A stretch of DNA of 64,000 nucleotides, taken from contig CAVVFV010000010.1 of the NCBI GenBank assembly GCA_963747695.1, positions 5,618 through 69,617 of the forward strand, given 5' to 3'. The position numbers were made by a program, and so were the translations under genes. Origin of the DNA: Candidatus Falkowbacteria bacterium. Its GTDB lineage: Bacteria > Patescibacteriota > Patescibacteriia > Patescibacteriales > WJLG01. Position 1 is the stretch's first letter; each line of letters starts with the position of its first letter. Below, one piece after another: positions 1 to 64,000 of the stretch. The notes under the pieces were generated by a model, which worked only from the letters and a program-made list of their open reading frames with translations, was not told where the DNA came from and did not search any database.

Positions 1-50
1 TTAGTCATAACATTTTTATTATTTTTTTATATATTAATAATTATAGCATA

Positions 51-560
51 AAAATCCTAAATTTAAAATCCTAAATCCTAAACAAATCCAAATGTCCAAA
101 ATTCAAAATTAAAAACCGTTGCGATTAAAGATTATTGCCGGTTATTTTTTTCTGACTTTGTAATAATCGCGCCAAATATTTTCATCAATTCCACTGATTC
201 GTTAATCAACCGTTGTTTCTCTGCTTTTAAACTTAAATTGCTTCCTTCCTCAATCAACTTAAGCCAATAACGGCTTTCCTTGGCTTCCTTGCGGCTTATT
301 TTTATCCTAAAAATAAAGTCTTTTTTGCTTAATGATTCATTGGCCTCGATGTAATTAGCTCCTACAGAGCCGGATGATCTGATTACCTGTTTTGCATCCT
401 CGATATTGGCAATGGAACTCGGAATCACTTTAATAAATTTTCTTACCCGGTCGGCAAATTCCAATGTCCGATTTTCCAGATCATAGTAATTCACCCTCGC
501 TGTTTTGAACATTAGAATTTTGAATTTGTTTAGGATTTAGGATTTCGTGCTTAGAATTTA
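51..560. repeat. class-I hairpin cassette: inverted-repeat arms enclosing four-helix-bundle ORF 132..512
   Basis: 66..87 'aaatcctaaatcctaaacaaat' is the exact reverse complement of 524..545. Simple-sequence flanks (aatcctaaa / tttaggatt) extend the arms. Confidence 0.85.
132..512 (-). CDS. four-helix-bundle protein (23S rRNA intervening-sequence protein / DGR-Avd-like family)
   Basis: 126-aa ATG ORF. Family-typical motifs 'SSGSVGANYIEA' and 'RKEAKESRYWL'. About two-thirds identical by eye to ORF 6556..6930. Enclosed by a perfect 22-nt inverted repeat (66..87 / 524..545). Confidence 0.85.
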   Translation of the reverse strand: MFKTARVNYYDLENRTLEFADRVRKFIKVIPSSIANIEDAKQVIRSSGSVGANYIEANESLSKKDFIFRIKISRKEAKESRYWLKLIEEGSNLSLKAEKQRLINESVELMKIFGAIITKSEKNNRQ

Positions 561-1286
561 TTTGACGATCATCTTCCCGACCGCGCCAAGTTGGCGGTGG
601 CCATCAAAATCGGAATAAAATGTATATTCGCCAAGCTGAGTCGGAGCATTGAAAGGAATCGCCAAAGTTTGCCGCGGTTCCAAGCCCATCGCCACGGCGG
701 CCAAGAGCGGGCTGTCGAATTTAAAAACTTCCACCGAACTGGCAGCGGTAACCGACAACACCACCGCTTGTCCGGCGCTGACCGTGAATTCCGCGGGAAC
801 AATCGAATCGGGATTTATCGTTAATTTTATGGCGCTCGCCGGCAGTTTGCTGGCATCGATCGGCGCCGACTGCAAAGGAGCGTTGGCATCACCGGCCCGC
901 GTGCCGTTGGCCGCCGTTTCCGATCCATCGCGCGTCAAAACTTCGCCGGTTTTTTCCGAGATCGGATTGCTTTGCGGCGCGACCACCACGGCTTGTTCCG
1001 GAGTCGTAGTACCGTCGCCGTTGTCCCGATTAACCGTAATTACTTTGGCAATATTTCCTGCCGCGGGAGTCGAGGCTAAATTTTTCGTTTCCTCAATCAA
1101 TTTTTGTGTGGCTTGTTTGCCCGCTTCAATGCTCGTGGCCGGGGCTTGGCCGGTCTGGGCCGCGGGCGGATTTTTCGTTATGGTCTTCGGCGCAGAAAAA
1201 TTTTTCCAAATAAACAAGCCGGCGATAAAAACAACCAAAACGCCGATGATGACAGACATGATGATGATGGATTTTTTTGTGAACAT
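558..1286 (-). CDS. membrane-anchored secreted protein, C-terminal cupredoxin-like beta-sandwich (tentative)
   Basis: 242-aa ATG ORF. N-terminal TM helix 'IIIMSVIIGVLVVFIAGLFIW', an Ala/Thr/Pro-rich linker, and a C-terminal tail 'EYTFYSDFDGHRQLGAVGKMIVK'. The fold call is by eye only. Confidence 0.6.
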   Translation of the reverse strand: MFTKKSIIIMSVIIGVLVVFIAGLFIWKNFSAPKTITKNPPAAQTGQAPATSIEAGKQATQKLIEETKNLASTPAAGNIAKVITVNRDNGDGTTTPEQAVVVAPQSNPISEKTGEVLTRDGSETAANGTRAGDANAPLQSAPIDASKLPASAIKLTINPDSIVPAEFTVSAGQAVVLSVTAASSVEVFKFDSPLLAAVAMGLEPRQTLAIPFNAPTQLGEYTFYSDFDGHRQLGAVGKMIVK

Positions 1287-1295
1287 GCGGATAAA

Positions 1296-1731
1296 ATTGT
1301 TATATTGTTATACTGCTATATTGTTAATTTATTATTCGTAAAATTTATTAGGTGATAAATTTCTTTCGGTAATTTCGCCAATTCACCAAATATGTACCTA
1401 TACTCATCTTCGTTCAACAACTTTCTCACTCGAGATTTTTCATTCCAATCCAATGATTCTTTCAGAGATCCGATTGAATAACGATAAAACTTAATTTTGT
1501 CTTTTTTACTGTATCGGCCGAAACCTTCGGCAATATTTGCGTAAATGGAATCGGCAGCGGTAACAAATTGCTCCCCCAAAGAACTTTTATTAAAATAATC
1601 CCATTTTACTATTTTGCTCCAAATATAATTGGATAAATTAAAACTTATTTTGTAAGCGTTCAAGTCGTTGAGCGACAAAAATTTCCCCTCCATAAAATTA
1701 TAACAATATAGCAATATGACAATATAACAAT
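1296..1731. repeat. class-II hairpin cassette: inverted-repeat arms enclosing four-helix-bundle ORF 1316..1693
   Basis: 1296..1326 'attgttatattgttatactgctatattgtta' against the reverse complement of 1701..1731 gives 29/31 matches. Confidence 0.85.
1316..1693 (-). CDS. four-helix-bundle protein, divergent member of the IVS/Avd-like family
   Basis: Motif 'ANIAEGFGRYSKKDKIKFYRYSIGSLKESLDW'. The track ORF starts at a TTG (1714) inside the inverted-repeat arm; the ATG at 1693 (MEGKFLS...) is preferred. Confidence 0.8.
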   Translation of the reverse strand: MEGKFLSLNDLNAYKISFNLSNYIWSKIVKWDYFNKSSLGEQFVTAADSIYANIAEGFGRYSKKDKIKFYRYSIGSLKESLDWNEKSRVRKLLNEDEYRYIFGELAKLPKEIYHLINFTNNKLTI

Positions 1732-4032
1732 CTATTTAAGATTAACCAGCGCCATCACCCAGCCTTTGCCCGTATCCGCTTCAAGGGCTTTGCCGATTGC
1801 CGTACCGACTTTGGGGTTGATCGCTTTCATCGCTTCGCCGGAAACTGCCGAAGTCGTCAGCAGATCGCCCGGTTGGATCTTTCCGCCGGTGGCGTTAACC
1901 AAAACTTTTACCACGCCGGTCAAAGCGACGGGCGCGACAAACTTTCCTTCGACTTGGCCGATGACCATGCCCGGCTTTTCAGAAATTACTCCGATCACCG
2001 TCTGATCATAATTTTTATCGCAGGCGCGAGCTGATTTATAGCCCTGGTCGTCCATCACCAAAACCGTACCGGCCGGATAATTTTTGTCAGTATAAAACTC
2101 TTCGGCCACGTCGCCCGAACCGGCCGTGATCTGACCGGCAACTAACAGGTCGCCGGACTTGGTTACTCTTAATACATTAGTCGTGGTTGAGCTCGCCACG
2201 TCAAAAATATCGCTGATACCGGCGGCACCGGCTACCGTTAATTTGGCTGTTGCCGCAGTTGTTCCAACGCCGACGTTACCGGATATATAAGCGTTGCCGG
2301 CGCCGTAATTTGCTCCGGCGGCATTATAACCGACCAACAAAGAAGCGGCAGTTGAAACCTGGAAAGGATGAGTGGCGTCGCCCACGTATCTTATGCCATA
2401 TCCTTCAATGAATTTAGTGATGGCAAAAGTGCCGCTTTCAAATCCCAGCCCGGCTCCGGCAAGACTAATACCGATTGGCCCGTTTACGGTGAGAGTTTCG
2501 GCCGGATTGGTGGATCCGATGCCGACGCTGCCGGAGCCATAAGCTCCGCCGCCATCTAAAATGATGTTATCGTTTTGTTTGATAACAAAATCATAATGAG
2601 AAGTTGCCCCGCTATAAATTGACAGGTCATTAGTGCCAAGAACGGCAGAAGCGATTAAAGCGTAATAGAACGAGCCCTCCTTAGCCAAGTCAAACTCCCC
2701 CCCGCTGGTTCCGCCAGCCCTAATCACCGGCTGCGCTCCGCCGCTCACATGTAATGTTGCCATCGGGTTGGTCGTCCCAATGCCGACGTTGCCGCCGCTT
2801 AATATTGTAACTCTGGTAGTATCGTTAGTTCCCAGTTGCAGCGGATATGCCCCCGATTGATTCATCACAAAGGCATATGGCAATCCGCCGTTTGTTGTAA
2901 ACGCTGTTCCAGCGCTATTTTCAATACCAAAATACGCACCGGGAGTATTTGAAAAACTAAGGAAAGCGGCATTGGTAGCAGTAGTAGAGTGCAAATGTAT
3001 CCGCGCCGTTGCCCCTTCAACCTGTAAAGGAAACAAAGGGTTGGTCGTCCCAATGCCGACGTTGCCGCCGTTCTGAACTATTAAACGGGTAGTTCCAATA
3101 CCGCTGGCAACTGACATAAAATTAAATCCATTGCCATCTTCCCCTAAAAGATAGCCGGTATTGTCGTAAGTCCTGTTCAGTAATATAGCAGGCCAATATT
3201 GTGCCGTTAATTTCAAATTATTAGAAAAACCCTGATTGGTAAAATTATCTGCACTGGATATTATTTCTAATGCGCCGCCGGGATTGGTCGTCCCGATGCC
3301 TACGCCGTTTTTGTTTAAATTAAGTATTGATGAATAAGTCGTTCCGCCATTGATAATATCATATTGCCAACCGATCGTTCCGTTAACTGGATTATTTCCA
3401 TGGAGCTGCAAATAATAATTATTGGGTAAATCAGTTTCGTCCCGCCAAATTTGTCCGGTAACATAGCCATCAACTTCCAATTTAGCGCCAGGATTGGTCG
3501 TCCCAATGCCGACGTTGCCGGTGTTCATATTCCAAATATTTCCCCCCAATGTTCCGCTCCAAAATTTGGAAGATGAAGCCGCCCAGTCGACGTAATATTT
3601 GGAAGCGGCTTCATTGTTATTGATCGGGATGGTCGCCAATCCCACGACCCGATTGCCATCGGCGTCAATGACGTTGACGTTCGGGGCGGACGGACTGCTT
3701 ACCAATAAACTGGCGGCGCCCAGCGAGGAAGAAGCAATGGCTACCTTACCGTTATAAACGAAAAAATTAGATACGATTGACGGCGAAGTGGTACCGAGCT
3801 TCAAAGTCCCGTACTTGGTCTGATCGATCGGTAAAGCAGTGGATCCGGTGAAAATCGGCGGCGTAACATTGCCGCCAGTCGGACTGGCGGTCGGATTGGA
3901 CCAGTCAGCTAAGCCATAAAGCGCGTAAATAAAAACCCCCAACACGACAAAGGCGCCGAGAGCAAAGCCTAAACTCGAATCTTTTAAAGAATTTTGTATT
4001 TTAGTAAAATTGTCTTTTTGGGAAAACTGCAT
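1732..4032 (-). CDS. secreted fibre-like repeat protein (six GIGTTNP-type repeats; phage fibre/appendage-like C-terminal domain, tentative)
   Basis: 766 aa with an N-terminal TM anchor. Six spaced copies of G-[IV]-G-[TS]-T-x-[PA]...L-x-V. The DNA unit 'ggttggtcgtcccaatgccgacgttgcc' recurs near 2766, 3039, 3281 and 3492. The C-terminal 'GDVAEEFYTD...VIGVISEKPGMVIG' resembles autoproteolytic intramolecular-chaperone domains of phage fibres (recollection, unverified). Confidence 0.7.
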   Translation of the reverse strand: MQFSQKDNFTKIQNSLKDSSLGFALGAFVVLGVFIYALYGLADWSNPTASPTGGNVTPPIFTGSTALPIDQTKYGTLKLGTTSPSIVSNFFVYNGKVAIASSSLGAASLLVSSPSAPNVNVIDADGNRVVGLATIPINNNEAASKYYVDWAASSSKFWSGTLGGNIWNMNTGNVGIGTTNPGAKLEVDGYVTGQIWRDETDLPNNYYLQLHGNNPVNGTIGWQYDIINGGTTYSSILNLNKNGVGIGTTNPGGALEIISSADNFTNQGFSNNLKLTAQYWPAILLNRTYDNTGYLLGEDGNGFNFMSVASGIGTTRLIVQNGGNVGIGTTNPLFPLQVEGATARIHLHSTTATNAAFLSFSNTPGAYFGIENSAGTAFTTNGGLPYAFVMNQSGAYPLQLGTNDTTRVTILSGGNVGIGTTNPMATLHVSGGAQPVIRAGGTSGGEFDLAKEGSFYYALIASAVLGTNDLSIYSGATSHYDFVIKQNDNIILDGGGAYGSGSVGIGSTNPAETLTVNGPIGISLAGAGLGFESGTFAITKFIEGYGIRYVGDATHPFQVSTAASLLVGYNAAGANYGAGNAYISGNVGVGTTAATAKLTVAGAAGISDIFDVASSTTTNVLRVTKSGDLLVAGQITAGSGDVAEEFYTDKNYPAGTVLVMDDQGYKSARACDKNYDQTVIGVISEKPGMVIGQVEGKFVAPVALTGVVKVLVNATGGKIQPGDLLTTSAVSGEAMKAINPKVGTAIGKALEADTGKGWVMALVNLK

Positions 4033-4080
4033 AAAAATTTTATAGTCCCCGCTTGACGAAACGTTTTTAGCTCCGGCAGA

Positions 4081-4189
4081 TTTTTTAATTTTGTAATTTT
4101 TAAATTTTTAAAATAAATCCTAATTTTTAATTTTTAAAAATTAAGCCTTAAAAATTCTTTCAAAAATTTAAAAATTAAAAATTAATTTG
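4081..4189. repeat. AT-rich inverted-repeat element, family 'aaaattaaaaatt', copy 1
   Basis: The core at 4115..4169 is ~95% identical to 13366..13421. The outer arms 4081..4109 / 4162..4186 are complementary. Confidence 0.75.
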
Positions 4190-4197
4190 TGGGCTTT

Positions 4198-4554
4198 TCA
4201 AAATAATCCCTCGAAATACGGGACAAATATTATCAATCCGACGGCGATGGCCAAGATTGCGGCGATCATCACGGCCGCGGCCATGATATCTTTGGCGGCC
4301 ATCACCGACTCGTGGATCCTCGGCTTAAGCACGTCGGCCAGCCGTTCAATCGCGCTGTTGACCGTTTCCATCAGGATCACCAAGGCGATGCAGATCAAAA
4401 TGGCGCACCATTGCCAAGGCTGGATCTTAAAAACAAAGCCTAAAGCTATTACAATTATAGCAACTAATGAGTGAATCTGTAAATTTTGCTCCTCGCGAAA
4501 AATTTTGAACAAGCCGCGGAAAGCATAGCCGAAACTCTTGAATAAACGAATCAT
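4198..4554 (-). CDS. dgkA: diacylglycerol kinase / undecaprenol kinase family protein
   Basis: 118 aa with three TM segments. Motif 'EEQNLQIH...ETVNSAIERLAD...AKDIMAAAV' is typical of prokaryotic DAGK. Confidence 0.85.
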   Translation of the reverse strand: MIRLFKSFGYAFRGLFKIFREEQNLQIHSLVAIIVIALGFVFKIQPWQWCAILICIALVILMETVNSAIERLADVLKPRIHESVMAAKDIMAAAVMIAAILAIAVGLIIFVPYFEGLF

Positions 4555-4660
4555 TGTTATATTGTCATACTGTTATATTGCTATATTGCTGCGCAACGAA
4601 ATAAATATTTATTGTAATTTAAGACGTCACTTAACAATATAACAATATAGCAATATAACC
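4553..4660. repeat. 'empty' class-II hairpin between ybeY and dgkA
   Basis: Built from the same caatataacaa/ttgttatattg units as the arms at 1296..1731. A 17-bp perfect stem joins 4572..4588 and 4643..4659. The loop begins 'gcgcaacgaaataaata'. Confidence 0.75.
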
Positions 4661-4664
4661 TTTT

Positions 4665-5081
4665 TTACTTCTTACCTTTTTTTTTCAACTTACCAATAAA
4701 TTTTTCTCCTAAATTAATCATGTGTAGTCGGTCTTTTTCCGTCCGGTCATCGTAGCCGCCGAGGTGCAATAGGCCGTGAACCAGGATAAAGATCAACTCA
4801 TTTTGAAAGGCGTTGCCATTTTCTTTGGCTTGCCGGCGGATTTGCGCGGGATCGATGATAATTTCCCCAAAAAAATCTTCATCTCCACCAAAAGACAACA
4901 CGTCGGTCGGACAATTTTTCTTCCGGTAGCGGAAATTCAGCTGCTTCATCTTGGCATCGCCGATAAAGGCAATCGAAACATCTTGCTTGGACAAATTCCG
5001 GCTCCGCAAAAATTTTTCCGCCACCCCTTTTATCAACCGTTCGTTAATCTTAAATTTAGTCGTGTTATTAATCTCAATCAT
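4665..5081 (-). CDS. ybeY: rRNA maturation endoribonuclease YbeY
   Basis: 138 aa with the zinc motif 'HGLLHLGGYDD'. Confidence 0.9.
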   Translation of the reverse strand: MIEINNTTKFKINERLIKGVAEKFLRSRNLSKQDVSIAFIGDAKMKQLNFRYRKKNCPTDVLSFGGDEDFFGEIIIDPAQIRRQAKENGNAFQNELIFILVHGLLHLGGYDDRTEKDRLHMINLGEKFIGKLKKKGKK

Positions 5082-5087
5082 TTAAAT

Positions 5088-5220
5088 AAATCTGAAATAC
5101 AAAATCCAAAAATAAATTCAAAATCCGAATAACAAAAATTCTAATCGTTTTGAATTTTGAATTTTTAACATTTGAATTTGTTTAGGATTTCGTGCTTAGA
5201 ATTTCGGATTTGATTAGAAT
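5088..5220. repeat. 'empty' class-I hairpin (no ORF in loop) upstream of ybeY
   Basis: 5174..5211 'gaatttgtttaggatttcgtgcttagaatttcggattt' matches the leader motif at 522..559 and 6940..6978. Nested pairings are 5136..5144/5196..5204 (9 bp) and 5119..5129/5203..5212. Confidence 0.7.
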
Positions 5221-5222
5221 AA

Positions 5223-5284
5223 TGTCGGGAATAGACCCTCCCCGTCTCCGCCAGGGGCAGAGCCACCCCTCCCGGGGAGGGGAC
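5223..5284. repeat. GC-rich REP-like hairpin element (intergenic)
   Basis: 'ccaggggcagagccacccctcccggggaggggac' is related to the reverse complement of the 60357.. terminus ('ccaggggctgtccacccctctcaagagggg'). Confidence 0.65.
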
Positions 5285-5288
5285 GTTT

Positions 5289-6413
5289 TTATTTCAGCGT
5301 AAAGCTATTAATCATCATCAAGAAAATATGGTAATAGGCGGGATTGCTGTCTGCTGCCGGCACATAAGAAATGGTATAGATATTATTTTTCCCCGCGTCA
5401 GCCAGATAAAATATTTCTCGATTCTGATGAAAGACGCCTTGCCAGCCGTTCTTGGCGACGACGGCGGCATCGGTGACCGGAGTATCCGGGAACTGGCTGT
5501 TGTACCAATCTTTGATCGACAAGTTGCCGGTATCGGGCATCGCGACGATCTCGATGAAAGAATTATCAGCGGCCGAAAAAATGATCGACTGGCCGCTGTT
5601 CAAATCCTGCGCCTGCCAAATTTTCGGATAATCAATGCTGAATTTGGCGGCCGTGTCCTGATAAACCGCGATATGCGGATTGTCGGTGATCTTGCCCGCG
5701 CCAGCCGGATTGTAAAGACTCAAGACTTCCGCCCCATCGGTATAACCGTCGCCGTCCGTATCGGCTTTATTCGGATCAGTGCCGAAAATAGCTTCTTCGG
5801 CGTCGGAAAGGCCGTCATGATCGGAATCGACTACGTTGGCAGCCAAAGGCAAACCGTCATGGGCTAAAGTGGAAGAGGCCGAAAAAGCGGTGGTGGAGGT
5901 GGCAACCGGCGGAGTGGAAGTGGCTATGATTAGCGCGGTGGAAGAAGAAATAATCGTGGAAGTGGCCGGAGTCGTTGGCGCCGGGGCCGTCGGCGCGCTC
6001 GTGGTCGCCACTATCGGAGGAGTAGTCGAACCGACTGGCGCTGAAACCGGCGGAGGCGTAACCGACGGTTGAGTCACTGTTGGCGGAACAGATACGGCCG
6101 GCGTTTTAACCGCCGGTTTCGGATTGATTAAAAATATATAAGCCAAATAGACAGCCGCGATCATTACCAAAACCCCGACAATCATAATCACTGCTCCGAT
6201 CACGGTGGTTTTTTTATCCCCCGTCTTCGAGCTGATCTTAAACTTGCGCGGCATAGTGCGGATTTTGATATTTTTTTCAATCTCTTCGTCGAGATTGACC
6301 TTGGGCGCGCTGGCAGCCGCCGCCGAAAAAATCCGGCCGCTGTCTTTTTCGTCTGCCGGCGTATTATCCTCCGGCTCCATTATCTGCCCTTTAAATCCAG
6401 ACATAAATTTCAT
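5289..6413 (-). CDS. single-pass membrane protein with Pro/Thr/Ser-rich stalk, TSP3-like Ca-binding repeats and a C-terminal globular domain
   Basis: 374 aa. TM helix 'VIGAVIMIVGVLVMIAAVYLAYIFLI'. Repeat 'DSDHDGLSDAEEAIFGTDPNKADTDGDGYTDGAEV'. Function unknown. Confidence 0.7.
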   Translation of the reverse strand: MKFMSGFKGQIMEPEDNTPADEKDSGRIFSAAAASAPKVNLDEEIEKNIKIRTMPRKFKISSKTGDKKTTVIGAVIMIVGVLVMIAAVYLAYIFLINPKPAVKTPAVSVPPTVTQPSVTPPPVSAPVGSTTPPIVATTSAPTAPAPTTPATSTIISSSTALIIATSTPPVATSTTAFSASSTLAHDGLPLAANVVDSDHDGLSDAEEAIFGTDPNKADTDGDGYTDGAEVLSLYNPAGAGKITDNPHIAVYQDTAAKFSIDYPKIWQAQDLNSGQSIIFSAADNSFIEIVAMPDTGNLSIKDWYNSQFPDTPVTDAAVVAKNGWQGVFHQNREIFYLADAGKNNIYTISYVPAADSNPAYYHIFLMMINSFTLK

Positions 6414-6480
6414 GATTAAATGTATAATGGTAAAACCTATCTTTCCCCTGAAAAATCCTGAAGGGAAATTAAATAATACT

Positions 6481-6978
6481 TTAAATCCGAAGCTAGAAAT
6501 CCGAAATCCGAAACAAATCTAAAATCTCAAATCAGTAAAAACTAAAATTTTAATTTTATTCCTCTTGGGTTGAATTTCTTAAAATAGCTCCGAAAATTTT
6601 CATTAATTCCGTTGCCTCATTGGCTAAAAAATTTCTTTCCCGCGCCGCATTCTCGTAATTTCCGCAATCAATTAAAATTAGCCAGTATCTGCTTTCTTTG
6701 GCCTCCTTGCGACAAATCTTTATTCTTAAGATAAAATCTTTTTTACTTAAAAAATTATTAGCTTCGATATAATTTGCACCCACCGAACCGGACGATCTTG
6801 CCAATTGTTTCGCATCTTCAATATTTGATGTTGAAAACGGAATAACTTTTAGAAAATTTCTAACTTTGGCTGCGAAATTAAGTGTTCTCTCTTCCAAATC
6901 ATAATAATTAATTCTCACTGTTTTGGTCATTGGAATTTTAAATTTGTTTCAGATTTCGTGCTTCGGATTTCGGATTTA
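6481..6978. repeat. class-I hairpin cassette enclosing four-helix-bundle ORF 6556..6930
   Basis: 6497..6512 pairs perfectly (16 bp) with 6962..6977, and 6511..6518 pairs with 6942..6949. The right arm carries the conserved 'aatttgttt.ag.atttcgtgctt.g.attt' motif. Confidence 0.8.
6556..6930 (-). CDS. four-helix-bundle protein (IVS/Avd-like family)
   Basis: 124-aa ATG ORF. 'SSGSVGANYIEANNFLSKKDFILRIKICRKEAKESRYWL'. Bracketed by inverted repeats 6481..6528 / 6932..6978. Confidence 0.85.
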   Translation of the reverse strand: MTKTVRINYYDLEERTLNFAAKVRNFLKVIPFSTSNIEDAKQLARSSGSVGANYIEANNFLSKKDFILRIKICRKEAKESRYWLILIDCGNYENAARERNFLANEATELMKIFGAILRNSTQEE

Positions 6979-7039
6979 TGACATGACTAAAAAAGATTAA
7001 ATTTTCAGATTGATATCGTGCTTTTTTGCTTTCTAATTC

Positions 7040-7867
7040 TTACTTCAGCTTTCCCGGACCGAGCGGATTGTAACCATTCTGGACTTCCGAGCCGTCAGTG
7101 TAGCCGTCGCCGTCGGTGTCCGGATTATTCGGGTCGGTGTGATAGACTTTCACTTCCTGATAATCGGTTAAGCCGTCATTATCCGAATCCGCTTTGTTAG
7201 GATTGGTATGATAGATATTGATCTCATCATAATCGGACAGGCCGTCCCCGTCAGAGTCAAGCGTCGAAGCCGAAGAAGACGCGGAAGATGAAGCGACTAC
7301 CGGAGAAACCGGCGACGTTGTGGCGATTGGTATGACCGGCGTAACGGTCGGCGGGGTCGAGACGACCGGACTCTCTGGAGTCGTCACCGCCGGAGCGGCC
7401 GGTTGTGAAACATTATTCTGATTGACGGGTGATGCCGGAGCGACATTATTGATCACCATCGTTTGGCCGGATTGTTTGGTGAAGATGCCGCTCAAATCGG
7501 AAAATTTGCTTGCCCAGCTCGACGGGTTAGTGATCTCCACTCCCATAAATTTTCCGGCGATGAAAATTGCCAGACCGATAATAAGCAAAATTATTACGAT
7601 CGTTATGACCGCTCCCCAGACTTTGCCGGAAGATTTTTCCCTCGGCACGGACGGAATTTTTGCGGCGGGCGAAGCGGCGCCCGGCATTTTCGGCGCGGCG
7701 CCGATATCCTTGACGCCGGCAAACATATCTTCAACCGGCGCGGTTTTTGGAGCCGGAAAAGATCCGGCCGCCGGCATTGCCGGAGCATTACTCCCCGCTC
7801 CCGGAGCCGAAGCCGTGGTTTTACCGGTTAAATTTTGCCCCTGATTTTGATCTAAATTTTCAAACAT
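7040..7867 (-). CDS. single-pass membrane protein with TSP3-like Ca-binding repeats
   Basis: 275 aa. TM helix 'VWGAVITIVIILLIIGLAIFIAG'. Three DxDxDGxxDxxE repeats ('DSDGDGLSDYDE', 'DSDNDGLTDYQE', 'DTDGDGYTDGSE'). Same architecture as 5289..6413. Confidence 0.7.
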   Translation of the reverse strand: MFENLDQNQGQNLTGKTTASAPGAGSNAPAMPAAGSFPAPKTAPVEDMFAGVKDIGAAPKMPGAASPAAKIPSVPREKSSGKVWGAVITIVIILLIIGLAIFIAGKFMGVEITNPSSWASKFSDLSGIFTKQSGQTMVINNVAPASPVNQNNVSQPAAPAVTTPESPVVSTPPTVTPVIPIATTSPVSPVVASSSASSSASTLDSDGDGLSDYDEINIYHTNPNKADSDNDGLTDYQEVKVYHTDPNNPDTDGDGYTDGSEVQNGYNPLGPGKLK

Positions 7868-8008
7868 AACGATTTATTTAGCATGCGACATATTAAATGC
7901 GACATGTAATATTAATATTTTTTATTTTATTCACTAAGATCAGGGAACATAGAACATGGATCAAAGATCATTTTTTATTGTTCTTTGCTCTATGATCTAT
8001 GCTCTTCG

Positions 8009-11000
8009 CTATTGGCTCTGGCAGGTTCCATTGGTACCGCAGGACGAACCGGCGGCTTTGCCATTACAGGCGTTTTTAGCGGCAGCCGGATCGGAACAGA
8101 CAATATTCTTACCGAAAAAATAAGATTCTTTCAGCAAGTCTTGGCAAGTTCCGCCCGCGCCGCAAGCCGCGCCGACCGGCAAACCGGTGCAGGTACCCGG
8201 AGCGTTAGTATCAGTACAATCCAAATTCGAACCAAGCGAAGTGACCGGATTGGTTACCGTGGGCAGATCGGCAGCGCTGCCGCCATTGTCGCGGCAATAA
8301 TACAATTCATAATTCATCGGATTGCAGACGGAATTCAGCGGATTCGTCGGGGACTTGACGCAGCCGCCGCCCAAAACCGCATCCAAAGTATCAAACCAGG
8401 GGCGCCAAGGAATTCCTTGCGACTGCAGATTATCCGGCCAGGTGGAAGAACACATAAAGACATAAACATCAGCCGTGCTTGAGGCGTTAGGATTTGGCAC
8501 GCTTTGATTGACATCCGTGAAAGTTCGAGTGTCGGTCAGATAAACTTTGGCTAAAAGCTGGGCTTGGGCATCGACAACTCCCGCTACCGCCCGAACCAAT
8601 TGCTCCGGAGCAACATAATCAAAAGGCTGAATAATGCCATTGTTGTTATTATTAACGAAATTGACCGCCAGGGTATTGCCGTTCTGCCAACTCCAAGTCC
8701 AGGAATATCCCTTTACCGGATGAAGGACCTGATCGTCGGCGGACAAGGCGGCGGCGGTGAAAGCTTTATCGTTGTCGGCAGCCGTATCAAAAGTCTTCGA
8801 GGTAGGATCGTTGTCGTTTTCATTCAAATCACTGTTGGAGTGATTGATCAGATAAGAATCGGGGGAAATAGAAACGTGGTCAATGCCGCAAATGCCGTCA
8901 TCTTCGCCGCTGGCTTGTTTGGTCTTGAACCACCAAAGGTAAGAATTAGTGAAAGCGACACCGTCAAATTGAGAGTAATTGGCCACCGGACTAGCGGAAC
9001 CAAAAACATTCAAGCCGATATCCCAGTAACTTAATACGGCGCCGGTAGTGGTGGACAGATCATGCACACCCCTGACCACGGCATAATAAACAGTGTCCGG
9101 TTCAAGGACGATCGAAGGTTGGAAATTAAGGATCGTCTTATTATCCCCTTCCTCGGCGCTGGAAACATTTCCCGGCACGGAGCAATAAAGATGAGAATTA
9201 TCCGGCACATTCGCGAGGCTCTGCTTACCAAACAGCCAGGTTAAATGTTCGCGCGCATCAGCCAGCAATTTGTCGTAAGTTTTCTCAAAAATATTTTTAT
9301 TCTGCAGGCTCACGTTCGCCGTTCCGATCTGGGTCGTGCCCGAGGCGCACTTGGCGTCGCCCGCCACTTCCTCGATTAAAATAAAATCATCATTAAAACT
9401 TCCGGTGTCCATCTTTTGATTGAAAGACACGCCCAAGTCGGCGTTGGTGCAAACATTGGTTACGCCGTTATCAGGCGTGATGGTGGAAACGCTGGGACGG
9501 GCGCGGCAGCAGGAATCCATGCCGCAGCCTTGATAATCCGGTGTTGCTCCCGGCGGAACGCAGCTGTCATTGCCTTGGCAGCCGCAGCAAAGTCCGCGGC
9601 TATCGCCCGAGCAAGGAGTCTGATTCTTTCGGCAGGACAAAGCGGAATTCAAACCCAAATCATGACAAGCGTCGTAAGTGGAGGCATCGGTTTTATCCGC
9701 TCCGATTTTAGTCGGATCGCAGCAGCAGAAGCCGCAACCGGCCGCGGCCGGTTTATCCGGAGCTTTCGCTCCGTTGTCGAGGAGACAACTGAAAGGACCG
9801 GAGCAGATGCCTAAATTGCAAGTATCAGGCTGGTTCTGATTTTGGCAGCTGACGCCCAAGAGAGAATTGGAAGATCCGCATTTATCATTGCACTCGGCCG
9901 AGGAAGGGAAGAATGGGCTGGCCGGCAAACTGGTCGGAGTCGAACAGCCGGCGGCATTATCGCCGCACTGAAAATAACCGCAAAAAGTACTGCCTTGATA
10001 ATTCACGATCGGTAATATATCGCCCAATGTATTGTCATAAGATAAATTCTTACAATTGCCGCTTTGCCGATCAACGCAGCAAGCGCCGGAATGATCGCGG
10101 CAGGAAGCGGCATCGGACATCGCCGCGCAATCGCGGCAAACTCCGTCGGGAAAATTAGTAGTGTCAGAGGTATCGCAGAATTGCCCGGTATGCGCGGCGC
10201 AACTGCAGGCCGCATCGGAACCGGCAACGTCTACCTGGCCGGCATTCGGACCGGAAGAGAAAAGTTTTTTGCAGCCGCCGCAAGAACCGTAAGTCGTCGG
10301 ATTGGCCTTGCCGACATCGCTGCCGCAAGTCCCCTCGCATTTCAAGGGAGCACAACAATCCTGGTTGGCATTGGCTTTCTGACAGCAGCAAGGACAAGTA
10401 TTCCCTGGAGCTTTTTCGCATTGTCCGCTGACGCAAGTTGAACCGCCGGCGCAGACCTCACTCGCCGAACCGCAAACGCCTTGATGCGAAGCGGGCTGGC
10501 TCGGATCGGCCAAACAGTCTTGCTTGGCATTGAGGCAGATCGAGCACGGGGTCGCGGTGTCGACACAAACCGGGATGCCCTGAACATCAATGCCGCGAAG
10601 ATTGAATTTTGCCGAACAGCGGGGACCGGCCTTATACATATAATAGTAGAAGAGATTATTGCTCACATCTTTATAAGCGCCGCAATAAGTATCATGAGAG
10701 TTGCCCAAATCATCGACGGTGGTGCTGGCTAAATCGCAAACCTCGCTATGGCCGCCGGTATTTTCCACACATCTGTTGAGTTGAGAACTATAAACGCAGG
10801 TGCCGGAGTCACAACCGGGCTGATCCTGGCAATGCGAATCATCGCAATTAACTGTCGGCGAAAAAGGCTGCAAAACAGGACTGCCGGTTAAAGGCGAACA
10901 CTCGCCCGGAACATTGGGACAAGTCAGTCCCAAAGTGCAGGCGCCGGTCGCGTTACTTATTTCCTCACAGCTTCCCGGAGCAGTCGGGGAAGCAATCGGC

Positions 11001-13333
11001 GTAACATTGGTGCTGAATTTGAATTCGTAAACCGAGGTCGAAGCGGTCGCCGAACAATCAGTGGTTAGGTTAGCCACGCAAGTGCCGGCTTTGGCGGTAT
11101 CAGCCCCGCAGCAATGTTCGTCCGCGCCGCAAGCCGTATCCTGTTTCGGCGCGTCAAGACAACTGCCGACGGAAAAATTCAAGCCATTGCCTTCCAAAGC
11201 GTTGGCGGGCGAGGAAGCATTTTTGACTACGGTCACCGGACCGGTGGCGGCCGACGACGGTACAGCCGTGGTGATCGTATTCGGCGTGTTATCGCCATCC
11301 CAGGTAAGCTTGGCAGCGCCGCTCACTGGTTGATTATGAAAAAATCTGACCAGACTGTTGGATTCATCAAAGGTGGAAAAATATTCTCCCCAGAGATTAA
11401 CTTGCGTACCGACAACTCCGATTACCGGGCTGATCTTGCAGAGCGACGGCTTCAACGGCAAGCTCGTGTCAACTTTGAAACTTTGCGGCGTCGCGCCCGC
11501 CGAGGTCAGCGTCTGGCCGTTTTCCAATTTGACCGTTAAAATATCATTAAAATTCGAAAACTTTGGATCAGTACTGACTGGCACCTTAACAATAATCTGC
11601 TGATCGCTCCAAGTACTATCTTTGCAGACAGGTGGGAAATCGAGATCGGCTAGCGTACCATTAGTGACGGTGCCGAAATAGACCTGGCTCTTACCCTGGA
11701 TGTTGCCGAAGCCGTTGCCGCGGATGGTAACGTATTGTCCGATATTGCCGGTAACCGGTTCAAAGGATGAAATAAAAGCGCCCAAGGCCGGCGTAGAACT
11801 GTTGGTAAAAGCGAGATAGTTGCTATTCTGCTGGCTGTCGGAATTATAGACAAAGGTGGTGGTCTGGCCCGGATTGAAATTAGGAACGATCGCCGAGCCG
11901 GCATTGCTGCCGAAAGCCGAATTGACCCCCATAATCGAGGCGCCGTAACTGCCGAAATCGGCCGCGGCCGCCGAGCTGAAATTGACGCCATTATAAAAAA
12001 CGCTGCTGCCCAGTTTGCCTTCGGGCGTTACCTGGCAAAGGCCGGGCCGGGTTATCGAATTCACGACAAAATCTTTTATTTTCGGTCCGCGCGAATCATT
12101 GGTTAAATCGGTTTTGTCATCAATGGTGGTTACCCTGATCGGTCCGTCTTTGGCGCCTACCGGAACGACGATGATGATCTGATTGGCAGCCCAGGACGAA
12201 ACGCAATTGCGATTGGCGGTTTTAGGAAGATCGCCGGCCACGAAACCGCCGGCGCCGTTGGAAAATTCCACTGTGCCGGTAGCATCGCCGAAATATTGTC
12301 CGCCGAGAGAAATAATATTACCCACGGCGCCGTTGGGCGCGGCAGTATCACAAGTCGAACCCGGACAATCAGTATCTTTAGTACAAATCTTATTATGGTC
12401 GCTATCGCAAAAACCGCCGACCGGACTCACCCAATCGATGACCGGATATTCCTCGCAAGTGCAAGCTTTAGCGCCGGTGGTTTCGCAGGTCAAATTATTG
12501 GAGCAAAGATTACTGTCCGGCCGGCAAACTCCGGCCGTGGTAGTGGCATTACAGGGAGCGCCGACTCCGACCGAAGGAGCGCATTGGCAAGTGCCAAAAT
12601 CGCAAGCCGAATTATTATAGCAATTATCAATCGCTTGGCAGCCGGGCGCCGAATTCACATCACAGGGTCCGCCGTCGTTCGCTTGCGGCTGGCAAGTACA
12701 AGGGTCGGCCGCGTTAGGATCGCAAAAATGGGTGCTATCGCAAGCGCCGTTATCTTCACATACTCCGGGCGTAGTCGCGCCATTGCATGAAGTTCCGGTG
12801 CCGCCGGCCGTCGGGCACAAGCAAGTAGACATATCGCAAGAACCGACATCGCAGACGCCGCCGCAGGCGCCCAACGCCGCGGTGCCGCCGCACGGCTGGC
12901 CGGCTCCGCCCGTTCCGGGTAAGATCGAACCGCCGCCGCCGGTAGTAGTGCCGGTGGTGCTGACGCCGGTCGCATTTAAAATTGAGTTAAGGATAAAGGT
13001 GGCGATGGCGAAAGCCGAAAGGATGATCAGTAAACCGATCACTGCCGAAACCAGAACTTTTTTGGCCGTGGTGATCTTTTCTTCGTCGCCGGAGGCCGTC
13101 ATCCATAAAAATCCGCCGTAGATTATCAAGCCGATGGCGATCACGCCTAAAAATCCCAAAGCGATCCGGATAATATTGCCGACGATCAGCCGCGGATCGG
13201 TCGCCACCAATCCGGTGGCATTGCCATAGCTTAAGCCCAAATCCGCCCCCTGGGCCAACGCCAAACCGGCAAAGGCGAAAAGGCCAGCTAAAAGAGTTAG
13301 GGCTATAATTATTTTTTTTGATGGTTCAGACAT
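8009..13333 (-). CDS. giant cysteine-rich surface protein with N-terminal TrbC/VirB2-like 'pilin' module and IPT/TIG- and SbsA-like Ig domains
   Basis: 1,774 aa from the ATG at 13333 (the track start at 13339 is GTG). N-terminus 'YGNATGL..TDPRLI...YGGFLWMTASGDEEKITTAKKVL..IGLLIILSAFAIATFILN'. Two Cys-dense blocks at about 12440..12900 and 9500..11160. Ig-like segments lie between them. Confidence 0.85.
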   Translation of the reverse strand: MSEPSKKIIIALTLLAGLFAFAGLALAQGADLGLSYGNATGLVATDPRLIVGNIIRIALGFLGVIAIGLIIYGGFLWMTASGDEEKITTAKKVLVSAVIGLLIILSAFAIATFILNSILNATGVSTTGTTTGGGGSILPGTGGAGQPCGGTAALGACGGVCDVGSCDMSTCLCPTAGGTGTSCNGATTPGVCEDNGACDSTHFCDPNAADPCTCQPQANDGGPCDVNSAPGCQAIDNCYNNSACDFGTCQCAPSVGVGAPCNATTTAGVCRPDSNLCSNNLTCETTGAKACTCEEYPVIDWVSPVGGFCDSDHNKICTKDTDCPGSTCDTAAPNGAVGNIISLGGQYFGDATGTVEFSNGAGGFVAGDLPKTANRNCVSSWAANQIIIVVPVGAKDGPIRVTTIDDKTDLTNDSRGPKIKDFVVNSITRPGLCQVTPEGKLGSSVFYNGVNFSSAAAADFGSYGASIMGVNSAFGSNAGSAIVPNFNPGQTTTFVYNSDSQQNSNYLAFTNSSTPALGAFISSFEPVTGNIGQYVTIRGNGFGNIQGKSQVYFGTVTNGTLADLDFPPVCKDSTWSDQQIIVKVPVSTDPKFSNFNDILTVKLENGQTLTSAGATPQSFKVDTSLPLKPSLCKISPVIGVVGTQVNLWGEYFSTFDESNSLVRFFHNQPVSGAAKLTWDGDNTPNTITTAVPSSAATGPVTVVKNASSPANALEGNGLNFSVGSCLDAPKQDTACGADEHCCGADTAKAGTCVANLTTDCSATASTSVYEFKFSTNVTPIASPTAPGSCEEISNATGACTLGLTCPNVPGECSPLTGSPVLQPFSPTVNCDDSHCQDQPGCDSGTCVYSSQLNRCVENTGGHSEVCDLASTTVDDLGNSHDTYCGAYKDVSNNLFYYYMYKAGPRCSAKFNLRGIDVQGIPVCVDTATPCSICLNAKQDCLADPSQPASHQGVCGSASEVCAGGSTCVSGQCEKAPGNTCPCCCQKANANQDCCAPLKCEGTCGSDVGKANPTTYGSCGGCKKLFSSGPNAGQVDVAGSDAACSCAAHTGQFCDTSDTTNFPDGVCRDCAAMSDAASCRDHSGACCVDRQSGNCKNLSYDNTLGDILPIVNYQGSTFCGYFQCGDNAAGCSTPTSLPASPFFPSSAECNDKCGSSNSLLGVSCQNQNQPDTCNLGICSGPFSCLLDNGAKAPDKPAAAGCGFCCCDPTKIGADKTDASTYDACHDLGLNSALSCRKNQTPCSGDSRGLCCGCQGNDSCVPPGATPDYQGCGMDSCCRARPSVSTITPDNGVTNVCTNADLGVSFNQKMDTGSFNDDFILIEEVAGDAKCASGTTQIGTANVSLQNKNIFEKTYDKLLADAREHLTWLFGKQSLANVPDNSHLYCSVPGNVSSAEEGDNKTILNFQPSIVLEPDTVYYAVVRGVHDLSTTTGAVLSYWDIGLNVFGSASPVANYSQFDGVAFTNSYLWWFKTKQASGEDDGICGIDHVSISPDSYLINHSNSDLNENDNDPTSKTFDTAADNDKAFTAAALSADDQVLHPVKGYSWTWSWQNGNTLAVNFVNNNNNGIIQPFDYVAPEQLVRAVAGVVDAQAQLLAKVYLTDTRTFTDVNQSVPNPNASSTADVYVFMCSSTWPDNLQSQGIPWRPWFDTLDAVLGGGCVKSPTNPLNSVCNPMNYELYYCRDNGGSAADLPTVTNPVTSLGSNLDCTDTNAPGTCTGLPVGAACGAGGTCQDLLKESYFFGKNIVCSDPAAAKNACNGKAAGSSCGTNGTCQSQ

Positions 13334-13342
13334 TGACACGCT

Positions 13343-13440
13343 TTATAATTTTTTAATTTTTAAAGAAATCCTAATTTTTAATTTTTTTAAAAATTAAGCC
13401 TTAAAAATTCTTTAAAAATTACAAAATTACAAAATTAAAT
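13343..13440. repeat. AT-rich inverted-repeat element, copy 2
   Basis: Shares its core with copy 1. Shares both termini with copy 3 ('ttataattttttaatttttaaa' and 'tttaaaaattacaaaatt'). Confidence 0.75.
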
Positions 13441-13446
13441 CTTCTC

Positions 13447-16400
13447 CTAGGGGCAATCTCCGTTGGCGTCCAATTTACTCGTCGCCACGCCGTAACAGCA
13501 GGAAGGCTGCGTTGTCGAAACATTCTTGCAGGTCGACTGATCGCCGGACGGTTTGAAACAATTTTCATGGATATCGCGCACCGCCGAACCGGCCTGGGCG
13601 CGGTAATCGGAAGATTCGCCGAAATCGCTATGCTTGATGATCGCATTGGTCTGGATCGGCGCGTTACCGCCAAAAAGCGTTTCGGTTTGGATCCAATAGC
13701 CGATCGGATTATCCGCCACATTCCAGAGGTTGATATTCTTATGAGTAACTGGCCCTTGGCCGGTATCAATCACAGTCGAGCCGGTAACCAAAGTGGAAGC
13801 CATCATCAATTTATTGAAATTGATTTTGATATCCTGGCTCAACTTCGGCACTTCGCCCGCGGCCGGTGAAACCGACGTCACGATCGGCGCCGAAATATCC
13901 ATCTGATCATTGACATAAAAACTCCAGGAAAAATTATCGCCGTTGGCGCAATAATAAGTAGGGATATTCACCTGGCCACAAGTGGCGGAACTGACCGCGT
14001 CTTGTCGGCAAGCGACATAACCTGGTTCATTTTCGTTCTCGTCAAAGATAAAAAGATTTCCCGAGCTATCTTTGACGGCGCCAGGCAAACCGATGTCTTT
14101 CATTTCCTTATTCATCAAATTCAGGCATCCCGTCGCACCTAGGGCGGTACATCCACCGACAGTATAATATTTGTAATTTCCGGCGTCGGGGCCGGTAATT
14201 TCTCCCAATACTTTGTCCTGTTTGATTCGGGCGGCGATCACGGCCTGGATGATCGTTGAAAAATTATCCTGGCAAGACTGATTATTGGAATAGATCGGCG
14301 GATTATCGCTGTAAGTCGCGGCCGGACCGTCGGCAAAACTATTCCGGTCGCCGTCCAAAGAATTGAAAGCCGCGTCAGTCACGCCATCCGGCCCGCCAGC
14401 TGGCGCGGCCTGAATATTGGCCGCGGGATAGCGGCGGACTTCGGGAGCGGTGGCAGCATAATTGCCGCCCAGATTCTCACTGCAAATATTATTGATGCAT
14501 TGATCGTAGGCTTTGCCATTGACATTCTTAGCGGCGCAATCGGCATTAGTATCGCAATGCGCCAAACTCGCCGCTTTGATAACGACTTCAAGGTGGCTGT
14601 TGGGCGGCAGACAATAGATCGGTTCGCCGCAACCATTGACGCCGCAAGGGACATTACTGGTGAACTCCACGGTCTGATAAAGATTGGCGATGGCGAAAGT
14701 TCCTTGCAAATATTCGTTGCTGCCGGCGCAAATTTTATTGGAACAAGTGAAAGATTTACAGTCAGCGGCCTGCGCGCAACCGCCGCCAGCGGACTTGGCG
14801 TTCGGATCGGCATTGACCACTTGAATTGCTGAAGCGTCAGTGGCGGCCCCGGCCACATTGGACGGCAAGATCGGCTCATTGAAATTTATCTGGATGACCG
14901 TGTTCATCGGCTGGTCAGGCTGGTTGCCGGCCGTGCTGACGTTGGGGTCGGCCGTGCTTGAACCGTCATCGCCGCCTTTCATATTAGTAATCGAGAGCGC
15001 GCCGGAATTATCCGGAGAATTAAAAGATAGGTTGATATTATTACCGGCCGCGCCGGCAGCGGCCGCCGAAACCGTTACTTGAGCGCCGGAAACCGCAACC
15101 GTGATGTCGGTCTGTTTGCCTAAAGCGGCGGCAATATTATTCGCCGTATCCGCGGCTGTCGCGCCCACGGCGATTTCATTATCCTGAGTCGATTTTTTTA
15201 CAAAAGTATAAACGAGCGATCCTGCTTGCAAAGAATCGGCCTGTCGGGCGGCCGTAATCGTAACTGTCCAGGCATCGCCGGCCTTGACATCAGCGTGAGC
15301 AGTCAGAGAAAAAGGATATTTACCGGTAAAGAAAACTGTCCGGCCGCTAAAGATGGCTGAGCCTAAATTTGATCCGTCAATCAATGTCGCCGTAGCAGTT
15401 AATCCGTCCGGCAAAACAACTACTTTGATAACTGCGCTTAAATCGGCATTTTGATTCACCGTGGTATCAGCGTCAGGAGTAGGCGAAGCTGAAACTGTTT
15501 TGGCCGCCGAACTGGTAGCTGCCACAAAATATTGCGGCGGTTTGCGGCAGATGCCGGCATTGACCGTGATTGAGCCGACCGCGCGCGCGGCGAAAACCAG
15601 GTTAGCATTATCCCGGCCGTTGTCCGGCGGCGGAAAGACTCCGCTTGAAACAACCTGCGGCGGAGTAAGATCGATCTTATTGGAAACTTGGAATTGCCAA
15701 TTCAAACTGCCGGCGCAACCGGAACCGCTAAAAGCCGAGCTATGGTCGCTCGTCCGCGTAATCCCGCCGAGCAGATTGACCGTGTACCAGACATTGTCCG
15801 TTTCCGAACCCAAATATTGCGCGGGAATAAAAGTAAATGTTTTATTATTATCGGAAGATATTACTTTGGTATCAATTAAAGGATTGCCGCTGTCGCTGGA
15901 TTTATAAATTTGGACGTTGGTCGTATTGATCGTCGAACCGGCGGCGCAATTTCCACTGGCATCGACGGAAGCGCAAACGGTTTTTGCATCGACCGATTCC
16001 TTGAAAGTGATGAAGATCGCCGTATTCCGCGGCACTGCCATCTGATTGGGCACCGGATAGACATTCTGGACGCTGCATTCGCCGATCGCTCCGGCGCCGT
16101 TGATCCCTCCCCCGGGCGGTCCGGAGGGATTATTGCCGGCTCCTCCGCCGGCTCCGGTCGCGCCCAACAATTGGTTCAAAATAAAAGTCGCGATGGCAAA
16201 AGCGGAAAGGATGATCAGCAAACCGATAATGGCGCTGACCAAAGTCCGCTTGGCCCGGTCGATCTGCTCCTCATTGCCGGCCGCCGTCATCCACAAGAAC
16301 CCGCCGTAAACTATCAAGCCGAGGGCGATGACTCCCAAAAAACCCAAAAAGATCTGGATGATCCGGCCGATGATCAGCCGCGGATCGGTCGCGCCAAGGC

Positions 16401-16518
16401 CGGTGGCATTGCCGTATTCCATGCCCAGGTTGATCTGCGCGGAAGCCAAATGAAAAACAAAAAACACTCCAACCAAAAGAGTTAGCGCGCTAATTATTTT
16501 TTTTGCGGACTTAGGCAT
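13447..16518 (-). CDS. large surface protein, paralog of 8009..13333 (same pilin-like N-terminal module)
   Basis: 1,023 aa from the ATG at 16518 ('MPKSAKKIISALTLL', which aligns with 'MSEPSKKIIIALTLL' of the neighbour). The track start at 16614 runs through the intergenic repeat. The first ~125 aa are about 80% identical by eye to the neighbour. SbsA-like Ig segments and a Cys-containing C-terminus follow. Confidence 0.85.
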   Translation of the reverse strand: MPKSAKKIISALTLLVGVFFVFHLASAQINLGMEYGNATGLGATDPRLIIGRIIQIFLGFLGVIALGLIVYGGFLWMTAAGNEEQIDRAKRTLVSAIIGLLIILSAFAIATFILNQLLGATGAGGGAGNNPSGPPGGGINGAGAIGECSVQNVYPVPNQMAVPRNTAIFITFKESVDAKTVCASVDASGNCAAGSTINTTNVQIYKSSDSGNPLIDTKVISSDNNKTFTFIPAQYLGSETDNVWYTVNLLGGITRTSDHSSAFSGSGCAGSLNWQFQVSNKIDLTPPQVVSSGVFPPPDNGRDNANLVFAARAVGSITVNAGICRKPPQYFVAATSSAAKTVSASPTPDADTTVNQNADLSAVIKVVVLPDGLTATATLIDGSNLGSAIFSGRTVFFTGKYPFSLTAHADVKAGDAWTVTITAARQADSLQAGSLVYTFVKKSTQDNEIAVGATAADTANNIAAALGKQTDITVAVSGAQVTVSAAAAGAAGNNINLSFNSPDNSGALSITNMKGGDDGSSTADPNVSTAGNQPDQPMNTVIQINFNEPILPSNVAGAATDASAIQVVNADPNAKSAGGGCAQAADCKSFTCSNKICAGSNEYLQGTFAIANLYQTVEFTSNVPCGVNGCGEPIYCLPPNSHLEVVIKAASLAHCDTNADCAAKNVNGKAYDQCINNICSENLGGNYAATAPEVRRYPAANIQAAPAGGPDGVTDAAFNSLDGDRNSFADGPAATYSDNPPIYSNNQSCQDNFSTIIQAVIAARIKQDKVLGEITGPDAGNYKYYTVGGCTALGATGCLNLMNKEMKDIGLPGAVKDSSGNLFIFDENENEPGYVACRQDAVSSATCGQVNIPTYYCANGDNFSWSFYVNDQMDISAPIVTSVSPAAGEVPKLSQDIKINFNKLMMASTLVTGSTVIDTGQGPVTHKNINLWNVADNPIGYWIQTETLFGGNAPIQTNAIIKHSDFGESSDYRAQAGSAVRDIHENCFKPSGDQSTCKNVSTTQPSCCYGVATSKLDANGDCP

Positions 16519-16520
16519 TA

Positions 16521-16713
16521 TCGTATTTCGTATTTCGTATTTCGTATTTTGACTGCCCAGCGATTTGCTCTTGAATTTTGGGCGTAAAAATACAAAAAAC
16601 GCCAGACGAATCATTGACTAATCCCCACTGTTGTTATTAAATTAGATTATACCATAAAATGCCAAGAGAATAAAATATACGAAATACCAAATACGAAATA
16701 CGATATACGAATT
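16521..16713. repeat. 'cgtatttcg/cgaaatacg' inverted simple repeats flanking the divergent promoter region
   Basis: Left arm 16521..16550 ((tcgtattt)n). Right arm 16672..16713 (its imperfect complement), abutting the rel ATG. Confidence 0.7.
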
Positions 16714-18192
16714 ATGACTATTGATCAAATAGTGGAAAAAGTGAAGGAAAATAACCCAAAAGCCGACGTCGATCTGGTCAGGCTGGCTTATGATTTTGCC
16801 GCCATCGCCCACGAAGGCCAGATCAGGAAAAGCGGCGAACCTTATATCCAGCACAGCCTGCACACGGCCTTTGTTTTGGCGCAGATGAAAGCCGATTTGA
16901 ATACCATTATCGCCGGCTTGCTCCACGATGTGCCGGAAGATACGAGCTATACTTTCGCTGATGTGGAAAAAAATTTCGGCCGCGAAGTCAGCAATCTGGT
17001 CAAGGGCGTGACCAAAGTGGGAAAAATAAAATACCGCGGCATCCAGCGCTATCGGGAAAATTTAAGAAAAATGTTTCTGGCGCTGGCTTCCGACGTGCGC
17101 ATTGTCATGATCAAGTTCAGCGACCGCTTGCATAACCTGCGCACCATCGACGCTTTGCCCAAGGACAAGCAGGAACGGATTGCCAAAGAAAGCTTGGAAA
17201 TTTACGTGCCGATCGCCGAACTTTTAGGCATTTGGGAACTGAAATGGCAAATCGAAGATATCTGTTTCAAAATCCTTTTCCCCGAAGACTTCAAAAAGCT
17301 GCAATATAAATATGAAGTCGAGCGCAAAGCGGAAAACAACCAATATATCCAAAAGATAAAGAATATTCTCGGCGCTGAATTAAAAACTTCCGGAGTTGAG
17401 CATGAAATTGTCGGACGCTTCAAACACCTTTATAGCATTTATCTGAAGATGCAGGAAAAAAATTATGCCTTCGACGAGATCCATGACGTCTTCGCTCTCC
17501 GGGTGCTGGTCAACCATATTTCCGATTGCTATAAAACTTTGGGTATCATCCATTCGCTCTGGAAACCGAAAGCCGGCCGCTTCAAGGATTATATCGCCTT
17601 GCCCAAACCGAACGGGTACCGTTCCTTGCACACCACGGTTTTCGGACCGGAAGGCAAATCAGTGGAATTTCAGATCCGCACCGAAGAAATGAACGACGAG
17701 GCGCTTTACGGTATCGCCGCCCATTGGTATTACAAAAGAAAATATGCCGGCGAAGATCGCCAGCAGCCCAAATGGGTGGACGAAATCCTCGAACTGCAGA
17801 AGCAGATCAAAAATACCGCCGATTTCATCAAGAACATCCAGCTCGATGTCTTTCAACATCGCATTTTTGTTCTAAGTCCCAAGGGCGATGCCTTCGAATT
17901 ACCGGAAGGTTCGACGCCGGTCGATTTCGCTTATGCGGTACACACCGATATCGGTAATCGGGCGGTCGGCGCCAAAGTCAACGAGCAGATCGCCACCTTG
18001 GACCAGGAATTGAAAAACGGCGATATGGTGGAAATCGTCACGGAAAAAAATAAACGCGGCCCGAGCTACAACTGGATGAATTTCGTCAAATCCAAGCGCG
18101 CCAAGGAAAAGATCAAACAGAACGCCGAAAAATATTCCATCTTCGGCAAATTCATGCCCAAGTTCAAAGACAAGGAAAAGGATAAAAAATAA
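16714..18192 (+). CDS. rel: RelA/SpoT-family (p)ppGpp synthetase/hydrolase (HD + synthetase + TGS; no ACT/RRM tail)
   Basis: 492 aa. HD motif 'HDVPEDT', synthetase region 'GYRSLHTTV', TGS region 'IFVLSPKGDAFELPEGSTPVDFAYAVHTDIG'. Confidence 0.9.
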   Translation: MTIDQIVEKVKENNPKADVDLVRLAYDFAAIAHEGQIRKSGEPYIQHSLHTAFVLAQMKADLNTIIAGLLHDVPEDTSYTFADVEKNFGREVSNLVKGVTKVGKIKYRGIQRYRENLRKMFLALASDVRIVMIKFSDRLHNLRTIDALPKDKQERIAKESLEIYVPIAELLGIWELKWQIEDICFKILFPEDFKKLQYKYEVERKAENNQYIQKIKNILGAELKTSGVEHEIVGRFKHLYSIYLKMQEKNYAFDEIHDVFALRVLVNHISDCYKTLGIIHSLWKPKAGRFKDYIALPKPNGYRSLHTTVFGPEGKSVEFQIRTEEMNDEALYGIAAHWYYKRKYAGEDRQQPKWVDEILELQKQIKNTADFIKNIQLDVFQHRIFVLSPKGDAFELPEGSTPVDFAYAVHTDIGNRAVGAKVNEQIATLDQELKNGDMVEIVTEKNKRGPSYNWMNFVKSKRAKEKIKQNAEKYSIFGKFMPKFKDKEKDKK

Positions 18193-18195
18193 ATG

Positions 18196-18229
18196 TAAAA
18201 AAATACCGCCACTTGAGGCGGTATTTTTA
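18196..18229. terminator. bidirectional intrinsic terminator between convergent rel and rpsU
   Basis: Stem aaataccgcc/ggcggtattt with A and T tracts on both sides. Confidence 0.75.
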
Positions 18230-18235
18230 ATATCT

Positions 18236-18475
18236 TTATCTGCGATAAGTTGTTTCTTCTTCCGGGAGTTTGCCGATCTTGCGCAAGTAGTTCTTCTGTT
18301 TCCGGAGCTCTAAACTTTTCAGAGCGTATCTTTTCGTTTTAAGTTTGCTTTTCTTGGGCACCAAAACGCGCTTCTCGCGGGCGATATTCAAAGTTTTGCT
18401 GTTACGCAAACCTTTGTTAAAACGCCGCAAAAAACTCTCGAAACTTTCTCCTTTCTTTCTTTTAAATTCTGTCAT
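18236..18475 (-). CDS. rpsU: 30S ribosomal protein S21
   Basis: 79 aa, basic. 'GESFESFLRRFNKGLRNS'. A GGAGGTG Shine-Dalgarno lies upstream. Confidence 0.85.
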   Translation of the reverse strand: MTEFKRKKGESFESFLRRFNKGLRNSKTLNIAREKRVLVPKKSKLKTKRYALKSLELRKQKNYLRKIGKLPEEETTYRR

Positions 18476-18496
18476 AGTGAAACACCTCCAATCAAT

Positions 18497-18599
18497 ATTC
18501 GTATCTCGTATTCGGTATTTCGTATTTCGTATATATTTTCAGCAACATTCTGTCCAAAAACATACACGAAATACGAAATACGATCTACGAAATACGATT
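18497..18599. repeat. 'cgtatttcg' family hairpin between hisS and rpsU
   Basis: Arms 18497..18534 and 18562..18599 are ~85% complementary, with a 27-nt loop. Confidence 0.75.
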
Positions 18600-19971
18600 A
18601 AATAGTATTAATTCTCTTCTCGACTTCTGCCTTTACTTTTTTATAATCAACAATCTCTTGATTGCCTGATTCCATATCGCGGAGCATGATCGTCTTGTCA
18701 TTCATTTCCTTCTGGCCTAAGATCAAAGTCAATTTGGCGCCCAAAGCATTGGCTTCTTCCAGCTGATCCTTCAAGCTGTCACGGGTAAAAGCCTGTTTGA
18801 CTTTCAGACCGGACTTGCGCAATTCCTCGAACAAACCCATGGCTTTGCGGCGGGCCGCATCGCCTAATTGAGCGATAAAAATTATATTCTTGTCATCTTT
18901 TTCCAAAGGGATGCCGGCGGTTTTTATTTTCGCGACAGTGCGCTCGATGCCAACGGCGAAGCCGCAAGTCGGAGTCGGCCGGCCGCCGAAAAATTCCACC
19001 AAAGTGTCATACCGTCCGCCGCCGCCCAAAGACAATTGGCCATTGGGATTCTTGTCCCCTTCTTCCTTGGCGGTGATCTCAAAAACCGTGCCGGTATAAT
19101 AATCCAAGCCGCGGACCAGACTCAAATTCAAATTATAAGGAATGTTCATTTCATCGAGATATTCCAAAACGCGGGTGAATTTCTTCTTGCAATCCTCGCA
19201 GAGGAAATCGACGATCGGCGGCGCGCCTTCTTTCAAAGCGATGCAATTAGGTTCTTTACAATCTAAAAGGCGTAAGGGATTTTTTTCCAACCGGCGCTTG
19301 CAATCATTGCAGAGTCGCGAACGGTTACCCCTTTCTTTATAATAAGCGGTCAGCTTCTTGATATATTCGCCGCGGCATTGCTTGCAGCCGATATTATTAA
19401 CCTGTAATTCGATATCGATCTGCAATTCGCTGAAAAGATTATAAGCGATGAGCATCAAGAGGAAATCGGCCACCGGGCTGGCTTCGCCGAAAATTTCCAT
19501 ATCAAACTGATGCGACTGGCGGTATCGTCCGGCTTGCGGTTTTTCGTGGCGGAAGATCGGACCGTAAGAATACATCTTCACCGGATGCGGCATATTCAGC
19601 ATGCCGTTCTCGATATAAGCGCGGACCAAGCTCGGCGTGATTTCCGGACGTAAGGCGATCTTTTCACCGTTCTTATCGACAAAAGCGTACATTTCTTTGG
19701 AAACGATATCGCTCGATTCGCCGGTGGATTTGCGGTAAAGCTCCAATTGCTCGAGGATCGGAGTTTGGATTTTCTTGAAACCGTAAATTTCCGCCAAGTC
19801 GGAAGCTTTCTTGATCACCAGATCCCAATATTTATTTTCGTCAAAAATAATATCCTTCATCCCTCTTAAGCGGACGAATTTTTCCGAAAGGCCTTTCTGC
19901 TTCAATTCCTCTTTGTGGAAAGGATCCCGGTGGTGATGATTGTTATTTTGATTATTTTTTCGACGAGGCAT
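18598..19971 (-). CDS. hisS: histidine--tRNA ligase
   Basis: 457 aa. 'RGMKD', 'LRPEITPSLVRAY', 'YGPIFRHEKPQAGRYRQSHQFDMEIFG'. Confidence 0.92.
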   Translation of the reverse strand: MPRRKNNQNNNHHHRDPFHKEELKQKGLSEKFVRLRGMKDIIFDENKYWDLVIKKASDLAEIYGFKKIQTPILEQLELYRKSTGESSDIVSKEMYAFVDKNGEKIALRPEITPSLVRAYIENGMLNMPHPVKMYSYGPIFRHEKPQAGRYRQSHQFDMEIFGEASPVADFLLMLIAYNLFSELQIDIELQVNNIGCKQCRGEYIKKLTAYYKERGNRSRLCNDCKRRLEKNPLRLLDCKEPNCIALKEGAPPIVDFLCEDCKKKFTRVLEYLDEMNIPYNLNLSLVRGLDYYTGTVFEITAKEEGDKNPNGQLSLGGGGRYDTLVEFFGGRPTPTCGFAVGIERTVAKIKTAGIPLEKDDKNIIFIAQLGDAARRKAMGLFEELRKSGLKVKQAFTRDSLKDQLEEANALGAKLTLILGQKEMNDKTIMLRDMESGNQEIVDYKKVKAEVEKRINTI

Positions 19972-19980
19972 ATTCTTATT

Positions 19981-20118
19981 AATTTAAATTTTATAATTTT
20001 TTAATTTTTAAATAGTTTTTAAACTCTAATTTTTTAATTTTTTAAAGGCCAATTTAAATGATAATTTTAAAAATTAAAAATTTGGATTTATTTAAAAATT
20101 ACAAAATTTAAAAATTTC
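19981..20118. repeat. AT-rich inverted-repeat element, copy 3
   Basis: 19991..20012 is identical to 13344..13365, and 20091..20108 is identical to 13411..13428. Confidence 0.75.
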
Positions 20119-20122
20119 TATA

Positions 20123-20689
20123 CTAATACTGATAAATGGGGGTTTGGAAAACCGTAATTCTATTTACCGGCCAGCCGCGGAACATTACCCGGCCGATCAG
20201 GAAACTCTTATCCACCGGTCCGAAGCTGCGCGAATCTTTGGATTCATTGCGATTGTCGCCCAAGACGTAATATTCGTTCGGCCCGAGCGTCACCGATTCC
20301 GTGCCGGTGTTGGCGAAAGTCTTCACGGTAGAGGACAAATAAGTTTCATCAAGCGCCACGCCGTCTTTGTATTGTTGGTTATAGATATAAACTTGTCCGT
20401 CTTTGATCTCCACTTTTTCGCCGGGCAGACCGATTACTCGCTTAATGAAATATTCTTGCGGATCTTTGGGATAACGGAAGACGATAATATCGCCTCGCTG
20501 GACAGGATGCAAACGATAGCCGATCTCATCGATGATCAAATATTCGCGATCGTAGAAAGTCGGCTCCATCGACGCGCCCTTGACGTAAAACGGCTGAATA
20601 AGAAAGTACCGGACCGGGATGATAATTACCAAGGAAATAACGACTACTTTCACTAACTCCCAGGTAAACGCAAGAATCTTTTTTAACAT
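20123..20689 (-). CDS. lepB: signal peptidase I
   Basis: 188 aa. 'GASMEPTF', 'GDIIVFRYP', 'IKRVIGLPGE', 'GDNRNESKDSR'. Confidence 0.92.
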   Translation of the reverse strand: MLKKILAFTWELVKVVVISLVIIIPVRYFLIQPFYVKGASMEPTFYDREYLIIDEIGYRLHPVQRGDIIVFRYPKDPQEYFIKRVIGLPGEKVEIKDGQVYIYNQQYKDGVALDETYLSSTVKTFANTGTESVTLGPNEYYVLGDNRNESKDSRSFGPVDKSFLIGRVMFRGWPVNRITVFQTPIYQY

Positions 20690-20809
20690 TGTTTTTAAAA
20701 AATAATATCCCCTCCTTGTTTTATGGGGGAGTTTTGCGAGTAATTTAACTTATACCCAATATAACATTAAAAAATACGGCAGTCAACCCTAAAAAATAAT
20801 CCGAACCTG

Positions 20810-20888
20810 CGAAATATCCGAATACTACGAACCCTGCAAATCGAAAAAAAATTCGTTGTATTCGCGTATAATTCGTAGTATTCGTATT
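20810..20888. repeat. 'cgaatac' family hairpin upstream of lepB
   Basis: 13-bp perfect stem 20819..20831 / 20872..20884, with an inner palindrome 'tcgaaaaaaaattcg'. Confidence 0.7.
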
Positions 20889-20920
20889 ATCTGACCGAGC
20901 AAATTAGAAAGTAAGCAGTG

Positions 20921-21004
20921 AATACAAAACCGGCCCGCTAAAAGCAGGCCGGTTTTTGTTTTCCCGAATGAAGTCGACTTGTCTAAATTAGCCAACTCAT
21001 CCTG
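20921..21004 (-). ncRNA. candidate ~83-nt small RNA (own promoter and intrinsic terminator)
   Basis: Near-consensus promoter at 21011..21039. The stem aaaaccggcc/ggccggtttt (20926..20956) is followed by UUUUGUAUU on the minus strand. No family recognised. Confidence 0.4.
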
Positions 21005-21010
21005 TGGATA

Positions 21011-21039
21011 ATTATAGCAAACCCGCGGGTCACGGTCAA
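21011..21039 (-). promoter_or_regulatory. sigma-70-type promoter TTGACC-N17-TATAAT
   Basis: Minus-strand read: -35 TTGACC (21039..21034), 17-nt spacer, -10 TATAAT (21016..21011). Confidence 0.55.
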
Positions 21040-21090
21040 GCCATTTATCAACAGCGGCAAACAACCAGAGACAAAGTAATTAAAAAAAAT

Positions 21091-21192
21091 GTTATACTGC
21101 CAAATTGTTATATTGTTACGCAACGAAATAAATAACAATGGTGTTTATTAAAATCGTTGCGTAACAATATAACAATTTAACAATATGACAAT
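21091..21192. repeat. 'empty' class-II hairpin, 25-bp perfect stem
   Basis: 21102..21126 'aaattgttatattgttacgcaacga' is the exact reverse complement of 21154..21178. The 27-nt loop begins 'aataaata', as in 4553..4660. Confidence 0.85.
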
Positions 21193-21248
21193 GCATTAAT
21201 AAAACACAAAAGAGGCCCTTGCGAGCCTCTTAGTGCTATATGAAAAAT

Positions 21249-22409
21249 TTATTTCTTGACTTGGTATTTCTCCCCGACCTTTTCAAAGACTTCTTTATCC
21301 ATTAAGGCGAGGTTGATGGTGGTGTTCTTGACCATCCGGTTCTCCAAGACTTTCTTGATGATCTCGTCTTTGGAGAGCGGACCGCTTTCGACTAAGATAT
21401 CGCGGATCACATCGGCGACGACGCCTTCTTTATAACCCCATTCCTTCAAACCGTAGATGCCGCGGCCGATCAAAACGTATTTCGGATCCAGGATCAATTC
21501 ATTGTGGACAGTGGCCGGATTGGCGGTCTTATGATCGAAGCTTACTTCGTTGATGCGCTTGGCAATATCCACGAAATGCATCGGCTTGCCCTGATTCTTC
21601 AACACCAGATAAATCTTATGATTGATGGTCTTGGGCGCCACTTCTTCCGAATTATAGACTCCCCAGAAACCGAATTTATTCTGCTCAATGTCCTTGACGG
21701 CCACCAGCAAAGAATAGAGGATCTTATTGTTATTGATCAATTCCGAATCTTCATCGAACAAAGCTCCATCCCAATAGCTGGAAACGTCGACCTCGGACGG
21801 CACATCCAATTTATCTTTGTGTTCGCCGTAAACATCAGTCTTGGTGACGAGGTCGATCGCCTCGTTGGTTTTGATCACTTGTTTCAGATTGGAAATTCCT
21901 CTGACCATTTCTCTGGCCAAAGCTTCCAGATGATCCAAAGATTCGCACTTCAATTTATAAGAGGTCTTGAAGATATCGGAATCTTTGATCTCTTCGAATT
22001 CATCGTGCAGCAAGCGGGAAAGCATAAAATCATACTGATTCTTTTCCACTTCATAATCATCGCTTCTGTATTCGACCGGAGAGAAAGTATTCAAAAGGTG
22101 GAATAAATATTCCTTTTCCGCCAAGCCGCCGTGCTCAACCAAAAGCTTATTGGTGATTTCCCGCAGATCAACCAGCTCCTCCTTCAATTCCTTGACCTCG
22201 CGCAATTTCTTGATGGTGGCATTCTCAATCTGGCGAATGCGCTCGCGAGTCAGATTGTGCAGGCCGCCAACCGCTTCGAGAGTTTCCTTCTCACTGTCCT
22301 TCAAACCGAACCGACGGGTGATGATATCCCGTTCTTTCTTGGAAAGCCTCGCCAAAAGACTTTTCACAATTTCGTTGGTGTTTAATTTTGTGCTGCTTTC
22401 GTTAGACAT
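21249..22409 (-). CDS. sigma-70 region-4-like HTH protein with C-terminal winged-helix (HARE-HTH-like) domain
   Basis: 386 aa. 'ERDIITRRFGL...TLEAVGGLHNLTRERIRQIENATIKKLR' matches sigma region 4. No region 2 was seen, so it is probably not a canonical sigma factor. Confidence 0.6.
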   Translation of the reverse strand: MSNESSTKLNTNEIVKSLLARLSKKERDIITRRFGLKDSEKETLEAVGGLHNLTRERIRQIENATIKKLREVKELKEELVDLREITNKLLVEHGGLAEKEYLFHLLNTFSPVEYRSDDYEVEKNQYDFMLSRLLHDEFEEIKDSDIFKTSYKLKCESLDHLEALAREMVRGISNLKQVIKTNEAIDLVTKTDVYGEHKDKLDVPSEVDVSSYWDGALFDEDSELINNNKILYSLLVAVKDIEQNKFGFWGVYNSEEVAPKTINHKIYLVLKNQGKPMHFVDIAKRINEVSFDHKTANPATVHNELILDPKYVLIGRGIYGLKEWGYKEGVVADVIRDILVESGPLSKDEIIKKVLENRMVKNTTINLALMDKEVFEKVGEKYQVKK

Positions 22410-22663
22410 ATTTACTGAACAAGAGCTTGGGGTTCTTGTCTTATAAAAATTTATATTTTAAATAAAATAATAATGAATAATAATGAAGTAGAATAATATC
22501 ATTAATAATAAAATTAGTCAAGGGCAAACAATGATTGTATCCTACCAGCTTCTGGTAAAGCTGTAAAGGGCCAACAGAAAAATAAAACAAAAATTAGCTA
22601 ATATTAAAACTAAAATAACGATGTATTTGGCAACTTTTTACCATAAAAAGGACAAAAAATCCA

Positions 22664-22686
22664 TCAAAAAAGCCCCGGAGAGGGCT
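22664..22686 (-). terminator. intrinsic terminator after ruvC
   Basis: Minus-strand agccc-tctccg-gggct followed by TTTTTT. An additional 9-bp hairpin (22696..22723) spans the stop codon. Confidence 0.6.
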
Positions 22687-22719
22687 TAGGCAAAAGTAGG
22701 AACGCAAGATTTTCCGTTC

Positions 22720-23202
22720 CTACGATTTTAATTCGTTAACCGAACTGATGGCGATCGCCAGGGCGTCGGCGGCGTCATCGGGCCGCGGAATCTCTTTTAA
22801 GTTAAGCAAGAGCTTAACCATTTTTTGGACTTGCGCCTTTCCCGCCTGGCCGTAACCCGCGATTGTCTGCTTGACTTGCAACGGCGTCATCTCGGTGAGC
22901 GGAATTTTATTTTTACGGCAGGTCAAGAGAATGACTCCCCTGGCCTGGCCGACCGCGATCGCGGTCTTGGCATTATTATAAAAAAATAATTCTTCAACGG
23001 CCGCCAAAGCCGGCTGATATTTCTTGATGATCTTTTCCAATTCATTATTCAGAGTTTCCAAACGTTCGGCGATCGGCAATCCGGCTTTGGTCTTGATTGA
23101 ACCATAAGCGAGGCAGGAAATCTTGCCGCCCTGGCCTTTTTCAATCAAGCCATAACCGGTATCGGCTATTCCCGGGTCTACACCCAGTATTATTTTAGAC
23201 AT
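22720..23202 (-). CDS. ruvC: crossover junction endodeoxyribonuclease RuvC
   Basis: 'ILGVDPGIADTGYG...DAADALAIAI'. The track start at 23214 is a TTG inside a hairpin arm; the ATG at 23202 is preferred. Confidence 0.9.
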   Translation of the reverse strand: MSKIILGVDPGIADTGYGLIEKGQGGKISCLAYGSIKTKAGLPIAERLETLNNELEKIIKKYQPALAAVEELFFYNNAKTAIAVGQARGVILLTCRKNKIPLTEMTPLQVKQTIAGYGQAGKAQVQKMVKLLLNLKEIPRPDDAADALAIAISSVNELKS

Positions 23203-23203
23203 G

Positions 23204-23293
23204 AAAATATCCAATAAACAATATCAAATATCCAAAAAATATTAAAATATTTAAATATTTTTTAAAATATTGGCTATTTGATATTGGATATTT
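23204..23293. repeat. 'aaatatccaata' hairpin filling the yebC-ruvC gap
   Basis: 12-bp perfect stem 23205..23216 / 23282..23293 with an imperfect extension. The arms touch the ruvC start and the yebC stop. Confidence 0.7.
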
Positions 23294-24011
23294 ATTTAAG
23301 ATTCGAGTAGTGGTCTGAGATATCCTCATTATCATCCATCGCCGCCATCAAGCCTTCGATCTTGGCGGCATCTTCGCCTGAGACTTCGATGGTATCTTTG
23401 GCAACGTATTCGATTTCGGCTGATTCGGTGGCAACGCCCTTGCCTTCCAGATATGTTTTAACTTTCTGTAAATTTGCGCCTGGTGTCAGGATCGTCAGGC
23501 CTTCGGCTTCTTTTTTGACATCATCCGCTCCGGCATCGATCAGTTCCAGCTGGCCTTCATCGCTATCGATCCCTTTAGCCGCAGCCACTTCCGCCGAGAC
23601 ACGGATCACGCCTTTCAAATCGAAATTCCAAAGCACCGCGCCCATCGCGCCGCCATGAGCGGCGAGCAAGTGGCGGACTTCCGCGGCCGTGCGATTCTTA
23701 TTATCAGTCAAGATCTTAATGACAAATTGGGAGTTGGCCGGGCCGACCGCCTCGTAAACCAATTCATCAAGCGTTGCGCCTTCCAATTCTCCCGTGCCGC
23801 GCTTGATCGCCCGTTCAATGTTTTCTTTCGGCATATTGGCCGCTTTGGCGCGGCTGACCGCGGTGCTCAAAGCAAAGTTTGAAGCCGGATCACCGCCTTT
23901 GCGGGCCGCGATCGTAATGACATTGGAAATCTTAGTGAAAGCGGCGCCGCGCTTGGCGTCGACGATTTCTTTAGCTCGATGAGTGGTCGCCCACTTGGAA
24001 TGTCCGGACAT
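23292..24011 (-). CDS. yebC: YebC/PmpR-family DNA-binding transcriptional regulator
   Basis: 239 aa with the N-terminus 'MSGHSKWATTHRAKEIVDAKRG'. Confidence 0.92.
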   Translation of the reverse strand: MSGHSKWATTHRAKEIVDAKRGAAFTKISNVITIAARKGGDPASNFALSTAVSRAKAANMPKENIERAIKRGTGELEGATLDELVYEAVGPANSQFVIKILTDNKNRTAAEVRHLLAAHGGAMGAVLWNFDLKGVIRVSAEVAAAKGIDSDEGQLELIDAGADDVKKEAEGLTILTPGANLQKVKTYLEGKGVATESAEIEYVAKDTIEVSGEDAAKIEGLMAAMDDNEDISDHYSNLK

Positions 24012-24161
24012 ATCGATATCGATTAAAAATTAAAAGTGAAAAATTAAAAATAATTGAATAAAAAACGGCATTAGTTGCTATTGGTTGGCCGTAAAGATAT
24101 ATTATCCCAGGATTACAAAAAAATCAATCAAGTGTCATTACTGCCGGCGCGGAAATGGCGA

Positions 24162-24195
24162 GGAAAATAAAATGGGGGAGAAAATTTTCTCCCCC
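24162..24195 (-). terminator. strong intrinsic terminator in the giant-gene/yebC spacer
   Basis: Stem gggggag-aaaatttt-ctccccc followed on the minus strand by ATTTTATTTT. Confidence 0.7.
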
Positions 24196-24306
24196 GCGAT
24201 TTTGGGGCCGAATCGATAGCCTGGGCGGTTTTTTCCGCCTTGATTGAAAAGGAGTTGCCATTTCAATCGCCATCTGATTCGGGGAAGGATCGCTTCACTC
24301 CCCTGT

Positions 24307-24471
24307 TTACCTCACTAATTCGGTTTGCGGCCAACAATAATGGACTTGCTTCAAAATCCTTTTCACCTCGGAATTATCGTCCGTTTGTTCCGCGCGCATC
24401 AATCTTTCCGGCAAAGAAAGGTCGTCTGCTTTTACCGCTACTACACTGACTTCGGCCGCTCCATCGTCCAT
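24307..24471 (-). CDS. candidate small protein (54 aa), unknown function
   Basis: Not in the ORF track because it is under 60 aa. An ATG preceded by GGAGAGG at 5-nt spacing. 'MDDGAAEVSVVAVKADDLSLPERLMRAEQTDDNSEVKRILKQVHYCWPQTELVR'. A strong terminator lies about 110 nt downstream. Confidence 0.3.
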   Translation of the reverse strand: MDDGAAEVSVVAVKADDLSLPERLMRAEQTDDNSEVKRILKQVHYCWPQTELVR

Positions 24472-24509
24472 GCAAACCTCCATGGGTTAAAGAAAGAACA
24501 CGAGGACTG

Positions 24510-24560
24510 AAAAACTTTAAAGGCCACTTCCTGTTTTTGGAAGTGGCCTTTATTTATTTG
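24510..24560. terminator. bidirectional hairpin terminator ~190 nt downstream of the giant ORF
   Basis: 12-bp stem aaggccacttcc/ggaagtggcctt with T-rich runs on both strands. Confidence 0.6.
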
Positions 24561-24584
24561 ATCCCGCCTGGGCGGGACTGATTC

Positions 24585-24674
24585 CTAGAAAACGTTTGAG
24601 CCACTTCCAAAAACATCGACGGTAACGACGACCAACAAGCTGACAATAATGTTTTTGGTGGTGGATTTATTCAT
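24585..24674 (-). CDS. candidate 29-aa hydrophobic peptide immediately downstream of the giant gene
   Basis: 'MNKSTTKNIIVSLLVVVTVDVFGSGSNVF'. No clear Shine-Dalgarno. Read by eye and speculative. Confidence 0.15.
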   Translation of the reverse strand: MNKSTTKNIIVSLLVVVTVDVFGSGSNVF

Positions 24675-24740
24675 AGCTTCTTATATTATATGGCGATGGT
24701 TTAAAAACGTCAAGCGTTTAGGGTCATCGGCACCGAATCG

Positions 24741-27700
24741 CTATCTTTTCGCTCCGCTGTAAGCGATGGCGCGGACCGCGTCCCAGGCGCGGGCGGTTAC
24801 CGGATTATGCTTGAAGAAATAATAATAAGCCTTGATGGCGATCTTTTCATTGGTCTGATTCCTTTGGGCCGGACGCAAGCCATAAGCCATGATGGTGACG
24901 GCGTTGTTATCATAAGTATTATTCATATTCGCAGGGCGGCCATAAATAGTCTTGAAGCTTTCTTGCGCCGTCTTAATCGCTCCCGGACTTTGTTTGGTCG
25001 GCCAGCGGCCATTGCCGATCTTCAACACATCTTGCCAATCAGCCAAAGTTACGGGCAGATAACCGTAAGCGGATTGGAAAGAAGAAACCGAACCGCCGCG
25101 TTCTCCCGCGCCAAGAATGTGGGTGGTCGGCGTGCCGACATGGATGAAATAGGCAATCGTGATCTTTTCTTGAGCCGTTAACGGCGCCGTAGCCAAAGCG
25201 ATCACTCTTTGATAGACCGACAATTCCACCGCCGGAAGAGCGACATATTGAGCGTTGGCTAACAGAGTGTCGGCTTCGTCGGCGGTAACTTGATTGACGA
25301 CCGCGCTGCTCGCGCCGATCAAACTGGTAACAACGCCGCCGGAACTGCTGCCGCTAGCCGGAACGACCACGGAAGGCGGCAAAATATCCACCGGCGTAAC
25401 GACGGTCGCTTGTCCCGAACCGGCCGTCGCCGCGGTTGTCCGGGCCGTAGAATAATTTAAATTATTATCGTACGAGTAGATTGAGTAATAATAAGTTTGA
25501 CCGTTGGACAAACCAGAGTCCACGAATTTTTGCGCATTGCCAAGATAAATTACCGAGGCTAAAGGATCGGTGTAACCGGAAAGCGGCGACCCGAGTTTAT
25601 GATAGATCTTCACGCCGGCAAAATCACTGTCGCTCGGATTCGTCCAAGACAGCGTAATCTGGCCGTCGGAACTGGTGGCAAAAAGATTACTTACCAGGCC
25701 GGGCGGAGTCGTGTCTGGCGGCTTGACCGGGGCCGAAGCTCCGCCGCCGCCTCCGCCGCCTCCTCCCCCGCTGCCGCTTCCATTTCCACTATTATGAACA
25801 GTAGCGCAAGAAACTAAAATATTATTGACGTCAGCGTCAGCCACAATCCCTTGGCCGGAAGATATTGTACAAGTCTGACTGCCGGGATTGGTCAAAACTG
25901 TTACGTTATATCCAGCCGCATCATCCAGCTCGGTGGCAAAATTAAATACGCCGTTGGCCGAGATGATGAGATTATCGCCGCCGTTATTCTGCAAAATAAC
26001 CGTACCGCTCAATCCGGAAACCCTGCCGCCGATCACATAAGTATCGGCGCCGGCATCGCTGGCGTAAGCCGCCGAAACAACATGGTTGGCTTGGATATTA
26101 TTAATAATGTAGGTCGAACTCGTACTGACTAAAACCGAATCGACCAAAATGCCGGTGACGTGATAGCCGGTGGTGGCAGTAACCGTGTAACCTTGACTCT
26201 CGCCATAATTTTTGGTGGTGATACCCGAGGGAGCGATCGTGCCGTATGAGCTGCTGGAAGCGGTGATCGTATAAGTGTTGATAGCAAAACCGGCGCTGAC
26301 GGAAATATTTCCGGCAACATTAAGGTCCTTTCTCGGATTGGCCGTTGAACTATCGCTCCAGAGAGTAAAATGATAACCGGCAATCGGTTCAGCCGTGACG
26401 GCGGCGCCATCGGCGCCCGGCGCGACCGATTGGTTTGAGTTGCCCAAGATCGATCCGTTGGCTCCGGCGGAATAAGCCAGCGTGTAAGGAGACAAGGCCG
26501 TTTGAAAAGTGAAATCAGTCGTCGTGGCCGAATCGCCGGAAGAATCATCGGCAATGATCTGAAAATGATAAATATTATTCGGCGTCAGTCCACTAAGCGT
26601 CACGGAATTGGAAGTTGATGACGGAGTGGAAGAAGAAACCGAACCATAATTTTCGTCTGGGCCGTAATTGACCGCCGAGTCCGCCGCGACATTGGTCAAC
26701 CAGGAAATCGTCGCCGTGTAAGCGGTTGTCGAAGAAGAAATCTGATAGATGACCAGCGGTGCCGAAATATCCTCACAGGAAATATTAATATCAGAGACAG
26801 CTGCTCCGGCAATAGTTCCGTAATAATGATCCACCGAACAGAGCTGACCGGACGGCTGATTCAAAACCGTCACATTATAAGCGGCGCCATCGTTCAAAGC
26901 CGTGGCAAAAGCATACGGCCCATTGCTGGTAAGATCCAAATCATCGCTGCCGTTATTCTGCAAAGTGACCGTGCCGGAAAGTCCGCTGACCGATCCGCCG
27001 ACGGTATAAGTCGGCAGCGTTACCGTGACCGGCGCGCTGGCCGAAGCGGAAATATTTCCTGCCGCGTCGCGAGCCCAGGCATAAAGAGTCTTACTTCCCG
27101 CGTCGGCAAAAGTATAAGTCGTGGTAGCGGTTGATCTCCACTCCGGATCATCGGCGGACGGGATAGCCGAAAATTCGTTGACCAGATAACCGGTAACGCC
27201 GGTATCGTCGCTCGCGGTAAGAACAATCGGAACGGAAAGCGAGGCGGAAGTCGAAGATACTACGAAAGAATCGATGGTCGGCGGCGTGTTATCCGAAGGC
27301 GGTCCGCCTCCCCCGCTCTCCGCGGTGGTGAAAGTATGGTCGCTCGAAGTCGCGCGGTTGCCGGCAGCATCGGTCGATCCGATCTGAAAATGATAAATCG
27401 TATCGGCTTCAAGGCCGCGCAAAGTTATCGAGTGTTCCGTTTCAAGAGAATCAGAAGATGAAGCCAGACCATAGCCGGAATCAAGGCCATAACTGACCGA
27501 TGAAGTCGCCGGCTCATCGGTCGTCCAGGTGATGGTGGCGGAATCGGCCGTAGTGGAAGTGCCGGTCAAAGTAATCACCGGCGGAGTAATATCCGAAGAC
27601 GAAGAAATATTATTATCGGCCGGCCGGAAAACGGCGATCGCGGCGCTATTATTTACATCACCGGTAACCGTCCAGGTCGGATCATAGCTATCGGTATCCG

Positions 27701-30700
27701 GCGCGATATAATAAGCCATCGCCCCGTCCATATCGCTCCAATTATGTTCGCTGTCGGAAATATTGAATCCGCTATCGATGCCGAAATCGGTTCCGTTGGA
27801 ATCGCCGCTTGAGAAAGCACTGATCAATAATTCTCCAGCTGAAGCGGGTGCGACGCTGCCGGTCGAAATCGTATTGCCGGAATTCGTGGTGCTGCCGTTG
27901 CCCGTGTCATAAGGATCACTGTCAGTGGCTATGCCGCTCCAAGCCGTTACGGTCAGAACCGGATAGTTTGATGACGCGCCGTTGACGGAAAAAGTCTGCT
28001 CCGGACTGGTGGTCGGGTGATAGGCATACCAGATCTGCGCATAACCGTTATAGCCGGAATTATCCCCTCCTGCTGAAGTGCCATAAGCCTTTAAGTGATG
28101 CCAAATATTATTCATGCTATCGGTAATGCTGACGGTGGAAGTGGAATTATAAACATGCAGACCGACGACGATCAAACTGGCGCCGGTGGTATTGATAGCC
28201 GGCGTGGTCACTCCTTCACCTTCGTCGCCGCTGTCGATTACACCAGTCGAGGCTAGCAAACGGATGCTGGTCGAAAAAGTTGTGAAGGTATGATCGGCGG
28301 AAACAGTCTCACTGCCGTCGGCATCGGTAGTTTTTATGCGATAGTGATAAGTGGCGGGAACATCCAGGCCGCGCAGCGTGATCGAATGTTCAGTGACGAA
28401 AGCATCGGAAGATGAGGCATTGCCGTAAGCGTCAGTCAAGCCATATTCGACGGTGGAAGTGGCGGCTTCGTCGGTTATCCACGTTATAGTGGCGGTCGCG
28501 CCGGCCGTGGAAGTGCCAATGGCTAAAATTATCGGAGCGACAAATTGATCCGCGCCGATATCCCAAACCGAGCCGCGAGCTTGGCCGTCGATGTCGTCGG
28601 AGAAAGGAAGGTAAGGATCGCTAGATAAATTAATTCCCGCCCCGATAGCAGTCGTGTCGTCGGCGGACAAATGATAATCATTATTAGCGATACTGATAAA
28701 CGAAACTGTGGCGGAATCTTTAGAATGAGCGCCCGGAGCATCGTTCAAATTGGAAATATTATAATCACCGGAAATATTTCCTGAATATCCAGAAGATATG
28801 GCATTTTGTACGATATTATTTTCCGCCTCAATCGTGCCGGTAGCCTCCGCAAATATGCTTTGATCGCAATTTACCAAAGTATTGCTATAAGAATAAATAT
28901 TGCCGTCGCTAAGACCAAAGCCGTAACTATTATGGTTAGCGCTTGAATAATCATAGAACAAGCTGTTCCAAACTTTAATATTCGCTGGTGAATCCCAGCT
29001 TGAATTGCTTAAAGCAGTCCCGCCGTTTATTAAACCGGTAAAATTAGCCCGGCTAATATTGTCAGACACTCTAATATCAGAATTAATGTCATTAGGATAA
29101 ATTTCATAGGTTGTCGCCCAAGCATTTCCACTTCTAATAATTTCAGTCTGTAAGCCGTCAAGCCGAACAAATTTAGAATTAACAGTGATCAATTCGTTTT
29201 GAGTGTTATTGTCGATCAAGGCATATTTAGTTTCGTCCCATTTCCCAGAATGCCGCTGAGTCTGATTTACTTGCGAAGTAGTGTTATTTGGCGCGTATAT
29301 ATTTATGTAATTACTCGAGCCGGTATTCCAGCCATCAATGGTGACGGCGGACGTGTCCGGACCAGAATCGTAATAGCAAGGGATGTTTAAAATATAATTT
29401 CCGGCGACCAGGTCGGAAGTATCAAGATAATTAGCGCCCGAAGAGCCGGACACGGCGTTTTCTAGTGAAGCAAACGCGTGGGCGATGGAATCGACTGACG
29501 CGCCGGAAATATCAGCGGGCGTCGCGCCGAGCGCGGTAACCAAAGTCCATTGCGTGGTGGAAATCTTGCCAGCTATATAAGCGACATTATTCGTATCATA
29601 GGTCACTTCATCGCCTACTCCCATATTGGTCGCCGTTTGCGCCACGGAAAAAGTTCCGACGCCATCACTGATGGTTAAAGTCGGCGAGCCCGTCTTATGA
29701 TCATCAGTATTCTGGCCGACGGAATAATAAACATTGGTAGTTGTCGCCACATATTCATCCGCGCCGATATCCCAAGCGCCGGTAGCCGGCCGCGAATTGC
29801 CGGCCAAATCACTATTGAAAGCATAATCAGGATCAGAGGTCAGATTTGCACCCATGCCGATCACCGGAGAGCCGGCCTTAAGCCGATAATCATCATCGGC
29901 CGGATTGGCAAAAATATCACCAGCTGCACAAGCCGAACCGCCACATGCCGTATTTAAGTCCAATAAGTTGGTGCTAAAATCTTCACCGTAATAATTAAAA
30001 TTTCCAGCATTATTTGTCGAGCCCGAGACCGAAGCATCAAGCTCGCCGGGATTACCGAAGAAAATATTATTTTTAGCGGTAAAATTTATCACGCTGCCTT
30101 CCGCCGCGTAATTGTAATAAGTGTAGGTGTTATTGGCAAAAGTATCATTGTAAATAAATGCGTCGGTGGTAGAAACATCTTCTCCGCCGCGAATCCTAAG
30201 GCCAGCGCCAAAATCGTAGATCAAATTATTTATCACATAAGCCCGGTGGCCTTCAGCCAATGATCCGCTGACAATCCCAAAACTTTGAGCTATGGCGTGC
30301 CCCTTGAGGATATTATCAAGAATATAGTGATTTCCCGCGGCACCGCTAACTCCAAGGGCATTTTGCCCGCTTGACTGTAGATCGCTCGTCCCTTCGATTT
30401 GCAAACCATCAATAATCAAATAGTCCACGCCCGATCCTGAGATAGTCGAATCGTTTGTGTTAGGAGAAACATGATATTTAGCCGGATCCCAAATTGCGCC
30501 GTGGCGCTGGCTCACGCCAACCTCGGAAGATAAATAAGGAGCATAGATGCGCAAATAATTTTCCGGACCGGTCACCCAGCCGGCAGCAAAATTTACAGCT
30601 GCCGTGTCAGTCGCGTCGCCATAGCAAGCGATATTCCAATATTCATTATTAGCCACCAGGTCGCGGCCGGAATCGGCAAAATTATCGCTCGGTACGACCA

Positions 30701-33700
30701 GTGAAGGATTAAGAATGCCGTTAACTGCGTCGTTCAACGAAACATAAGAGCGATAGATTTCCCATTTGCTTTGGCCGGAGGTGCCGACCGGTGTCTGGCC
30801 AAGATGATCCTTAACTACATATTCAGTCGTGGAAATCCGGCCCTGGATGAAAACGATCTCGTCGCCCGAATCAATTATGCCGTTGCTGTTGGCATCAAAT
30901 TCAATCGCGTCGCCAACGCCGATCTTGTCCGGCAGAGCCGAAGAGAAAGTGGCGACGCTACCGGAAATAGTCAGAGTGTTGGCGAGACTGCCGGAAACTA
31001 GTGCGCCGGTACTACCCGGGCCGACCGAACGGTAAATTGGCGTGGCGGTTGCCTGGACATATTGATCCGCGCCAACATCCCAGGATGTGCCGCGAGTCTG
31101 GCCGTCGATATCAGTAGAGAAGGCGATTTCGGAATCCGCCGACAAATTTGTACCTTGGCCGATGGCCGCGGTATCGCTCGCCACCAAATGGAAATCACCA
31201 TTGTTGGCATTGACGAAAGTTATCCGAGCATCATTCTGCGGATCGGAACCGAACGCGCCGGACTGCGTCGGACCGGAAAGGTTGTCAGTTGAGGAGGCAG
31301 TAAAATCTTCTCCGACATAATTAGTCACATTGTCATAAGAAATATTATTCTTGGCGGCAAAATTTCCGCCATAGGCGATCACGCCGCCGTTGGATTGATA
31401 AACGGTATTGTTGTAGGCATAACAATTTCCCGAATCGCAATAGATGCCGCCCTGGTAGCTGTTGTAAGGCGCATAGCCGAATCCGTAAATAATATTATTC
31501 CAAGCGTAAACGGTGCTGTTATCGTCCTGATCATGGGCGCCGATGCCTTCAATGTATCCATCTTGAGTCAATACTCCCCAGATAATATTGTCAGAAAACC
31601 AAGCCGCGCCGGCCACGCTATTGCCCCGGTCCAAACCGCAGCCGTATTGACCAAGGAAGGTTGATTTTATCTGCAGGCCCTCGATTTTGACATAACCGAC
31701 TGATTGGACGCTGATAGCGGAAACATCGGTACCCGATATTTGCAGATTGTATTTGCTATCATCCCATTTGCCCTGGTGCCTTTGCGACAAATTAACCTCG
31801 GTCGCCACATTGTCCGGCGTATAGATTTTCAGGTAATTACTCGGGCCGGTATTCCAGCCATCAATGGTGACGGCGGACGTGTCCGGACCGGAATCGTAAT
31901 AGCAAGGGATGTTTAAAATATAATTTCCCGCGACCAAGTCGGAAGTATCAAGATGATCCGTGTCGGCTGCGCCGCCCACCATATCTTCCAGTGAAGCGAA
32001 AGCATGAGTGATGGAATTAACCGTCGCACCGGAAATATCCGCTGGCGTAGCGCCAGTAGCGGTAGTGAGAGTCCATTGCGAAGTGGAAATCTTGCCGGAA
32101 ATATAAGCGACTTGATCAGCATCATAAGTCACCTTGTCGCCTACTCCCATATCGGCGGCTGTTTGCGCCACGGAGAAAGTTCCGACTCCGCTAGCGATGG
32201 TTAAAGTGGGATTACCGGTTTTGTGATCATCCGTGTTCTGCCCGACCGAATAATAAACCGGCTTGGGCGCGGAAAAAGTTATGGTCACAGTCGAGCTAGC
32301 TGGCGCGGACAGATTACCGTCGGCGTCGCGTACCCAGGCATAAAGTTTGTGGAACCCGAAGGAAGAGAACGCGTAAGAAACCGGAACCGTGCTTGACCAT
32401 TTTTTATCATTGAGCTGCGGAGTGGAAGATGATTCGCTGACAAAATAGCCGGTAACACCAGTATCGTCGCTGGCGGAAAAAGTCAACGGCACCGTTAAAA
32501 GATAGGTGGCTGCCGGAATTGAGAAAGCGGTGATGGTCGGCGCGACAATATCCAGCGAAGTGAAAGTCTGATCGCCGTAAGTCGTACCGCTCATCTCGAA
32601 ATGATAAACAGTTTTCGGAGCCAATCCTTTGATGGTGATCGAGTGTGCAGTAACGACGGCCGCTGATGAAGATGATAAGCCATAACTTTCGGCCGTGCCA
32701 TAATTTATTAACGAGCTGGTCGCTTCATCGGTAGACCAGATGATCGTAGCGCTATTATTTCCCCGAATCACTTGGAAGGAATAATCAACCGCACCGATAT
32801 CCCACTCTCCTGCCGGACGAATCGCGCCGGTAATATCATCGGTAAAAGCTAATTCCGGATCGGCGGAAAGATCAGCGCCCTGGCCTTTAACCGGCGAACC
32901 GGCCGCGAGACGAAAATCATTATTAAGCGGATCGGTAAAAATTGCCGTTGCGGGATAAGAAGATAGATCCAAAGCATCCACAGCCGGCGCGTTGCCATTG
33001 GCATAAGCGTTATTGGTAGAGGAAGCATTGATAGAGTTGCCATAATAATCATAACGGTTGCCGTAAGAAATATTATTTTTTTCCAGCGTATCCGAGCCAT
33101 TCAATATGCCAACCCCGCAATCGGATACGGTATTGTTATAGATCCGGGAAACGACAGTCGCATCCCCGGAATTTCCAGCTATTCCGGTGCCGTCATCTTT
33201 ATTATCGAACCCGTAAATAATATTATTCCAAACATCGAAATATCTGATCGGATCACCAGCGTTGTTATAATAATTCATACTGATGCCGGATCCGCCATAG
33301 CTTTTTCCGCTCACGACGCCGGCAATAATATTGTCAGATAGCCAAATGTGGGCGCCGCCGTCAACGCCGTCGGTCGTAAAACCGGAAGCTTCATAAGCGT
33401 TGGAATCAATCGTTTTAAGTTGTAAGCCGTCAATTTTAAGAAAATCAGCAGCATCATCAATGACAGCATCGTCGGTTACCGTTAGGGCGAACTTTTCATC
33501 ATCCCATTTACCGTTATTCCGCTGTGATCGATTGGACTGGTTAGCGATATCGTCCGGGGTGTAAATATTGATGTAATTACTCAGCCCAGTCGTCCATCCG
33601 GTTATATACACTGCAGCTGTATCCGGACCGGAATCGTAATAGCAAGGTATATTCAAAATATAATTTCCCGCGACCAAATCGTTGGTATCAAGATGATTAG

Positions 33701-36700
33701 CGTCTGAAGCGCCGGTGACGGCATTTTCCAAAGAACTGAAAACATGAGCGATGGAATTAACCGTCGCGTTGGCAACATCGGCTGGCATTCCGCCGGTCGC
33801 CGTGACCAAAGTCCATTGCGAGGTGGAAATCTTGCCGGAGATATAAGCGGCCTGATCGGTATCATAAGTTACTTCATCGCCCACGCCCATATTCACCGCC
33901 GTTTGGGCCACAGAGAAAGTGCCGATGCCATCAGTAATGTTAAGAGTCGGCGAACCGGTTTTGTGGTCATCGGTATTCTGGCCGACGGAATAATAAACAT
34001 TGATGGCGGTATTTTGATATTCAGACGCGCCGATATCCCAAGCTGTTCCTTGCGGACGAACCGTTCCGGTAATGTCATTATCAAAAGCCAAGTCTGGATC
34101 AGCGGAAAGATTCGCACCCTGGCCGATCACCGGCGAACCAGCCTTGAGCCGATAATCATCATCGGCCGGATCGGCAAAAATGGTCGTCGAAGCGTAGCTG
34201 GAAAGATCGACACTGTTTGTGCCGGGATCAGCACCGATAGAATAAGCATTGTTGGTCGACTCATCGTCGCCCATGATCGTCACACCATAATCCGAATCGG
34301 TGCCACCATAGACAAGATTATTTTTAAGCTTCAGCAGATAATCAGTGGTGCCGCCGTTATCATTGACGATGCCATCAAAAGCGTTAACCACTGTATTATT
34401 GTCGATAGCCAATTTAGAACCTGGGCCATAAGCCGTGATCAGGATCCCGTAATTATTGACGCTGTGCGCCGGAGCAATGATTATATTATTAAAAATATAA
34501 TCATAGTAATCAGCTTGCGACCGCACTGGAGCAGAAATCTCCTCATGAGCGGTATTCTGCGCCGGGCCGCTGTCTTTGATGATATTGTCGCTCAAATAAA
34601 CACCTTGGGCATAACCGTCATAATCGGTCTGCAACCCGATGCCATAATCATAATCATATCCGATATCATCGATCTGCAATCCTTCCACGCGGGTATAATC
34701 GCGCCAAATAATCAGCGATTCCGTATTGGAAACCGGCTCGATCCGGTATTTGCTATCATCCCACTTGCCATTCGCGCGCTGACTGACGCCGACCTGGCTG
34801 GGCAGATACGGGGTAAAGATATTGACATAGTTGCGGGCGCTAACCGTCCAGCCGTCCACCTCGGCCTTATCGTCGGGCGCATCGGCATAGCAAGCGACAT
34901 TCCAAACCGAATTCGGCGTGACCAAGTCACGATTGTTTTCATTCGGATCAGTGTCAGTCGGGAAATTATCGAAAGGAACCGGAATGGAAGTATTGATAGC
35001 AGTGTACCAGCCCACGGCATTCCACAGCGAAGTGTAGGCTCGATAAACCGCCCAATGCGAAGCATTCGTTATATTAATGGTAGATGAAGAACCGTGCTCG
35101 GTTTGTACACCGTAAGAAGAATCGGAATTGCGGTGATCGATAAAAACGATCGAATCGCCGGAATCCAGACTACCATTATCGTTGCTGTCATAAACGATCG
35201 CATCGCCGACGCCGGAATTGTCCGGCAAGGAGCCGCCGGAAAAAGTCGCCGCGCCGTTATTGATGGTCAAAGTGAATGATTCAGTGCTGGAAGCCAACGC
35301 AGTAGTGCGGCCTGGACCGACCGAACGATAGATTTGCGTCGGCGCAGTCAGGGTAATATCCACGAATGTGCTGGCGCGATCGGAAATATTGCCGCTGAAA
35401 TCTTTAGCCCAGGCATAAAGATTTTTATGGCCGCCGGTCAAAAAATTATGAGTGAACGGAACAGTTGCCGACCAATCCGGATTATCACTTACCGGAGTTG
35501 AAGATGATTCACTAACCAAATAACCATTAATGCCGGCATCGTCGGTCGCCGTCAAGGAGGTTATGGAAACATTCAGGCGAGATGAAGAAGTGGCGATTGA
35601 GAACGAGGTGATTACCGGCGGTGAAACATCTAACGTCTGAAAGGTCTGATCTCCGTAAATACTAGAGTCGATCTGAAAATGATAAATAGTATTGGCTGAC
35701 AACCCCTTCAAGTTGATAGTATGCAAAGTAACGATTGCGGCGGAGGAAGAAGACAAGCCGTAGCCAGTAGATTCACCATAATCAACCTGCGATGATTCGG
35801 CGTCCGCGGTCTGCCAGATTATTGTGGCGGTTGTTGCTCCAGGAATTATCTGATAATCAAATTCCTGCGCGCCAATATCCCAAACGCCGGAAGCGGGTCT
35901 GGCCTGGCTGACAAAATCAGAATCGAGAGGCAGAACCGAATCGTCGGTAAGATTGGCGCCCATGCCGATTACCGGCGAACCAGGCTTGAGGCGGAAATCT
36001 TGGTCGGCCGGGTCGGCAAAAATTGAAGTTGAGGCATAACCGGAAATATCCAGGTCGCTTGCGCCAGGATAGCCATGATCCCAAGAAGTATAGGCATTAT
36101 TATTCTCTGTACCTCCATCGACAACATCATCGGCGAAATCCCAGCTGGAGCTGTCATAAATCAAATTGTTTTTCAATTCCAAACGATAATCAGTGACACC
36201 CGGCAGATAATCATCAATGCCGTCGCCCATACCGACGATGGTATTGTTATAAATGGCAATCTTAGTACTGCTCGACACTGGGTCATTATCGCCGCCGTGG
36301 ATGGAGATTCCGGGAATATCAAGGCGGTTCACGGAATCATAGAGCAGATTATTAAAAATGTAATCATAATAATCTGTTTGCGACCGGAGCGCAACTTCGA
36401 TCAAGCGGGAATTCGAATCAGCACCCCCTTCTTTAAGAATATTATCGTCGACGTAAATTCCTTGCACGGCCAAACCGTCATTGCCATCGGTCCGCAGCTC
36501 GATATCGTCAATCCATTGCGTGCCGGCGGTCGTCGATCTGATCTGTAAACCTTCAATCCTGGTAAAATTCTGCCCGACGTATATGATGTCATTGGAATTA
36601 GTCGGATAAACATTCGCCGGCGACAGATGATATTTGCTGTCATCCCATTTGCCGGCGTGACGTTGGGAAACTCCAACTTCCGTAGGCAGATAAGGAGTAT

Positions 36701-39700
36701 AGATTCTGACGTAATCATTCGCATTAGTAACCCAACCCTCGACTCTCGCAACATTAGAGTCAACCGCATCACCATAACAAGCGATATTCCAATCCCAGTT
36801 CGGCGTGACTAAATCGCGATCAGAAAGATTGGACCAGGACACGTCGAAAGAAACCGGAATCGAAGGATTCGGAATTAGGTTCCAATCAACGGCATTGCCC
36901 AGCGAAGTATAGGCGCGATAAACCGCCCAATGCTGTTTATTGGAAACATTGACCATGGTGGAAGTGGCACCGTCTTCGGTTTGCACTTCATAAGACGAGT
37001 CGGAATAGCGGCGCATGATAAAGACGATCGAATCGCCAGAATCCAGACTGCCGTTATCGTTGCTGTCATAAACGATCGCGTCTCCGACTCCGGCATTGTC
37101 CGGCAAAGTGCCACCGGAAAAAGTCGCCGCGCCGTGATCAATCGTCAGCGTAAATGATCCATCACCGGAAGCAAGCGCGTCAGTATTATCCGGTCCGACC
37201 GAACGGTAAATCTGCGCCGGCGTGGTCGTGGCCGGCGTTTCGTTCTCATTTTCAGCCGGTTTAAAAGCCGCGATGGCCACGCTATTTTGAACCATGCCAC
37301 CGGCTACCGTCCAGTTGGGATCAATGCTGTCGGTCGTCGAGGCAACCAGGTAAGCCATCACTCCGACCATCGAATTGCCGTTATTAATTTCTTTGCTGAT
37401 GGCAAAACTATCGCTTATTTGCGGATTAGCATCGTCATCATAAGGATTAGTAAGCAGGCTGATTAAAAGTTCACCGTTTACGGCCGGCGTAACGCTGCCA
37501 GTATTAATTGTATTGCTGGTGGTAGTCGTGTTGCCATTCTCGGCATCGAAGACATCGCTCCCCGTAGCTGTGCCGCTCCAGGCGCTGACCGTCAAAGCCG
37601 GCCAATTATTACTGGCGGCGTTAACGGAAAAAGTTTGCGCGGCGCTAGTGGTGGCATTATAGGCATACCAGATCTGCGCGAATCCTCCGGCATTCGAATT
37701 ACCATAAGCTTTGAGAGGATGCCAGATATTATCCAGGCTGTCAGTTATGCTCAAAGTTGAAGTTGATTGATTAACATGAAGACCGACGACCAGTAGCGTG
37801 GCGCCAGTGGTATTGATCGGCAACGTCGTGACGCTATCATCGGAACCGCCTCCGGCCACGGTAGAAGCTATCCGGGAAATTTTACCGGCAGAAACGATAA
37901 CCGAAGATGAAGAAAATTCATCCGCGCCGATATCCCAGGCACCTGTTCGGGTTTGATTTTTTACGTCAACCGAAAACGCTAAATCTAGGTCGGCGGAAAG
38001 GTCAGTGCCCTGATCAATCGCCGGAGAATCTTTAGTTAAGAGAAAATCATCATCGCTCGGGTCGGCAAAAACATCAACCGCCGCATAACCGGCAAGATCC
38101 AAATTATCCGAACCGCCCGGATCAGAACCGACCGTATAAGCATTATGACTGGAAGCGGCGGCAAATGAACCGATATAATCCGTGACATTGCCGTAAAGCA
38201 GGTTGTTCTTGAACAAGTTACTGGTGCTCCCCTGATTTATCCCCTGATTACAATCAGTGATCGTATTAGCATAGACATCGGAAGAAGTGCCGGAAGTGGA
38301 ATTAAGATAAAGTCCGATCCCCTGATCGGCGTCAAAACCGTAGATTATGTTGTCAAAAACATAGCCGTGTTGCGAACCGGTCGAAGAATAATTAATGCCT
38401 CGGCCGCCAGAAGTATTACCGCTCCCTTCTGTTATGAGATTTCCGCTAATGCGGACATCAACCACGGACTGATCGGAGTTATAAACATAAATTCCGCGAT
38501 TGTAATTAAAAACATAGGTCGGCGTTTTAAGCTGCAGCCCTTCGATTCTCGTATAACTGTCTTCCACTAAGATGGTATTCTCTGCTGTCTCGGTTATTGG
38601 CGGCACGATATTGTATTTGCCATTATCCCATTTGCCACGGTGGCGTTGAGATACATTTACTTCAGTCGAAGTACTATTCGGGGTGTAGATTTTAAGATAA
38701 TTATCCTCGCCAGTTGTCCAGCCGCTGATCGTTACCGCGGTTTGATCCGGCCCTGAGTCATAGTAACAAGGAATATTCAAAACATAATCTCCCCCGACCA
38801 AGTCGGTGGTGTTAAGATAATTCGCGCCGGAAGCGCCGGTCACGGCATTGGCCAAAGAAGAAAAAACGTGAGAAATTTTCAAAACTTCAGCAGTGGTTGT
38901 TGCTTCCGGTTCACCGCCAGTGGCGGTAATGACGTTCCAAACCGTATTTGATTGCTTGGCCGAAATATAAACTGTCGTTGTCGCACTGGCATCGCCATAG
39001 GAAATTTTGTCGCCCACGCCCATATTGGTGGCAGTCTGGGCGGCAGAAAAAGTCGCGACGCCGTCGGAAATGGTGATGGTCGGCGAGCCGGTTTTGTGAT
39101 CGTCAGTATTTTGACCGACGGAATAATAAACATTGAGTGTTATTGGCACATATTCATCGGCGCCGATGTCCCAGGCAGCACCTTGCGGACGAGTTATCCC
39201 GGCAAGATCATAGTTAAAAGAAAATTCTGAATCGTTAGCAAGATCGGCGCCTTGATCGATCACCGGCGAATCCGCCTTAAGACGGAAATCATCATCGGCC
39301 GGATCGGTAAAGATATCACCGGCGGTGCAGGCCGAACCGCCGCAAGCAGTTGTCAGATCAACTAATCCCGCGGCAAAATCATCACCATGCCGCTCGGAAT
39401 CAACGGCATTATTTTCGGTTGAAGTAGCCAAAGAGGCGTCATACCAGTCGGGATTGTTGAATAGAATATTATTTTTGGCGGTGAGATTGATTTTCTGGCC
39501 GGTGTCCTGCCAGGCATCGAGAGAATTACCATTATTAACAATTGTATTGTTATAGATAAATACATTGGTGACATAAGCCCCGTTTTCCTGCCCGACTGCT
39601 ATTCCTTCATCAAAATCATAAATGATGTTATTTGCTATTTGAGCTTTATATCCCGGCGCCACATTATCAAGAGCAATCCCCCGGCTTTCCGAAATATTAT

Positions 39701-42700
39701 GCCCTTTAATAATATTATCGGTAAAAGATTGGTCGCCAGCGCCGGGACGAAACAACACCGCGTAATTCCAGTCGGGTATGGGATAAGTCGTCCCCTCGAT
39801 CTGTAAGCCGTCGATAATCAAATAATCCGTATCGACATCAAAACCACTATCCCCGGCTTCAATCGTTAGCGAATCAGCACTGGGAGAAATGTGATATTTG
39901 GCCGGATCCCAAACCGCGCCGTGGCGCTGGCTCGCGCCGACTTCGGAAGATAAATATGGAGTATAGATGCGTAAATAATTTTTCGGTCCAGTTACCCAGC
40001 CGGCGGCAAAATTAACCGCCGTCGTGTCAGTAGCGTCGCCGTAACAGGCGATGTTCCAATATTCATTATTGGCGACCAGATCACGGCCCGAGCCGGCGAA
40101 GTTATCGCTCGACACGACCAGTGAAGGATTAGGATTACCGTTGACCGCGTCATTCAGAGAAGTATAAGCACGATAAATTTCCCATTTACTTTGATCGGAA
40201 ACGCCGACTGGCGTCTGGCCAAGATGATCTTTAATAGTATATTCGGTCGAAGAAATTCTGCCCTGGATGAAAACAATTTCGTCGCCTGAATCAATCGAGC
40301 CGTTACTGTTGGCATCGAATTCGATCGTGTCGCCCACGCCGACCTTGTCCGGCAGTGGCTCCGAGAAAGTCGCGGTGTCGCCCGAGATGGACAAAGTATT
40401 TTCCGCCGAACCGGAAACTAGTGCGCCAGTACTGCCCGGACCGACTGAGCGATAGATTGGCGTGGCGGTTGCCTGAACATATTCATCAGCGCCGATATCC
40501 CAAGCCGCACCTGGCGGACGGACTGTACCGGCAATATCATTATTGAAAGACAGATTAGGATCGGCGGAAAGATTGGCGCCCTGACCAATTGCCGGTGAGC
40601 CAGACTTGAGACGATAATCCGCGATAGCCGGATCTTTAAAAACAGTGGTCGAAGCGACATCGGACAAATCCAAACCGTTGGCATTGTGCGCTCCGTCGCC
40701 GTATTCGTAAAAAGACGGTGAAGAGCTGGCCCAGGCATCATGATCAGAATCTCCGGTAAAGACTCCGGTGTAATCAATGCGATTGCCCATCACCAAATCA
40801 TTTTTGGCATCGGCCATCTCCCAACCGGAATTGATTCCGCAATATGAATCGGAAATCGTATTATTATAAACGCTCGTCAGGCCCATATCCCAGACACCAT
40901 CCGATTGGTCGCCGCTAAAACCATAAATCAAATTATTATAAATACTCGTGCCGTCCTGAGCTACGGCGATGCCGGCAGAGTGCGCACTGGCCGGACTGCC
41001 GGACTTGATAATATCATCGCTGATGATTACCCCGCCCGCCGGCGCATTATCATCATCATAATCGATATTTATTCCGCCGCTATCGCCATTGTCGGATGTC
41101 TGCGGTGATTCGATCTGCAGGCCCTGAACCCTGACATAATTAGTGAATACATCGATTATATTAGTGCTTTCGTTTTCAGGACTGTCGCTGTTGCTATCGA
41201 TAATATTATATTTGCTTTCGTCCCACTTCCCCTGATGCCGCTGACTGACACCGACCTCGGAAGGAAGATATGGCGTATAGATCCTCAGATAATTATATTT
41301 ATCGGTGATCCAGCCATGCGTCTCGACTCCGCTACCGTCGTTGTCGTCCGGGGCATCGCCATAGCAAGCGACGTTCCAAATTTTATTTGACGCGGCGATA
41401 TTCTTTAGGCCAGCCTGATAATCGAATGGAACCATTATCGCTGAATCGGGTGTCAAATTAGGATTATCCGCCCAATAATCATTGAAGTTGCCAACCGCGT
41501 CAGCCAAAGAAGTGTAGGCGCGACGGATTATCCAGTGCTGAGAATCGATTACCGAAGTGGTTGTGGCCAGGCCGGCCGCAGTCTCTACAGAATATTGCGT
41601 ACTGGAAATCCTGCCGTCGATAAATAGAATCGTATCTCCGGAATCAATCGCATCATTGCCATTCGTATCGATTTCTAAAGCATCGCCGACACCGATGCGG
41701 TCAGGCAAAGGCGAAGTGAAAGTTATCGTGCCGGCGCTCAAAGTCAATAAATTATCGCTGCCGCCTTGCGCCAGCGCGGCGGTGTTTCCCGGACCGACCG
41801 AACGATAAATTTGCGCCGGGCTAGAAGTAACTAATTGATCCGCGCCGATGTCCCAGGTTGTGCCGCGGGACTGGCCGTCGATATCGGTTGAGAAAGATAA
41901 ACTCGGATCGGCGGACAGATCCGCGCCTTGACCGATGGCGGCGGTGTCGCCCGCCACCAGATGGAAATCATCATTGGCTGCGTCTGTAAAAGTTATCGCC
42001 GCATCATTCTGCGGATTGGAACCAGGCGCATCGGTTAATGTCGGGCCGGAAAGATTATTGGTGGAAGATGCTAGAAAATAAATCCCTTCTTCTCCGCCTC
42101 CTCTTCCATAGTTGACGAAATTATTATAAGCCAGATTATTTTTGGCGATATATTTTCCATTCTCGTCGATAAACCCCATGTTCGAATCGTAAACGGTATT
42201 ATTGTAGACATAGCAGCTGCCGACATCGCAATAAATGCCTCCGGCATAAGCATTACCGGCATAATTCAAAAAACCATAGACGATATTATTCCAGGCGTAA
42301 AGATCGAAATTATTGTCGGTTCCAGCAGCATCGTGTCGCTGAATGCCGTCCGAATTACTATTATAGTTCAACACTCCCCAAACTATATTATTGGAAACCC
42401 ATAATTTGCTGTTGGTTACGCCGGAATAATCATCACCGATGCCATCAACTTCATTGCCATTGGCAGGCGAAACAACTTTTACTTGCAGTCCGTCGATTTT
42501 GGCGAAAGGTCCAAGCACATCAATGCCTTCCACTTCCCCGCCGCCCGACGTTATTTCCAGACGATATTTATTAGTACTCCAAACACCTGAATGCCGTTGC
42601 GACAGATTTACTTCAGAAGCCGTGTCAAAAGGCGTGTAAATTCTCAAATAGTCGCTCGCACTGGTATTCCAATCGGAAACAGTGACAGCGGAAGTATCCG

Positions 42701-44432
42701 GTCCGGAATCGTAATAGCACGGGATATTCAAAATATAATTTCCGGCCACCAGATCGGAAGTGTTAAGATATTTTGCGCCGGAAGCGCCGGTAACAGCATC
42801 TTCCAAAGACGAGAAAGCATGCGAAATTTTTAAAACTTCAACGGAAGTTGTCGCCTCCGGCTCGCTGCCGGTGGCGGTGACCACGTCCCAAACGGTTTGC
42901 GACTGCTTGGCGGAAATATAAACTGTGGTGGTGGCGCCGGCATCGCCAAAAGAAATTTTATCGCCTACTCCCATATTAGTCGCCGTCTGGGCAACAGAGA
43001 AAGTGGCGACGCCGCCGGAAATGGTTACCGTCGGCGAGCCGGTTTTGTGATCATTGGTATTCTGACCAACGGAATAATAGATGCTGGTGGTGGCGTTCAC
43101 AAATTCATCCGCGCCGATATCCCAGGTACCGGTGCGGGCCTGGCCGTCGATGTCGGTATCAAATGCCAGATTAGTATCGGCGTGTAAATCCGCACCTTTG
43201 TCTATGGCATCAGTATCGGCAGAGACGAGATGAAAATTTTCTGTTCCTGCTCCAGTATTAACGAAAGTGAGCGTCTTACCTGTGTAATAAGTATTGAATG
43301 GTGGCGCAGTTCCGTCTTCAGAAAGATTGTTGGTGCTGGAAGAATTAAAAGAACCAGAATAATCAATGGTGTTATTGTAAGCGATGTTATTTTTGACAAT
43401 TACTTTCCCTCCACCATTATAAAGCACTCCTGTTCCACAACCATATACCGTATTATTGTAAATATAATCAGTGTCTGACGATGATCCGCCATAACTTATG
43501 CCAATACATTTAGTAGCGAAACCATAGACAATATTATTCCATACCTCGTAAGTAGTTTTATAAGCATAGTCATAATCAAAAGGAACTATCCCAAAAAGCC
43601 CACTTCGATTAGTGTTGGTTTGGCGAACAATGTTGTTAGAAATCTTTATAACACCCCCGTCAGATTGATTGTTTTCAGCCCACATTGCGCCATTATCACC
43701 GCCCCCAGTTCCAGTTAGTTCTATCTGAAGACCATCAATCCATAAAGATTTAACAGCAGAATAAATAACATGCCCTACGCTTTCAGGGGCGACAAGCCGG
43801 TATTTCCCCATATCCCATTTCCCTTCATGCCTTTGCGAACTGTTGGCTTCCGTCGAAGTATCATCAGGAGTATATATTTTAATATAATTATCCGCACCGG
43901 TCATGTAACCGCTAATCGTGACAGCGTTTGTATCTGCAGCGGAATCATAATAACAAGGGATATTTAAAATATAATTTCCGGTAACGAGATTGGAAGTATT
44001 AAGATAACTTACGCCGGAAGCGCCAGTGATAGCAGCCTCCAAAGAATTAAAAACGTGAGAAATTTTCAAGACTGTGGCCGAAGTTGTCGCAGTCGGCTGG
44101 CCGCCGGTTTTAGTTTCCACATTCCAAACGGTTTGTGATTGTTTGGCGGAAATATAAACTGTGGTGGTGGCGCCGGCATCACCATAAGAGATCTTGTCAC
44201 CCACACCCATATTACTAGCCGTTTGCGCTTCGGAAAAAGTGGCGACGCCGTCGGAAATCGTGATGGTCGGCGTGCCGGTCTTGTGGTCGGAAGTATTCTG
44301 ACCGACGGAATAATAGATATTGGTCGCGGCTTGCGCGGCTCCGGCCGGTAAAAAAATAAAAAAGAAAACAATAAAACCGCCAACGCAAAAAATTGGTGCG
44401 AAATAACGCCAGTTTGAACTTCCTTTAGTCAT
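24741..44432 (-). CDS. giant (6,563 aa) secreted modular protein: 11 parallel-beta-helix modules plus FN3, Ig-like, duplicated beta-sandwich, InlB-B-repeat-like and conserved C-terminal domains
   Basis: Uninterrupted 19,692-nt ORF. AGGAGG Shine-Dalgarno 5 nt before the ATG. N-terminal TM/signal 'FAPIFCVGGFIVFFFIFLPAGAAQA'. Each module ends in 'D[IL][DA]G..R....WD[IV]GA', as in choice-of-anchor-Q / pectate-lyase-like beta-helices. FN3-like 'ATI.W.T.E...S.V.YG......YHF' units are present. Confidence 0.9.
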   Translation of the reverse strand: MTKGSSNWRYFAPIFCVGGFIVFFFIFLPAGAAQAATNIYYSVGQNTSDHKTGTPTITISDGVATFSEAQTASNMGVGDKISYGDAGATTTVYISAKQSQTVWNVETKTGGQPTATTSATVLKISHVFNSLEAAITGASGVSYLNTSNLVTGNYILNIPCYYDSAADTNAVTISGYMTGADNYIKIYTPDDTSTEANSSQRHEGKWDMGKYRLVAPESVGHVIYSAVKSLWIDGLQIELTGTGGGDNGAMWAENNQSDGGVIKISNNIVRQTNTNRSGLFGIVPFDYDYAYKTTYEVWNNIVYGFATKCIGISYGGSSSDTDYIYNNTVYGCGTGVLYNGGGKVIVKNNIAYNNTIDYSGSFNSSSTNNLSEDGTAPPFNTYYTGKTLTFVNTGAGTENFHLVSADTDAIDKGADLHADTNLAFDTDIDGQARTGTWDIGADEFVNATTSIYYSVGQNTNDHKTGSPTVTISGGVATFSVAQTATNMGVGDKISFGDAGATTTVYISAKQSQTVWDVVTATGSEPEATTSVEVLKISHAFSSLEDAVTGASGAKYLNTSDLVAGNYILNIPCYYDSGPDTSAVTVSDWNTSASDYLRIYTPFDTASEVNLSQRHSGVWSTNKYRLEITSGGGEVEGIDVLGPFAKIDGLQVKVVSPANGNEVDGIGDDYSGVTNSKLWVSNNIVWGVLNYNSNSDGIQRHDAAGTDNNFDLYAWNNIVYGFLNYAGNAYAGGIYCDVGSCYVYNNTVYDSNMGFIDENGKYIAKNNLAYNNFVNYGRGGGEEGIYFLASSTNNLSGPTLTDAPGSNPQNDAAITFTDAANDDFHLVAGDTAAIGQGADLSADPSLSFSTDIDGQSRGTTWDIGADQLVTSSPAQIYRSVGPGNTAALAQGGSDNLLTLSAGTITFTSPLPDRIGVGDALEIDTNGNDAIDSGDTILFIDGRISSTQYSVETAAGLATTTSVIDSQHWIIRRAYTSLADAVGNFNDYWADNPNLTPDSAIMVPFDYQAGLKNIAASNKIWNVACYGDAPDDNDGSGVETHGWITDKYNYLRIYTPYLPSEVGVSQRHQGKWDESKYNIIDSNSDSPENESTNIIDVFTNYVRVQGLQIESPQTSDNGDSGGINIDYDDDNAPAGGVIISDDIIKSGSPASAHSAGIAVAQDGTSIYNNLIYGFSGDQSDGVWDMGLTSVYNNTISDSYCGINSGWEMADAKNDLVMGNRIDYTGVFTGDSDHDAWASSSPSFYEYGDGAHNANGLDLSDVASTTVFKDPAIADYRLKSGSPAIGQGANLSADPNLSFNNDIAGTVRPPGAAWDIGADEYVQATATPIYRSVGPGSTGALVSGSAENTLSISGDTATFSEPLPDKVGVGDTIEFDANSNGSIDSGDEIVFIQGRISSTEYTIKDHLGQTPVGVSDQSKWEIYRAYTSLNDAVNGNPNPSLVVSSDNFAGSGRDLVANNEYWNIACYGDATDTTAVNFAAGWVTGPKNYLRIYTPYLSSEVGASQRHGAVWDPAKYHISPSADSLTIEAGDSGFDVDTDYLIIDGLQIEGTTYPIPDWNYAVLFRPGAGDQSFTDNIIKGHNISESRGIALDNVAPGYKAQIANNIIYDFDEGIAVGQENGAYVTNVFIYNNTIVNNGNSLDAWQDTGQKINLTAKNNILFNNPDWYDASLATSTENNAVDSERHGDDFAAGLVDLTTACGGSACTAGDIFTDPADDDFRLKADSPVIDQGADLANDSEFSFNYDLAGITRPQGAAWDIGADEYVPITLNVYYSVGQNTDDHKTGSPTITISDGVATFSAAQTATNMGVGDKISYGDASATTTVYISAKQSNTVWNVITATGGEPEATTTAEVLKISHVFSSLANAVTGASGANYLNTTDLVGGDYVLNIPCYYDSGPDQTAVTISGWTTGEDNYLKIYTPNSTSTEVNVSQRHRGKWDNGKYNIVPPITETAENTILVEDSYTRIEGLQLKTPTYVFNYNRGIYVYNSDQSVVDVRISGNLITEGSGNTSGGRGINYSSTGSQHGYVFDNIIYGFDADQGIGLYLNSTSGTSSDVYANTITDCNQGINQGSTSNLFKNNLLYGNVTDYIGSFAAASSHNAYTVGSDPGGSDNLDLAGYAAVDVFADPSDDDFLLTKDSPAIDQGTDLSADLDLAFSVDVKNQTRTGAWDIGADEFSSSSVIVSAGKISRIASTVAGGGSDDSVTTLPINTTGATLLVVGLHVNQSTSTLSITDSLDNIWHPLKAYGNSNAGGFAQIWYAYNATTSAAQTFSVNAASNNWPALTVSAWSGTATGSDVFDAENGNTTTTSNTINTGSVTPAVNGELLISLLTNPYDDDANPQISDSFAISKEINNGNSMVGVMAYLVASTTDSIDPNWTVAGGMVQNSVAIAAFKPAENENETPATTTPAQIYRSVGPDNTDALASGDGSFTLTIDHGAATFSGGTLPDNAGVGDAIVYDSNDNGSLDSGDSIVFIMRRYSDSSYEVQTEDGATSTMVNVSNKQHWAVYRAYTSLGNAVDWNLIPNPSIPVSFDVSWSNLSDRDLVTPNWDWNIACYGDAVDSNVARVEGWVTNANDYVRIYTPYLPTEVGVSQRHAGKWDDSKYHLSPANVYPTNSNDIIYVGQNFTRIEGLQIRSTTAGTQWIDDIELRTDGNDGLAVQGIYVDDNILKEGGADSNSRLIEVALRSQTDYYDYIFNNLLYDSVNRLDIPGISIHGGDNDPVSSSTKIAIYNNTIVGMGDGIDDYLPGVTDYRLELKNNLIYDSSSWDFADDVVDGGTENNNAYTSWDHGYPGASDLDISGYASTSIFADPADQDFRLKPGSPVIGMGANLTDDSVLPLDSDFVSQARPASGVWDIGAQEFDYQIIPGATTATIIWQTADAESSQVDYGESTGYGLSSSSAAIVTLHTINLKGLSANTIYHFQIDSSIYGDQTFQTLDVSPPVITSFSIATSSSRLNVSITSLTATDDAGINGYLVSESSSTPVSDNPDWSATVPFTHNFLTGGHKNLYAWAKDFSGNISDRASTFVDITLTAPTQIYRSVGPGRTTALASSTESFTLTINNGAATFSGGSLPDNSGVGDAIVYDSNDNGSLDSGDSIVFIDHRNSDSSYGVQTEHGSSSTINITNASHWAVYRAYTSLWNAVGWYTAINTSIPVPFDNFPTDTDPNENNRDLVTPNSVWNVACYADAPDDKAEVDGWTVSARNYVNIFTPYLPSQVGVSQRANGKWDDSKYRIEPVSNTESLIIWRDYTRVEGLQIDDIGYDYDYGIGLQTDYDGYAQGVYLSDNIIKDSGPAQNTAHEEISAPVRSQADYYDYIFNNIIIAPAHSVNNYGILITAYGPGSKLAIDNNTVVNAFDGIVNDNGGTTDYLLKLKNNLVYGGTDSDYGVTIMGDDESTNNAYSIGADPGTNSVDLSSYASTTIFADPADDDYRLKAGSPVIGQGANLSADPDLAFDNDITGTVRPQGTAWDIGASEYQNTAINVYYSVGQNTDDHKTGSPTLNITDGIGTFSVAQTAVNMGVGDEVTYDTDQAAYISGKISTSQWTLVTATGGMPADVANATVNSIAHVFSSLENAVTGASDANHLDTNDLVAGNYILNIPCYYDSGPDTAAVYITGWTTGLSNYINIYTPDDIANQSNRSQRNNGKWDDEKFALTVTDDAVIDDAADFLKIDGLQLKTIDSNAYEASGFTTDGVDGGAHIWLSDNIIAGVVSGKSYGGSGISMNYYNNAGDPIRYFDVWNNIIYGFDNKDDGTGIAGNSGDATVVSRIYNNTVSDCGVGILNGSDTLEKNNISYGNRYDYYGNSINASSTNNAYANGNAPAVDALDLSSYPATAIFTDPLNNDFRLAAGSPVKGQGADLSADPELAFTDDITGAIRPAGEWDIGAVDYSFQVIRGNNSATIIWSTDEATSSLINYGTAESYGLSSSSAAVVTAHSITIKGLAPKTVYHFEMSGTTYGDQTFTSLDIVAPTITAFSIPAATYLLTVPLTFSASDDTGVTGYFVSESSSTPQLNDKKWSSTVPVSYAFSSFGFHKLYAWVRDADGNLSAPASSTVTITFSAPKPVYYSVGQNTDDHKTGNPTLTIASGVGTFSVAQTAADMGVGDKVTYDADQVAYISGKISTSQWTLTTATGATPADISGATVNSITHAFASLEDMVGGAADTDHLDTSDLVAGNYILNIPCYYDSGPDTSAVTIDGWNTGPSNYLKIYTPDNVATEVNLSQRHQGKWDDSKYNLQISGTDVSAISVQSVGYVKIEGLQIKSTFLGQYGCGLDRGNSVAGAAWFSDNIIWGVLTQDGYIEGIGAHDQDDNSTVYAWNNIIYGFGYAPYNSYQGGIYCDSGNCYAYNNTVYQSNGGVIAYGGNFAAKNNISYDNVTNYVGEDFTASSTDNLSGPTQSGAFGSDPQNDARITFVNANNGDFHLVASDTAAIGQGTNLSADSEIAFSTDIDGQTRGTSWDVGADQYVQATATPIYRSVGPGSTGALVSGSLANTLTISGSVATFSSALPDKIGVGDAIEFDANSNGIIDSGDEIVFIQGRISTTEYVVKDHLGQTPVGTSGQSKWEIYRSYVSLNDAVNGILNPSLVVPSDNFADSGRDLVANNEYWNIACYGDATDTAAVNFAAGWVTGPENYLRIYAPYLSSEVGVSQRHGAIWDPAKYHVSPNTNDSTISGSGVDYLIIDGLQIEGTSDLQSSGQNALGVSGAAGNHYILDNILKGHAIAQSFGIVSGSLAEGHRAYVINNLIYDFGAGLRIRGGEDVSTTDAFIYNDTFANNTYTYYNYAAEGSVINFTAKNNIFFGNPGELDASVSGSTNNAGNFNYYGEDFSTNLLDLNTACGGSACAAGDIFANPADDDYRLKAGSPVIGMGANLTSDPDYAFNSDLAGNSRPATGAWDIGADEYVATTTNVYYSVGQNTDDHKTGSPTLTISDGVGTFSVAQTATNMGVGDEVTYDTNNVAYIAGKISTTQWTLVTALGATPADISGASVDSIAHAFASLENAVSGSSGANYLDTSDLVAGNYILNIPCYYDSGPDTSAVTIDGWNTGSSNYINIYAPNNTTSQVNQTQRHSGKWDETKYALIDNNTQNELITVNSKFVRLDGLQTEIIRSGNAWATTYEIYPNDINSDIRVSDNISRANFTGLINGGTALSNSSWDSPANIKVWNSLFYDYSSANHNSYGFGLSDGNIYSYSNTLVNCDQSIFAEATGTIEAENNIVQNAISSGYSGNISGDYNISNLNDAPGAHSKDSATVSFISIANNDYHLSADDTTAIGAGINLSSDPYLPFSDDIDGQARGSVWDIGADQFVAPIILAIGTSTAGATATITWITDEAATSTVEYGLTDAYGNASSSDAFVTEHSITLRGLDVPATYHYRIKTTDADGSETVSADHTFTTFSTSIRLLASTGVIDSGDEGEGVTTPAINTTGASLIVVGLHVYNSTSTVSITDSMNNIWHHLKAYGTSAGGDNSGYNGYAQIWYAYHPTTSPEQTFSVNGASSNYPVLTVTAWSGIATDSDPYDTGNGSTTNSGNTISTGSVAPASAGELLISAFSSGDSNGTDFGIDSGFNISDSEHNWSDMDGAMAYYIAPDTDSYDPTWTVTGDVNNSAAIAVFRPADNNISSSSDITPPVITLTGTSTTADSATITWTTDEPATSSVSYGLDSGYGLASSSDSLETEHSITLRGLEADTIYHFQIGSTDAAGNRATSSDHTFTTAESGGGGPPSDNTPPTIDSFVVSSTSASLSVPIVLTASDDTGVTGYLVNEFSAIPSADDPEWRSTATTTYTFADAGSKTLYAWARDAAGNISASASAPVTVTLPTYTVGGSVSGLSGTVTLQNNGSDDLDLTSNGPYAFATALNDGAAYNVTVLNQPSGQLCSVDHYYGTIAGAAVSDINISCEDISAPLVIYQISSSTTAYTATISWLTNVAADSAVNYGPDENYGSVSSSTPSSTSNSVTLSGLTPNNIYHFQIIADDSSGDSATTTDFTFQTALSPYTLAYSAGANGSILGNSNQSVAPGADGAAVTAEPIAGYHFTLWSDSSTANPRKDLNVAGNISVSAGFAINTYTITASSSSYGTIAPSGITTKNYGESQGYTVTATTGYHVTGILVDSVLVSTSSTYIINNIQANHVVSAAYASDAGADTYVIGGRVSGLSGTVILQNNGGDNLIISANGVFNFATELDDAAGYNVTVLTNPGSQTCTISSGQGIVADADVNNILVSCATVHNSGNGSGSGGGGGGGGGGASAPVKPPDTTPPGLVSNLFATSSDGQITLSWTNPSDSDFAGVKIYHKLGSPLSGYTDPLASVIYLGNAQKFVDSGLSNGQTYYYSIYSYDNNLNYSTARTTAATAGSGQATVVTPVDILPPSVVVPASGSSSGGVVTSLIGASSAVVNQVTADEADTLLANAQYVALPAVELSVYQRVIALATAPLTAQEKITIAYFIHVGTPTTHILGAGERGGSVSSFQSAYGYLPVTLADWQDVLKIGNGRWPTKQSPGAIKTAQESFKTIYGRPANMNNTYDNNAVTIMAYGLRPAQRNQTNEKIAIKAYYYFFKHNPVTARAWDAVRAIAYSGAKR
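28545..44330 (-). repeat. 11 tandem ~400-450-aa beta-helix modules inside the giant ORF
   Basis: Module-terminal WD[IV]GA codons lie near 43126, 41855, 40503, 39173, 37937, 35883, 34040, 32804, 31083, 29774 and 28565. Two N-terminal flavours occur: 'IYYSVGQNT.DHKTG' (modules 1, 2, 5, 8, 9, 11) and 'IYRSVGPG' (modules 3, 4, 6, 7, 10). Confidence 0.85.
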
Positions 44433-44457
44433 TTTTCCTCCTCTTAATCCTTCAATA

Positions 44458-44466
44458 ATTATAGCA
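44458..44466 (-). promoter_or_regulatory. extended -10 promoter element (TGcTATAAT) upstream of the giant ORF
   Basis: Minus-strand 'TGCTATAAT' about 26 nt upstream of the giant-gene ATG. No good -35. Lies just downstream of the ndk terminator. Confidence 0.45.
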
Positions 44467-44505
44467 CAATTTTGGCTGAATTGCTGTGGAAAAATTGATC
44501 AATTT

Positions 44506-44543
44506 TTTTAAACAAAAACCGCCGCTTTAATAAGGCGGCGGTT
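44506..44543 (-). terminator. intrinsic terminator after ndk
   Basis: Stem aaccgccgc/gcggcggtt followed by TTTTGTTT on the minus strand. Confidence 0.7.
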
Positions 44544-44559
44544 AAAAAAAATCCCCTGT

Positions 44560-45171
44560 TTATTCCTTGATCCCGTCCAGATTCACGTCATACAACATTC
44601 CGTCTTGGATACTGTTATATTCCAATAATTCTTCATCTTTGAACCAAATCTTAATTTCCTTGGCCGATTCGATCGGGTTGCCGGAAGCGTGGATCAGATT
44701 GCGCACTGAGCGCTGGTCGATATCAGCCGCCTGATAAGAATCAATGGTAAAATCGCCGCGGATCGTGCCGACATCGCTCGAAAGCGGTTCGGTTCCGCCG
44801 GTAATCTTACGAACAATGGCGCAGGCTTGAGCGCCTTCCCAAACCATGCAGAACACCGGTCCGGCCGACAAATATTTGGCGTTGGCTTTCAAAACCGCCC
44901 AGCCGTTATCTTTGTTGGTCTTGTAAGGCGATTCCATCCCCTTCTTTTCATAAGCAGCCCGGGCTTTGGCGCCGACTGATTCCAGCCATTCATCCCCGCC
45001 GACTTCATGATAATGCTTGATGGCGAACTCTTCCGTCGGGATGATCATTTTCGCCCCAACCAATTTCAAACCGGTCCGCTCATAACGGCTGATGATCTCA
45101 CCGACCAGCGAGCGCTGCACGCCGTCCGGCTTAATGATAACCAAAGTTCTTTCTCGTTTGACGATAGCCAT
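44560..45171 (-). CDS. ndk: nucleoside-diphosphate kinase (long form)
   Basis: 203 aa. 'ERTLVIIKPDGVQRSLVGEIISRYE', 'NLIHASG'. It carries insertions relative to the usual ~140-150 aa. Confidence 0.85.
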   Translation of the reverse strand: MAIVKRERTLVIIKPDGVQRSLVGEIISRYERTGLKLVGAKMIIPTEEFAIKHYHEVGGDEWLESVGAKARAAYEKKGMESPYKTNKDNGWAVLKANAKYLSAGPVFCMVWEGAQACAIVRKITGGTEPLSSDVGTIRGDFTIDSYQAADIDQRSVRNLIHASGNPIESAKEIKIWFKDEELLEYNSIQDGMLYDVNLDGIKE

Positions 45172-45257
45172 AAAATTATAATTAGTTAAAAAAATAATTG
45201 GTTCAAAACCAATCGACTTCCACTGCTAATATATTAGATGAAAAAAAGTAAAAATGC

Positions 45258-45290
45258 AAGAAAAAAGCCCGACCGTTATAAGGTCGGGCT
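45258..45290 (-). terminator. intrinsic terminator after purF
   Basis: 9-bp stem agcccgacc/ggtcgggct followed by TTTTTT on the minus strand. Confidence 0.75.
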
Positions 45291-45312
45291 TATTAAAAGA
45301 CCAAAACATACT

Positions 45313-46764
45313 TTAGGCAGGATAATTTCCCGAATAGCAGGCTCCGCAAACTCCGCAATTAAGGAGCTTTTTGGTTACTTTTTCCAGAATATCCGGATAA
45401 AGATAAAAAAGCCAATCAACGCCGATTTTTTCCTTTATTTGCGGAATACTTTTCCCGACTGCCACCAGCTGGCTCACCGACTGGAAATCCATCCCGTTGT
45501 GGCAGGGATTAACAATGGGCGCAAAACCCGAGGCATAAAAAACCTTTGCTACTCCGGCCTGGCGAGATATTCCCGTGATCACTTCGCAAGTATTCGCCCG
45601 CACGATCGAGTCATCGGCAAAAATCGGATTTTTGCCGGCGATCAGATCGGGCCGCAAATGCAGTTTGCGCCGAATAGCCATTCTTCTCTCTTCCGTGGTG
45701 GTGGCGGTAAAAGAACGATTCTGATTGCCACCGCGCGGATTCCTGGTGCGGAAAAAAGCTTCGACATACGGCAAGCCAAGACCGTCCGCTAATCCTCTGG
45801 CGAAATATTCTCCCGAATCCATTATCGGCACAACGCAATCGGCGCCTTCTGACCGTGCTTTATCTTTTATTCGCGCCGCCATAGCTAAACCCAAGTGACG
45901 GCGAAAATCTTCCACATAAACGCCGTTGATCCGGGAACGGGGATGCATGAAATATACCGGTTCAAAAACGCACAAACGGGATTCGGCTTCAGCATAACGC
46001 ACCGAATGATATTGACAGCCGGATTCAAAGACTACCATTTCGCCCGGCTCGACGTCCCGCCAATATCGGGCGTCCATCTGGTCAAACGGAAATGTTTCCG
46101 AAGCGATGATATAACCGCCTTTCAGATAAGCCATGCTCAATGGCCGGACGCCATAGCGATCGCGGATGGCATAAATCTTTCCACCCGCCATAATCAGAAA
46201 AGAATAAGCGGCTTTAATTTCGGCCAAAGCAGCCAAGATCCTCTTTTCCAAATTATCGCCGTCGGAGCGGGAAATCAGATGGGCAAAAACCTCCGTGTCC
46301 GTGGTGGTAGTAAAGACCGCACCTTGCTTTTTAAGGTCAGCCCTGGCTTGTTCAATGGCTACCAGAGTACCATTATGCCCGATTGCCATATCGCCAAAAG
46401 GCATGTGAAACAAAAATGGCTGGACATTTTCCGGAGAATCCGGATCGCCCTTGGTCGCATAACGGCAGTGGCCAATCGCCATGCTGCCAGGCAATTCCTC
46501 GGCGCAAAGCACATTGTCATATTCGCGAAATTGAACACTGACCGGCCCCACTCTGCGTCGTTGATGGGGTTTGCCGTCGTTATCAGTGATAATGCCGGCG
46601 CCTCTTTCGCCGCGCGGTTCGAGACCGATCAGTCCATCGAGGACATAACACGAAGCTGTCGGAATGCCGATTGCGCCGACCAAACCGCACTTTTCCTGAA
46701 AAAAATCACGCATCGTAAAGTCTAGCTCATCGTCAATACTGCCAAACAAATAAGGATAGTTCAT
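45313..46764 (-). CDS. purF: amidophosphoribosyltransferase
   Basis: 483 aa. A 25-aa propeptide precedes the catalytic 'CGLVGAIG'. PRTase region present. C-terminal Cys cluster 'CGVCGACYSGNYP'. Confidence 0.85.
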   Translation of the reverse strand: MNYPYLFGSIDDELDFTMRDFFQEKCGLVGAIGIPTASCYVLDGLIGLEPRGERGAGIITDNDGKPHQRRRVGPVSVQFREYDNVLCAEELPGSMAIGHCRYATKGDPDSPENVQPFLFHMPFGDMAIGHNGTLVAIEQARADLKKQGAVFTTTTDTEVFAHLISRSDGDNLEKRILAALAEIKAAYSFLIMAGGKIYAIRDRYGVRPLSMAYLKGGYIIASETFPFDQMDARYWRDVEPGEMVVFESGCQYHSVRYAEAESRLCVFEPVYFMHPRSRINGVYVEDFRRHLGLAMAARIKDKARSEGADCVVPIMDSGEYFARGLADGLGLPYVEAFFRTRNPRGGNQNRSFTATTTEERRMAIRRKLHLRPDLIAGKNPIFADDSIVRANTCEVITGISRQAGVAKVFYASGFAPIVNPCHNGMDFQSVSQLVAVGKSIPQIKEKIGVDWLFYLYPDILEKVTKKLLNCGVCGACYSGNYPA

Positions 46765-46900
46765 GGCTAATTCCTTTCCGGGAAATAATCAATTGATAAA
46801 GAACTGGAACTTTTAATTTTATGCTTATAATATAAAAATATCAAGAGCCTTTCTTGATTGCTTGATAACTTTAAACTTTTAACTTTTTACTTATTACTTT

Positions 46901-47812
46901 TTATTCCTGTTCTTTTAAGGTTTGCTTCGGGGACGAGCCGGGTAAAGCTGAATTCTTATCGATTTTATTTTCTACCCGCAGGGTTAGGCCGTCGGTCTTG
47001 ATTTTTACCGTGCCGTTTAAATCAGTGCGGAATATCTGGGCGCCGACTTTGCCGAGGCGCCAGAGCGTATCGGTTTTGGGGAAACCGAATTGATTATTCA
47101 AGCCGCATTCAATCACGGCGATCCTGGGAGCGACTGCTTGTAAAAAATTAAGCGAAGAAGCGGTTTCCGAGCCATGATGGCCGACTTTCAAAACATCGGC
47201 CTGCACATTTATCTTATCCGCCAATAATTCAGTTTCAGTCGGCACGCCGGCATCGCCGGTGAATAAAAAGGCTTCGTTCTTATAAACCAGCCGGGCCACG
47301 ACCGAATCTTCGTTCAAATCCGCGCCAATATCATTCTTGCCGGGATGAATTATCTGTAAAACCAAATCCGGCCCTAAAGTGATATTTTCCGCTCCGGCGA
47401 CGATGTTCACCGGAGTTTTCTTCTTGGCGATAGTTTTTAAAAATTCTTGGAATGGCGGCGCGTTGCTTTCGGCGCGGCTCATTAGAATTCTGGCGACGCG
47501 ATATTTTTGCAGCACATCGATCAGGCCGGAAACGTGATCGTCATGCGGATGAGTATCAATAATTAAATCAATTCTTCTATCCAGCCAGGGCAGATTTCTC
47601 CCCAATTCAGCTAAAACTTTATTGTCCGGACCGCCATCAATCAAAATCGTCTGGCCATACGGCGTCTTGATCAATTCCGAATCACCCTGCCCGACATTTA
47701 AAAAATCCACTTCTAATAATTTCGCCGGATGATAAAAAAATAAAAAAAGGCAAAGGCTTAACAGAGCCGTTGCCGCGCCTAAAAATAAAAAAATCTTCCC
47801 CCTCCTTGACAT
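46901..47812 (-). CDS. ComEC/Rec2-type metallo-beta-lactamase domain protein (stand-alone, membrane-anchored)
   Basis: 'NVGQGDS', 'HPHDDHVSGL', 'LKVGHHGS'. The track start at 47839 is TTG; the ATG at 47812 is preferred. Confidence 0.8.
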   Translation of the reverse strand: MSRRGKIFLFLGAATALLSLCLFLFFYHPAKLLEVDFLNVGQGDSELIKTPYGQTILIDGGPDNKVLAELGRNLPWLDRRIDLIIDTHPHDDHVSGLIDVLQKYRVARILMSRAESNAPPFQEFLKTIAKKKTPVNIVAGAENITLGPDLVLQIIHPGKNDIGADLNEDSVVARLVYKNEAFLFTGDAGVPTETELLADKINVQADVLKVGHHGSETASSLNFLQAVAPRIAVIECGLNNQFGFPKTDTLWRLGKVGAQIFRTDLNGTVKIKTDGLTLRVENKIDKNSALPGSSPKQTLKEQE

Positions 47813-47868
47813 AAAATAATTATAACAAAAAATGAACAAACAAATAAGTCTCTTAAAAAATGAAAATA

Positions 47869-47916
47869 GATCCCTGCCTGCCGGCAGGCAGGCTTTGCGA
47901 CACGCTCAGGATGACA
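47869..47916. repeat. GC-rich REP-like palindrome ('cctgcctgccggcaggcagg') with 'caggatgaca' end
   Basis: Perfect 20-nt palindrome at 47873..47892. The end motif is shared with 58056..58088 and 61295..61344. Confidence 0.65.
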
Positions 47917-47953
47917 AAAAAGAAAAAAGCCGCCTTAGTTAACCAAGGCGGCT
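47916..47953 (-). terminator. intrinsic terminator after purA
   Basis: Stem agccgcctt/aaggcggct followed by TTTTTCTTTTTT on the minus strand. Confidence 0.75.
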
Positions 47954-47974
47954 TTGAAAATAATACTTGAAAGA

Positions 47975-49525
47975 TCAGACGATAATCGTTCCTTCCCGAT
48001 CGGCTGAAATGGAAGCGATCCTTATTCGGCCACCGGTTTGGGCAGTGACAAAATCAGCAATATCGGTGAGCTCTTCGGGAAAGCCGCGATATTCGGTGAT
48101 TCCGGCCAAACTCTTGAGCCAGCCCGGGAACGATTGATAATGCGCTTGGCAACATTCCAAGACTTCAGCCGCGGGGATCGCTACATCGATTAGGTCACCG
48201 CGATGCAATATTTTGTTACCATAGAAATAGGTATCGCCCTGGTAAACATAATAATCACAGACCTTGATGACCTCAACCTCGTCGAGCACGTCCAGCTTGG
48301 TCAGCGCCAGATCTTTCGTCGACCAGCGCATCGCGTGACGCAAAAGCGGCAGATCCAGCCAGCCGGTTCTTCTCGGCCGCTTGGTCGTCGCCCCGAATTC
48401 ATGTCCAGCGCGGCGCAGAGCGATGCCCTGGCGGAATTCGTCGGCGTCATTGACGGTGACATCCGGATAATCACGTTCTTCTATCTCGCGGGTGATCTTC
48501 CCTGAACTGCGGCCGTTGCACCAATCATCCGATCTCTTGCCGCCCAGTTCGGTCGGGAACGGGCCCGCGCCGACTCTGGTCATATAGAACCCTTTGATGA
48601 TCCCCAAACCCAGAAGACTAGGATCCGAAAGACCCAAACCTGAACCGGCGAGAAGCCCGTCCAAAGTACAATCGGAAGAAGTCACATACGGGTAAGTCCC
48701 ATGAAGGATGCTCAACAGAGCGCCCTGCGCCCCTTCGAAAAGGATTCTCTTCCTGCCGATGTTTTCCTTCATGATCTCATCAGTGTCCCGGACCAGGGGT
48801 GCCAATCTTTTGCCGTACTCGTCGACATACTTGGCAACGATGGCCTCGACATTGAAAATATTCTTGGGATCATAATAGATACCTTTCCCCAGACAATCGG
48901 CGTGCATCACTTCTTTGAGGATTTCCGGATCATAGCTGCGCAAAATCCGCAGATTATGCTTCAGATTATTCTTCAACTTTGAGACAAAAACATCCTTGTT
49001 CAACAAGTCGTTGATTACCAGGCCGCGCCTGCCGTCCAGATCGACGTAAGTCGGGCCGATCCCCTTGCCGGTCGTGCCGATTCCTTTTCCCCCCTTGGCT
49101 ACTTCACTGACTATATCCAAGGCAATGTGCACCGGCAAGGTTAGGTTGGCCCGTTGCGACAGATACAGGTGGTTATAGCTGAGTTTATTTTTTTCGAGAA
49201 AGGCCAATTCGCTATCGACCAAAATGGCCGGATCAATGACCATTCCCGAATCCATGATATTCATCTTGCCATCCTTATCATAAAGGATTCCGCAAGGAAT
49301 CAAATGGAGAATAAACTCGGTCAGCTTGCTCATTATGGTTACTACAACCGAATGACCGGCATTGCCGCCGCCCTTGCGGCGAAAGATAATTTCGGCCCAG
49401 TCAGAAAAAAAATCGACTAATTTCCCTTTGCCCGTATCTCCCCACTGGAGGCAGGTGACGGCGACGGTTTTCTTTCCCGCCGTCAGCCGAGAAATTCCTT
49501 TTGCCAAACGTGCTGATAGACTCAT
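47975..49525 (-). CDS. purA: adenylosuccinate synthase (long, atypical form)
   Basis: 'QWGDTGKGKLVDFF', 'GGNAGHSVV', 'GTTGKGIGPTY'. ATG at 49525 with a GGGAGA upstream. The alternative TTG at 49555 overlaps the guaB stop by 4 nt. Confidence 0.85.
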   Translation of the reverse strand: MSLSARLAKGISRLTAGKKTVAVTCLQWGDTGKGKLVDFFSDWAEIIFRRKGGGNAGHSVVVTIMSKLTEFILHLIPCGILYDKDGKMNIMDSGMVIDPAILVDSELAFLEKNKLSYNHLYLSQRANLTLPVHIALDIVSEVAKGGKGIGTTGKGIGPTYVDLDGRRGLVINDLLNKDVFVSKLKNNLKHNLRILRSYDPEILKEVMHADCLGKGIYYDPKNIFNVEAIVAKYVDEYGKRLAPLVRDTDEIMKENIGRKRILFEGAQGALLSILHGTYPYVTSSDCTLDGLLAGSGLGLSDPSLLGLGIIKGFYMTRVGAGPFPTELGGKRSDDWCNGRSSGKITREIEERDYPDVTVNDADEFRQGIALRRAGHEFGATTKRPRRTGWLDLPLLRHAMRWSTKDLALTKLDVLDEVEVIKVCDYYVYQGDTYFYGNKILHRGDLIDVAIPAAEVLECCQAHYQSFPGWLKSLAGITEYRGFPEELTDIADFVTAQTGGRIRIASISADREGTIIV

Positions 49526-49551
49526 AAGCAATTTCTCCCTCGGATAAGGTT

Positions 49552-51081
49552 TCAACGTTTGTAGTTCGGCGCGTCTTTCATATTGAGCAGTCCATGCGGA
49601 TGAGATTCGGCCAGGCCGGCGCCGGAGATCCGGAAGAAATCAGCTTTCTGCTGAAATTCCCGGATATTTCTGGCTCCAACATAACCCATACTGCTTCTGA
49701 TCCCGCCGGTAAGCTGATAAATCACGCCGGTAACGTCACCTTTGTATTCAACTTCTCCCTCCACTCCTTCCGGCACCAATTTATCGCTGGCTACTCCGCC
49801 TTGGCCGTAACGCTCGCGTGAGGCTTTGAAATCCAGCATCGCTCCCAGCGAACCCATCCCGCGGTAAATCTTGAAAGATCGTCCATCGTGATAGATTACC
49901 TGACCCGGCGATTCGGTGGTTCCAGCAACCATCCCCCCTACCATGACCGAACTGCCTCCGGCCGCAATGCCGATTGCCGCGTCTCCGGAATATTCAATGC
50001 CGCCGTCGGCGCATACTGGAATATTCATTCCTCGTACTGCCTGCTCGCAATTGTGAATTGCAGTGACTTGTGGACAGCCAACGCCGGCAGTGATTCTGGT
50101 AGTACAGATACGTCCCGGACCTTGCCCGACGCGTAAACCGTCAGCTCCGGCCCGAGCCAATCTTCTGGCCCCGTCGGCTTCGGAAATATTTCCGGCTACG
50201 ACATCAATCTGCGGATAATTTCTTTTGCAAAATTTAACCGTATCTCTGATCGCCTCAACCACGCCGCGAGAATTGCCGTGAGCAGTGTCAATCACTACCA
50301 CGTCAATTTTTTTCGGGCAAAGCAGTTCCATCCTTTCTTCCGCGTCTGCTCCGACTCCGATGCCCGCTCCGGCTCGCAAGCTTCCATCCGCATCGACATT
50401 ATAGCCGGTACGACTGCCGCTCAAGATGCGCTCGACGTCCTTCAGGGTAAAAATCCCTTTTAGCTTTCCGCCGCCGTTCAAGACGGGCAGGATCTTTTTC
50501 CGCCGTTTCATCATCAGCCGATATGCTTCCTGGATCGACATTCCTGCCTTGCCGGTAACGATATCCGTGGACATTATTTCCGAAATCTTTCTGCTCTTGT
50601 CCTCGCAGAATCGCAAATCACTGCGCGCTATCAAGCCAATAACTTTTCCCGTGGAATCAACTACCGGAAAACTGAAAAAATTATAGTCTTTTTCAGTTCG
50701 CATTTTCATTACTTGCTCGACCGTATCGTCAGGCGAAACTGTGATCGGATCAACGATGAAAGCACTCAAATAATGCTTTACCCGTCCGACCGCCGAAGCC
50801 TGATCCTTGGGCGATAACCCTTTGTGAATGATCCCCAGACCGCCAAGTTTGGCCATGACAATCGCCATTTCTGTTTCAGTAACCGTGTCCATCGGTGAAC
50901 TGACGATGGGAATATTCAAAGGCACGTTCCGCGAAAATTTGGTCTTTAAGCAAACATCGGGCGGCAAAACCTCTGAGTAAGCAGTCCTGATACGCACGTC
51001 ATTAAAACTCAAAGCCAATCCGGTGCGATCGATTTTTTTGAAAAAATCATCGCAAAGCCTTTTCTCCACTTTCTTTTTCAT
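49552..51081 (-). CDS. guaB: IMP dehydrogenase
   Basis: 'SSPMDTVTE', 'GGLGIIHK', a CBS pair, '[11 protein letters not shown]'. The ATG at 51081 has an AAGGAG Shine-Dalgarno 6 nt upstream, so it is preferred over the track start at 51141. Confidence 0.9.
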
Positions 51082-51274
51082 CTGCAACTCCTTCCGTTGA
51101 TTTGATTGTTTATTGTAACGAACGCAATTTATATTCTTCATATAAATTAACCGCTAATCTTACAATATCCGGATCAAAATGTCAAAACCAAATTTTCTTA
51201 ATATCATCGATGTTGCCAAAATAAAAAGGGTTCTGCGTTAACAGAACCCCTGACTTACTAGACATCACGGAAAC

Positions 51275-53008
51275 TCAGCCGTGCCAGCAGAAACCGCGGT
51301 ACTTTGAATCCGGTCCGGTGACCAGAGCGACGTTGCTGTCTCGGCACAAAGCGAAAAAGTTTTCGTCATTTTTTGAACCGCTGGTGGCGAAAATCGCCGC
51401 AATTCCGGCATCGATAAGTATTTGCGGCCCGTCATTGAACGGAAAGAACGAATCACTGGCTGCGACAGCTCCTTTGGTAATATTGAGCCAATACTTCGTA
51501 TACAGCTCCGCGCACTCCCCGGCGTTATAGCACGCTGATCGGCAAGCGCGTTTTCTGGAGGTTTCGCAATCGCCCAAACCGATCAGTCGGCAGTCCTTCA
51601 CTACGGAAACGGTATTACTATTAGCGGAACGCGCGACCCCATCGGCCAAGAGCAGATCTTTTTTCTGCGAATCCGTAAGCGATCCGATACTCCGGTCCAG
51701 ATCGGCAGCTTCCAAATCTAGGACACAGGAATAGTTGGACTGGGCAAGAAAACCGCCGCGCAACTGACGATACATTATCGCCGGATTCAAGGTCAGTTCT
51801 CTCAGCGCCGGCAGAGCCATCAGCGGACACTTGCCCGTTTTCCTTTTGAATAACTCCGCTGCCTCGGCTGTAAAGCTGGGGGCGATCAGTCCGTCGGCCA
51901 TGCGCTTTTTGTCGCCTTTCATCATGTAATGCAACATGATGTCGGCCACTGCGGCATCGACTTCAAAATTGACCCCGCCGATGAAACCATAGATTGATTC
52001 CAGATCGCCGATGATCATATTTTTCAGAGCTTCATCCTTGCTCTCGTAACTGAACGCCGCCCCGAAAGGATTGCCATGCTTTACTCCGATGGCCAGATAG
52101 GGAACCGTCTCGAAATTTGCCTCGAAATTTGCCGAAGTCTGCACCAGCGAGGCGATCAGGCGGTTGAAGTCGGTCATATTGACATAGCCGGGTATTCCTC
52201 CGCCTTCCAAACGGCAATTGACCACGGAAAGCGGATCGGCGGCCGCAATAACATCGCGATACATTTTTGCCCACTGGTAGGCATTTTCCCCATACTTGAG
52301 ATTACTGACCAGTTCGCCGAGCATTCCCGCATATTTACCCTTGCCCCAATAGAACGAAGAGATAGCCCGATAGGTTGCCACGGTGAATTCCACCTTGGCC
52401 GCCAGCTCGGTAATAAATTCTTCTTTGTTCGGTTCGCCGGCTTTGAGCCAATCAATCACTTTTTTGCGGTCGGCAGGATCGCAGATGACGATCCGGCGTC
52501 CCTTGGCCCCTGAGCAAACCATTGTCGGTCCGCCGATGTCAGTCTTTTCCAGGACCGAAGCAGGCGTACTACTGGGATTATCGATCTCGGCTTGCAGCGT
52601 GTAAAAATCCACGCAAACCAAATCGATATAAGGAATGCCCATTTGTTCCATTTCCGCTTCATGCTCCGGCGTGTGTTTGGCCAACAGCCCGGCATGAACT
52701 TCCGGGATGAGAGTGACGACGCGATGGCCAAGCATCTGGCCGCTCGAAAGCAGCTTCGCCACTTCGGCGACAGAAGTCCCGGCGGCGCTGAACTTTTCTT
52801 CCAGTCCCGCGTCGCGGAACCTTTTTTCCGCTCTGATGCAGGAGAGTTCGGCCGTGTCCGTAACTGCGACACCGGCCGTCCGCAGAGTTCTGCCCGAACC
52901 GTCAGAAGCGATAATGCCGAAATTGAGCTTGACCAGCTCCCTGGCAAAATCCTCAATTCCATCTTTGGCCGTAACCGAAATCAACGCCCATCTTCTCTTG
53001 GAATCCAT
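51275..53008 (-). CDS. purH: bifunctional AICAR transformylase / IMP cyclohydrolase, divergent
   Basis: 577 aa. 'ALISVTAKDGI', 'RVVTLIPEVHAGLL', 'DIGGPTMV', 'KYGEN', 'VKHGNPFG', 'ASDSFFPFNDG'. These align by eye with E. coli PurH landmarks. Confidence 0.8.
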   Translation of the reverse strand: MDSKRRWALISVTAKDGIEDFARELVKLNFGIIASDGSGRTLRTAGVAVTDTAELSCIRAEKRFRDAGLEEKFSAAGTSVAEVAKLLSSGQMLGHRVVTLIPEVHAGLLAKHTPEHEAEMEQMGIPYIDLVCVDFYTLQAEIDNPSSTPASVLEKTDIGGPTMVCSGAKGRRIVICDPADRKKVIDWLKAGEPNKEEFITELAAKVEFTVATYRAISSFYWGKGKYAGMLGELVSNLKYGENAYQWAKMYRDVIAAADPLSVVNCRLEGGGIPGYVNMTDFNRLIASLVQTSANFEANFETVPYLAIGVKHGNPFGAAFSYESKDEALKNMIIGDLESIYGFIGGVNFEVDAAVADIMLHYMMKGDKKRMADGLIAPSFTAEAAELFKRKTGKCPLMALPALRELTLNPAIMYRQLRGGFLAQSNYSCVLDLEAADLDRSIGSLTDSQKKDLLLADGVARSANSNTVSVVKDCRLIGLGDCETSRKRACRSACYNAGECAELYTKYWLNITKGAVAASDSFFPFNDGPQILIDAGIAAIFATSGSKNDENFFALCRDSNVALVTGPDSKYRGFCWHG

Positions 53009-53178
53009 ACAAACCCCTTTCTGTGGGTTATAGATTAGCGTTTATTTACTAATCAATCGATTAAATTTTCCAAAGGACAGCTTTCCAAATTATCATAGGA
53101 AAAGTAAAAAGTCAAAACAAACAAATCGGAGGCGGCTGAAATTAAAAAAGCATTTCCTGTGAAATGCTTTAGCTTGAA

Positions 53179-53760
53179 TTATCCGAGGACCGCCTTTTTA
53201 AAAAGCGGGCGGACGAATAAAATGTACATCATAGTAGTTTGGATCGAGAGAAAAACTATTGGTTGGGCTGCTTCCGCAAATGTCCAGTGCTCTACGGCGG
53301 CGATTTGAACCAGACAGCTGACCCACATGATCGTCCAACCCAGCCCATTTTCAGCCTGGGGATTCTTCCAGGCGGATTCGCAGGTCGGGTAAGATGCGAT
53401 AAGATTGGCGGCGAGACAGGTGATGATGCCAAAATTCGAATCGCGGAAAATCAGCCAAAGAATTATGCCGACGCCCGCGCTGCCGAGGCAAAACATATCC
53501 ATCCGCTTCCAACCGGGATAGCCGAACTTGAGGACTAGGAAAAAAATTATCCAGTTTCCGAAAAAAGCGGCGGCGATTTGGGCGTTGACCGTTCCCTGGT
53601 TGATCATTCCGGCAAAAATGATTGAATCGAGAATCGACCAGATCAACCACGATATTTTTTTAGGCTCACTTTGACGGCGGCAAACGGCAATGCCGTAAGG
53701 AATCAGGCCGCCAAAAAATATCAAGCCGGCGATCGTCGTCAAAGAAAAAACACTTTTCAT
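53179..53760 (-). CDS. polytopic membrane protein, unknown function
   Basis: 193 aa with about 6 hydrophobic segments. No recognised motif. Confidence 0.6.
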   Translation of the reverse strand: MKSVFSLTTIAGLIFFGGLIPYGIAVCRRQSEPKKISWLIWSILDSIIFAGMINQGTVNAQIAAAFFGNWIIFFLVLKFGYPGWKRMDMFCLGSAGVGIILWLIFRDSNFGIITCLAANLIASYPTCESAWKNPQAENGLGWTIMWVSCLVQIAAVEHWTFAEAAQPIVFLSIQTTMMYILFVRPLFKKAVLG

Positions 53761-53880
53761 GGCAGCCTCCTTTCTGAGAATTTGGATTTGAATTTTTTAG
53801 CCGATAATTATGAACGTTCAATCAAGGATGTTAGAAATTAACATATTTGAATTAAAAAGTCAATGGCTGATTCTTAAAAC

Positions 53881-53903
53881 AAAAAAACGCCCGGTTAAGG
53901 GCG
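53881..53903 (-). terminator. intrinsic terminator after rpsT
   Basis: Stem cgccc-ttaacc-gggcg followed by TTTTTTT on the minus strand. Confidence 0.65.
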
Positions 53904-53951
53904 ATTTTTAGTCGCAGTCCCGAAACGGAGACCGCGACGGGGCAAAAATTA

Positions 53952-54221
53952 TTATTTGGCTTTTTTCATCTTGTTCAAGCGCAGATTGAGGCGTGATTTT
54001 TTGCGGGCGGCGGTATTTTTCTTGATGACGCCTTTTTGAGCGGCCTTGTCGAGCGCTTTCATAGTTTGCTTGACCAGGTCGGCGGCCTTGGCATTCTTGG
54101 CTTCGATCGCCTTCTGCGATTTCTTGATCAAGTCCTGGATATGAACCTCAATATTGTTATTGAAGGCGCGGCGCTTGATATTCTTGCGATATTCTTTCGC
54201 GGCGGATTTAATATTCGGCAT
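53952..54221 (-). CDS. rpsT: 30S ribosomal protein S20
   Basis: 89 aa. 'MPNIKSAAKEYRKNIKRR...AARKKSRL'. Confidence 0.9.
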   Translation of the reverse strand: MPNIKSAAKEYRKNIKRRAFNNNIEVHIQDLIKKSQKAIEAKNAKAADLVKQTMKALDKAAQKGVIKKNTAARKKSRLNLRLNKMKKAK

Positions 54222-54242
54222 AAATATTTTAATTAATAATTA

Positions 54243-54330
54243 AAAATGTAAATCTCAAAATGCAAAATTATAGAATTCGCCTGAGGCAAAAAAATACTAA
54301 TTAATTTTTCATTTTGACATTTTCATTTTA
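54243..54330. repeat. 'aaaatgNaaat' hairpin immediately downstream of tRNA-Pro
   Basis: Arms 54243..54269 / 54303..54330 are imperfectly complementary. Same family as 54796..54847. Confidence 0.7.
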
Positions 54331-54340
54331 CACTACTTTG

Positions 54341-54411
54341 TCGGGCTGCTGGGAATTGAACCCAGTCTACATGCTCCCAAAGCACGCGTACTACCGGTAT
54401 ACGACAGCCCG
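54341..54411 (-). tRNA. tRNA-Pro (anticodon TGG)
   Basis: Cloverleaf built by hand. Acceptor CGGGCTG/CAGCCCG, anticodon stem CGTGC/GCATG, loop TTTGGGA, T-arm CTGGG-TTCAATT-CCCAG. No encoded CCA. Confidence 0.8.
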
Positions 54412-54550
54412 TCTTCGTCACCCTGCGGGCGACTTCGACGGGTAGAGCCCGCGTAACCCGCACTAATCTATTAACCATTATTTATTTAGAAAAATAATTT
54501 CCGTTATGGCCGTTTTCGTCACAAGGATTTAATAAGGTCCCATCGGAAAT

Positions 54551-54708
54551 GTGATTTTGGAAGGCATCGTTTCCGTAGCGAAACCGAAAAAATCAGAGAT
54601 AGAATTTTTTGGATTTTTCGAGACGTACTCGCGTACGTTGAGAAAATCCGAAAAATTATAGCCTGATTTTTACGGTTGCAGCAGGAAAAAGATGCCTTCC
54701 AAAATCAC
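54551..54708. repeat. 158-nt long imperfect hairpin 5 nt downstream of tRNA-Phe
   Basis: 18-bp perfect basal stem 54551..54568 / 54691..54708. Apical palindrome acgtac-tcgc-gtacgt centred at ~54630. Confidence 0.8.
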
Positions 54709-54713
54709 CCCTG

Positions 54714-54785
54714 TGCCGAGGGTGAGAATCGGACTCACAACACAGCGATTTTCAGTCGCTTGCTCTACCACTGAGCTACCTCGGC
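54714..54785 (-). tRNA. tRNA-Phe (anticodon GAA)
   Basis: Acceptor GCCGAGG/CCTCGGC, D-arm GCTC-AGTGGTA-GAGC, anticodon loop CTGAAAA, T-arm GTGAG-TCCGATT-CTCAC. No encoded CCA. Confidence 0.85.
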
Positions 54786-54795
54786 GAAAATACTG

Positions 54796-54847
54796 TAAAA
54801 TGCAAATCTCAAAATGAAAAATTTTTCATTTTGACTTTTTCATTTTA
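54796..54847. repeat. 52-nt palindrome immediately downstream of tRNA-fMet
   Basis: 54796..54821 against the reverse complement of 54822..54847, with few mismatches. The 13-bp core 'tcaaaatgaaaaa/tttttcattttga' is perfect. Confidence 0.8.
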
Positions 54848-54858
54848 AACTACTGTTG

Positions 54859-54930
54859 TTGCGGGGGCCGGATTTGAACCGGCGACCTCCAGGTTATGGG
54901 CCTGGCGAGCTGCCACTGCTCTACCCCGCG
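54859..54930 (-). tRNA. initiator tRNA-fMet (anticodon CAT)
   Basis: C1/A72 mismatch, A11:T24, anticodon loop CCCATAA, T-arm GCCGG-TTCAAAT-CCGGC. Very similar to E. coli tRNA-fMet. No encoded CCA. Confidence 0.85.
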
Positions 54931-54941
54931 ATGTTCAGATC

Positions 54942-55010
54942 GAAAGATAAGAGAGAATAGATAAGAGATATTTAAATCCCCGTTCATTATCTCTTCTCTC
55001 TTATCTTTAA
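54942..55010. repeat. 'aagataagaga' hairpin between tRNA-Ile and tRNA-fMet
   Basis: Left arm 54942..54970 and right arm ~54988..55008 are complementary. Confidence 0.7.
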
Positions 55011-55030
55011 TCTGCTCTCTGTTTAAGGTG

Positions 55031-55104
55031 TGGGCAATGATGGAATCGAACCATCGACCTCGTCATTATCAGTGACGCGCTCTAGCCATCTGAGCTAATT
55101 GCCC
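55031..55104 (-). tRNA. tRNA-Ile (anticodon GAT)
   Basis: Acceptor GGGCAAT/ATTGCCC, anticodon loop CTGATAA, T-arm GATGG-TTCGATT-CCATC. No encoded CCA. Confidence 0.9.
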
Positions 55105-55318
55105 GAAAAAATAATGCTAATTTTCGAATGATGCGAATCTACGAATATAATAATTCGCCTGTTCCCGATTCACATTTAAAGGTGCTTTAAATTCCGCAAA
55201 TGTCATAACTCGCCTTAAGCCAAATTGTACATACGAAAAAAAGCCCCCATAAAGCTGATGTCAATATAACAAGAAGTCATGGAAAAAGCAAGCTAATTTT
55301 AGACGATATTTATTGTAT

Positions 55319-55355
55319 AAAAAAAAGGCTTATCCGTCAATGACGAATAAGCCTT
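55319..55355 (-). terminator. intrinsic terminator after ORF 55362..56021
   Basis: Stem aaggcttat/ataagcctt followed by TTTTTTTT on the minus strand. Confidence 0.75.
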
Positions 55356-55361
55356 AACCGT

Positions 55362-56021
55362 TTAATACTTGGCGATACGATCCTGCGACATCGGGAATGT
55401 ATCGCTTAAAAAATTCACTCCGATAACCAGAGTGTCTTTCCGGAATTGAGTCGTCGCCACCTGGTCTTTTCCTGCCAGCGACCAGGAACATCGCGTCTTA
55501 TTGATTTGATCGAGATGTCCGCTGTTTTCCCTGTACCACTTGAGATGGTAAAGCATCATATGGCGCAGGGCCAGAGTCTGGATATTTTCAGCTCTGATCT
55601 TTTTGGCGGTTGTCTCCCGGCGCAAACATCTTTTACCGATATCGGACAGGTCTTCGCAGCGAACGGCATGCGGCTCAACAAAACCCGGCCACTCTCTTTC
55701 AGTAACACCGTTCAGGCTATCCGAAAATTCAATCTCAACCGGATAGACTCTTCGCGAAACGAACAGCAGCTTCTCATAAGAAAGGATTTTTGAGCCTGGG
55801 TCAAAAATGACGCGATTATAGCCCCCTTCGCTTTCCGGAAGCTTAACGCTGGAAAAAGGGAACCTGATGCCGAAATCACTGCAAAAAAAACCATACCAAT
55901 CTTCCGACAGATCGCCAAAAAGTTTCGCCTCGGCCATGGATTTTTGCGACTCCGCCCGGCAAGATTCGATCTTCAAATCCTGGGCTGACTTTTTTCTGAA
56001 TGGATTCCAAAAAGGTTTCAT
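55362..56021 (-). CDS. hypothetical protein (orphan by eye)
   Basis: 219 aa. ATG with a GGAGG Shine-Dalgarno 7 nt upstream. Its own terminator lies at 55319..55355. No motif recognised. Confidence 0.6.
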   Translation of the reverse strand: MKPFWNPFRKKSAQDLKIESCRAESQKSMAEAKLFGDLSEDWYGFFCSDFGIRFPFSSVKLPESEGGYNRVIFDPGSKILSYEKLLFVSRRVYPVEIEFSDSLNGVTEREWPGFVEPHAVRCEDLSDIGKRCLRRETTAKKIRAENIQTLALRHMMLYHLKWYRENSGHLDQINKTRCSWSLAGKDQVATTQFRKDTLVIGVNFLSDTFPMSQDRIAKY

Positions 56022-56202
56022 TGGCTACCTCCAATTACGTTTAAGATATAAAGGACATTAAAAATCTTTATAAATTACCAAATTTTGGCTATTTTGTCAA
56101 TCATAGTTATCCACAATTGGTAAATATTATCGCTAATATTAAGTAAATAAAATTAGCTTGCCTGACGGCAAACTAATTTTTTTATCACAAATTAGTGCAA
56201 TT

Positions 56203-58029
56203 CTATAATTTTATCAACTTACTGAATTCCTCCTCCTGCTGAAACGGCCCGATCACGGCCAGATTCAATTTTTCATTCTGGAAGATATCTTTGGCGACCC
56301 GGCGGATGTCTTCAGCCTTGACCTTGTCGACCTTGGCGAAATATTCTTCGGGGGTCAGTAGATTTTCCTTGAGCACTTCCCGCTGCGCGTACCAATTGGC
56401 GACATTATCCGAAGCCTCAAAACCGATCACGGTGCGGCCTTTGATCAAATCTTTAGCGCGTTTCAGTTCGGCGGCACTCACTGGTTTGGTTTTTAATTTT
56501 TTATATTCTCCCAAGATTAATTTGATCGCCTGTTCCTGTTTGCCGACCGGAATCCCCGCTTGCGTGGTCAGATAACCGGTATCAGTATAAGTTTCCACGG
56601 TCGTATGGACGAAATAAGCCAAGCCTCTCTTTTCCCGCAATTCGCTGAACATCCGCGAACTCATCGACCCGCCCAGCAGCACCGACAAAACTTTTGAAAT
56701 TATTTTATCTTCATGATAAGTGTCATAAGCGCGCACCCCTAAAGAGATGATCGCCTGATTACCTTCCTTATAATGGATCCGAACCGCCGGCGCCTTTTGC
56801 GCGTCCGGAATGCGGATCTTGTCTTTGAAAGGCGAACGGGTCATCTTGCCGAAATAGCGGGCGGCCAGACGCTCGGTCTTCTCGCCGATATCTCCGGCCA
56901 GACAAAGCACCGCCGAGTTGGCGCCGTATTGCGAAGTGAAATAGTTTACGAAATTCTGGCGCTTGAAAGCCAGGATATTGGCTTTCGTACCGGCAATCTC
57001 GCGGCCGGCCGGCGTATCGCCGTAAAGGCAGGCTTCAAAAACGTCTTCAATATACATCATCGGATTTTCGTGATACATATTGATCTCCTCGACGATCACG
57101 CCTCTTTCTTTATTGATCTCCGTGCTGGAAAATTCCGAATTCAAAAGCATATCGGATAAAATATCCAAAGCCATCGCGATCTTGGAACTGTCGACCTTGA
57201 TATAATAACCGGTATATTCTTTGGCGGTAAAAGCGTTATATTCGCATCCCAGCGCATCTAATTCGCTGGAAATTTTCTGGGCGTTCGGCCTTTTTTTCGT
57301 CCCCTTGAAAAACATATGCTCGAGAAAATGCGAAAGCCCGCTCATCGACAAGCTTTCGTATTTCGCGCCCGTGCCGAACATCACCAGCGCGGTGATGGTC
57401 TTGGTGCCTCCGATCGGCGCCATGATCAATTTCAAACCGTTGTCCAGAAGACTGCGATGATATGAGCCGGCCGCGGCTGTCTGGCAGGCTTCCGGCCGGG
57501 CGATTTCCACGCCATCGCCGGGCTTGATCCTTAACGAAGTCCGTTCGGCGATTTTTTCGGCAAAGGATTTCCCGACGACTGCGGTTTCCGCCGTCTTCCG
57601 GCCCCGGGCTCCGCTTCGAATCGGCACTTGCCGCAAATTTACCGCTCCGCCAGCCGGTGAAATTTCCCGTTCGTCAGCAAGCCGTTTCGGCCTGGCGCTT
57701 CGGATCGCCACCTCTTGATTCGGCGGTTCCGCCGCTCTTTCGCGCAAGTCTAAATTACTCGTCTCGCGTCTCGATTCATTCGAATCATTATTAAGCCGGG
57801 AAAGTTTTTTCTCGACTTTGCTTAAGAATGAATGAGACGGCGCAATTTCGCCCGGACCAAGTTCCGCTTCGGACTGCCGCAACGCCTGCCAATCATCGGC
57901 CTCCTCGCTGGCTCTCTGCCGCTGTCCTTGCCCGGAAATCCTGACCTGAACTTGCCGCTGCACCGAAGGGCGCTCCGCTTCGGGATCTTTTCGGCGCAAA
58001 TCCAACTTATCAATTTTTACCTTAGCCAT
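56203..58029 (-). CDS. M16 (pitrilysin) family zinc peptidase with ~190-aa charged/disordered N-terminal extension
   Basis: 608 aa with the inverted zinc motif 'HFLEHMFFKGT'. The canonical domain starts near 'YHRSLLDNGLKLI'. Confidence 0.85.
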   Translation of the reverse strand: MAKVKIDKLDLRRKDPEAERPSVQRQVQVRISGQGQRQRASEEADDWQALRQSEAELGPGEIAPSHSFLSKVEKKLSRLNNDSNESRRETSNLDLRERAAEPPNQEVAIRSARPKRLADEREISPAGGAVNLRQVPIRSGARGRKTAETAVVGKSFAEKIAERTSLRIKPGDGVEIARPEACQTAAAGSYHRSLLDNGLKLIMAPIGGTKTITALVMFGTGAKYESLSMSGLSHFLEHMFFKGTKKRPNAQKISSELDALGCEYNAFTAKEYTGYYIKVDSSKIAMALDILSDMLLNSEFSSTEINKERGVIVEEINMYHENPMMYIEDVFEACLYGDTPAGREIAGTKANILAFKRQNFVNYFTSQYGANSAVLCLAGDIGEKTERLAARYFGKMTRSPFKDKIRIPDAQKAPAVRIHYKEGNQAIISLGVRAYDTYHEDKIISKVLSVLLGGSMSSRMFSELREKRGLAYFVHTTVETYTDTGYLTTQAGIPVGKQEQAIKLILGEYKKLKTKPVSAAELKRAKDLIKGRTVIGFEASDNVANWYAQREVLKENLLTPEEYFAKVDKVKAEDIRRVAKDIFQNEKLNLAVIGPFQQEEEFSKLIKL

Positions 58030-58077
58030 AATATTAAATGATAGTTCCTTTTCTTCTCCCGCCAGAGCAGGATCCGT

Positions 58078-59568
58078 TTAGGATGACAATGTATTTTTAA
58101 ATGTAAAACCCATTAATCCCCAAAACAACAAGACGCCGAAATGCAAACTCCAAAAATAATGGTCGAACATCATTATTATAACTAAAATCAAGAGTATCGA
58201 CAAGTTTAAAATATTCTTTTTGTTCCACGATTTGACAAACAGATAAACCAATAAGACGGCAAAGAATAATAATCCAAAAATTCCGGTCTCCGCCCAGACC
58301 AGCAGAAAGACATTGTGCACCGGATTAAGCGTGTCCCAGGCGCGCTGCGGATCATTGACGGCGAGCGCTTTGGTGTAATTTCCGATACCTGAGCCGAATA
58401 GCCAATTTTTCCGGATCAGCCCGAGTGAATCATCCTGATAGGTCTTCCTTTCCGAAATTGATTTAAGCTCCAGCCGGGACGAAACCTGGGCGCGGGTGAT
58501 GAATAAATTCTCGTAACTAACAAAAATGACTCCGAATAAGAACGCCGCGATGACGGCGATCAATCCCAGCCGCTTTAAGGCCGCCCAATCCCGGTTGAAC
58601 CAATAAAAAATGGCCATCAAGATCAAACCGCCGGCCAGAGCCAGCGCGGCCGACCGCGAAAAGGTAAAGACGAAAGCAGACGATAAAGTAAGAAGTAAGA
58701 AGTAAAAAGTAAAAATATTTATAATTTTTAACTTTTCGCTTTTAACAATATCTCGCTTGAAGTAACCGCTTAAATAAATATAAACCAATATTATTAACCC
58801 GATCGCCAAAAGGCCGCCCAGAATATTCGGGTGATCCAGGGATCCGTAGGCTCGCAGCCAGCGTTCGGAAATACCGTTCGCTCCGGCGGTTTCGATCACC
58901 GCCGTGCCAAGATCTTTTGAAGAATGAGCGGCCAAACCCAGCCATTTATCCGCGAAGGTTCCCTGCAGCAAGAATTGCCCGATCGCCAAACCGGACTGGA
59001 TCAGCAGACCAGAAAAAAAGGCCGCGGCCAATTTAACCTGACTGTAGCGAGCCTTGACGATCAGCCAGAATAATCCCAGGCCGAGCAAAAAAATCAGATA
59101 GCGATAAACCGCCAAGATGGTATCGGATGCGAAAAAAATCGAGATAAAAACAAATAAATCCAAGCCTGACAAAATCATCCAAATCCCCGCTCCTTTCCAA
59201 GGATCCCCCCTCCTTTCCAAGGAGGGTTTTAGGGGTGGTTCTGGTTGGTGGTTCTCGAGTTGGTCTATTCCCGGAATAAGTTCATTGCGTTTCTGCGCCT
59301 TGGTTCGCCATGACCAAATAAAATATAAAATCAATAAACCGATCAATAAAATATCCGTCCCGTACAGCGCGATCGTCCCGTATTCCCAAACGCCGCCGCC
59401 CAGCTGCGTCTGGCGCAAAATCAACTTTGTCTGCCAAGGAAGCAAAAATACTAACAAATACAAACCATATTCGAGTAAATTTTCAATTTTCAATTTACAA
59501 TTTTCCCTGGCCGCGTCCCGCGTCCGCGGGCAGGCAAACAATTTTAAAATTTTAAATTTTTTAAACAT
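58078..59568 (-). CDS. O-antigen ligase / polymerase-like (Wzy_C-type) polytopic membrane protein
   Basis: 496 aa with more than 10 TM segments. 'FSRSAALALAGGLILM' resembles the Wzy_C loop region. The ATG directly abuts the upstream stop (TAAATG). Confidence 0.7.
   Translation of the reverse strand: MFKKFKILKLFACPRTRDAARENCKLKIENLLEYGLYLLVFLLPWQTKLILRQTQLGGGVWEYGTIALYGTDILLIGLLILYFIWSWRTKAQKRNELIPGIDQLENHQPEPPLKPSLERRGDPWKGAGIWMILSGLDLFVFISIFFASDTILAVYRYLIFLLGLGLFWLIVKARYSQVKLAAAFFSGLLIQSGLAIGQFLLQGTFADKWLGLAAHSSKDLGTAVIETAGANGISERWLRAYGSLDHPNILGGLLAIGLIILVYIYLSGYFKRDIVKSEKLKIINIFTFYFLLLTLSSAFVFTFSRSAALALAGGLILMAIFYWFNRDWAALKRLGLIAVIAAFLFGVIFVSYENLFITRAQVSSRLELKSISERKTYQDDSLGLIRKNWLFGSGIGNYTKALAVNDPQRAWDTLNPVHNVFLLVWAETGIFGLLFFAVLLVYLFVKSWNKKNILNLSILLILVIIMMFDHYFWSLHFGVLLFWGLMGFTFKNTLSS
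59185..59259. repeat. GC-rich hairpin/direct-repeat element in frame in the ligase-like ORF
   Basis: 'ctcctttccaagga' occurs twice (59190..59203, 59210..59223). Hairpin ccctcc-ttggaaa-ggaggg. Translated 'PPLKPSLERRGDPWKG'. Confidence 0.6.
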
Positions 59569-60627
59569 TTAGTTTATTCTTAATTCTTCTTTCTTAATTC
59601 TTAATTGTTCGCGAAACTCTCGCCTGCGGTCATTCTCATGGAACTTCAGCATTTTATCATTGATCACCACCCTGGTGTCGCCTGTCGCCGCCATCGCTTT
59701 GATTTGAGGATTAATTTTCCACCACTGGATCGTTTGGGCTGATTTTTCCAGCCAATCGCCCAACACGCCTGATAAAAAAAATGTCCGGATTCTTTTAATC
59801 GTTCCTGAAAAGGCATTATCGGCAACGCACCGGATTTTTACCGGCTGTTTCGGCAGAATGTTAGGAAAAAAATTCTTGATCCATGAATTGGCAACCCAGA
59901 GTCTTTCATAACATTCCAGGCCGTAAATCGGCTCCAAAAAACCGAGCCAGTAACAAAAATAGGGGTCGGCCAGATCGGTAGGCCCGCAATATTTTGCGGG
60001 CTTTAAAGCGATTTCTTCTAAATTCAAATTATCTTCGCTTAAATAAAAACTTAAACAAACCCGATCCGCGGTTTTCTGGCCGCGGGCGCGCAGGCGAAAT
60101 AAATCCAAAATTATCGTGGCGCAAAATCTGGTCAGCCATAAACGTTTCGGCGCGGTGATGATGAAAAAATCAATATCCGATTCGGGGCGATAATAAAAAT
60201 TATTGCAAATTGCCACCATCTTGACGGTCGGAATAAAATGCAGCAGCCAGGCCGCGCGCTTGGCGATCTTGAATTTCTTCTCGGATAAATAAAAAAATTC
60301 TCGCCTTTTTTCGATCAACCCCTCACGTCCAGCCAAAAAATAAAAACCGTTTAATTCCCCTCTTGAGAGGGGTGGACAGCCCCTGGCTGGACGGGGTGTG
60401 TTAAGGTTGGGCGAAAAAAATAAGCTTGATGTGTTCCCCATCGTAACACACCCCGCCTCGCCGGGCTCGGCACCCCTCTCGAGAGGGGACTTTTCGCCAA
60501 GCACTTGTAGTAATTCTCCCAATTCCGCCTTCACTGGCAAAAACCGCCAGATTTCCATGGCGGTCAGCGGATAATCGAAAATATCCAGAAAAAGCAAGGG
60601 TTTTATAATGTCTTCTTGGCTAACCAT
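59569..60627 (-). CDS. conserved hypothetical protein; possible nucleotidyltransferase-fold ('SDIDFFIIT'), tentative
   Basis: The 354-aa track ORF starts at a TTG (60633); an ATG lies at 60627. It contains a ~135-nt GC-rich palindromic insertion read in frame. Confidence 0.6.
   Translation of the reverse strand: MVSQEDIIKPLLFLDIFDYPLTAMEIWRFLPVKAELGELLQVLGEKSPLERGAEPGEAGCVTMGNTSSLFFSPNLNTPRPARGCPPLSRGELNGFYFLAGREGLIEKRREFFYLSEKKFKIAKRAAWLLHFIPTVKMVAICNNFYYRPESDIDFFIITAPKRLWLTRFCATIILDLFRLRARGQKTADRVCLSFYLSEDNLNLEEIALKPAKYCGPTDLADPYFCYWLGFLEPIYGLECYERLWVANSWIKNFFPNILPKQPVKIRCVADNAFSGTIKRIRTFFLSGVLGDWLEKSAQTIQWWKINPQIKAMAATGDTRVVINDKMLKFHENDRRREFREQLRIKKEELRIN
60355..60490. repeat. GC-rich palindromic element inserted in frame in ORF 59569..60627
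   Basis: The termini 'cccctcttgagaggggtgg' (60357..) and 'ggcacccctctcgagagggg' (..60488) are inverted copies. An inner 11-bp inverted repeat joins 60393..60403 and 60444..60454. Translated as 'SPLERG...PPLSRGE'. Confidence 0.75.
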
Positions 60628-60698
60628 TGACAAAATTAATATAATATGTAAGAATCAAGTGTCAAAGAATGTCCATTAACCTCAAAAAGGGAGATATC

Positions 60699-60914
60699 AT
60701 GCGATTCACTTTATACGCCGCCATCGTCCTTACCGTTTTAACAATTATAGAATTAATAGTTGGGACAATACTATTTGTTCTGCCCGCGACCCACAATTCG
60801 CCATTGGGATTTACGGCGAGCATGGCATCTATTTTATTTCCATTTCCCACAATAATCCTTTGGGCGATCTATCTCTCGGCGAGAGATATCCTTAAGAAGG
60901 TGGAAAAAAAATAA
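60699..60914 (+). CDS. small two-TM membrane protein
   Basis: The ATG at 60699 is preceded by AGGGAG. The track ORF starts earlier, at 60669. It has two hydrophobic helices. Confidence 0.5.
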   Translation: MRFTLYAAIVLTVLTIIELIVGTILFVLPATHNSPLGFTASMASILFPFPTIILWAIYLSARDILKKVEKK

Positions 60915-60979
60915 TCGTAAAACATATCTCCCGAACCACGCAAATAGCCCTCACCTTCAACTCACAAAGGAGACAATGT

Positions 60980-61180
60980 ATGAAAGGAACATTAACGATC
61001 ACCGGCGCAACAAAGCAGCAAATCGCCAGATTGGAATCATTATTTCCCGGTAAACTGCTTTTCGACTCTGCACAAAAAAAAGAAATTACCGTAGTCCTGT
61101 TCAGCACCGACAGTCCAGACGATCAGCAGGAGGCAGCCGCGGCAGTATTCGTTCTCGAGAATACTATTCAAAAACAATGA
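60980..61180 (+). CDS. small hypothetical protein (66 aa)
   Basis: ATG preceded by an AAGGAG. Followed by the plus-strand terminator at 61206..61237. Confidence 0.5.
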   Translation: MKGTLTITGATKQQIARLESLFPGKLLFDSAQKKEITVVLFSTDSPDDQQEAAAAVFVLENTIQKQ

Positions 61181-61205
61181 ATGGAAGATCAAGTTACGAT
61201 TCGAC

Positions 61206-61237
61206 GGCCTTCAAATCACTGAAGGCTGTTTTTATTT
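61206..61237 (+). terminator. intrinsic terminator of the small plus-strand gene pair
   Basis: Stem ggccttca/tgaaggc followed by TGTTTTTATTT. Confidence 0.65.
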
Positions 61238-61294
61238 GATGCCATAATCCTTGCTACTTTTTAAATAAACGCGGCAAAGACTTTTACGATGATA

Positions 61295-61344
61295 GATTCC
61301 TCGCCGCGCCGGCTCCGCCCAAGGCGGACGCAGTCGGAATGACA
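61295..61344. repeat. GC-rich REP-like element ('gattcc...ccgcccaaggcgg...ggaatgaca')
   Basis: Internal hairpin ccgcc-caa-ggcgg. The ends gattcc/ggaatg are complementary. Confidence 0.55.
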
Positions 61345-61389
61345 GGGGGAAGGTTAAACCTTCTTACTTCTTACTTTTTACTTGTTACT

Positions 61390-62529
61390 TCATTCTTCCC
61401 CTTTCGGCCTTTCCAATTCCAGCACTTCTATTTTTGATTCCTCGCCGGTTATCCTAATTACATCTTTATCGACTTTCTTGAATTCTTTATACGCCGAATT
61501 GTAATGATTAACAGTCGTACACAAAGAATTGCCGAGCTTCTGGAAATATTCATCATAAGAATTAAGATGCCGGCCGAGTTTTTCGACGTTGGCCTGGATT
61601 TCCTTGGCCGTTTCTTCGATCTTCATCGCCTTCAAACCTTGCAGGACGGTTTGCAGATAAGCCAGGAAAGAAGTCGGTGAAACGATAATAACTTTGCGGT
61701 CGCGGAAGGCGTATTCGATCAAATCGCGAGTATTTATTTTAACGGCGCCGACTTTGTTGATCAACAGATCATAATAGATCGCTTCAGAAGGGATGAACAT
61801 AAACGCGAAATCCATCGTCCCCTTCTCCGGTTTGATATATTTGGAAGTCTCATCAATGCGATTTTTAAGATCCTGGCGGAAAACTTTTTCCAGATTTTCC
61901 CGCTCGGTAGCGTCAGTGGCATCCAGAATACGTTGATAATTTTCCAGAGAAAATTTGGCATCGATCGGAATGATCTTGTCTTTGACAAAGACGACGGCAT
62001 CGACGATCAAATCGGCCGCGCCATTCTTATCCTTGCCCAATTTATATTGCATCTCGTAAGCGCCGGGCGGCAAAACATTCTTCAAAGTTTCTTCCAAAAA
62101 ATATTCTCCCAAGACGCCGCGCTGTTTCGGATTCTGTAAAATATCCTGCAAATTCTGCAATTGGCCAGAAAAATTTATTACTTGCTTATTCGTTTCATCC
62201 AGCTTTGCCAGTTTTTCCGAAACTTCAGTGATCACTTTCTGCGATTGGGTATGCATTTCCATCATCATCTTATTCGCCTGGCCGGTCACGCCCTGCATCA
62301 ACCCGGCCGTCTTGCCGAACTGATCCTGTGTCGTCTTGTAAGCTTCAGAAAGTTTGGCGTCGAGCGCTTTACGCATTTCTTCATTCTGAGCGCCTAAGTT
62401 GGCCAAACGCTCCATCATCACCGCAATCTTTTCATCACCCACCCCGCCTTTTTTATTGAGTAAAAAATAAACGACCGCCGCCAGGCCCAAAAGGACTAAA
62501 ATCAATAAAACAATAGTTAACAGCTGCAT
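61390..62529 (-). CDS. rmuC: DNA recombination protein RmuC
   Basis: 379 aa. N-terminal TM, a long coiled-coil region, and a C-terminal 'FMFIPSEAIYYDL...VIIVSPTSFLAYL'. Confidence 0.85.
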   Translation of the reverse strand: MQLLTIVLLILVLLGLAAVVYFLLNKKGGVGDEKIAVMMERLANLGAQNEEMRKALDAKLSEAYKTTQDQFGKTAGLMQGVTGQANKMMMEMHTQSQKVITEVSEKLAKLDETNKQVINFSGQLQNLQDILQNPKQRGVLGEYFLEETLKNVLPPGAYEMQYKLGKDKNGAADLIVDAVVFVKDKIIPIDAKFSLENYQRILDATDATERENLEKVFRQDLKNRIDETSKYIKPEKGTMDFAFMFIPSEAIYYDLLINKVGAVKINTRDLIEYAFRDRKVIIVSPTSFLAYLQTVLQGLKAMKIEETAKEIQANVEKLGRHLNSYDEYFQKLGNSLCTTVNHYNSAYKEFKKVDKDVIRITGEESKIEVLELERPKGEE

Positions 62530-62633
62530 ATTATGATAATTAATTTATTTGAATTATTACTAAATTTTAGCATTTTAGCGGCCCAAAATCAAGTCAAACA
62601 AAAAACTGCTTATTCGTATAGTTAAGCAGTTAT

Positions 62634-62840
62634 TTATTCAAGATATTTGAACCGCGGCACGATCTTCCCGTCAACTTCCACGCTTTCCAGAAACATTGCC
62701 AGCGGCCGAACCCAGAGGCCGCCGTCATCATATAATTTCTTATAAACGACCAGCTCTTCCTCGGTCTCACTATGCCTGGCCACGCCCAAAACTTCATACC
62801 GCTTGCCTTTATAATGCTGATAAACTCCCAATTTAAGCAC
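62634..62840 (-). CDS. DUF1653 domain protein
   Basis: 68 aa, GTG start. 'YQHYKGKRYEVLGVARHSETEEELVVYKKLYDDGGLWVRPLAMF'. Confidence 0.8.
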   Translation of the reverse strand: MLKLGVYQHYKGKRYEVLGVARHSETEEELVVYKKLYDDGGLWVRPLAMFLESVEVDGKIVPRFKYLE

Positions 62841-62852
62841 AAGACTAAAAAA

Positions 62853-63362
62853 TTATTTCAAGCATCTTAACTCGAAATATATTTCATCATAAATATTAAA
62901 CAAAAAAATCTTCCAAAATTTCTTCCCGGGGAGCAAATTTCTCAACTTGTGCCGCCAATCGACTGAATAATTATAAAACTCCGCCTTTTCCACTTTGAAA
63001 CGGGCCGAAGAATAAAAAGAGAAATAATGATCGCTGGAAAAATAAGAGAAAGTGTCCTCGGTAAAAAAATTGCGGTGGGTCGGATCCTTAAAGGCCGCGT
63101 CGCTCTTGGCATACGGCACGCGAATCTTTACCAGCCCGTTAGGTTCGAGGAGCCGGTGGATTTCCTCCATTGTCGGCAGCAAAGACGCGACGTGTTCCAG
63201 AACATTATCAGCGACGATCTCAGACACTGAACTGTCGGCAAAAGGATAGGGCCGGACGTCCAGATCGTGGACAATATCAGTCGCTTCAGTTTTTATCCGA
63301 TCGACGCCAAGGTAACCAGGAACCCTTTTTTGGCCGCAGCCGAGATTTAGTTTTATTGTCAT
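62853..63362 (-). CDS. class I SAM-dependent methyltransferase
   Basis: 169 aa. 'LNLGCGQKRVPGYLGVD' (motif I) and 'VADNVLEH'. Confidence 0.8.
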   Translation of the reverse strand: MTIKLNLGCGQKRVPGYLGVDRIKTEATDIVHDLDVRPYPFADSSVSEIVADNVLEHVASLLPTMEEIHRLLEPNGLVKIRVPYAKSDAAFKDPTHRNFFTEDTFSYFSSDHYFSFYSSARFKVEKAEFYNYSVDWRHKLRNLLPGKKFWKIFLFNIYDEIYFELRCLK

Positions 63363-63870
63363 AAAAAAATTTCAAATAGAATTCCCGCAATAATTTGGCA
63401 TCATCCAGCGCATGGTGCTCGCGGTATTTTTTCCAGTCAATGCCCATTTTCTCAAAAGTGCCGTCACGGTCGGCATCGCCGAAATCTTCCGGGTTCTTAC
63501 CTAAGGCGAAGAACATCGAGGAGATATCGATGGTGATCCAGTGGAAAATATTGGTCTTTCCCGGCCCCATGATATTTTTCAGATAGACCGCATCGTAATT
63601 ATCGATGTAAGAAAGCAAGAATGGCGTGCTGGATCCGGCGAATTTTTTTATTTGCTTCAAGGCCTCGCCCGGACTGATCTTGTCGCCGGTCAAAAGTGGA
63701 ATGACATTTTCCTTCACCCATTCATCAGGCTCAACCGTGCTTTCCAATTCCAAATATAATTCCTCGCCGTTCATCTTAACCATGCCGATCGACAAAAGCT
63801 CCCCTCGCTTGGTATCAAAGGAAGAGAATTCCGAATCGTAAAAGATTATATTATCGGAAAAAGGCTCCAT
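63286..63870 (-). CDS. DEDD-family 3'-5' exonuclease-like protein
   Basis: 194 aa. 'IIFYDSEFSS' (Exo I), 'HHALDDAKLL' (Exo III). The 3' end overlaps the next gene by 77 nt. Confidence 0.7.
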   Translation of the reverse strand: MEPFSDNIIFYDSEFSSFDTKRGELLSIGMVKMNGEELYLELESTVEPDEWVKENVIPLLTGDKISPGEALKQIKKFAGSSTPFLLSYIDNYDAVYLKNIMGPGKTNIFHWITIDISSMFFALGKNPEDFGDADRDGTFEKMGIDWKKYREHHALDDAKLLREFYLKFFYDNKTKSRLRPKKGSWLPWRRSDKN

Positions 63871-63900
63871 ACTTTAAAAATATATTTTATAATTCTCCTT

Positions 63901-64000
63901 TTATTTCTTTTTCCAGTCGATTTAAAAAACTCCGGTGATATTCAAGCCGTTCGCGTCCGATTTCTTTGGCCCGCTCAGTCTGCAATTTATCCACCAGAAG
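63901..64000 (-). CDS. 3' end of a truncated ORF that continues beyond the window
   Basis: Open frame to the window edge, ending '...RERLEYHRSFLNRLEKEIK*' (read by eye). No function call. Confidence 0.35.

What the first reader, a model, noticed from the sequence alone, without database searches (positions are those of the whole stretch)
1..64000. 60-kb co-directional gene array punctuated by a different long hairpin in almost every gap
All protein genes except three are on the minus strand. Most spacers consist almost entirely of an inverted repeat from one of ~7 sequence families: aatcctaaa, caatataacaa, aaaattaaaaatt, cgtatttcg, aaatatccaata, aaaatgaaaa and aagataagaga. Only some spacers also contain a canonical GC-stem/U-tract terminator. 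One inference is that very long transcripts are segmented post-transcriptionally at these duplexes, which would be RNase III 'punctuation'. The four-helix-bundle ORFs would then be passengers or cofactors.
Basis: inference. Interest (0 to 1): 0.55.

Follow-up and report, generated by a model that had tools for sequence, protein, structure and literature searches.

The report
Foldback repeat elements filling gene junctions
The long hairpins between genes in this candidate-phyla-radiation bacterium are real, but they look like copies of a selfish palindromic element related to the "intervening sequences" known from 23S rRNA, some still carrying their four-helix-bundle gene, rather than built-in RNA punctuation marks.

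Summary
Long imperfect hairpins occupy 13 of 36 spacers by a strict test, against 0.37 expected. About 19 of 36 count if split and gapped ones are included. They cluster in 1-24 kb and in the tRNA cluster. Most spacers in 44-64 kb carry ordinary GC-stem/T-tract terminators instead.

- Every arm is a tandem array of 7- or 8-nt units.
- The three "four-helix-bundle" ORFs are PF05635/TIGR02436 (23S rRNA intervening-sequence protein). Each sits inside a hairpin, between 36-42-bp arms.
- In sister genomes the same gene junctions are empty or hold a different hairpin family.

The ORF-plus-arms unit is widespread outside rRNA and lies co-directionally inside operons:
- 54 of 76 metagenome loci with the A-type protein have heptamer arms.
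- 7 of 7 contexts with the B-type protein have octamer arms.

Best reading: a family of foldback, IVS-like elements, with or without the ORF, that colonises transcribed gene junctions. RNase III cleavage of their stems is likely by analogy with rRNA IVSs, but it is untested here. Adaptive "punctuation" is not supported.

The parts
40..557 (-). Element A1. Heptamer-repeat arms at 513-557 (5') and 40-112 (3') enclose the PF05635 ORF at 132-512 (126 aa).
   Evidence: Pfam 23S_rRNA_IVP 8.5e-14 and TIGR02436. The arm duplex is 42 bp, -46.7 kcal/mol, against shuffles at -13.8 +/- 3.2. Period 7.
1290..1731 (-). Element B1. Octamer (TTGTTATA) arms at 1700-1731 and 1290-1330 enclose the PF05635 ORF at 1316-1693 (125 aa, identical to P0001). 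The stop codon lies inside the 3' arm.
   Evidence: Pfam 2.2e-20. Duplex of 36 bp, -38.5 kcal/mol against -10.4 +/- 2.9. Period 8. P0001 is a 100% match.
4080..4188 (.). Element C1. ORF-less hairpin of the AATTTTT family, upstream of the 766-aa gene.
   Evidence: It is 90.5% identical over 95 nt to C2, with unrelated flanks.
4555..4664 (.). Element B0a. ORF-less TTGTTATA hairpin that fills the YbeY-stop to DAGK-start spacer.
   Evidence: MFE -37.2, z -6.8. Structure. Similar to the B1 arms and to B0b.
5100..5230 (.). Element A0. ORF-less A-type hairpin that abuts the YbeY start codon.
   Evidence: It aligns end to end with A1 once the A1 ORF is removed, in either orientation. 44 nt are 91% identical to the A1 3' arm.
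6480..7015 (-). Element A2. Heptamer arms at 6931-7015 and 6480-6545 enclose the PF05635 ORF at 6556-6930 (124 aa, 67% identical to the A1 protein).
   Evidence: Duplex of 41 bp, -46.2 kcal/mol against -19.8 +/- 4.1.
7945..8004 (.). Hairpin H. The arm units are GAGCATA/GATCATA (period 7).
   Evidence: Structure. Lag-7 self-match of 0.71-0.80.
13341..13440 (.). Element C2. It fills the whole spacer between the two giant pilin-domain genes.
   Evidence: z -5.2. The orthologous spacer in L002 holds a GAAATTA/GAGATTG hairpin instead.
16519..16712 (.). Element D1. CGTATTT arms around a 130-nt loop that contains TGGTATAAT.
   Evidence: IR score 26. Structure. The same family and loop are conserved in L002 at 13348-13528.
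18488..18613 (.). Element D2. A 52-pair CGTATTT hairpin between HisS and rpsU. The 5' arm overlaps the HisS stop codon.
   Evidence: The junction has different content in L001, L002, L003 and L007.
19983..20118 (.). Element C3. It fills the signal-peptidase to HisS spacer.
   Evidence: The orthologous spacer is 18 nt and empty in L001, 15 nt in L004 and 28 nt in L007. L002 has a D-type hairpin there.
20798..20896 (.). Weaker CGAATAC hairpin downstream of a conserved non-coding block.
   Evidence: MFE -30.1, z -3.9. L001 and L002 carry unrelated hairpins at the same relative position.
21086..21192 (.). Element B0b. A 44-pair TTGTTATA hairpin located just downstream of a canonical terminator.
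   Evidence: L002 has a terminator followed by a GAGATTG hairpin at the same place.
23205..23293 (.). Element E. An AAATATCCAATA hairpin that runs from the YebC stop codon to the RuvC start.
   Evidence: z -4.3. Structure. Same family in L002. By the gene-alignment ends, L007 and L003 leave only about 27-33 nt between YebC and RuvC; those spacers were not read.
54235..54337 (.). Element F1. An AAAATGA-family hairpin between rpsT and tRNA-Pro.
   Evidence: z -5.5. 94% identical over 35 nt to F2.
54551..54708 (.). A 65-pair, 158-nt hairpin between tRNA-Pro and tRNA-Phe. It has a different composition (39% GC). Its periodicity was not measured; by eye it is not a 7/8-nt tandem array.
   Evidence: The only Rfam matches are sub-threshold hits to plant pre-miRNA models.
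54789..54854 (.). Element F2, between tRNA-Phe and tRNA-Met.
   Evidence: z -5.9. Structure.
54936..55014 (.). Element G. An AGATAAG hairpin between tRNA-Met and tRNA-Ile.
   Evidence: z -6.6. Lag-7 self-match of 0.65-0.71.

Best explanation
The hairpins are copies of a family of 'foldback' palindromic genetic elements. They are the same kind of element as the ORF-bearing intervening sequences (IVSs) of 23S rRNA, but here they are lodged in gene-gene and tRNA-tRNA junctions.

A full element has three parts: a 5' arm, a PF05635 four-helix-bundle gene, and a 3' arm. The arms are 30-70-nt arrays of 7- or 8-nt tandem units, and the two arms pair over 36-42 bp. The 5' arm ends a few nucleotides before the ATG. 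Miniature elements are the two arms with a short loop.

The elements sit co-directionally inside operons. They are therefore transcribed with the host genes. The closed stem brings the flanking stop and start codons together, which would explain why insertion is tolerated.

Shown here:
- the anatomy of the elements
- their multi-copy families
- ORF-less copies that are collinear with ORF-bearing ones
- subfamily-specific arms conserved across phyla
- co-orientation with neighbouring genes
- presence/absence and family replacement at orthologous junctions

Inferred:
- that they move, or are copied, between junctions; the mechanism is unknown
- that the transcribed stems are cut by RNase III, as rRNA IVS stems are; this would split operon mRNAs as a by-product rather than as a designed function
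For: - Three PF05635/TIGR02436 ORFs each lie between long complementary arms.
- All arm families have period 7 or 8. The pooled self-match is 0.53 at lag 7 and 0.47 at lag 8, against 0.25-0.37 at other lags.
- ORF-less copies share arms with ORF-bearing ones, and A0 aligns through the point where the ORF would be.
- C1 and C2 are 90.5% identical over 95 nt with unrelated flanks.
- Among 76 testable metagenome loci encoding A-type homologues (57-70% aa identity), 54 have upstream/downstream inverted repeats, against 2 of 380 shuffled flank pairs. 49 of those 54 have period 7. The arm usually ends 4-6 nt before the ATG.
- None of the 20 longest of these loci contains rRNA.
- 7 of 7 B-type contexts, from Bacteroidota-like and several CPR contigs, have NNATTGTT octamer arms.
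- The neighbouring genes are co-directional: 61 to 8 upstream and 51 to 11 downstream.
- The signal-peptidase/HisS junction is empty in L001, L004 and L007 (15-28 nt), holds a C-type hairpin in the window, and holds a D-type hairpin in L002. Several other junctions also differ in family between sister genomes.
- The Coxiella IVS has a 28-bp terminal IR stem, a PF05635 ORF and tandem heptamers before the ATG, and it is cut by RNase III (PMC4990558).
- PF05635 ORFs also occur in CPR rRNA insertions (10.1101/2024.02.27.582315).
- PF05635 genes have been seen wedged between cas genes (PMC3936711).
Against: - No transposase, recombinase or reverse transcriptase is present.
- No target-site duplication or clean insertion boundary is visible, so mobility is inferred from distribution only.
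- PF05635 has no known catalytic activity.
- Replacement of one family by another at the same site could also arise by rapid in-situ turnover of repeat units.
- RNA-level pairing is not clearly under selection. Sense-strand G-U versus A-C mismatches are 77 to 97 in the metagenome elements and 28 to 13 in the window. Sense versus antisense duplex energies give p = 0.076.
- No RNase III gene or transcript data could be examined.
- Families C to G have no ORF-bearing copy in this window.
Confidence: 0.65

Rival explanations
1. Adaptive RNase III punctuation. The hairpins are maintained because the cell needs them to cut long polycistronic transcripts into units.
For: - The stems are long enough, and they lie mostly at junctions that lack a canonical terminator: 15 of 19 such junctions against 2 of 15 with a terminator, Fisher p = 3.6e-4 (my own classification).
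- Homologous rRNA IVSs are RNase III substrates.
- The window shows a modest G-U excess on the sense strand, 28 to 13, p = 0.03.
Against: - The closest relative, L001, lacks the hairpin at the signal-peptidase/HisS junction, as do the outgroups L004 and L007.
- Hairpin families are swapped between sister genomes.
- More distant relatives (L003, L007, and L011-L016) have few or none.
- The 54 metagenome elements show no G-U bias.
- One copy sits just after a terminator.
Confidence: 0.12
2. In-situ satellites. Each junction grows its own palindrome by slippage and template switching. Unit sequences drift and homogenise quickly, with no transfer between sites.
For: - The arms are tandem 7/8-nt units, with extra or missing units between the two arms.
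- Heptamer copy number varies among Coxiella strains.
- There are no target-site duplications.
- Solo arms exist at 46866-46900 and 61350-61389.
Against: - Near-identical full-length copies occur at distant loci with unrelated flanks: C1/C2, B0a/B0b and F1/F2.
- The same arm type accompanies the same protein subfamily in different phyla.
- An AT-rich heptamer palindrome occurs in a 71% GC genome.
Confidence: 0.12
3. The hairpins are unconventional transcription terminators, attenuators or 3'-end stabilisers for this lineage.
For: They occur mainly where no canonical terminator is present. Long 3' stems can block exonucleases; this is established for REP elements, from my own knowledge.
Against: - The stems are 8-32% GC and have no consistent U-tract. 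None of the period-7/8 palindromes is among the sites listed by the terminator scans of 1-20 kb and 44-64 kb.
- The genome uses ordinary GC-stem/T-tract terminators elsewhere.
- Hairpins separate tRNAs of one cluster and abut start codons.
- Three of them enclose a gene.
Confidence: 0.06
4. The repeat arms are DNA or RNA binding arrays for a protein, possibly the PF05635 pentamer. They would serve regulation or nucleoid organisation, and the palindromy would be secondary.
For: The unit type follows the protein subfamily: heptamers with A-type and octamers with B-type. The DGR homologue Avd belongs to the same superfamily; from my own knowledge it binds nucleic acid.
Against: No binding data exist. 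Most hairpins have no cognate ORF nearby. The presence/absence polymorphism argues against a host function. This idea is compatible with the best explanation rather than exclusive of it.
Confidence: 0.05

Closest known systems
ORF-bearing 23S rRNA intervening sequences (Leptospira and Coxiella burnetii type, encoding S23p/PF05635)
   Same: - Terminal inverted repeats form a long stem.
- A PF05635 four-helix-bundle ORF lies in the loop.
- Tandem heptamers lie directly upstream of the ATG, with no good ribosome-binding site.
- ORF-less short versions exist.
- The element depends on host read-through transcription.
   Different: - The location is between protein-coding genes and between tRNAs, not in helix 25 or 45 of 23S rRNA.
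- There are many copies and several arm families per genome.
- RNase III excision was not tested here.
Correia / NEMIS repeat-enclosed elements of Neisseria (MITEs whose transcripts are bound or cut by RNase III)
   Same: These are multi-copy intergenic palindromic elements that are co-transcribed with flanking genes. Their RNA hairpins are RNase III substrates, and they show insertion polymorphism between strains (PMC2649163 abstract).
   Different: - Correia elements have conserved 26-nt terminal repeats, a TA duplication and an IHF site, and are thought to be IS-derived.
- The elements here have tandem 7/8-nt unit arms and no detectable duplication.
- Their full-length relatives encode PF05635, not a transposase.
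Foldback (FB) transposons of Drosophila (architecture only; from my own knowledge)
   Same: They have long inverted arms built from short tandem repeats of variable number. Most copies are arms only, and a minority carry coding DNA in the loop.
   Different: They are eukaryotic, kilobase-scale and unrelated in sequence. No homology is implied.
RNase III processing hairpins between phage T7 early genes (from my own knowledge; Dunn & Studier 1973 is cited within)
   Same: Hairpins lie in the spacers of a co-directional polycistronic array.
   Different: The T7 sites are conserved, single-copy, functional signals of about 20 bp with internal loops. The elements here are repetitive, polymorphic and much longer.
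Avd accessory proteins of diversity-generating retroelements
   Same: The protein belongs to the same superfamily as PF05635.
   Different: No reverse transcriptase or template/variable repeat pair accompanies the three ORFs here.

Membership tests
23S rRNA intervening sequence (IVS) with S23p ORF | Inserted in a 23S rRNA helix (helix 25 or 45) | tested here: not met
   There is no rRNA in the window or in the 20 longest homologous loci. The elements lie between protein genes and tRNAs.
23S rRNA intervening sequence (IVS) with S23p ORF | Terminal inverted repeats forming a long stem around the element | tested here: met
   Arm duplexes of 36-42 bp, -38 to -47 kcal/mol, against shuffles of -10 to -20.
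23S rRNA intervening sequence (IVS) with S23p ORF | PF05635 / TIGR02436 ORF in the loop | tested here: met
   Three ORFs with E = 1e-11 to 2e-20, TIGR02436 above its cut-off, and a PDB 2RLD match. The other ~15 hairpins are ORF-less.
23S rRNA intervening sequence (IVS) with S23p ORF | Tandem heptameric repeats adjoining the ORF start (Coxiella) | tested here: met
   A-type arms have period 7 and end a few nt before the ATG. The Coxiella description is in PMC4990558. B-type arms use octamers.
23S rRNA intervening sequence (IVS) with S23p ORF | Excision from the transcript by RNase III without religation | not testable with these tools
   No transcript data. No RNase III signature in any fetched DNA, which covers only a small part of the genome.
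Correia/NEMIS-type MITE | Multi-copy intergenic element with terminal inverted repeats and insertion polymorphism | tested here: met
Correia/NEMIS-type MITE | Target-site duplication, and derivation from a transposase-encoding IS | tested here: not met
   No duplication at the empty-versus-filled junctions or at copy boundaries. No transposase domain in the window.
Intrinsic (Rho-independent) terminator | Short GC-rich stem followed by a U-tract | tested here: not met
   Hairpin GC is 8-32%. None of the period-7/8 palindromes is among the sites listed by the terminator scans of 1-20 kb and 44-64 kb, which do find ordinary terminators in other spacers.
Integron cassette array (attC sites) | An integrase, conserved attC core sites, and promoterless cassette ORFs | tested here: not met
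   No integrase. The flanked genes are housekeeping genes in conserved synteny (HisS, RuvC, YebC, YbeY).
Diversity-generating retroelement (Avd component) | An adjacent reverse transcriptase and a template/variable repeat pair | tested here: not met
   No RT domain in any window ORF scanned, apart from the last 1563 residues of the giant gene, which were not scanned.

The most novel reading that the evidence does not exclude
The classical rRNA IVS is only one niche of a large, cross-phylum class of operon-junction foldback elements. In this reading the PF05635 pentamer recognises the 7- or 8-nt repeats of its own arms and promotes copying of the element. This could happen through the RNase III-excised hairpin RNA and a host reverse transcriptase, in the way its homologue Avd assists DGR cDNA synthesis. 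It would give PF05635/TIGR02436 a function and would define a new mode of mobility.
Probability: 0.12. Interest if true: 0.85.

Novelty: new variant of a known kind. Interest (0 to 1): 0.6.

Why it matters
PF05635/TIGR02436 is a very large family of unknown function. The origin and mobility of rRNA intervening sequences have been open questions since about 1990. If the same ORF-plus-repeat-arm unit routinely sits in ordinary operon junctions of CPR bacteria and Bacteroidota, three consequences follow:
- IVSs become one instance of a general selfish element.
- The arm repeats give a concrete, testable candidate ligand for the protein.
- Genome annotators gain an explanation for 'four helix bundle protein' genes that interrupt operons, including cas operons.
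It also flags a possible, untested layer of RNase III-dependent mRNA processing in small CPR genomes.

Tried and rejected
- A first hairpin census from MFE helices of >=18 pairs was too permissive. It gave 221 hits, mostly in coding sequence. I replaced it with an ungapped IR score plus shuffles.
- Exact look-up of the RuvC protein found nothing.
- Rfam at gathering thresholds found only the four tRNAs. In E-value mode the hairpins matched only plant pre-miRNA models below threshold, so no known RNA family applies.
- A strand-specific G-U test for RNA-level selection was inconclusive.
- An RNase III signature-motif search of all fetched DNA found nothing, but that DNA covers little of any genome.
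- The source contig (453,905 nt) could not be fetched.
- A viral-contig scan gave one distant hit, so phages are not an obvious carrier.
- Literature searches found no description of PF05635 elements outside rRNA as palindromic repeats.
- Integron cassettes, REP/RAYT, DGR and terminators were considered and rejected on their defining features; REP/RAYT was set aside on recalled features (short GC-rich REPs with a RAYT gene), not on a formal test.


Full report
**What the window is.** The 64-kb window is a chromosomal segment of a Patescibacteria (CPR) bacterium. It encodes HisS, RelA/SpoT, RuvC, YebC, YbeY, diacylglycerol kinase, signal peptidase, purine-biosynthesis enzymes, rpsT, rpsU and four tRNAs. 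It also encodes giant surface proteins with N-terminal T4SS-pilin domains. The nearest genomes found through HisS are Patescibacteria MAGs. Almost every gene is on the minus strand. The exceptions are relA/spoT and two small ORFs in 60669-61230.

**Check of the observation.**
- Long inverted repeats are strongly concentrated in the 10.5% of bases that are intergenic. This holds for 23 of the 25 longest pairs and for 26 of 28 ungapped matches scoring >=14.
- Thirteen of 36 spacers contain such a repeat, against 0.37 expected from dinucleotide shuffles, which never gave more than one.
- Whole-spacer folds reach z = -4 to -11, and the structures are single long stems of 26-52 pairs.
- 'Almost every gap' is an overstatement. 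The palindromes fill the junctions of 1-24 kb and the spacers of the tRNA cluster. In 44-64 kb most junctions outside the tRNA cluster have an ordinary GC-stem/T-tract terminator and a promoter, and none has a palindrome.
- By my own classification, 15 of 19 junctions without a canonical terminator carry a palindrome, against 2 of 15 junctions with one (Fisher p = 3.6e-4).

- Every arm is a tandem array of short units. The period is 7 for families A (AAATCCT/G), D (CGTATTT), E, F, G and H, and 8 for families B (TTGTTATA) and C (AATTTTT). The pooled self-match is 0.53 at lag 7 and 0.47 at lag 8, against 0.25-0.37 at other lags.
- The three small 'four-helix-bundle' ORFs (132-512, 1316-1693 and 6556-6930) are PF05635, '23S rRNA intervening sequence protein'. 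They are TIGR02436 members with a solved pentameric homologue, 2RLD.
- Each ORF lies inside a palindrome. The spacer upstream and the spacer downstream are the two arms, and they pair over 36-42 bp at -38 to -47 kcal/mol. Shuffled arms give -10 to -20.
- The 5' arm ends directly at the ATG with no Shine-Dalgarno sequence. In the B-type element the stop codon lies inside the 3' arm.
- ORF-less hairpins of the same families occur elsewhere in the window. A0 (5100-5230) aligns end to end with A1 once the A1 ORF is removed.
- C1 and C2 are 90.5% identical over 95 nt while their flanks are unrelated.

**The unit is widespread and is not an rRNA feature.**
- A metagenome scan with the three proteins returned the 80 best of more than 359 loci, at 57-70% identity.
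- In 54 of the 76 loci with enough flank, the ORF lies between inverted repeats. Only 2 of 380 shuffled flank pairs reach the same score. In 49 of those 54 the arm has period 7, typically AAATCCG AAATCCG AAGCACG AAATCCG AAACAAAT, ending 4-6 nt before the ATG.
- None of the 20 longest loci contains any Rfam family, so none is in rRNA.
- The neighbouring genes are co-directional with the ORF: 61 to 8 upstream and 51 to 11 downstream. The median distance from the upstream stop to the ATG is 68 nt. The elements therefore sit inside operons and depend on read-through transcription.
- The B-type protein has homologues of about 70% identity in Bacteroidota and in several CPR phyla.
- In all seven B-type contexts examined the ORF lies between NNATTGTT octamer arms. 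Examples lie between T4SS genes, between two FtsX genes, and after a T2SS ATPase. Arm type thus follows protein subfamily across phyla.

**Comparison with sister genomes.**
- L002 (HisS 92% identical, genes about 80% identical at the DNA level) is syntenic with 8.6-25 kb of the window. It also has period-7 palindromes at its junctions, but often of another family.
- The spacer between the two pilin-domain genes holds the AATTTTT family in the window and a GAAATTA/GAGATTG hairpin in L002.
- The site after the sigma-like gene holds TTGTTATA in the window and GAGATTG in L002.
- The site downstream of a conserved non-coding block carries three unrelated hairpins in the window, L001 and L002.
- The most informative case is the signal-peptidase/HisS junction. 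It is 18 nt with no hairpin in L001 (HisS 95% identical), 15 nt in L004 and 28 nt in L007. It is a 151-nt C-type hairpin in the window and a 191-nt D-type hairpin in L002.
- The hairpins are therefore gains with rapid turnover, not conserved signals.
- More distant CPR relatives have few or none, and non-CPR genomes essentially none. One exception is a TGGAAAA heptamer palindrome in a 71% GC genome.

**Interpretation.**
- The anatomy matches the ORF-bearing IVS of 23S rRNA. In Coxiella burnetii the IVS has a 28-bp terminal inverted-repeat stem, a PF05635 ORF, and tandem heptamers of strain-variable number just before the ATG. It is excised by RNase III in vitro, with ends confirmed by RACE (PMC4990558).
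- PF05635 ORFs also occur in rRNA insertions of CPR bacteria. They have been noticed between cas genes, for example between cmr3 and cmr2 (PMC3936711).
- I therefore read the window's hairpins as foldback, IVS-like elements, full-length or miniature, that colonise transcribed junctions. A self-closing stem is harmless in such places. Comparable harmless sites are helix tips in rRNA and the spacers between tRNAs.
- Between translationally coupled genes the stem would bring the stop and start codons together. HisS, DAGK, YbeY and RuvC have hairpins abutting their start codons and no Shine-Dalgarno sequence. HisS also lacks one in the empty L001 allele. This last point is inference.

**On RNase III.**
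- That the transcribed stems are RNase III substrates is a reasonable inference. It rests on the rRNA IVSs and on the precedent of Neisseria Correia elements (PMC2649163). It remains untested here.
- The strand-specific wobble test did not show RNA-level selection. G-U versus A-C mismatches are 77 to 97 in the metagenome elements and 28 to 13 in the window. Sense versus antisense duplex energies give p = 0.076.
- No RNase III gene lies in the DNA available.
- Cleavage, if it occurs, is better seen as a consequence of the elements than as a purpose-built punctuation system.

**What remains unexplained.**
- How the elements are copied is unknown. There is no transposase, no reverse transcriptase and no target duplication.
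- It is unclear why arms are built from 7- or 8-nt units with a subfamily-specific sequence, and what the PF05635 pentamer does.
- The correlation between arm unit and protein subfamily suggests that the protein recognises its own arms. That is a hypothesis only.

**Novelty and score.** I found no paper describing PF05635 genes outside rRNA as repeat-armed palindromic elements, or describing such hairpins in CPR genomes. The library does not hold most subscription journals. I rate this as a new variant of a known kind (IVS or MITE-like palindromic elements), with interest 0.6.

Noticed in passing
window 20921-21022: A non-coding block conserved at 93-95% with L001 and L002 and 73-79% with L003 and L007. 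This is far above the neighbouring spacer sequence. It contains a GC stem with a T-run (20916-20966). It has no Rfam match and could be a small RNA gene or a conserved terminator or leader.
   Followed up: partly
window 54551-54708: A 158-nt, 65-pair hairpin between tRNA-Pro and tRNA-Phe, with 39% GC. By eye it lacks the 7/8-nt unit structure of the other hairpins; its periodicity was not measured. A TATAAT-like motif lies in one arm. It may be a different element or a structured RNA.
   Followed up: partly
window 24741-44432: A single 6563-aa ORF with internal repeats spaced roughly 1.2-5 kb apart and almost no Pfam matches. In the syntenic L002 locus the same interval is about 2.9 kb and holds an 806-aa gene.
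   Followed up: partly
window 47873-47892; also L001 ~2235-2255 and L002 ~9040-9060: The GC-rich palindrome CCTGCCTGCCGGCAGGCAGG recurs. In the two relatives it sits at the centre of period-7 hairpins (GGATATC/CAGATAT units).
   Followed up: no
window 46866-46900, 61350-61389 and 24023-24060: Solo arrays of 7/8-nt units (AAGTAA/AAGTTAA and AAAAATTA) directly after stop codons, with no partner arm. They may be half-palindrome remnants.
   Followed up: no
L018 12061-12174: A TGGAAAA-heptamer palindrome (arms of about 31 nt, 39% GC) directly after a gene, in a 71% GC non-CPR genome. It looks foreign to its surroundings.
   Followed up: partly
L002 2850-2915 and about 5510-5600: GC-rich palindromes whose arms also have 7-nt units (GGGCTTT GGGCTCA GGGCGCA). 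The unit architecture is therefore not limited to AT-rich sequence.
   Followed up: no
window start codons at 19971, 4554, 5081 and ~23203, compared with 53760, 56021 and 44432: Genes whose start codon abuts a hairpin (HisS, DAGK, YbeY, RuvC) have no Shine-Dalgarno sequence. Genes that follow a terminator-plus-promoter spacer have a clear GGAGG.
   Followed up: partly
P0011, P0018, P0104 versus P0031, P0049, P0084: B-type four-helix-bundle proteins from Bacteroidota and from several CPR phyla are all about 70% identical to the window's copy. That is much closer than housekeeping proteins would be, which suggests horizontal spread.
   Followed up: partly
L126 1-1881: Two PF05635 genes flank one FtsX/MacB permease gene, and a second permease gene follows. 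Consecutive junctions of one operon are occupied.
   Followed up: no

Follow-up and report, generated by a model that had tools for sequence, protein, structure and literature searches.

To our knowledge, the open reading frame (ORF) carried by the intervening sequences (IVSs) of bacterial rRNA genes has gone without an assigned function since the early 1990s, when it was described. Genes for the corresponding 'four helix bundle proteins' are unexplained paralogues in thousands of genomes, where they are sometimes read as cas-associated or as associated with diversity-generating retroelements (DGRs). ORF-containing IVSs have been reported in the 23S and 16S rRNA genes of Leptospira, Coxiella burnetii, Xanthomonas and Brucella, and CPR rRNA insertions with 23S_rRNA_IVP ORFs are also known (PMC4990558, PMC11270868). 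In the Coxiella 23S IVS, RNase III cuts a 28-bp terminal stem at its middle, tandem heptamers (GACAGAT x3) lie directly upstream of the S23p ATG, and the ORF is decaying and seemingly untranslated; RNase III excision has been shown for the Coxiella, Salmonella and Leptospira IVSs (PMC4990558). Homopentamers are known for the family members 2GSC and 2RLD and for the DGR protein Avd (PMC4990558; 10.1101/2023.10.23.563531). The RNA ligand of the Avd pentamer is a stem-loop whose coding sequence lies just downstream of the Avd gene region; its flipped-out bases occupy inter-protomer crevices, and a given set of residues contacts different bases in different protomers (10.1101/2023.10.23.563531). 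We found no prior description in the full-text literature of non-rRNA cassettes, or of repeat arrays, of the kind reported here.

In the 64,000-nucleotide stretch of DNA analysed here (the window), positions 47-564 are one copy of a discrete cassette, c1, with the following features at and beside it:

47..108, minus strand: c1 3´ arm, an inverted heptamer array of CT flavour that holds 66-87
132..512, minus strand: c1 ORF, 126 aa plus stop, a PF05635/TIGR02436 four-helix bundle with the T118 codon at 159-161
503..564, minus strand: c1 5´ arm, AAATAAA-TTCTAAG-CACGAAA-TCCTAAA-TCCTAAA-CAAATTC..., running from the upstream stop (558-560) into the ATG (510-512) and holding 524-545
40..67, minus strand: sigma-70-like promoter match, TTTAAA-16-TATAAT with TG, a consensus match only

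A sequence-only reading of this locus had described an IVS-type ORF held in the loop of a perfect 22-bp stem, among ordinary protein genes and with no rRNA, and each of these points was borne out. Positions 66-87 (AAATCCTAAATCCTAAACAAAT) are the exact reverse complement of 524-545 (22 bp), the longest perfect inverted repeat in window positions 1-700 for arms at least 100 nt apart; by the same measure, 60 dinucleotide-type shuffles gave a mean of 9.6 and a maximum of 13. The complementarity reaches further, to 47-108 and 503-564 (62 nt at 77%). In the fold of the minus-strand RNA from 40-575, which is the sense RNA, the arms form one long terminal stem that encloses the whole ORF (-132.9 kcal/mol, z = -4.5, with 0/100 shuffles folding as well). 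The ORF and the neighbouring genes, which are ordinary protein genes, all lie on the minus strand. The 5´ arm begins immediately past the stop codon of the upstream gene and includes the c1 ATG, and the sigma-70-like match, on the outer edge of the 3´ arm, points towards the gene downstream. Both arms consist of tandem heptamers rather than generic AT-rich sequence. An Rfam search of all 64 kb returned four tRNAs (54.3-55.1 kb) and no rRNA, and no signature of an RNase III gene was found in the window.

The proposed family was also confirmed, with matches above the curated cut-offs for both PF05635 (c1, E 8.5e-14 and 52.1 bits; a second cassette, c2, 73.3 bits; cut-off 33.8) and TIGR02436 (c1, E 3.4e-20 and 72.3 bits; c2, 72.9 bits; cut-off 24). 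An AlphaFold model of the monomer (pLDDT 91.1) has helices at residues 13-29, 34-59, 63-86 and 93-125, and its best PDB matches were 2RLD (E 1.6e-5, TM 0.69-0.80) and 2GSC, then Avd (4DWL/8UB7). Comparison with 2RLD by phmmer gave an E of 2e-14, and identity to Avd was 12-15%. No nuclease or recombinase fold or motif was detected, and the protein is a plain S23p/Avd-type four-helix bundle. Identity as an HEPN-like RNase was dropped for want of support in the literature. An anti-phage defence identity was likewise rejected, with PADLOC models matching 0 families for c1, c2 and c3.

The first 7 kb of the window hold two further cassettes, c2 and c3, and the window as a whole contains at least eight hairpins that lack an ORF:

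1296..1731, minus strand: cassette c2, with a second PF05635 ORF at 1316-1693 from its ATG (MEGKF...)
6483..6977, minus strand: cassette c3, with a third PF05635 ORF at 6556-6930 (124 aa, 67% identical to c1)
5095..5211, minus strand: ORF-less hairpin with c1/c3-type arms (mixed CG/CT), between two minus-strand genes
4556..4659, minus strand: hairpin without an ORF, arms of c2 type (made of ATTGTTAT units), minus-strand genes on both sides, z -6.1
16519..16711, no strand assigned: ORF-less hairpin (TTTCGTA)n, the reverse complement of heptamer AAATACG, of the same CG-flavour family as c3
18506..18597, no strand assigned: ORF-less hairpin (AAATACG)n, of the same type as 16519..16711, z -11.1
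21102..21178, no strand assigned: hairpin without an ORF, arms of c2 type (AAATTGTTATATTGTTA...), 25 bp perfect
4082..4184, no strand assigned: AT-rich palindromic hairpin, (AATTTTT)n, situated between genes and at most a candidate relative of the cassette family, with hairpins of the same type at 13342-13433 and 19986-20117

The c2 ORF, listed as 1316-1714 when read from a TTG, has an array of an 8-nt unit, (ATTGTTAT)n, at either end (1296-1335 and 1692-1731), the two being inverted relative to each other. The c3 arms (6483-6515 and 6947-6977) are of CG flavour (AAATCCGAAATCCGAAAC), and the c3 protein has Arg at the position equivalent to Thr118 of c1. The hairpin at 5095..5211 retains ...AAACAAAUUCAAAUGUU... 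at the inner end of its 5´ arm. From 4 to 24 kb, nearly all gaps that separate co-directional genes contain hairpins of these kinds, and heptamer hairpins also punctuate the tRNA operon of the window. ORF-less hairpins with the same arms were also found in 9/77 loci from other phyla.

Comparison with relatives revealed both filled and empty sites. In a related genome, L002, a spacer of only 30 nt is present where the window holds c1, and a c1-type cassette lies one gene upstream, between homologues of window genes 1732-4032 and 558-1286, at the intergenic site that is occupied by c2 in the window. The c1, c3, L002 and L003 cassettes align full length, arms included. The suggestion that c1 is a mobile IVS-like cassette thus gains support from the empty site in L002, from the c1-type cassette elsewhere in that genome and from c2, c3 and the ORF-less derivatives in the window. 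No target-site duplication was recognisable at the c1 junctions by comparison with the L002 empty site, no recombinase was found for the cassette and the cassette protein contains no transposase domain. Between c1 and L002, Ka/Ks was 0.089/0.876 (about 0.10) and the arms differed at ~1 nt in 32; judged by these substitutions, the c1 ORF is under strong purifying selection.

At least 549 relatives with 57-72% amino acid identity were detected in at least 10 phyla, among them Planctomycetota, Desulfobacterota, Gammaproteobacteria, Patescibacteria and Bacteroidota/Ignavibacteria/Chlorobi, as well as Verrucomicrobiota, Omnitrophota, Nitrospirota and Bdellovibrionota. No relative was present among IMG/VR viral contigs; plasmids carried only distant family members (32-42% identical, mostly cyanobacterial), and distant relatives were the only ones seen in phages, in two uncultured phages. 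In ~90 related loci the flanks are ordinary housekeeping gene pairs, and 0/20 of the loci with unclear neighbours lie in rRNA. The hosts are functionally linked pairs, such as leuC|leuD (at least nine genomes), rnc|era, ABC ATPase|permease and PrgI|TraC, with the stop of the upstream gene 39-60 nt ahead of the cassette ATG. At leuC|leuD, cassettes were found in two planctomycete classes and in both flavours. Co-directionality with both neighbours was observed for 53 loci versus one antisense, a bias that is in part survivorship because the loci were found through intact ORFs.

Across these loci the unit spans ~480-520 bp and consists of a 5´ array, a PF05635 gene encoding 121-126 aa and an inverted array 20-45 nt past the stop. 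The 5´ array has about four heptamers of the form AAnnnC(G/T) and ends ...C(G/T)AAACAAATTCAA-ATG. The gene has no Shine-Dalgarno sequence, and the cassette, which starts directly after the upstream stop, has no evident promoter of its own. The order of the arrays and their distance to the ATG are kept across at least 10 phyla, as is the arm sequence itself, contrary to the caveat attached to the sequence-only reading that the arms might be chance AT-rich matches unconserved in homologous loci. In the c2 subfamily, an 8-nt array was present upstream of the ATG in 45/48 loci and inverted at the 3´ end in 35/48; c2-type arrays occurred in 1/130 control windows, and the mononucleotide-shuffled window sequence gave 0 arrays.

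The perfect stem, by comparison, did not hold up as a conserved feature, since homologous loci are complementary only at the AA and C(G/T) positions of the heptamer (0.7-0.9), with the three variable positions near random (0.2-0.35). The stem of a typical locus is composed of 4-bp blocks and 3x3 mismatches, a poor canonical RNase III substrate, and that of c1 is unusually perfect. Arms of different loci pair with one another because the arm sequence itself is conserved, and cross-locus pairing was therefore compared within flavour classes. By this comparison, complementarity between the two arms of one locus (17.6 and 15.9) was no greater than that between arms drawn from unrelated loci (17.5 and 15.9, respectively; permutation p about 0.4). 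RNAduplex energies computed for whole upstream and downstream flanks had medians of -69.8 within loci and -64 across loci and gave no discrimination, because long AT-rich flanks always yield extended imperfect duplexes; local alignment was used in place of these energies. The only 'compensatory' change between arms is a concerted G/T flavour switch. Selection for helix pairing as such was not detectable; the conserved feature is the inverted heptamer array AAnnnC(G/T) and not the helix. An excess of G-U over A-C, which would mark sense RNA, was absent (94 vs 74, p = 0.14), so recognition at the RNA level and at the DNA level are not separable by this measure.

The flavour of the arrays follows the protein. 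The two arms of a locus agree in flavour (32 CG/CG and 17 CT/CT vs 2 discordant, Fisher 2e-11), and CG arrays accompany R, K, Q or H at a position near the C-terminus of the protein, Thr118 in c1, in 31/32 loci, while CT arrays accompany T, E or V at the same position in 19/19. Asn is found with AC arrays (A at repeat position 6, C at 7) and also with mixed CG/CT arrays. The Arg codons differ among loci (CGA, CGC, CGT, CGG, AGA and AGG), placing the link between residue and flavour at the amino-acid level. Phylogenetically independent contrasts fit the rule in 10/11 cases, though the link may be inflated by shared ancestry and the trees rest on about 120 residues. In a prospective test of 10 loci picked by the residue alone, 8 were clear, 2 partial and 0 contrary. 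Both flavours coexist in the window with the matching residue (c1, Thr/CT; c3, Arg/CG), and the c2 subfamily has its own flavour, likewise linked to a C-terminal residue. That the flavour switch tracks a protein residue argues for protein recognition of the repeats more than for selection of a helix, and suggests, at the level of sequence covariation, that the protein reads its own repeat arms. The earlier proposal of a self-regulating unit is thereby strengthened as far as recognition of the arms is concerned, with binding a prediction from the covariation. Motifs per arm have a mode of four, compared with five protomers, and we draw no stoichiometric conclusion from these numbers.

We lean, with somewhat better than even confidence, towards a mobile IVS-type cassette that has spread horizontally and resides inside operons rather than rRNA, with a pentameric protein that binds its own repeat arms. 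The cassette would be transcribed within the host polycistronic RNA, in which the two arrays would pair into a long, periodically imperfect stem of 4-bp blocks and 3-nt mismatches, enclosing the ORF and sequestering its start codon. The cassette protein, a pentamer in solved relatives, would bind the arrays and read the G/T position of every heptamer through a residue close to where helix 4 ends at the C-terminus, such that each cassette would constitute a matched protein/repeat pair. In this way the protein could regulate how its own RNA is translated or processed, and perhaps also how the element and the ORF-less hairpins derived from it propagate. Judging by analogy with rRNA IVSs from this family, RNase III probably cleaves the stem. 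Cleavage would free the cassette RNA and detach the cistrons on either side from each other; we propose that this separation makes the insertion tolerable for the host.

A broader extension of this model, which we offer tentatively and hold to be less likely than not, is that the PF05635 'IVS proteins' are in general sequence-specific readers of periodic nucleic-acid repeats. The cassettes would then be self-contained, orthogonal protein/repeat pairs obeying a simple residue-to-base rule at a single position of helix 4, and the rRNA IVSs described since 1990-1993 an rRNA-resident minority. With a similar degree of reserve, the rule would be that Arg, Lys, Gln or His reads G and Thr, Glu or Val reads T, with Asn accompanying AC or mixed CG/CT arrays.

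The best surviving alternative, though we consider it unlikely, is an element acting at the DNA level. The arrays would be terminal inverted repeats bound as duplex DNA by an encoded end-recognition or synapsis factor, with the RNA stem a by-product; cleavage and joining would fall to a host enzyme or to one supplied in trans, and the ORF-less hairpins would be MITE-like or REPIN-like non-autonomous copies. Conservation of the arrays as inverted sequence motifs without locus-specific pairing is as this predicts, and the single flavour shared by the arms and matched to a protein residue is as expected of one protein acting at both ends. The presence/absence polymorphism, the different cassettes at one site, the ORF-less copies scattered over intergenic gaps and the missing G-U bias also favour it. 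However, the protein has no nuclease or recombinase fold or motif, the filled/empty junction shows no visible target-site duplication and the only characterised relative, Avd, binds RNA. Neither the strong sense orientation in operons (53:1) nor the 5´ array that always abuts the ATG is required for binding DNA ends.

We regard as quite unlikely the view that these hairpins, with or without an ORF, are domesticated operon punctuation and not selfish, serving the host as RNA processing, stability or termination signals that set how strongly adjoining cistrons are expressed relative to one another. The protein would in that case regulate the hairpins, for example by shielding the stems from RNase III or by promoting cleavage. 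Such a role would fit the hairpins that fill nearly all co-directional gaps from 4-24 kb and the tRNA operon, the persistence of cassettes at leuC|leuD across two planctomycete classes and the purifying selection on both ORF and arms. It is harder to reconcile with the patchy distribution at 57-72% identity across phyla, with presence and absence that vary among close relatives, with the swapping of cassette lineages at one site, with both flavours at leuC|leuD and with host gene pairs that are unrelated to each other in function. All of these observations suit a mobile element more than they suit a regulatory device that is conserved, although the two readings are compatible.

Membership of a DGR, as an Avd accessory gene with its RNA element, is extremely improbable: the Avd fold is shared (4DWL and 8UB7 are among the structure matches) and PF05635 is the commonest DGR-linked family (PMC10053308), but the window has no reverse-transcriptase-like (YxDD) ORF and no template/variable repeat pair, ordinary genes surround the cassette in the window as well as in some 90 related loci, and identity to Avd is 12-15%. 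Chance, or genome-specific low-complexity AT-rich repeats flanking an ordinary paralogous gene, is refuted, for although the arms are low-complexity tandem heptamers in a genome with many intergenic hairpins of several repeat types, shuffles reach no more than 13 bp against the 22 bp observed, the orthologous ORF has the same heptamer arrays around it, in the same order and at a conserved distance from the ATG, in at least 10 phyla, c2-type arrays are nearly absent from control windows, and shuffled window sequence gives 0 arrays.

What is added here is that these genes belong to a defined cassette with conserved repeat arms, inserted in sense orientation in operons of at least 10 phyla, and that one protein residue co-varies with one repeat base. 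The 'associations' of PF05635 with cas and other operons are explained as insertions and are, as associations, spurious. The cassettes also point to one origin of the long hairpins seen between genes in CPR and other genomes. If the proteins are repeat readers in general, rRNA IVSs would be a minority of a pan-bacterial set of mobile ribonucleoprotein cassettes that dwell in operons, together with the ORF-less hairpins derived from them; a function for the IVS ORF would finally be assigned, and the DGR Avd was perhaps recruited from such a repeat-reading protein. Should the residue-to-base code hold, it would offer a small, modular repeat-reading scaffold and a plausible forebear of the DGR accessory protein.

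The rRNA IVSs are among the closest described systems, and the cassette shares with them a PF05635/S23p ORF in sense to the host transcript and inside terminal inverted repeats, the lack of a strong Shine-Dalgarno sequence, the existence of ORF-less hairpin versions and a sporadic distribution suggesting horizontal transfer (PMC4990558, PMC11270868). The tandem heptamers directly upstream of the start codon are shared with the Coxiella IVS, a comparison taken from PMC4990558 rather than re-derived from sequence. Unlike in the rRNA IVSs, the host transcript is an mRNA operon, the arms extend no pre-existing rRNA helix, the heptamer is AAnnnC(G/T) and RNase III excision is proposed by analogy; in addition, the cassette ORF is under strong purifying selection, whereas that of Coxiella is decaying. 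Avd shares the four-helix-bundle fold and the pentameric state of solved relatives, and its reading of flipped-out stem-loop bases by the same residues of successive protomers offers, in terms of mechanism, the best precedent for a pentamer that would read a hairpin with periodic imperfections. The cassette differs from the Avd system in having neither reverse transcriptase nor TR/VR, in its 12-15% identity and in arrays that are periodic and lie on both sides of the gene.

The REPIN/RAYT system (REPtrons) resembles the cassette in having a gene between inverted copies of a short repeat, ORF-less hairpins dispersed intergenically in the same genome, and repeat and protein as matched pairs. RAYTs, however, are HUH Y1 transposase homologues encoded by single-copy, vertically inherited genes, and REPINs are not tandem heptamer arrays, whereas the cassette is multi-copy and spread across phyla, and its protein is a non-enzymatic-looking helical bundle matching PF05635 only. 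MITEs and small IS-derived elements are similarly small and intergenic, with inverted termini and presence/absence polymorphism, but the cassette has neither transposase-derived sequence nor a visible target-site duplication and carries a conserved non-transposase ORF strictly in sense in operons. Finally, TRAP is a ring-shaped RNA-binding attenuator that reads spaced (G/U)AG repeats. The cassette parallels it in combining an oligomeric protein with an array of short motifs and variable spacers beside a start codon, and differs in its unrelated fold, in the predicted nature of the protein binding and in an array that is duplicated in inverted orientation.

Within its first 7 kb, the window contains three PF05635 open reading frames (ORFs), all enclosed by inverted repeats (cassettes c1, c2 and c3, with c1 under study), and most gaps among the co-directional minus-strand genes between 4 and 24 kb are occupied by ORF-less hairpins with the cassette arm types. 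By 5´ and 3´ arms we mean the inverted repeat arrays before the ATG and after the stop codon.

47-564, cassette c1, arms reading CT/AG
132-512, minus strand, c1 ORF
1296-1731, cassette c2, arms of the 8-nt unit ATTGTTAT
6483-6977, cassette c3, arms AAATCCGAAATCCGAAAC, CG/CG in both arms where c1 has CT/AG
4556-4659, ORF-less hairpin, c2-type
21102-21178, ORF-less hairpin, c2-type
5095-5211, ORF-less hairpin, c1/c3-type
16519-16711, ORF-less hairpin, c1/c3-type
18506-18597, ORF-less hairpin, c1/c3-type

A fourth intergenic hairpin type, AT-only and (AATTTTT)n-like, occurs at 4082-4184, 13342-13433 and 19986-20117; it may or may not be kin to the PF05635 cassettes. Hairpins of another heptamer, (AAAATGN)n, lie in the tRNA-Ile/Met/Phe/Pro operon (54230-55130, minus strand), in the tRNA-Met/tRNA-Phe gap (~54787-54847) and downstream of tRNA-Pro (~54240-54339), and combine into a 37-nt inverted repeat (54303-54339/54787-54823), with a distinct 22-bp stem (54551-54572/54687-54708) in the 300-nt tRNA-Phe/tRNA-Pro gap. 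The minus strand also carries giant ORFs at 24741-44432 (6563 aa), 8009-13339 (1776 aa) and 13447-16614 (1055 aa), of a size typical of CPR surface proteins.

The c1 ORF matched PF05635 (E 8.5e-14) and TIGR02436 (E 3.4e-20), which confirms the IVS/Avd-family identity claimed in the sequence-only reading (IVS, intervening sequence of rRNA genes; Avd, accessory protein of diversity-generating retroelements, DGRs); its neighbours are on the same strand, as that reading had also stated. The AlphaFold model of the protein is a four-helix bundle (pLDDT 91.1), and its top matches among solved structures were 2RLD and 2GSC of the S23p (IVS protein) family, followed by the DGR Avd proteins 4DWL and 8UB7. 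The perfect 22-bp arm pair was likewise borne out, given that 66-87 (AAATCCTAAATCCTAAACAAAT) and 524-545 are exact reverse complements, and complementarity reaches 47-108/503-564 (62 nt, 77%). The longest perfect inverted repeat in shuffles of window 1-700 averaged 9.6 bp, with a maximum of 13, so the 22-bp repeat is far beyond chance for the local composition. Chance matching of AT-rich sequence, which the sequence-only reading had named as a refuting outcome, does not hold; compensatory change between the arms of a locus was not detected. Folding of the sense RNA 40-575 gave a single long terminal stem around the ORF (-132.9 kcal/mol, z -4.5), in agreement with the idea that the whole ORF is held in a stem-loop. 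The start codon (510-512) is located within the 5´ arm, and the stop codon of the upstream gene immediately precedes the cassette. Rfam detected no rRNA in the 64-kb window, again as had been claimed. At the outer edge of the 3´ arm, a sigma-70-like match (TTTAAA-16-TATAAT with an upstream TG; 40-67, minus strand) points toward the gene downstream of c1, and the cassette may supply or overlap the promoter of this gene.

A c1-type protein 84% identical to that of c1 is encoded in a related metagenomic genome (loci L002/L003), and the cassette aligns, arms included, with window 64-559 (82.6%). In L002 it lies between homologues of window genes 1732-4032 and 558-1286, the same site that c2 occupies in the window, and at the c1 site just a 30-nt spacer separates the homologous flanking genes. 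The cassette behaves as a unit that moves and shows presence/absence polymorphism, as expected from the proposal of a mobile IVS-like element; comparison of the filled c1 site with the empty L002 site revealed no recognisable target-site duplication. Between the c1 and L002 ORFs, Ka was 0.089 and Ks 0.876 (ratio ~0.10), and the arms differ by ~1 base per 32. Protein and arms are therefore both under purifying selection. The cassette, its boundaries and its conservation are established.

At most relative loci, the 5´ side carries about four heptamers AAnnnC(G/T), where nnn are variable positions (for example AAATTCG-AAGCACG-AAATCCG-AAATTCG), then AAACAAATTCAA and the ATG, and a reverse-complement heptamer array starts 20-45 nt past the cassette stop codon. 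The preferred heptamer order differs between the arms: counted outward from AAACAA, the 5´ arm most often has GCA in its third unit and the 3´ arm TAT or TTT in its second. In a position-wise comparison anchored at AAACAA, the AA and C(G/T) positions were complementary between arms in 0.7-0.9 of loci, the nnn positions in just 0.2-0.35, and an identical nnn triplet was present in both arms at 4-13 of 42 loci. Within each class of array, local complementarity was the same for own arms as across loci (CG arrays, 17.6 and 17.5, permutation p 0.42; CT arrays, 15.9 and 15.9, p 0.47), and arm pairing showed no excess of G-U over A-C. Because own-arm scores equal cross-locus scores and nnn positions rarely pair, we see no locus-specific compensatory evolution. 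The conserved entity is an inverted pair of motif arrays, and the perfect stem, which holds for c1 in the window and fails in relatives, is atypical. Flavour, the G or T at repeat position 7, is the sole concerted change between the arms: both are CG at 32 loci, both CT at 17 and discordant at 2 (Fisher 2e-11), with at least eight flavour switches on the protein tree.

Other arrangements were also noted. The upstream arm of L007:2940-3430 is repeated in direct orientation in the downstream flank, and the upstream flanks of L021 and L032 carry 3´-arm-type arrays ahead of the ORF, with several ORF-less hairpins alongside; these loci and L068:774-910 point to cassettes and hairpins that are nested or arranged in tandem. 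Some CT heptamers (L006, L075, L078) read AAACCCT, the plant-type telomere repeat (CCCTAAA)n, presumably by coincidence, which could mislead repeat or contamination screens.

One residue, X, near the C-terminal end of helix 4 (motif ...IFGxI(L/I/V)-X-KSE; Thr118 in c1, codon 159-161) is linked to flavour.

Residue X by the bases at repeat positions 6-7
CG, 32 loci: R (26); K, Q or H (5); A (1)
CT, 19 loci: T (12), E (6), V (1); R/K/Q/H never
AC, 2 loci: N

Since the Arg codons vary (CGA, CGC, CGT, CGG, AGA, AGG), it is the amino acid, not a DNA motif, that follows flavour. Across 11 phylogenetically independent CG/CT contrasts, for which only the 125 N-terminal columns of the alignment were used, the CG side has R or Q in 10 and the CT side T, E or V in all 11. 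Ten further proteins were picked by X alone and their loci then fetched, with T/E predicting CT, H/Q predicting CG and N predicting mixed arrays; the outcome was clear for eight and partial for two, in which one arm was mixed, and no locus contradicted the prediction. Both matched pairs occur in the window (c1, Thr with CT; c3, Arg with CG). At the sequence level, residue and flavour covary.

The cassettes are placed in sense inside operons, with both neighbours co-directional at 53 loci and both antisense at one. The upstream stop typically lies 39-60 nt from the cassette ATG, and the next gene starts 65-90 nt past the cassette stop. The host is often a gene pair forming two parts of a single function, such as rnc/era, an ABC ATPase and its permease, a PrgI/TraC-like pair, paired cytochromes or leuC/leuD. 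The last is occupied in no fewer than nine genomes from two planctomycete classes (Pirellulales, Phycisphaerae; loci L006, L041, L047, L059, L061, L075, L078, L079, L164 and L172), by CT and CG cassettes each with its own matching residue, which points to in-situ swap of cassette lineages or repeated homing to the site. Previous reports of PF05635 genes "in cas loci", such as the one separating cmr3 from cmr2 (PMC3936711), fit this operon-dwelling habit. The c1-family cassette between rnc and era (L170:1-1566; ENA ERZ24794679 NODE_28324) has His at the specificity position and CG arrays of 5 and 9 motifs, and sits in the operon of RNase III, its own proposed processing enzyme.

Metagenomic relatives of c2 (59-77% identity) carry an array of the 8-nt unit ATTGTTAN immediately 5´ of the ATG at 45 of 48 loci and an inverted 3´ array, overlapping the last ORF codons, at 35 of 48, compared with arrays in 1 of 130 control windows. 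A TGG unit variant goes along with replacement of F by L/I within the C-terminal ...LI(K/N)-F-TN motif (Fisher 2e-6; ~3 lineages only). At c2-family loci L084-L163 (e.g. L098, L089, L115), the ORF continues into the 3´ array, so that repeats encode the C-terminal tail (...KLTIQFNNITI*), whose length follows the unit number.

A scan of species-representative genomes gave at least 549 relatives, the best 80 of which (57-72% identity) come from Planctomycetota, Desulfobacterota, Gammaproteobacteria, many Patescibacteria, Verrucomicrobiota, Bacteroidota/Ignavibacteria/Chlorobi/Balneolaceae, Omnitrophota, Nitrospirota and Bdellovibrionota. rRNA was absent from 20 of 20 relative loci with unclear neighbours, viral contigs yielded no relative, plasmids and phages yielded only distant family members, and defence-system models gave no matches.

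We propose that the cassette is transcribed through read-through and that pairing of its arrays gives a stem with periodic imperfections, which would sequester the start codon. By analogy with rRNA IVSs, this stem is probably cut by RNase III; in the Coxiella 23S IVS, RNase III cuts the 28-bp terminal stem midway, and three heptamers in tandem lie immediately 5´ of the S23p ATG (PMC4990558). The pentameric protein would bind the arrays and thereby control its own translation or processing, and possibly how far the element and the ORF-less hairpins derived from it spread. A second precedent is the DGR ribonucleoprotein, where each of the five Avd protomers touches an 11-bp RNA stem-loop; flipped-out bases lie in inter-protomer crevices, and equivalent residues on different protomers read them (10.1101/2023.10.23.563531). 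Blocks of 4 bp with three unpaired bases are the type of target that a pentamer of this kind could read again and again. In the main rival reading, which is less likely but compatible with the own-arm and cross-locus scores and with the lack of a G-U excess, the protein target is the arrays as duplex DNA, in the manner of transposon ends.

Identity with IS/MITE elements was rejected (no transposase, no target duplication), as was identity with REPtrons (the protein is not an HUH transposase) and with DGRs (no RT, no TR/VR). The literature records PF05635 genes in rRNA insertions, DGRs and cas loci; full-text searches turned up no description of the non-rRNA cassette, the repeat arrays or the residue-repeat link, though older subscription work is thinly covered and an earlier remark is possible. 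The cassette reduces the long-open question of IVS protein function to a one-residue, two-oligonucleotide experiment. In architecture, the cassette resembles REPIN/RAYT systems. Although it is not in an rRNA gene, the defining feature of an IVS, the nearest known system is the ORF-containing rRNA IVS, which likewise has an ORF of this family in sense orientation, inverted termini around it and heptamers adjoining the ATG.

What the first reader, a model, noticed from the sequence alone, without database searches (positions are those of the whole stretch)
1296..1731. Second cassette: a divergent four-helix-bundle ORF with arms from a different sequence family, so arm and ORF co-vary
ORF 1316..1693 is enclosed by 31-nt arms (1296..1326 and 1701..1731, 29/31 complementary) built from 'caatataacaa' units. 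These are unrelated to the 'aatcctaaa' arms of the neighbouring cassette only 750 nt away, and the encoded protein is also the divergent one. Two cassette classes with matched arm and ORF types argue that arms plus ORF evolve as a unit rather than the arms being generic intergenic filler. The arms overlap the last codons of the ORF and its spurious TTG-extended 5' end.
Basis: seen in the sequence. Interest (0 to 1): 0.75.

Follow-up and report, generated by a model that had tools for sequence, protein, structure and literature searches.

The report
Operon-embedded four-helix-bundle gene cassette with cognate repeats

Summary
ORF 1316-1693 (-) is a PF05635/TIGR02436 four-helix-bundle protein. 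It is enclosed by arms 1296-1326 and 1701-1731 (29/31 complementary; 40 nt at 85% when extended), far beyond chance.

- In 79 homologous loci from at least 8 phyla, the gene is flanked by 8-nt-period arrays: ATTGTTNN upstream, NNAACAAT downstream.
- In 79 loci of the neighbouring cassette's subfamily, the arrays have a 7-nt period: CNAA+NNN upstream, NNN+TTNG downstream.
- The two arm types never cross (Fisher P about 1e-41). Blind clustering of the flanks recovers the protein split (ARI 1.0).
- A third subfamily, the crystallised XCC0516, sits between accB and accC with GGGAATN/ATTCCCN arrays.

Cassettes fill the gap between co-oriented host genes, have lower GC than the host, and their ORFs are under purifying selection. 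Their arms change less than synonymous sites. The ends are predicted to pair as RNA. The arms are inverted motif arrays, not strict palindromes, and ORF-less copies of the arrays exist.

Best reading: a cassette of the same kind as the ORF-carrying rRNA intervening sequence, living in mRNA operons, whose repeats are probably read by its own protein. RNA excision, protein binding and mobility are inferred, not shown.

The parts
1692..1731 (-). 5' (upstream) arm of the cassette. On the gene strand it reads ATTGTTAT ATTGTCAT ATTGCTAT ATTGTTAT AATTTTAT and runs up to the ATG. It starts directly after the stop codon (1732-1734) of the upstream 766-aa gene.
   Evidence: There are 0 differences in 42 nt against the syntenic relative L002, although the ORF's dS is 0.33.
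1316..1693 (-). Four-helix-bundle protein gene (125 aa, pI 9.3), in the PF05635 / TIGR02436 family. It belongs to the divergent 'q1' subfamily, which lacks the canonical Arg of the GxxRxxxSxxxNxxE motif.
   Evidence: dN 0.023 and dS 0.33 against L002. The family profile matches PDB 2GSC (E 0.002).
1296..1335 (-). 3' (downstream) arm. On the gene strand it reads ..AAATTAACAATATAG CAGTATAACAATATAACAAT. Its first units encode the C-terminal L-T-I and the stop codon. It ends 9 nt before the ATG (1284-1286) of the downstream cupredoxin-like gene.
   Evidence: The 20 nt outside the ORF are identical in L002, whereas 3 of the next 9 nt differ.
47..564 (-). Neighbouring cassette 1: ORF 132..512 (126 aa, PF05635, 'q2' subfamily) with arms 47-108 / 503-564 made of 7-nt AAATCCT/AGGATTT units. 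An inner inverted repeat includes the start codon.
   Evidence: Absent at the syntenic site of L002.
6483..6977 (-). Cassette 3: ORF 6556..6930 (124 aa, 68% identical to the cassette 1 protein) with arms 6483-6515 / 6947-6977 made of AAATCCG/CGGATTT units.
   Evidence: No counterpart in L002.
4553..4659 (.). ORF-less hairpin with q1-type arms (ATTGTT-like x5 ... AACAAT-like x3, 48-nt loop). It fills the ybeY-DAGK junction, running from 6 nt after the ybeY stop to the DAGK ATG.
   Evidence: Its loop shares a 16/16 match with the 21096 copy but has no significant match to the cassette interior.
21096..21192 (.). Second ORF-less hairpin with q1-type arms and an inner stem ACGCAACGA...TCGTTGCGT.
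5114..5206 (.). ORF-less element with q2-type arms. Its right part nearly copies the arm of cassette 1. It may be an internally deleted cassette, but that is not statistically supported.
20814..20887 (.). ORF-less hairpin built of CGAA/TTCG-core units.
16519..16710 (.). Outward-facing pair of q2-like arrays ((ATACGAA)x4 on each gene strand). Each lies directly upstream of the ATG of one of two divergent genes: a T4SS-pilin-like gene (ATG 16518, -) and a RelA/SpoT gene (ATG 16714, +). The arrays pair in at least 4 registers.

Best explanation
The feature is one copy of a widespread class of compact (about 430-500 nt) gene cassettes. Each is a PF05635/TIGR02436 four-helix-bundle gene bracketed by inverted tandem arrays of a subfamily-specific 7-11-nt repeat. 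It is the same kind of element as the ORF-carrying intervening sequence (IVS) of 23S rRNA, but it lives between protein-coding genes of an operon.

Shown:
- Arm family and protein subfamily are inherited together across phyla.
- The cassette is co-oriented with both neighbours and fills the gap from the upstream stop codon to the downstream start codon.
- The ORF is under strong purifying selection, and the arms change less than synonymous sites.
- The cassette has lower GC than its host, and cassettes of this class are patchily present among close relatives (cassettes 1 and 3 have no counterpart in L002; this cassette is present there).
- The two ends can pair over about 30 bp.

Inferred:
1. 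The cassette has no promoter of its own and is transcribed with the host operon.
2. In that transcript the arms zip together. Because they are arrays, they can do so in several registers. This loops the cassette out, as an rRNA IVS is looped out and cut by RNase III. It also brings the upstream stop next to the downstream start, so the insertion does little harm to the operon.
3. The basic protein, a toroidal pentamer in solved relatives, recognises its own repeat. It reads a 4-6-nt core spaced every 7-8 nt, much as TRAP or HutP read spaced triplets. It thereby controls pairing, processing or translation of its own message and perhaps of other sites that carry the same repeat.
4. Spread is horizontal and slow. 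The mechanism of insertion is unknown.
For: Family membership.

Arm-ORF linkage:
- period 8 is the best lag in 73/78 upstream and 69/78 downstream q1 flanks. Period 7 or 14 is best in 60/77 and 66/77 q2 flanks. Control windows show no preferred lag.
- 76/79 against 0/79, and 75/79 against 0/79.
- ARI 1.0.
- arm sub-variants follow the nearest protein neighbour.
- other paralogues carry yet other unit families (period 11, 9 and 7).
- the XCC0516 family lies between accB and accC with GGGAATN/ATTCCCN arrays.

Operon embedding:
- co-orientation 130/142 and 102/111, against baselines of 0.77 and 0.70.
- arms begin a median 4-5 nt after the upstream stop and end a median 10-25 nt before the next start.
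- PMC3936711 reported these genes between cmr3 and cmr2.

Constraint: one search gives dN/dS of about 0.07, with 0/42 and 0/20 arm differences against a synonymous p-distance of about 0.27.

Foreignness:
- ORF GC is below the host's in 76/79 and 50/50 loci.
- cassettes 1 and 3 have no counterpart in the relative L002.
- 61-71% identity across phyla.

Pairing:
- a 32-bp terminal stem, z = -4.9.
- at least 20 end-to-end pairs in 57/79 and 48/77 loci; the median is 27-29 pairs against 5-6 in controls.
- 30-42 pairs in the accB-accC cassettes.

IVS precedent (PMC4990558): 428-444 nt, a 28-bp terminal stem, an S23p ORF in the loop in the sense orientation, cut by RNase III.

A conserved core with free spacers, and same-motif arrays elsewhere in the window, point to a sequence-specific reader.
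Against: - Mismatches in the arms show no G:U excess over A:C on the mRNA strand (65 against 61; 65 against 63). There is therefore no signature of RNA-level selection for pairing.
- Unit order is not mirrored more than chance. With an unbiased register, the variable triplets of the q2 arms match only marginally better in mirrored positions (1.44 against 1.26 of 3; P = 0.08).
- No target-site duplications were seen.
- There is no sign of recent transposition: an identical protein on 10 contigs is always in the same context. The accB-accC copy looks vertically inherited.
- Same-motif arrays directly upstream of unrelated genes (16519-16710) fit a DNA-operator role at least as well.
- A plasmid homologue has no arrays.
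- RNase III cleavage, protein-repeat binding and transcription were not tested.
- The AF2 model of this protein was poor (pLDDT 46.5).
- Whether classical rRNA IVS arms are tandem arrays could not be checked.
Confidence: 0.5

Rival explanations
1. DNA-level operator model. The four-helix-bundle protein is a small DNA-binding regulator. The repeat arrays are its operators on double-stranded DNA, like the heptad arrays bound by the omega repressor or the iterons of ParR. Arrays flank its own gene for autoregulation and control of the downstream gene, and they mark other targets in the genome. RNA pairing is incidental.
For: - The core is conserved at fixed spacing with free spacers, and there is no strand asymmetry of mismatches.
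- Same-motif arrays lie directly upstream of the start codons of RelA/SpoT and a pilin-like gene.
- The proteins are basic (pI 9.1-9.8).
- The arms are constrained at sequence level.
Against: - Cassettes lie inside tight operons, where no promoter is expected (for example accB-accC).
- Arms overlap coding ends and start codons rather than promoter-like sites.
- The strict inverted arrangement and the about 30-bp end pairing in most loci are not needed for operators.
- The family's known relative, Avd, works with RNA and a reverse transcriptase (from the DGR literature; homology noted in PMC10053308).
Confidence: 0.2
2. Pure zipper model. The arms matter only as a multi-register RNA or single-stranded-DNA stem and no protein reads them. 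The conserved core is a frozen accident, kept because every unit must pair with every unit of the other arm. Arm type follows protein clade simply through common descent of the whole cassette.
For: - Arrays pair in several registers.
- In the q1 family the variable NN are homogenised within a locus and shared by both arms irrespective of order: 156 matches against 99.9 +/- 7.8 when the right arm comes from another locus.
- End pairing is predicted in most loci.
Against: - There is no G:U over A:C bias.
- In the q2 family the spacers are neither shared nor complementary, so stems would be 4-bp blocks separated by loops.
- The same core is kept across phyla and across hosts of very different GC content.
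- Solo arrays without a partner arm exist.
Confidence: 0.15
3. Passenger model. The arms are terminal inverted repeats of a MITE-like element moved by a transposase encoded elsewhere. The four-helix-bundle gene is cargo, or an addiction or accessory gene.
For: - ORF-less elements with the same arms occur in the same genome.
- Patchy presence among relatives and low GC.
Against: - No target-site duplications.
- Each arm family is tied to one protein subfamily in very different phyla, which would need matching transposase families everywhere.
- No transposase lies next to any of the loci inspected.
- The loops of the ORF-less copies are not derived from the cassette interior.
Confidence: 0.1
4. 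Generic intergenic filler. The arms are this genome's ordinary intergenic hairpins or terminators, and their association with the ORF is coincidental.
For: This genome has many short tandem arrays and hairpins of several unit types at gene boundaries.
Against: - The same arm motif flanks the same protein subfamily in 76/79 and 75/79 loci from unrelated hosts, with no crossing between types.
- The arms are not followed by T-runs and are not picked up as terminators.
- The arms are more conserved than synonymous sites.
Confidence: 0.03

Closest known systems
ORF-containing intervening sequences (IVS) of 23S rRNA, e.g. Coxiella burnetii, Leptospira (PMC4990558)
   Same: - Same protein family (S23p / PF05635).
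- Same size: 436 nt here, 428-444 nt in Coxiella.
- Terminal complementary sequences forming a stem of about 30 bp, with the ORF in the loop.
- The ORF is in the sense orientation of the host transcript.
- Lower GC than the host, sporadic distribution, and inferred horizontal transfer.
   Different: - This cassette is not in an rRNA gene. It sits between protein-coding genes of an operon.
- The ORF here is under strong purifying selection, whereas the Coxiella ORF is decaying and apparently untranslated.
- The arms here are tandem arrays of a clade-specific 7-8-nt unit. Whether classical IVS stems share this is unknown to me and was not tested.
- RNase III cleavage is shown for IVS and only inferred here.
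REP sequences and their RAYT (TnpA-REP) genes / REPINs (PMC3116915)
   Same: A single small gene is flanked by inverted copies of a short repeat that also occurs many times without the gene in intergenic regions of the same genome. Gene clade and repeat type are cognate.
   Different: RAYTs are HUH Y1 transposase homologues. This protein is a non-enzymatic-looking four-helix bundle. The repeats here are tandem arrays of 7-11-nt units rather than single palindromes. The same repeat type travels across phyla.
Ring-shaped RNA-binding attenuation proteins that read spaced short repeats (TRAP, HutP), and small proteins that coat unspaced heptad DNA arrays (omega repressor of pSM19035). From my own knowledge, not tested here.
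   Same: A small oligomeric protein paired with 3-6 or more copies of a short core at fixed spacing. HutP reads triplets at a 7-nt period; omega reads 7-bp heptads in direct or inverted arrays.
   Different: No homology. Binding is not demonstrated here. The fold and oligomer differ: a pentameric four-helix-bundle toroid in PDB 2GSC and 2RLD.
Avd, the accessory protein of diversity-generating retroelements
   Same: A homologous four-helix-bundle pentamer that is basic and binds nucleic acid (PMC10053308).
   Different: No reverse transcriptase and no template/variable repeat pair lie near this gene. Avd genes are not described with flanking tandem arrays.

Membership tests
PF05635 / TIGR02436 four-helix-bundle (23S rRNA IVS protein, S23p) family | Sequence match to the family model above the curated cut-off. 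| tested here: met
   PF05635: 73.5 bits against 33.8, covering profile positions 2-104 of 106. TIGR02436: 73.2 bits against 24.
PF05635 / TIGR02436 four-helix-bundle (23S rRNA IVS protein, S23p) family | Four-helix-bundle fold, pentameric in solved members. | tested here: inconclusive
   The subfamily profile matches 2GSC (5 chains) at E 0.002, and the neighbour's protein matches 2RLD at 2e-14. The AF2 model was helical but of low confidence (pLDDT 46.5). Oligomeric state was not testable.
PF05635 / TIGR02436 four-helix-bundle (23S rRNA IVS protein, S23p) family | Conserved motif GxxRxxxSxxxNxxE (PMC3936711). | tested here: not met
   This protein has ..Q..T...S...N..E (S49, N53, E56 invariant), so the Arg is replaced. 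Cassette 1 and 3 proteins keep R...S...N..E. This shows subfamily divergence and does not exclude the protein from the Pfam family.
rRNA intervening sequence (IVS) | Inserted in a helix of a 23S or 16S rRNA gene. | tested here: not met
   Both neighbours are protein-coding genes. Rfam finds only tRNAs in the window. No rRNA signature was found in any of the 167 loci fetched by then.
rRNA intervening sequence (IVS) | Terminal complementary sequences forming a long stem that encloses the element. | tested here: met
   (32-bp stem, z = -4.9).
rRNA intervening sequence (IVS) | Excised from the host transcript by RNase III. | not testable with these tools
   Needs RNA-end mapping or an in vitro cleavage assay.
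IS / MITE-type transposable element | A transposase gene, or terminal inverted repeats plus a target-site duplication. | tested here: not met
   The only ORF is the four-helix bundle. No direct repeats flank the arms in the 52 best loci.
REP/RAYT system | An HUH (Y1) transposase-like gene flanked by inverted REPs. | tested here: not met
   The protein is PF05635, not Y1_Tnp. The architecture is analogous only.
Diversity-generating retroelement (Avd component) | An adjacent reverse transcriptase and a template/variable repeat pair. | tested here: not met
   The neighbours within 5 kb are a cupredoxin-like protein, a Peptidase_G2-like protein, DAGK, YbeY and TSP3-repeat proteins.
Known anti-phage defence systems (PADLOC) | A match to a defence-system protein model. 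| tested here: not met
   No hit at E <= 0.01.

The most novel reading that the evidence does not exclude
PF05635 proteins are sequence-specific readers of short tandem repeats: toroidal pentamers that each grip 4-6 spaced copies of a 4-6-nt core. Together with their cognate inverted arrays they form a previously unrecognised class of autonomous 'reader plus repeat' genetic elements. These elements colonise operon junctions, cas operons and rRNA genes across bacteria. On this reading the classical rRNA IVS is only the special case that was noticed first. The ORF-less arrays and hairpins of the same motif would be non-autonomous partners or regulatory targets. Spread might use an RNA intermediate, given the homology with the reverse-transcriptase cofactor Avd and the sense-strand bias.
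Probability: 0.25. Interest if true: 0.9.

Novelty: new variant of a known kind. Interest (0 to 1): 0.8.

Why it matters
TIGR02436/PF05635 is a very large family of unknown function. One search here returned more than 7,800 relatives before hitting its candidate cap. The family has two crystal structures and a 30-year-old puzzle attached to it: why do some rRNA intervening sequences carry this ORF?

The gene comes as a cassette with clade-matched repeat arms, sits flush inside operons, and does so from candidate-phyla bacteria to Xanthomonas (between accB and accC). That turns the puzzle into a testable hypothesis about a cognate protein-repeat pair and about how an insertion can be tolerated inside an essential operon.

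It also cautions against reading these genes as functional partners of their neighbours. An example is their reported 'association' with cas genes.

Finally, it offers an explanation for some of the short tandem-repeat hairpins that fill intergenic regions of streamlined genomes.

Tried and rejected
- Strict palindrome or covariation support for an RNA stem. Shuffling unit order does not lower the inverted-repeat score. The anchor-based test is marginal (P = 0.08). There is no wobble asymmetry. I therefore do not claim covariation.
- ORF-less hairpins as deletion derivatives of the resident cassette. Their loops have no significant similarity to cassette interiors.
- Target-site duplications. 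None was visible. The filled and empty sites in L002 and the window are too diverged to align.
- Recent transposition. An identical protein on 10 contigs is always in the same context, with identical arms.
- Phage carriage. No relative was found in viral contigs.
- Plasmids. Only one distant homologue was found, and it has no arrays.
- Cyanobacterial STRR heptamers as arms of cyanobacterial cassettes. This idea could not be tested.
- Promoter or terminator explanation. Consensus scans give nothing specific at the arms.
- Structure prediction of this protein. Confidence was too low for a fold search.
- Pentamer-equals-five-units idea. The modal unit number is 4 per arm, range 3-6, so the match is loose.
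- Literature. Seven searches found no description of the repeat arms. The library lacks most subscription journals, including the original Leptospira IVS papers.
Full report
**1. The observation**

The window looks like a small-genome candidate-phyla bacterium (47.5% GC). Its closest relatives by protein are Patescibacteria metagenome bins.

ORF 1316..1693 on the minus strand (125 aa) matches PF05635 '23S rRNA-intervening sequence protein' (E 1.9e-20) and TIGR02436 'four helix bundle protein'. The repeat finder gives arms 1296-1335 / 1692-1731 (40 nt, 85%). The inverted repeat scores 26, against 8.4 +/- 1.25 (maximum 15.5) in 2000 shuffles, and it is the top pair of that geometry in the whole window.

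The arms are four 8-nt units each: ATTGTTNN on the gene strand upstream and NNAACAAT downstream. The 3' arm encodes the last residues L-T-I and the stop codon. The TTG-extended ORF is spurious, because homologues align from the ATG.

The cassette exactly fills the space between the stop codon of the upstream 766-aa gene (1732-1734) and a point 9 nt before the start of the downstream cupredoxin-like gene (1286).

The neighbouring cassette (ORF 132..512) and a third one (ORF 6556..6930) encode proteins 68% identical to each other but only 29% identical to this one over 77 aa. Their arms are made of 7-nt AAATCC[T/G] units.

**2. Do arm and ORF co-vary?**

I fetched 80 loci from species-representative genomes that encode 61-71%-identical homologues of this ORF. 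They come from Bacteroidota, Paceibacterota, Falkowbacteria, Moranbacteria, Nealsonbacteria, Magasanikbacteria, Peribacteria, Saccharibacteria, Ignavibacteria, Chlorobiota, Calditrichia, Brocadia and Proteobacteria, and include the isolate Solitalea longa. I also fetched 80 metagenome loci encoding 57-70%-identical homologues of the cassette 1 protein.

Flanking inverted repeats score a median of 17.5 and 16.5, against 7.5 for shuffles with a maximum of 11.5. The repeat structure is as follows.
- In the first family the best self-match lag of the flanks is 8 in 73/78 upstream and 69/78 downstream flanks.
- In the second family it is 7 or 14 in 60/77 and 66/77.
- Control windows in the same loci show no preferred lag.
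- Arms have a modal 4 units, range 3-6.

With a motif-and-phase definition, ATTGTT-type arrays flank 76/79 loci of the first family and 0/79 of the second. CNAA-type arrays flank 75/79 of the second and 0/79 of the first (Fisher P about 1e-41).

Blind clustering of 5-mer profiles of the 60-nt flanks reproduces the protein split: ARI 1.0 (agglomerative) or 0.93 (k-means). The same analysis 300 nt further out gives 0.15.

Within each family, arm sub-variants (ATTGTT/ATGGTT/ATTATT; CGAA/CTAA/CAAA) follow the nearest protein neighbour in 55/58 loci (40.4 expected) and 22/27 (11.6 expected). AT-rich arms are retained in GC-rich hosts (L096, L108).

Other PF05635 paralogues that happened to lie in the fetched loci have other unit families:
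- period 11, AATGGTCATTC / GAATGACAACT;
- period 7, GCGAGAN;
- period about 9, with an AAGGC core;
- period 7, ACAAATA.

**3. A third family in a cultured organism**

I used the part of the PDB chain 2GSC (XCC0516) that aligns to the subfamily profile as a query. In Xanthomonas the gene lies between accB and accC, co-oriented with both. The same holds for 70-76%-identical relatives in other contigs.

It is flanked by (C)GGGAAT-type 7-nt arrays upstream and ATTCCC(N) arrays downstream. These are flush with the accB stop and the accC ATG. The ends pair over 30-42 bp in RNA folds.

**4. Anatomy common to the families**

- Cassette-neighbour gene pairs are co-oriented in 130/142 and 102/111 cases, against 0.77 and 0.70 for other adjacent pairs in the same loci (P = 5e-6 and 1e-8).
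- Arms begin a median 4-5 nt after the upstream stop and end a median 10-25 nt before the next start.
- In the first family the downstream array starts inside the ORF (consensus ..AAA TTA ACA ATA TAA CAAT..).
- In the second family a conserved inner inverted repeat contains the start codon (AAACAAATTCAAATG / CATTTGAATTTGTTT).
- ORF GC is below host GC in 76/79 and 50/50 loci.
- The proteins are basic (pI 9.1-9.8).

**5. Evolutionary behaviour**

A syntenic relative (L002/L003) keeps this cassette but has no counterpart of cassettes 1 and 3. Between the two genomes:
- flanking genes are 50-81% identical;
- the ORF is 92.9% identical;
- the arms are 97.5-100% identical.

For the ORF, dS is 0.33 and dN is 0.023. 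The 42 nt upstream and the 20 arm nucleotides downstream show no change, while 3 of the next 9 nt differ. So both ORF and arms are constrained.

Other close pairs show unit gain and loss, but mostly less flank divergence than synonymous divergence.

An identical homologue seen on 10 contigs from different samples is always in the same context with identical arms. There is thus no sign of recent transposition. No target-site duplications are visible.

**6. What kind of repeat is it?**

The arms can pair. The RNA fold of this cassette has a 32-bp terminal stem (z = -4.9). In the MFE structures, at least 20 end-to-end pairs form in 57/79 and 48/77 loci, with medians of 27-29 pairs against 5-6 in control segments.

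They are not strict palindromes, however.
- Shuffling the order of units in one arm does not lower the score.
- With a register fixed independently by the inner anchor, the variable triplets of the second family match 1.44/3 in mirrored positions against 1.26/3 in non-mirrored positions (P = 0.08).
- Mismatches show no G:U excess over A:C on the mRNA strand (65 against 61, and 65 against 63).
- In the first family the variable NN are locus-specific and shared by both arms regardless of order (156 matches against 99.9 +/- 7.8).
- Arrays pair in several registers.

The conserved object is therefore a short core at fixed spacing, in inverted orientation on the two sides. That is what one expects of a repeated recognition site, or of a multi-register zipper. 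It is not what one expects of a classical covarying RNA helix.

**7. ORF-less relatives**

The window holds two homologous ORF-less hairpins with the ATTGTT-type arms (4553-4659 and 21096-21192). Their loops share a 16/16 match to each other but do not match the cassette interior. It also holds:
- two hairpins with CGAA-type units (5114-5206 and 20814-20887);
- an outward-facing pair of (ATACGAA)x4 arrays directly upstream of the start codons of a pilin-like gene and a RelA/SpoT gene;
- a further array at 18567-18591.

Sixteen ORF-less array pairs also occur in the other genomes' loci. At the syntenic junctions, L002 carries hairpins of a different unit type, so these elements turn over quickly.

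**8. Interpretation**

The closest known thing is the ORF-containing IVS of 23S rRNA. It has the same protein family, the same size, a 28-bp terminal stem, a sense-oriented ORF, low GC and sporadic distribution, and it is cut by RNase III (PMC4990558). This cassette fails the defining criterion of lying in an rRNA gene, so I do not file it as an IVS. It most likely works like one.

On that reading it is transcribed with the host operon. It folds out through its arms. It is processed, or at least tolerated, because the stem brings the interrupted neighbours together.

The clade-specific conserved core, the solo arrays and the toroidal pentamers of solved relatives (2GSC and 2RLD, 5 chains each; PMC4990558) make it likely that the protein reads its own repeat. 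TRAP and HutP read spaced triplets in this way; that comparison rests on my own knowledge. These steps are inferred.

The main rival is a DNA-operator role. A protein-free zipper and a passenger-in-a-MITE model are less likely. Generic filler is excluded.

Earlier reports of these genes wedged between cas genes (PMC3936711) fit operon hitch-hiking rather than functional partnership.

**9. Novelty**

Seven full-text searches found no description of the repeat arms or of the operon-embedded cassette architecture. The library is incomplete, and the original Leptospira IVS papers could not be read. I rate the finding as a new variant of a known kind (IVS-type elements), with a 0.25 chance that it represents a distinct reader-plus-repeat element class.

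Noticed in passing
L165-L173 (Xanthomonas and relatives), e.g. L167 2925-3372: The crystallised 'S23p' prototype XCC0516 (PDB 2GSC) is encoded between accB and accC of the acetyl-CoA carboxylase operon. It is flanked by GGGAATN / ATTCCCN heptad arrays. accC has no recognisable Shine-Dalgarno sequence: the array runs into its ATG.
   Followed up: partly
window 16519-16550 and 16674-16710; also 18567-18591: (ATACGAA)x4 arrays lie directly upstream of the start codons of two divergent genes: a T4SS-pilin/Big_5 protein (true start probably ATG 16518, not 16614) and RelA/SpoT. They face outward, the opposite arrangement to a cassette. A further copy lies between convergent genes.
   Followed up: partly
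window 4080-4188 and 13380-13440; L002 2970-3101 and 3500-3583: There is another family of intergenic palindromes built from AAAAATT/AATTTTT-type units with a shared 'AAGCCTTAAAAATTCTTT' centre. In the relative L002 it occupies the junctions that carry ATTGTT-type or CGAA-type hairpins in the window.
   Followed up: no
window 23200-23300; 58686-58715; 61360-61390; 59478-59503; 46867-46903: Further short tandem arrays or hairpins lie at gene boundaries with other units (AATATCCA/TGGATATT; AAGTAAG and its complement directly after stop codons; AATTTTC; AACTTTT). Whether each has a matching four-helix-bundle paralogue elsewhere in the genome is unknown.
   Followed up: no
window 7040-7867 versus L002 411-1727: The TSP3-repeat protein next to cassette 3 is 275 aa here but 438 aa in the relative. 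The alignable part ends at the window protein's stop, so about 470 nt of coding sequence are missing where the cassette lies.
   Followed up: partly
window 1732-4032: The 766-aa neighbour has repeated 'NVGIGTTNP' motifs and a weak Peptidase_G2 intramolecular-chaperone match at its C-terminus. The last 400 nt or so are about 80% identical to L002, while the rest is about 50% identical.
   Followed up: no
window 24741-44432 and 8009-13339: A giant ORF of 6563 aa and a 1776-aa ORF whose L002 ortholog carries T4SS-pilin/Big_5 domains. Large surface proteins of this sort are typical of episymbiotic candidate-phyla bacteria.
   Followed up: no
L048 versus L049; L026 versus L030: The cassette arms and the 70 nt on either side of the ORF are identical in bins assigned to different taxa (Calditrichaceae and Candidatus Brocadia). 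This suggests binning contamination or very recent transfer. The two Falkowbacteria loci are likewise identical over the same stretches.
   Followed up: no
L164 (Pseudanabaena sp. PCC 7367 plasmid) 1486-1866: A PF05635 gene lies in a ParA / hypothetical / four-helix-bundle / dcm arrangement without any flanking arrays. The cassette architecture is therefore not universal in the family.
   Followed up: partly
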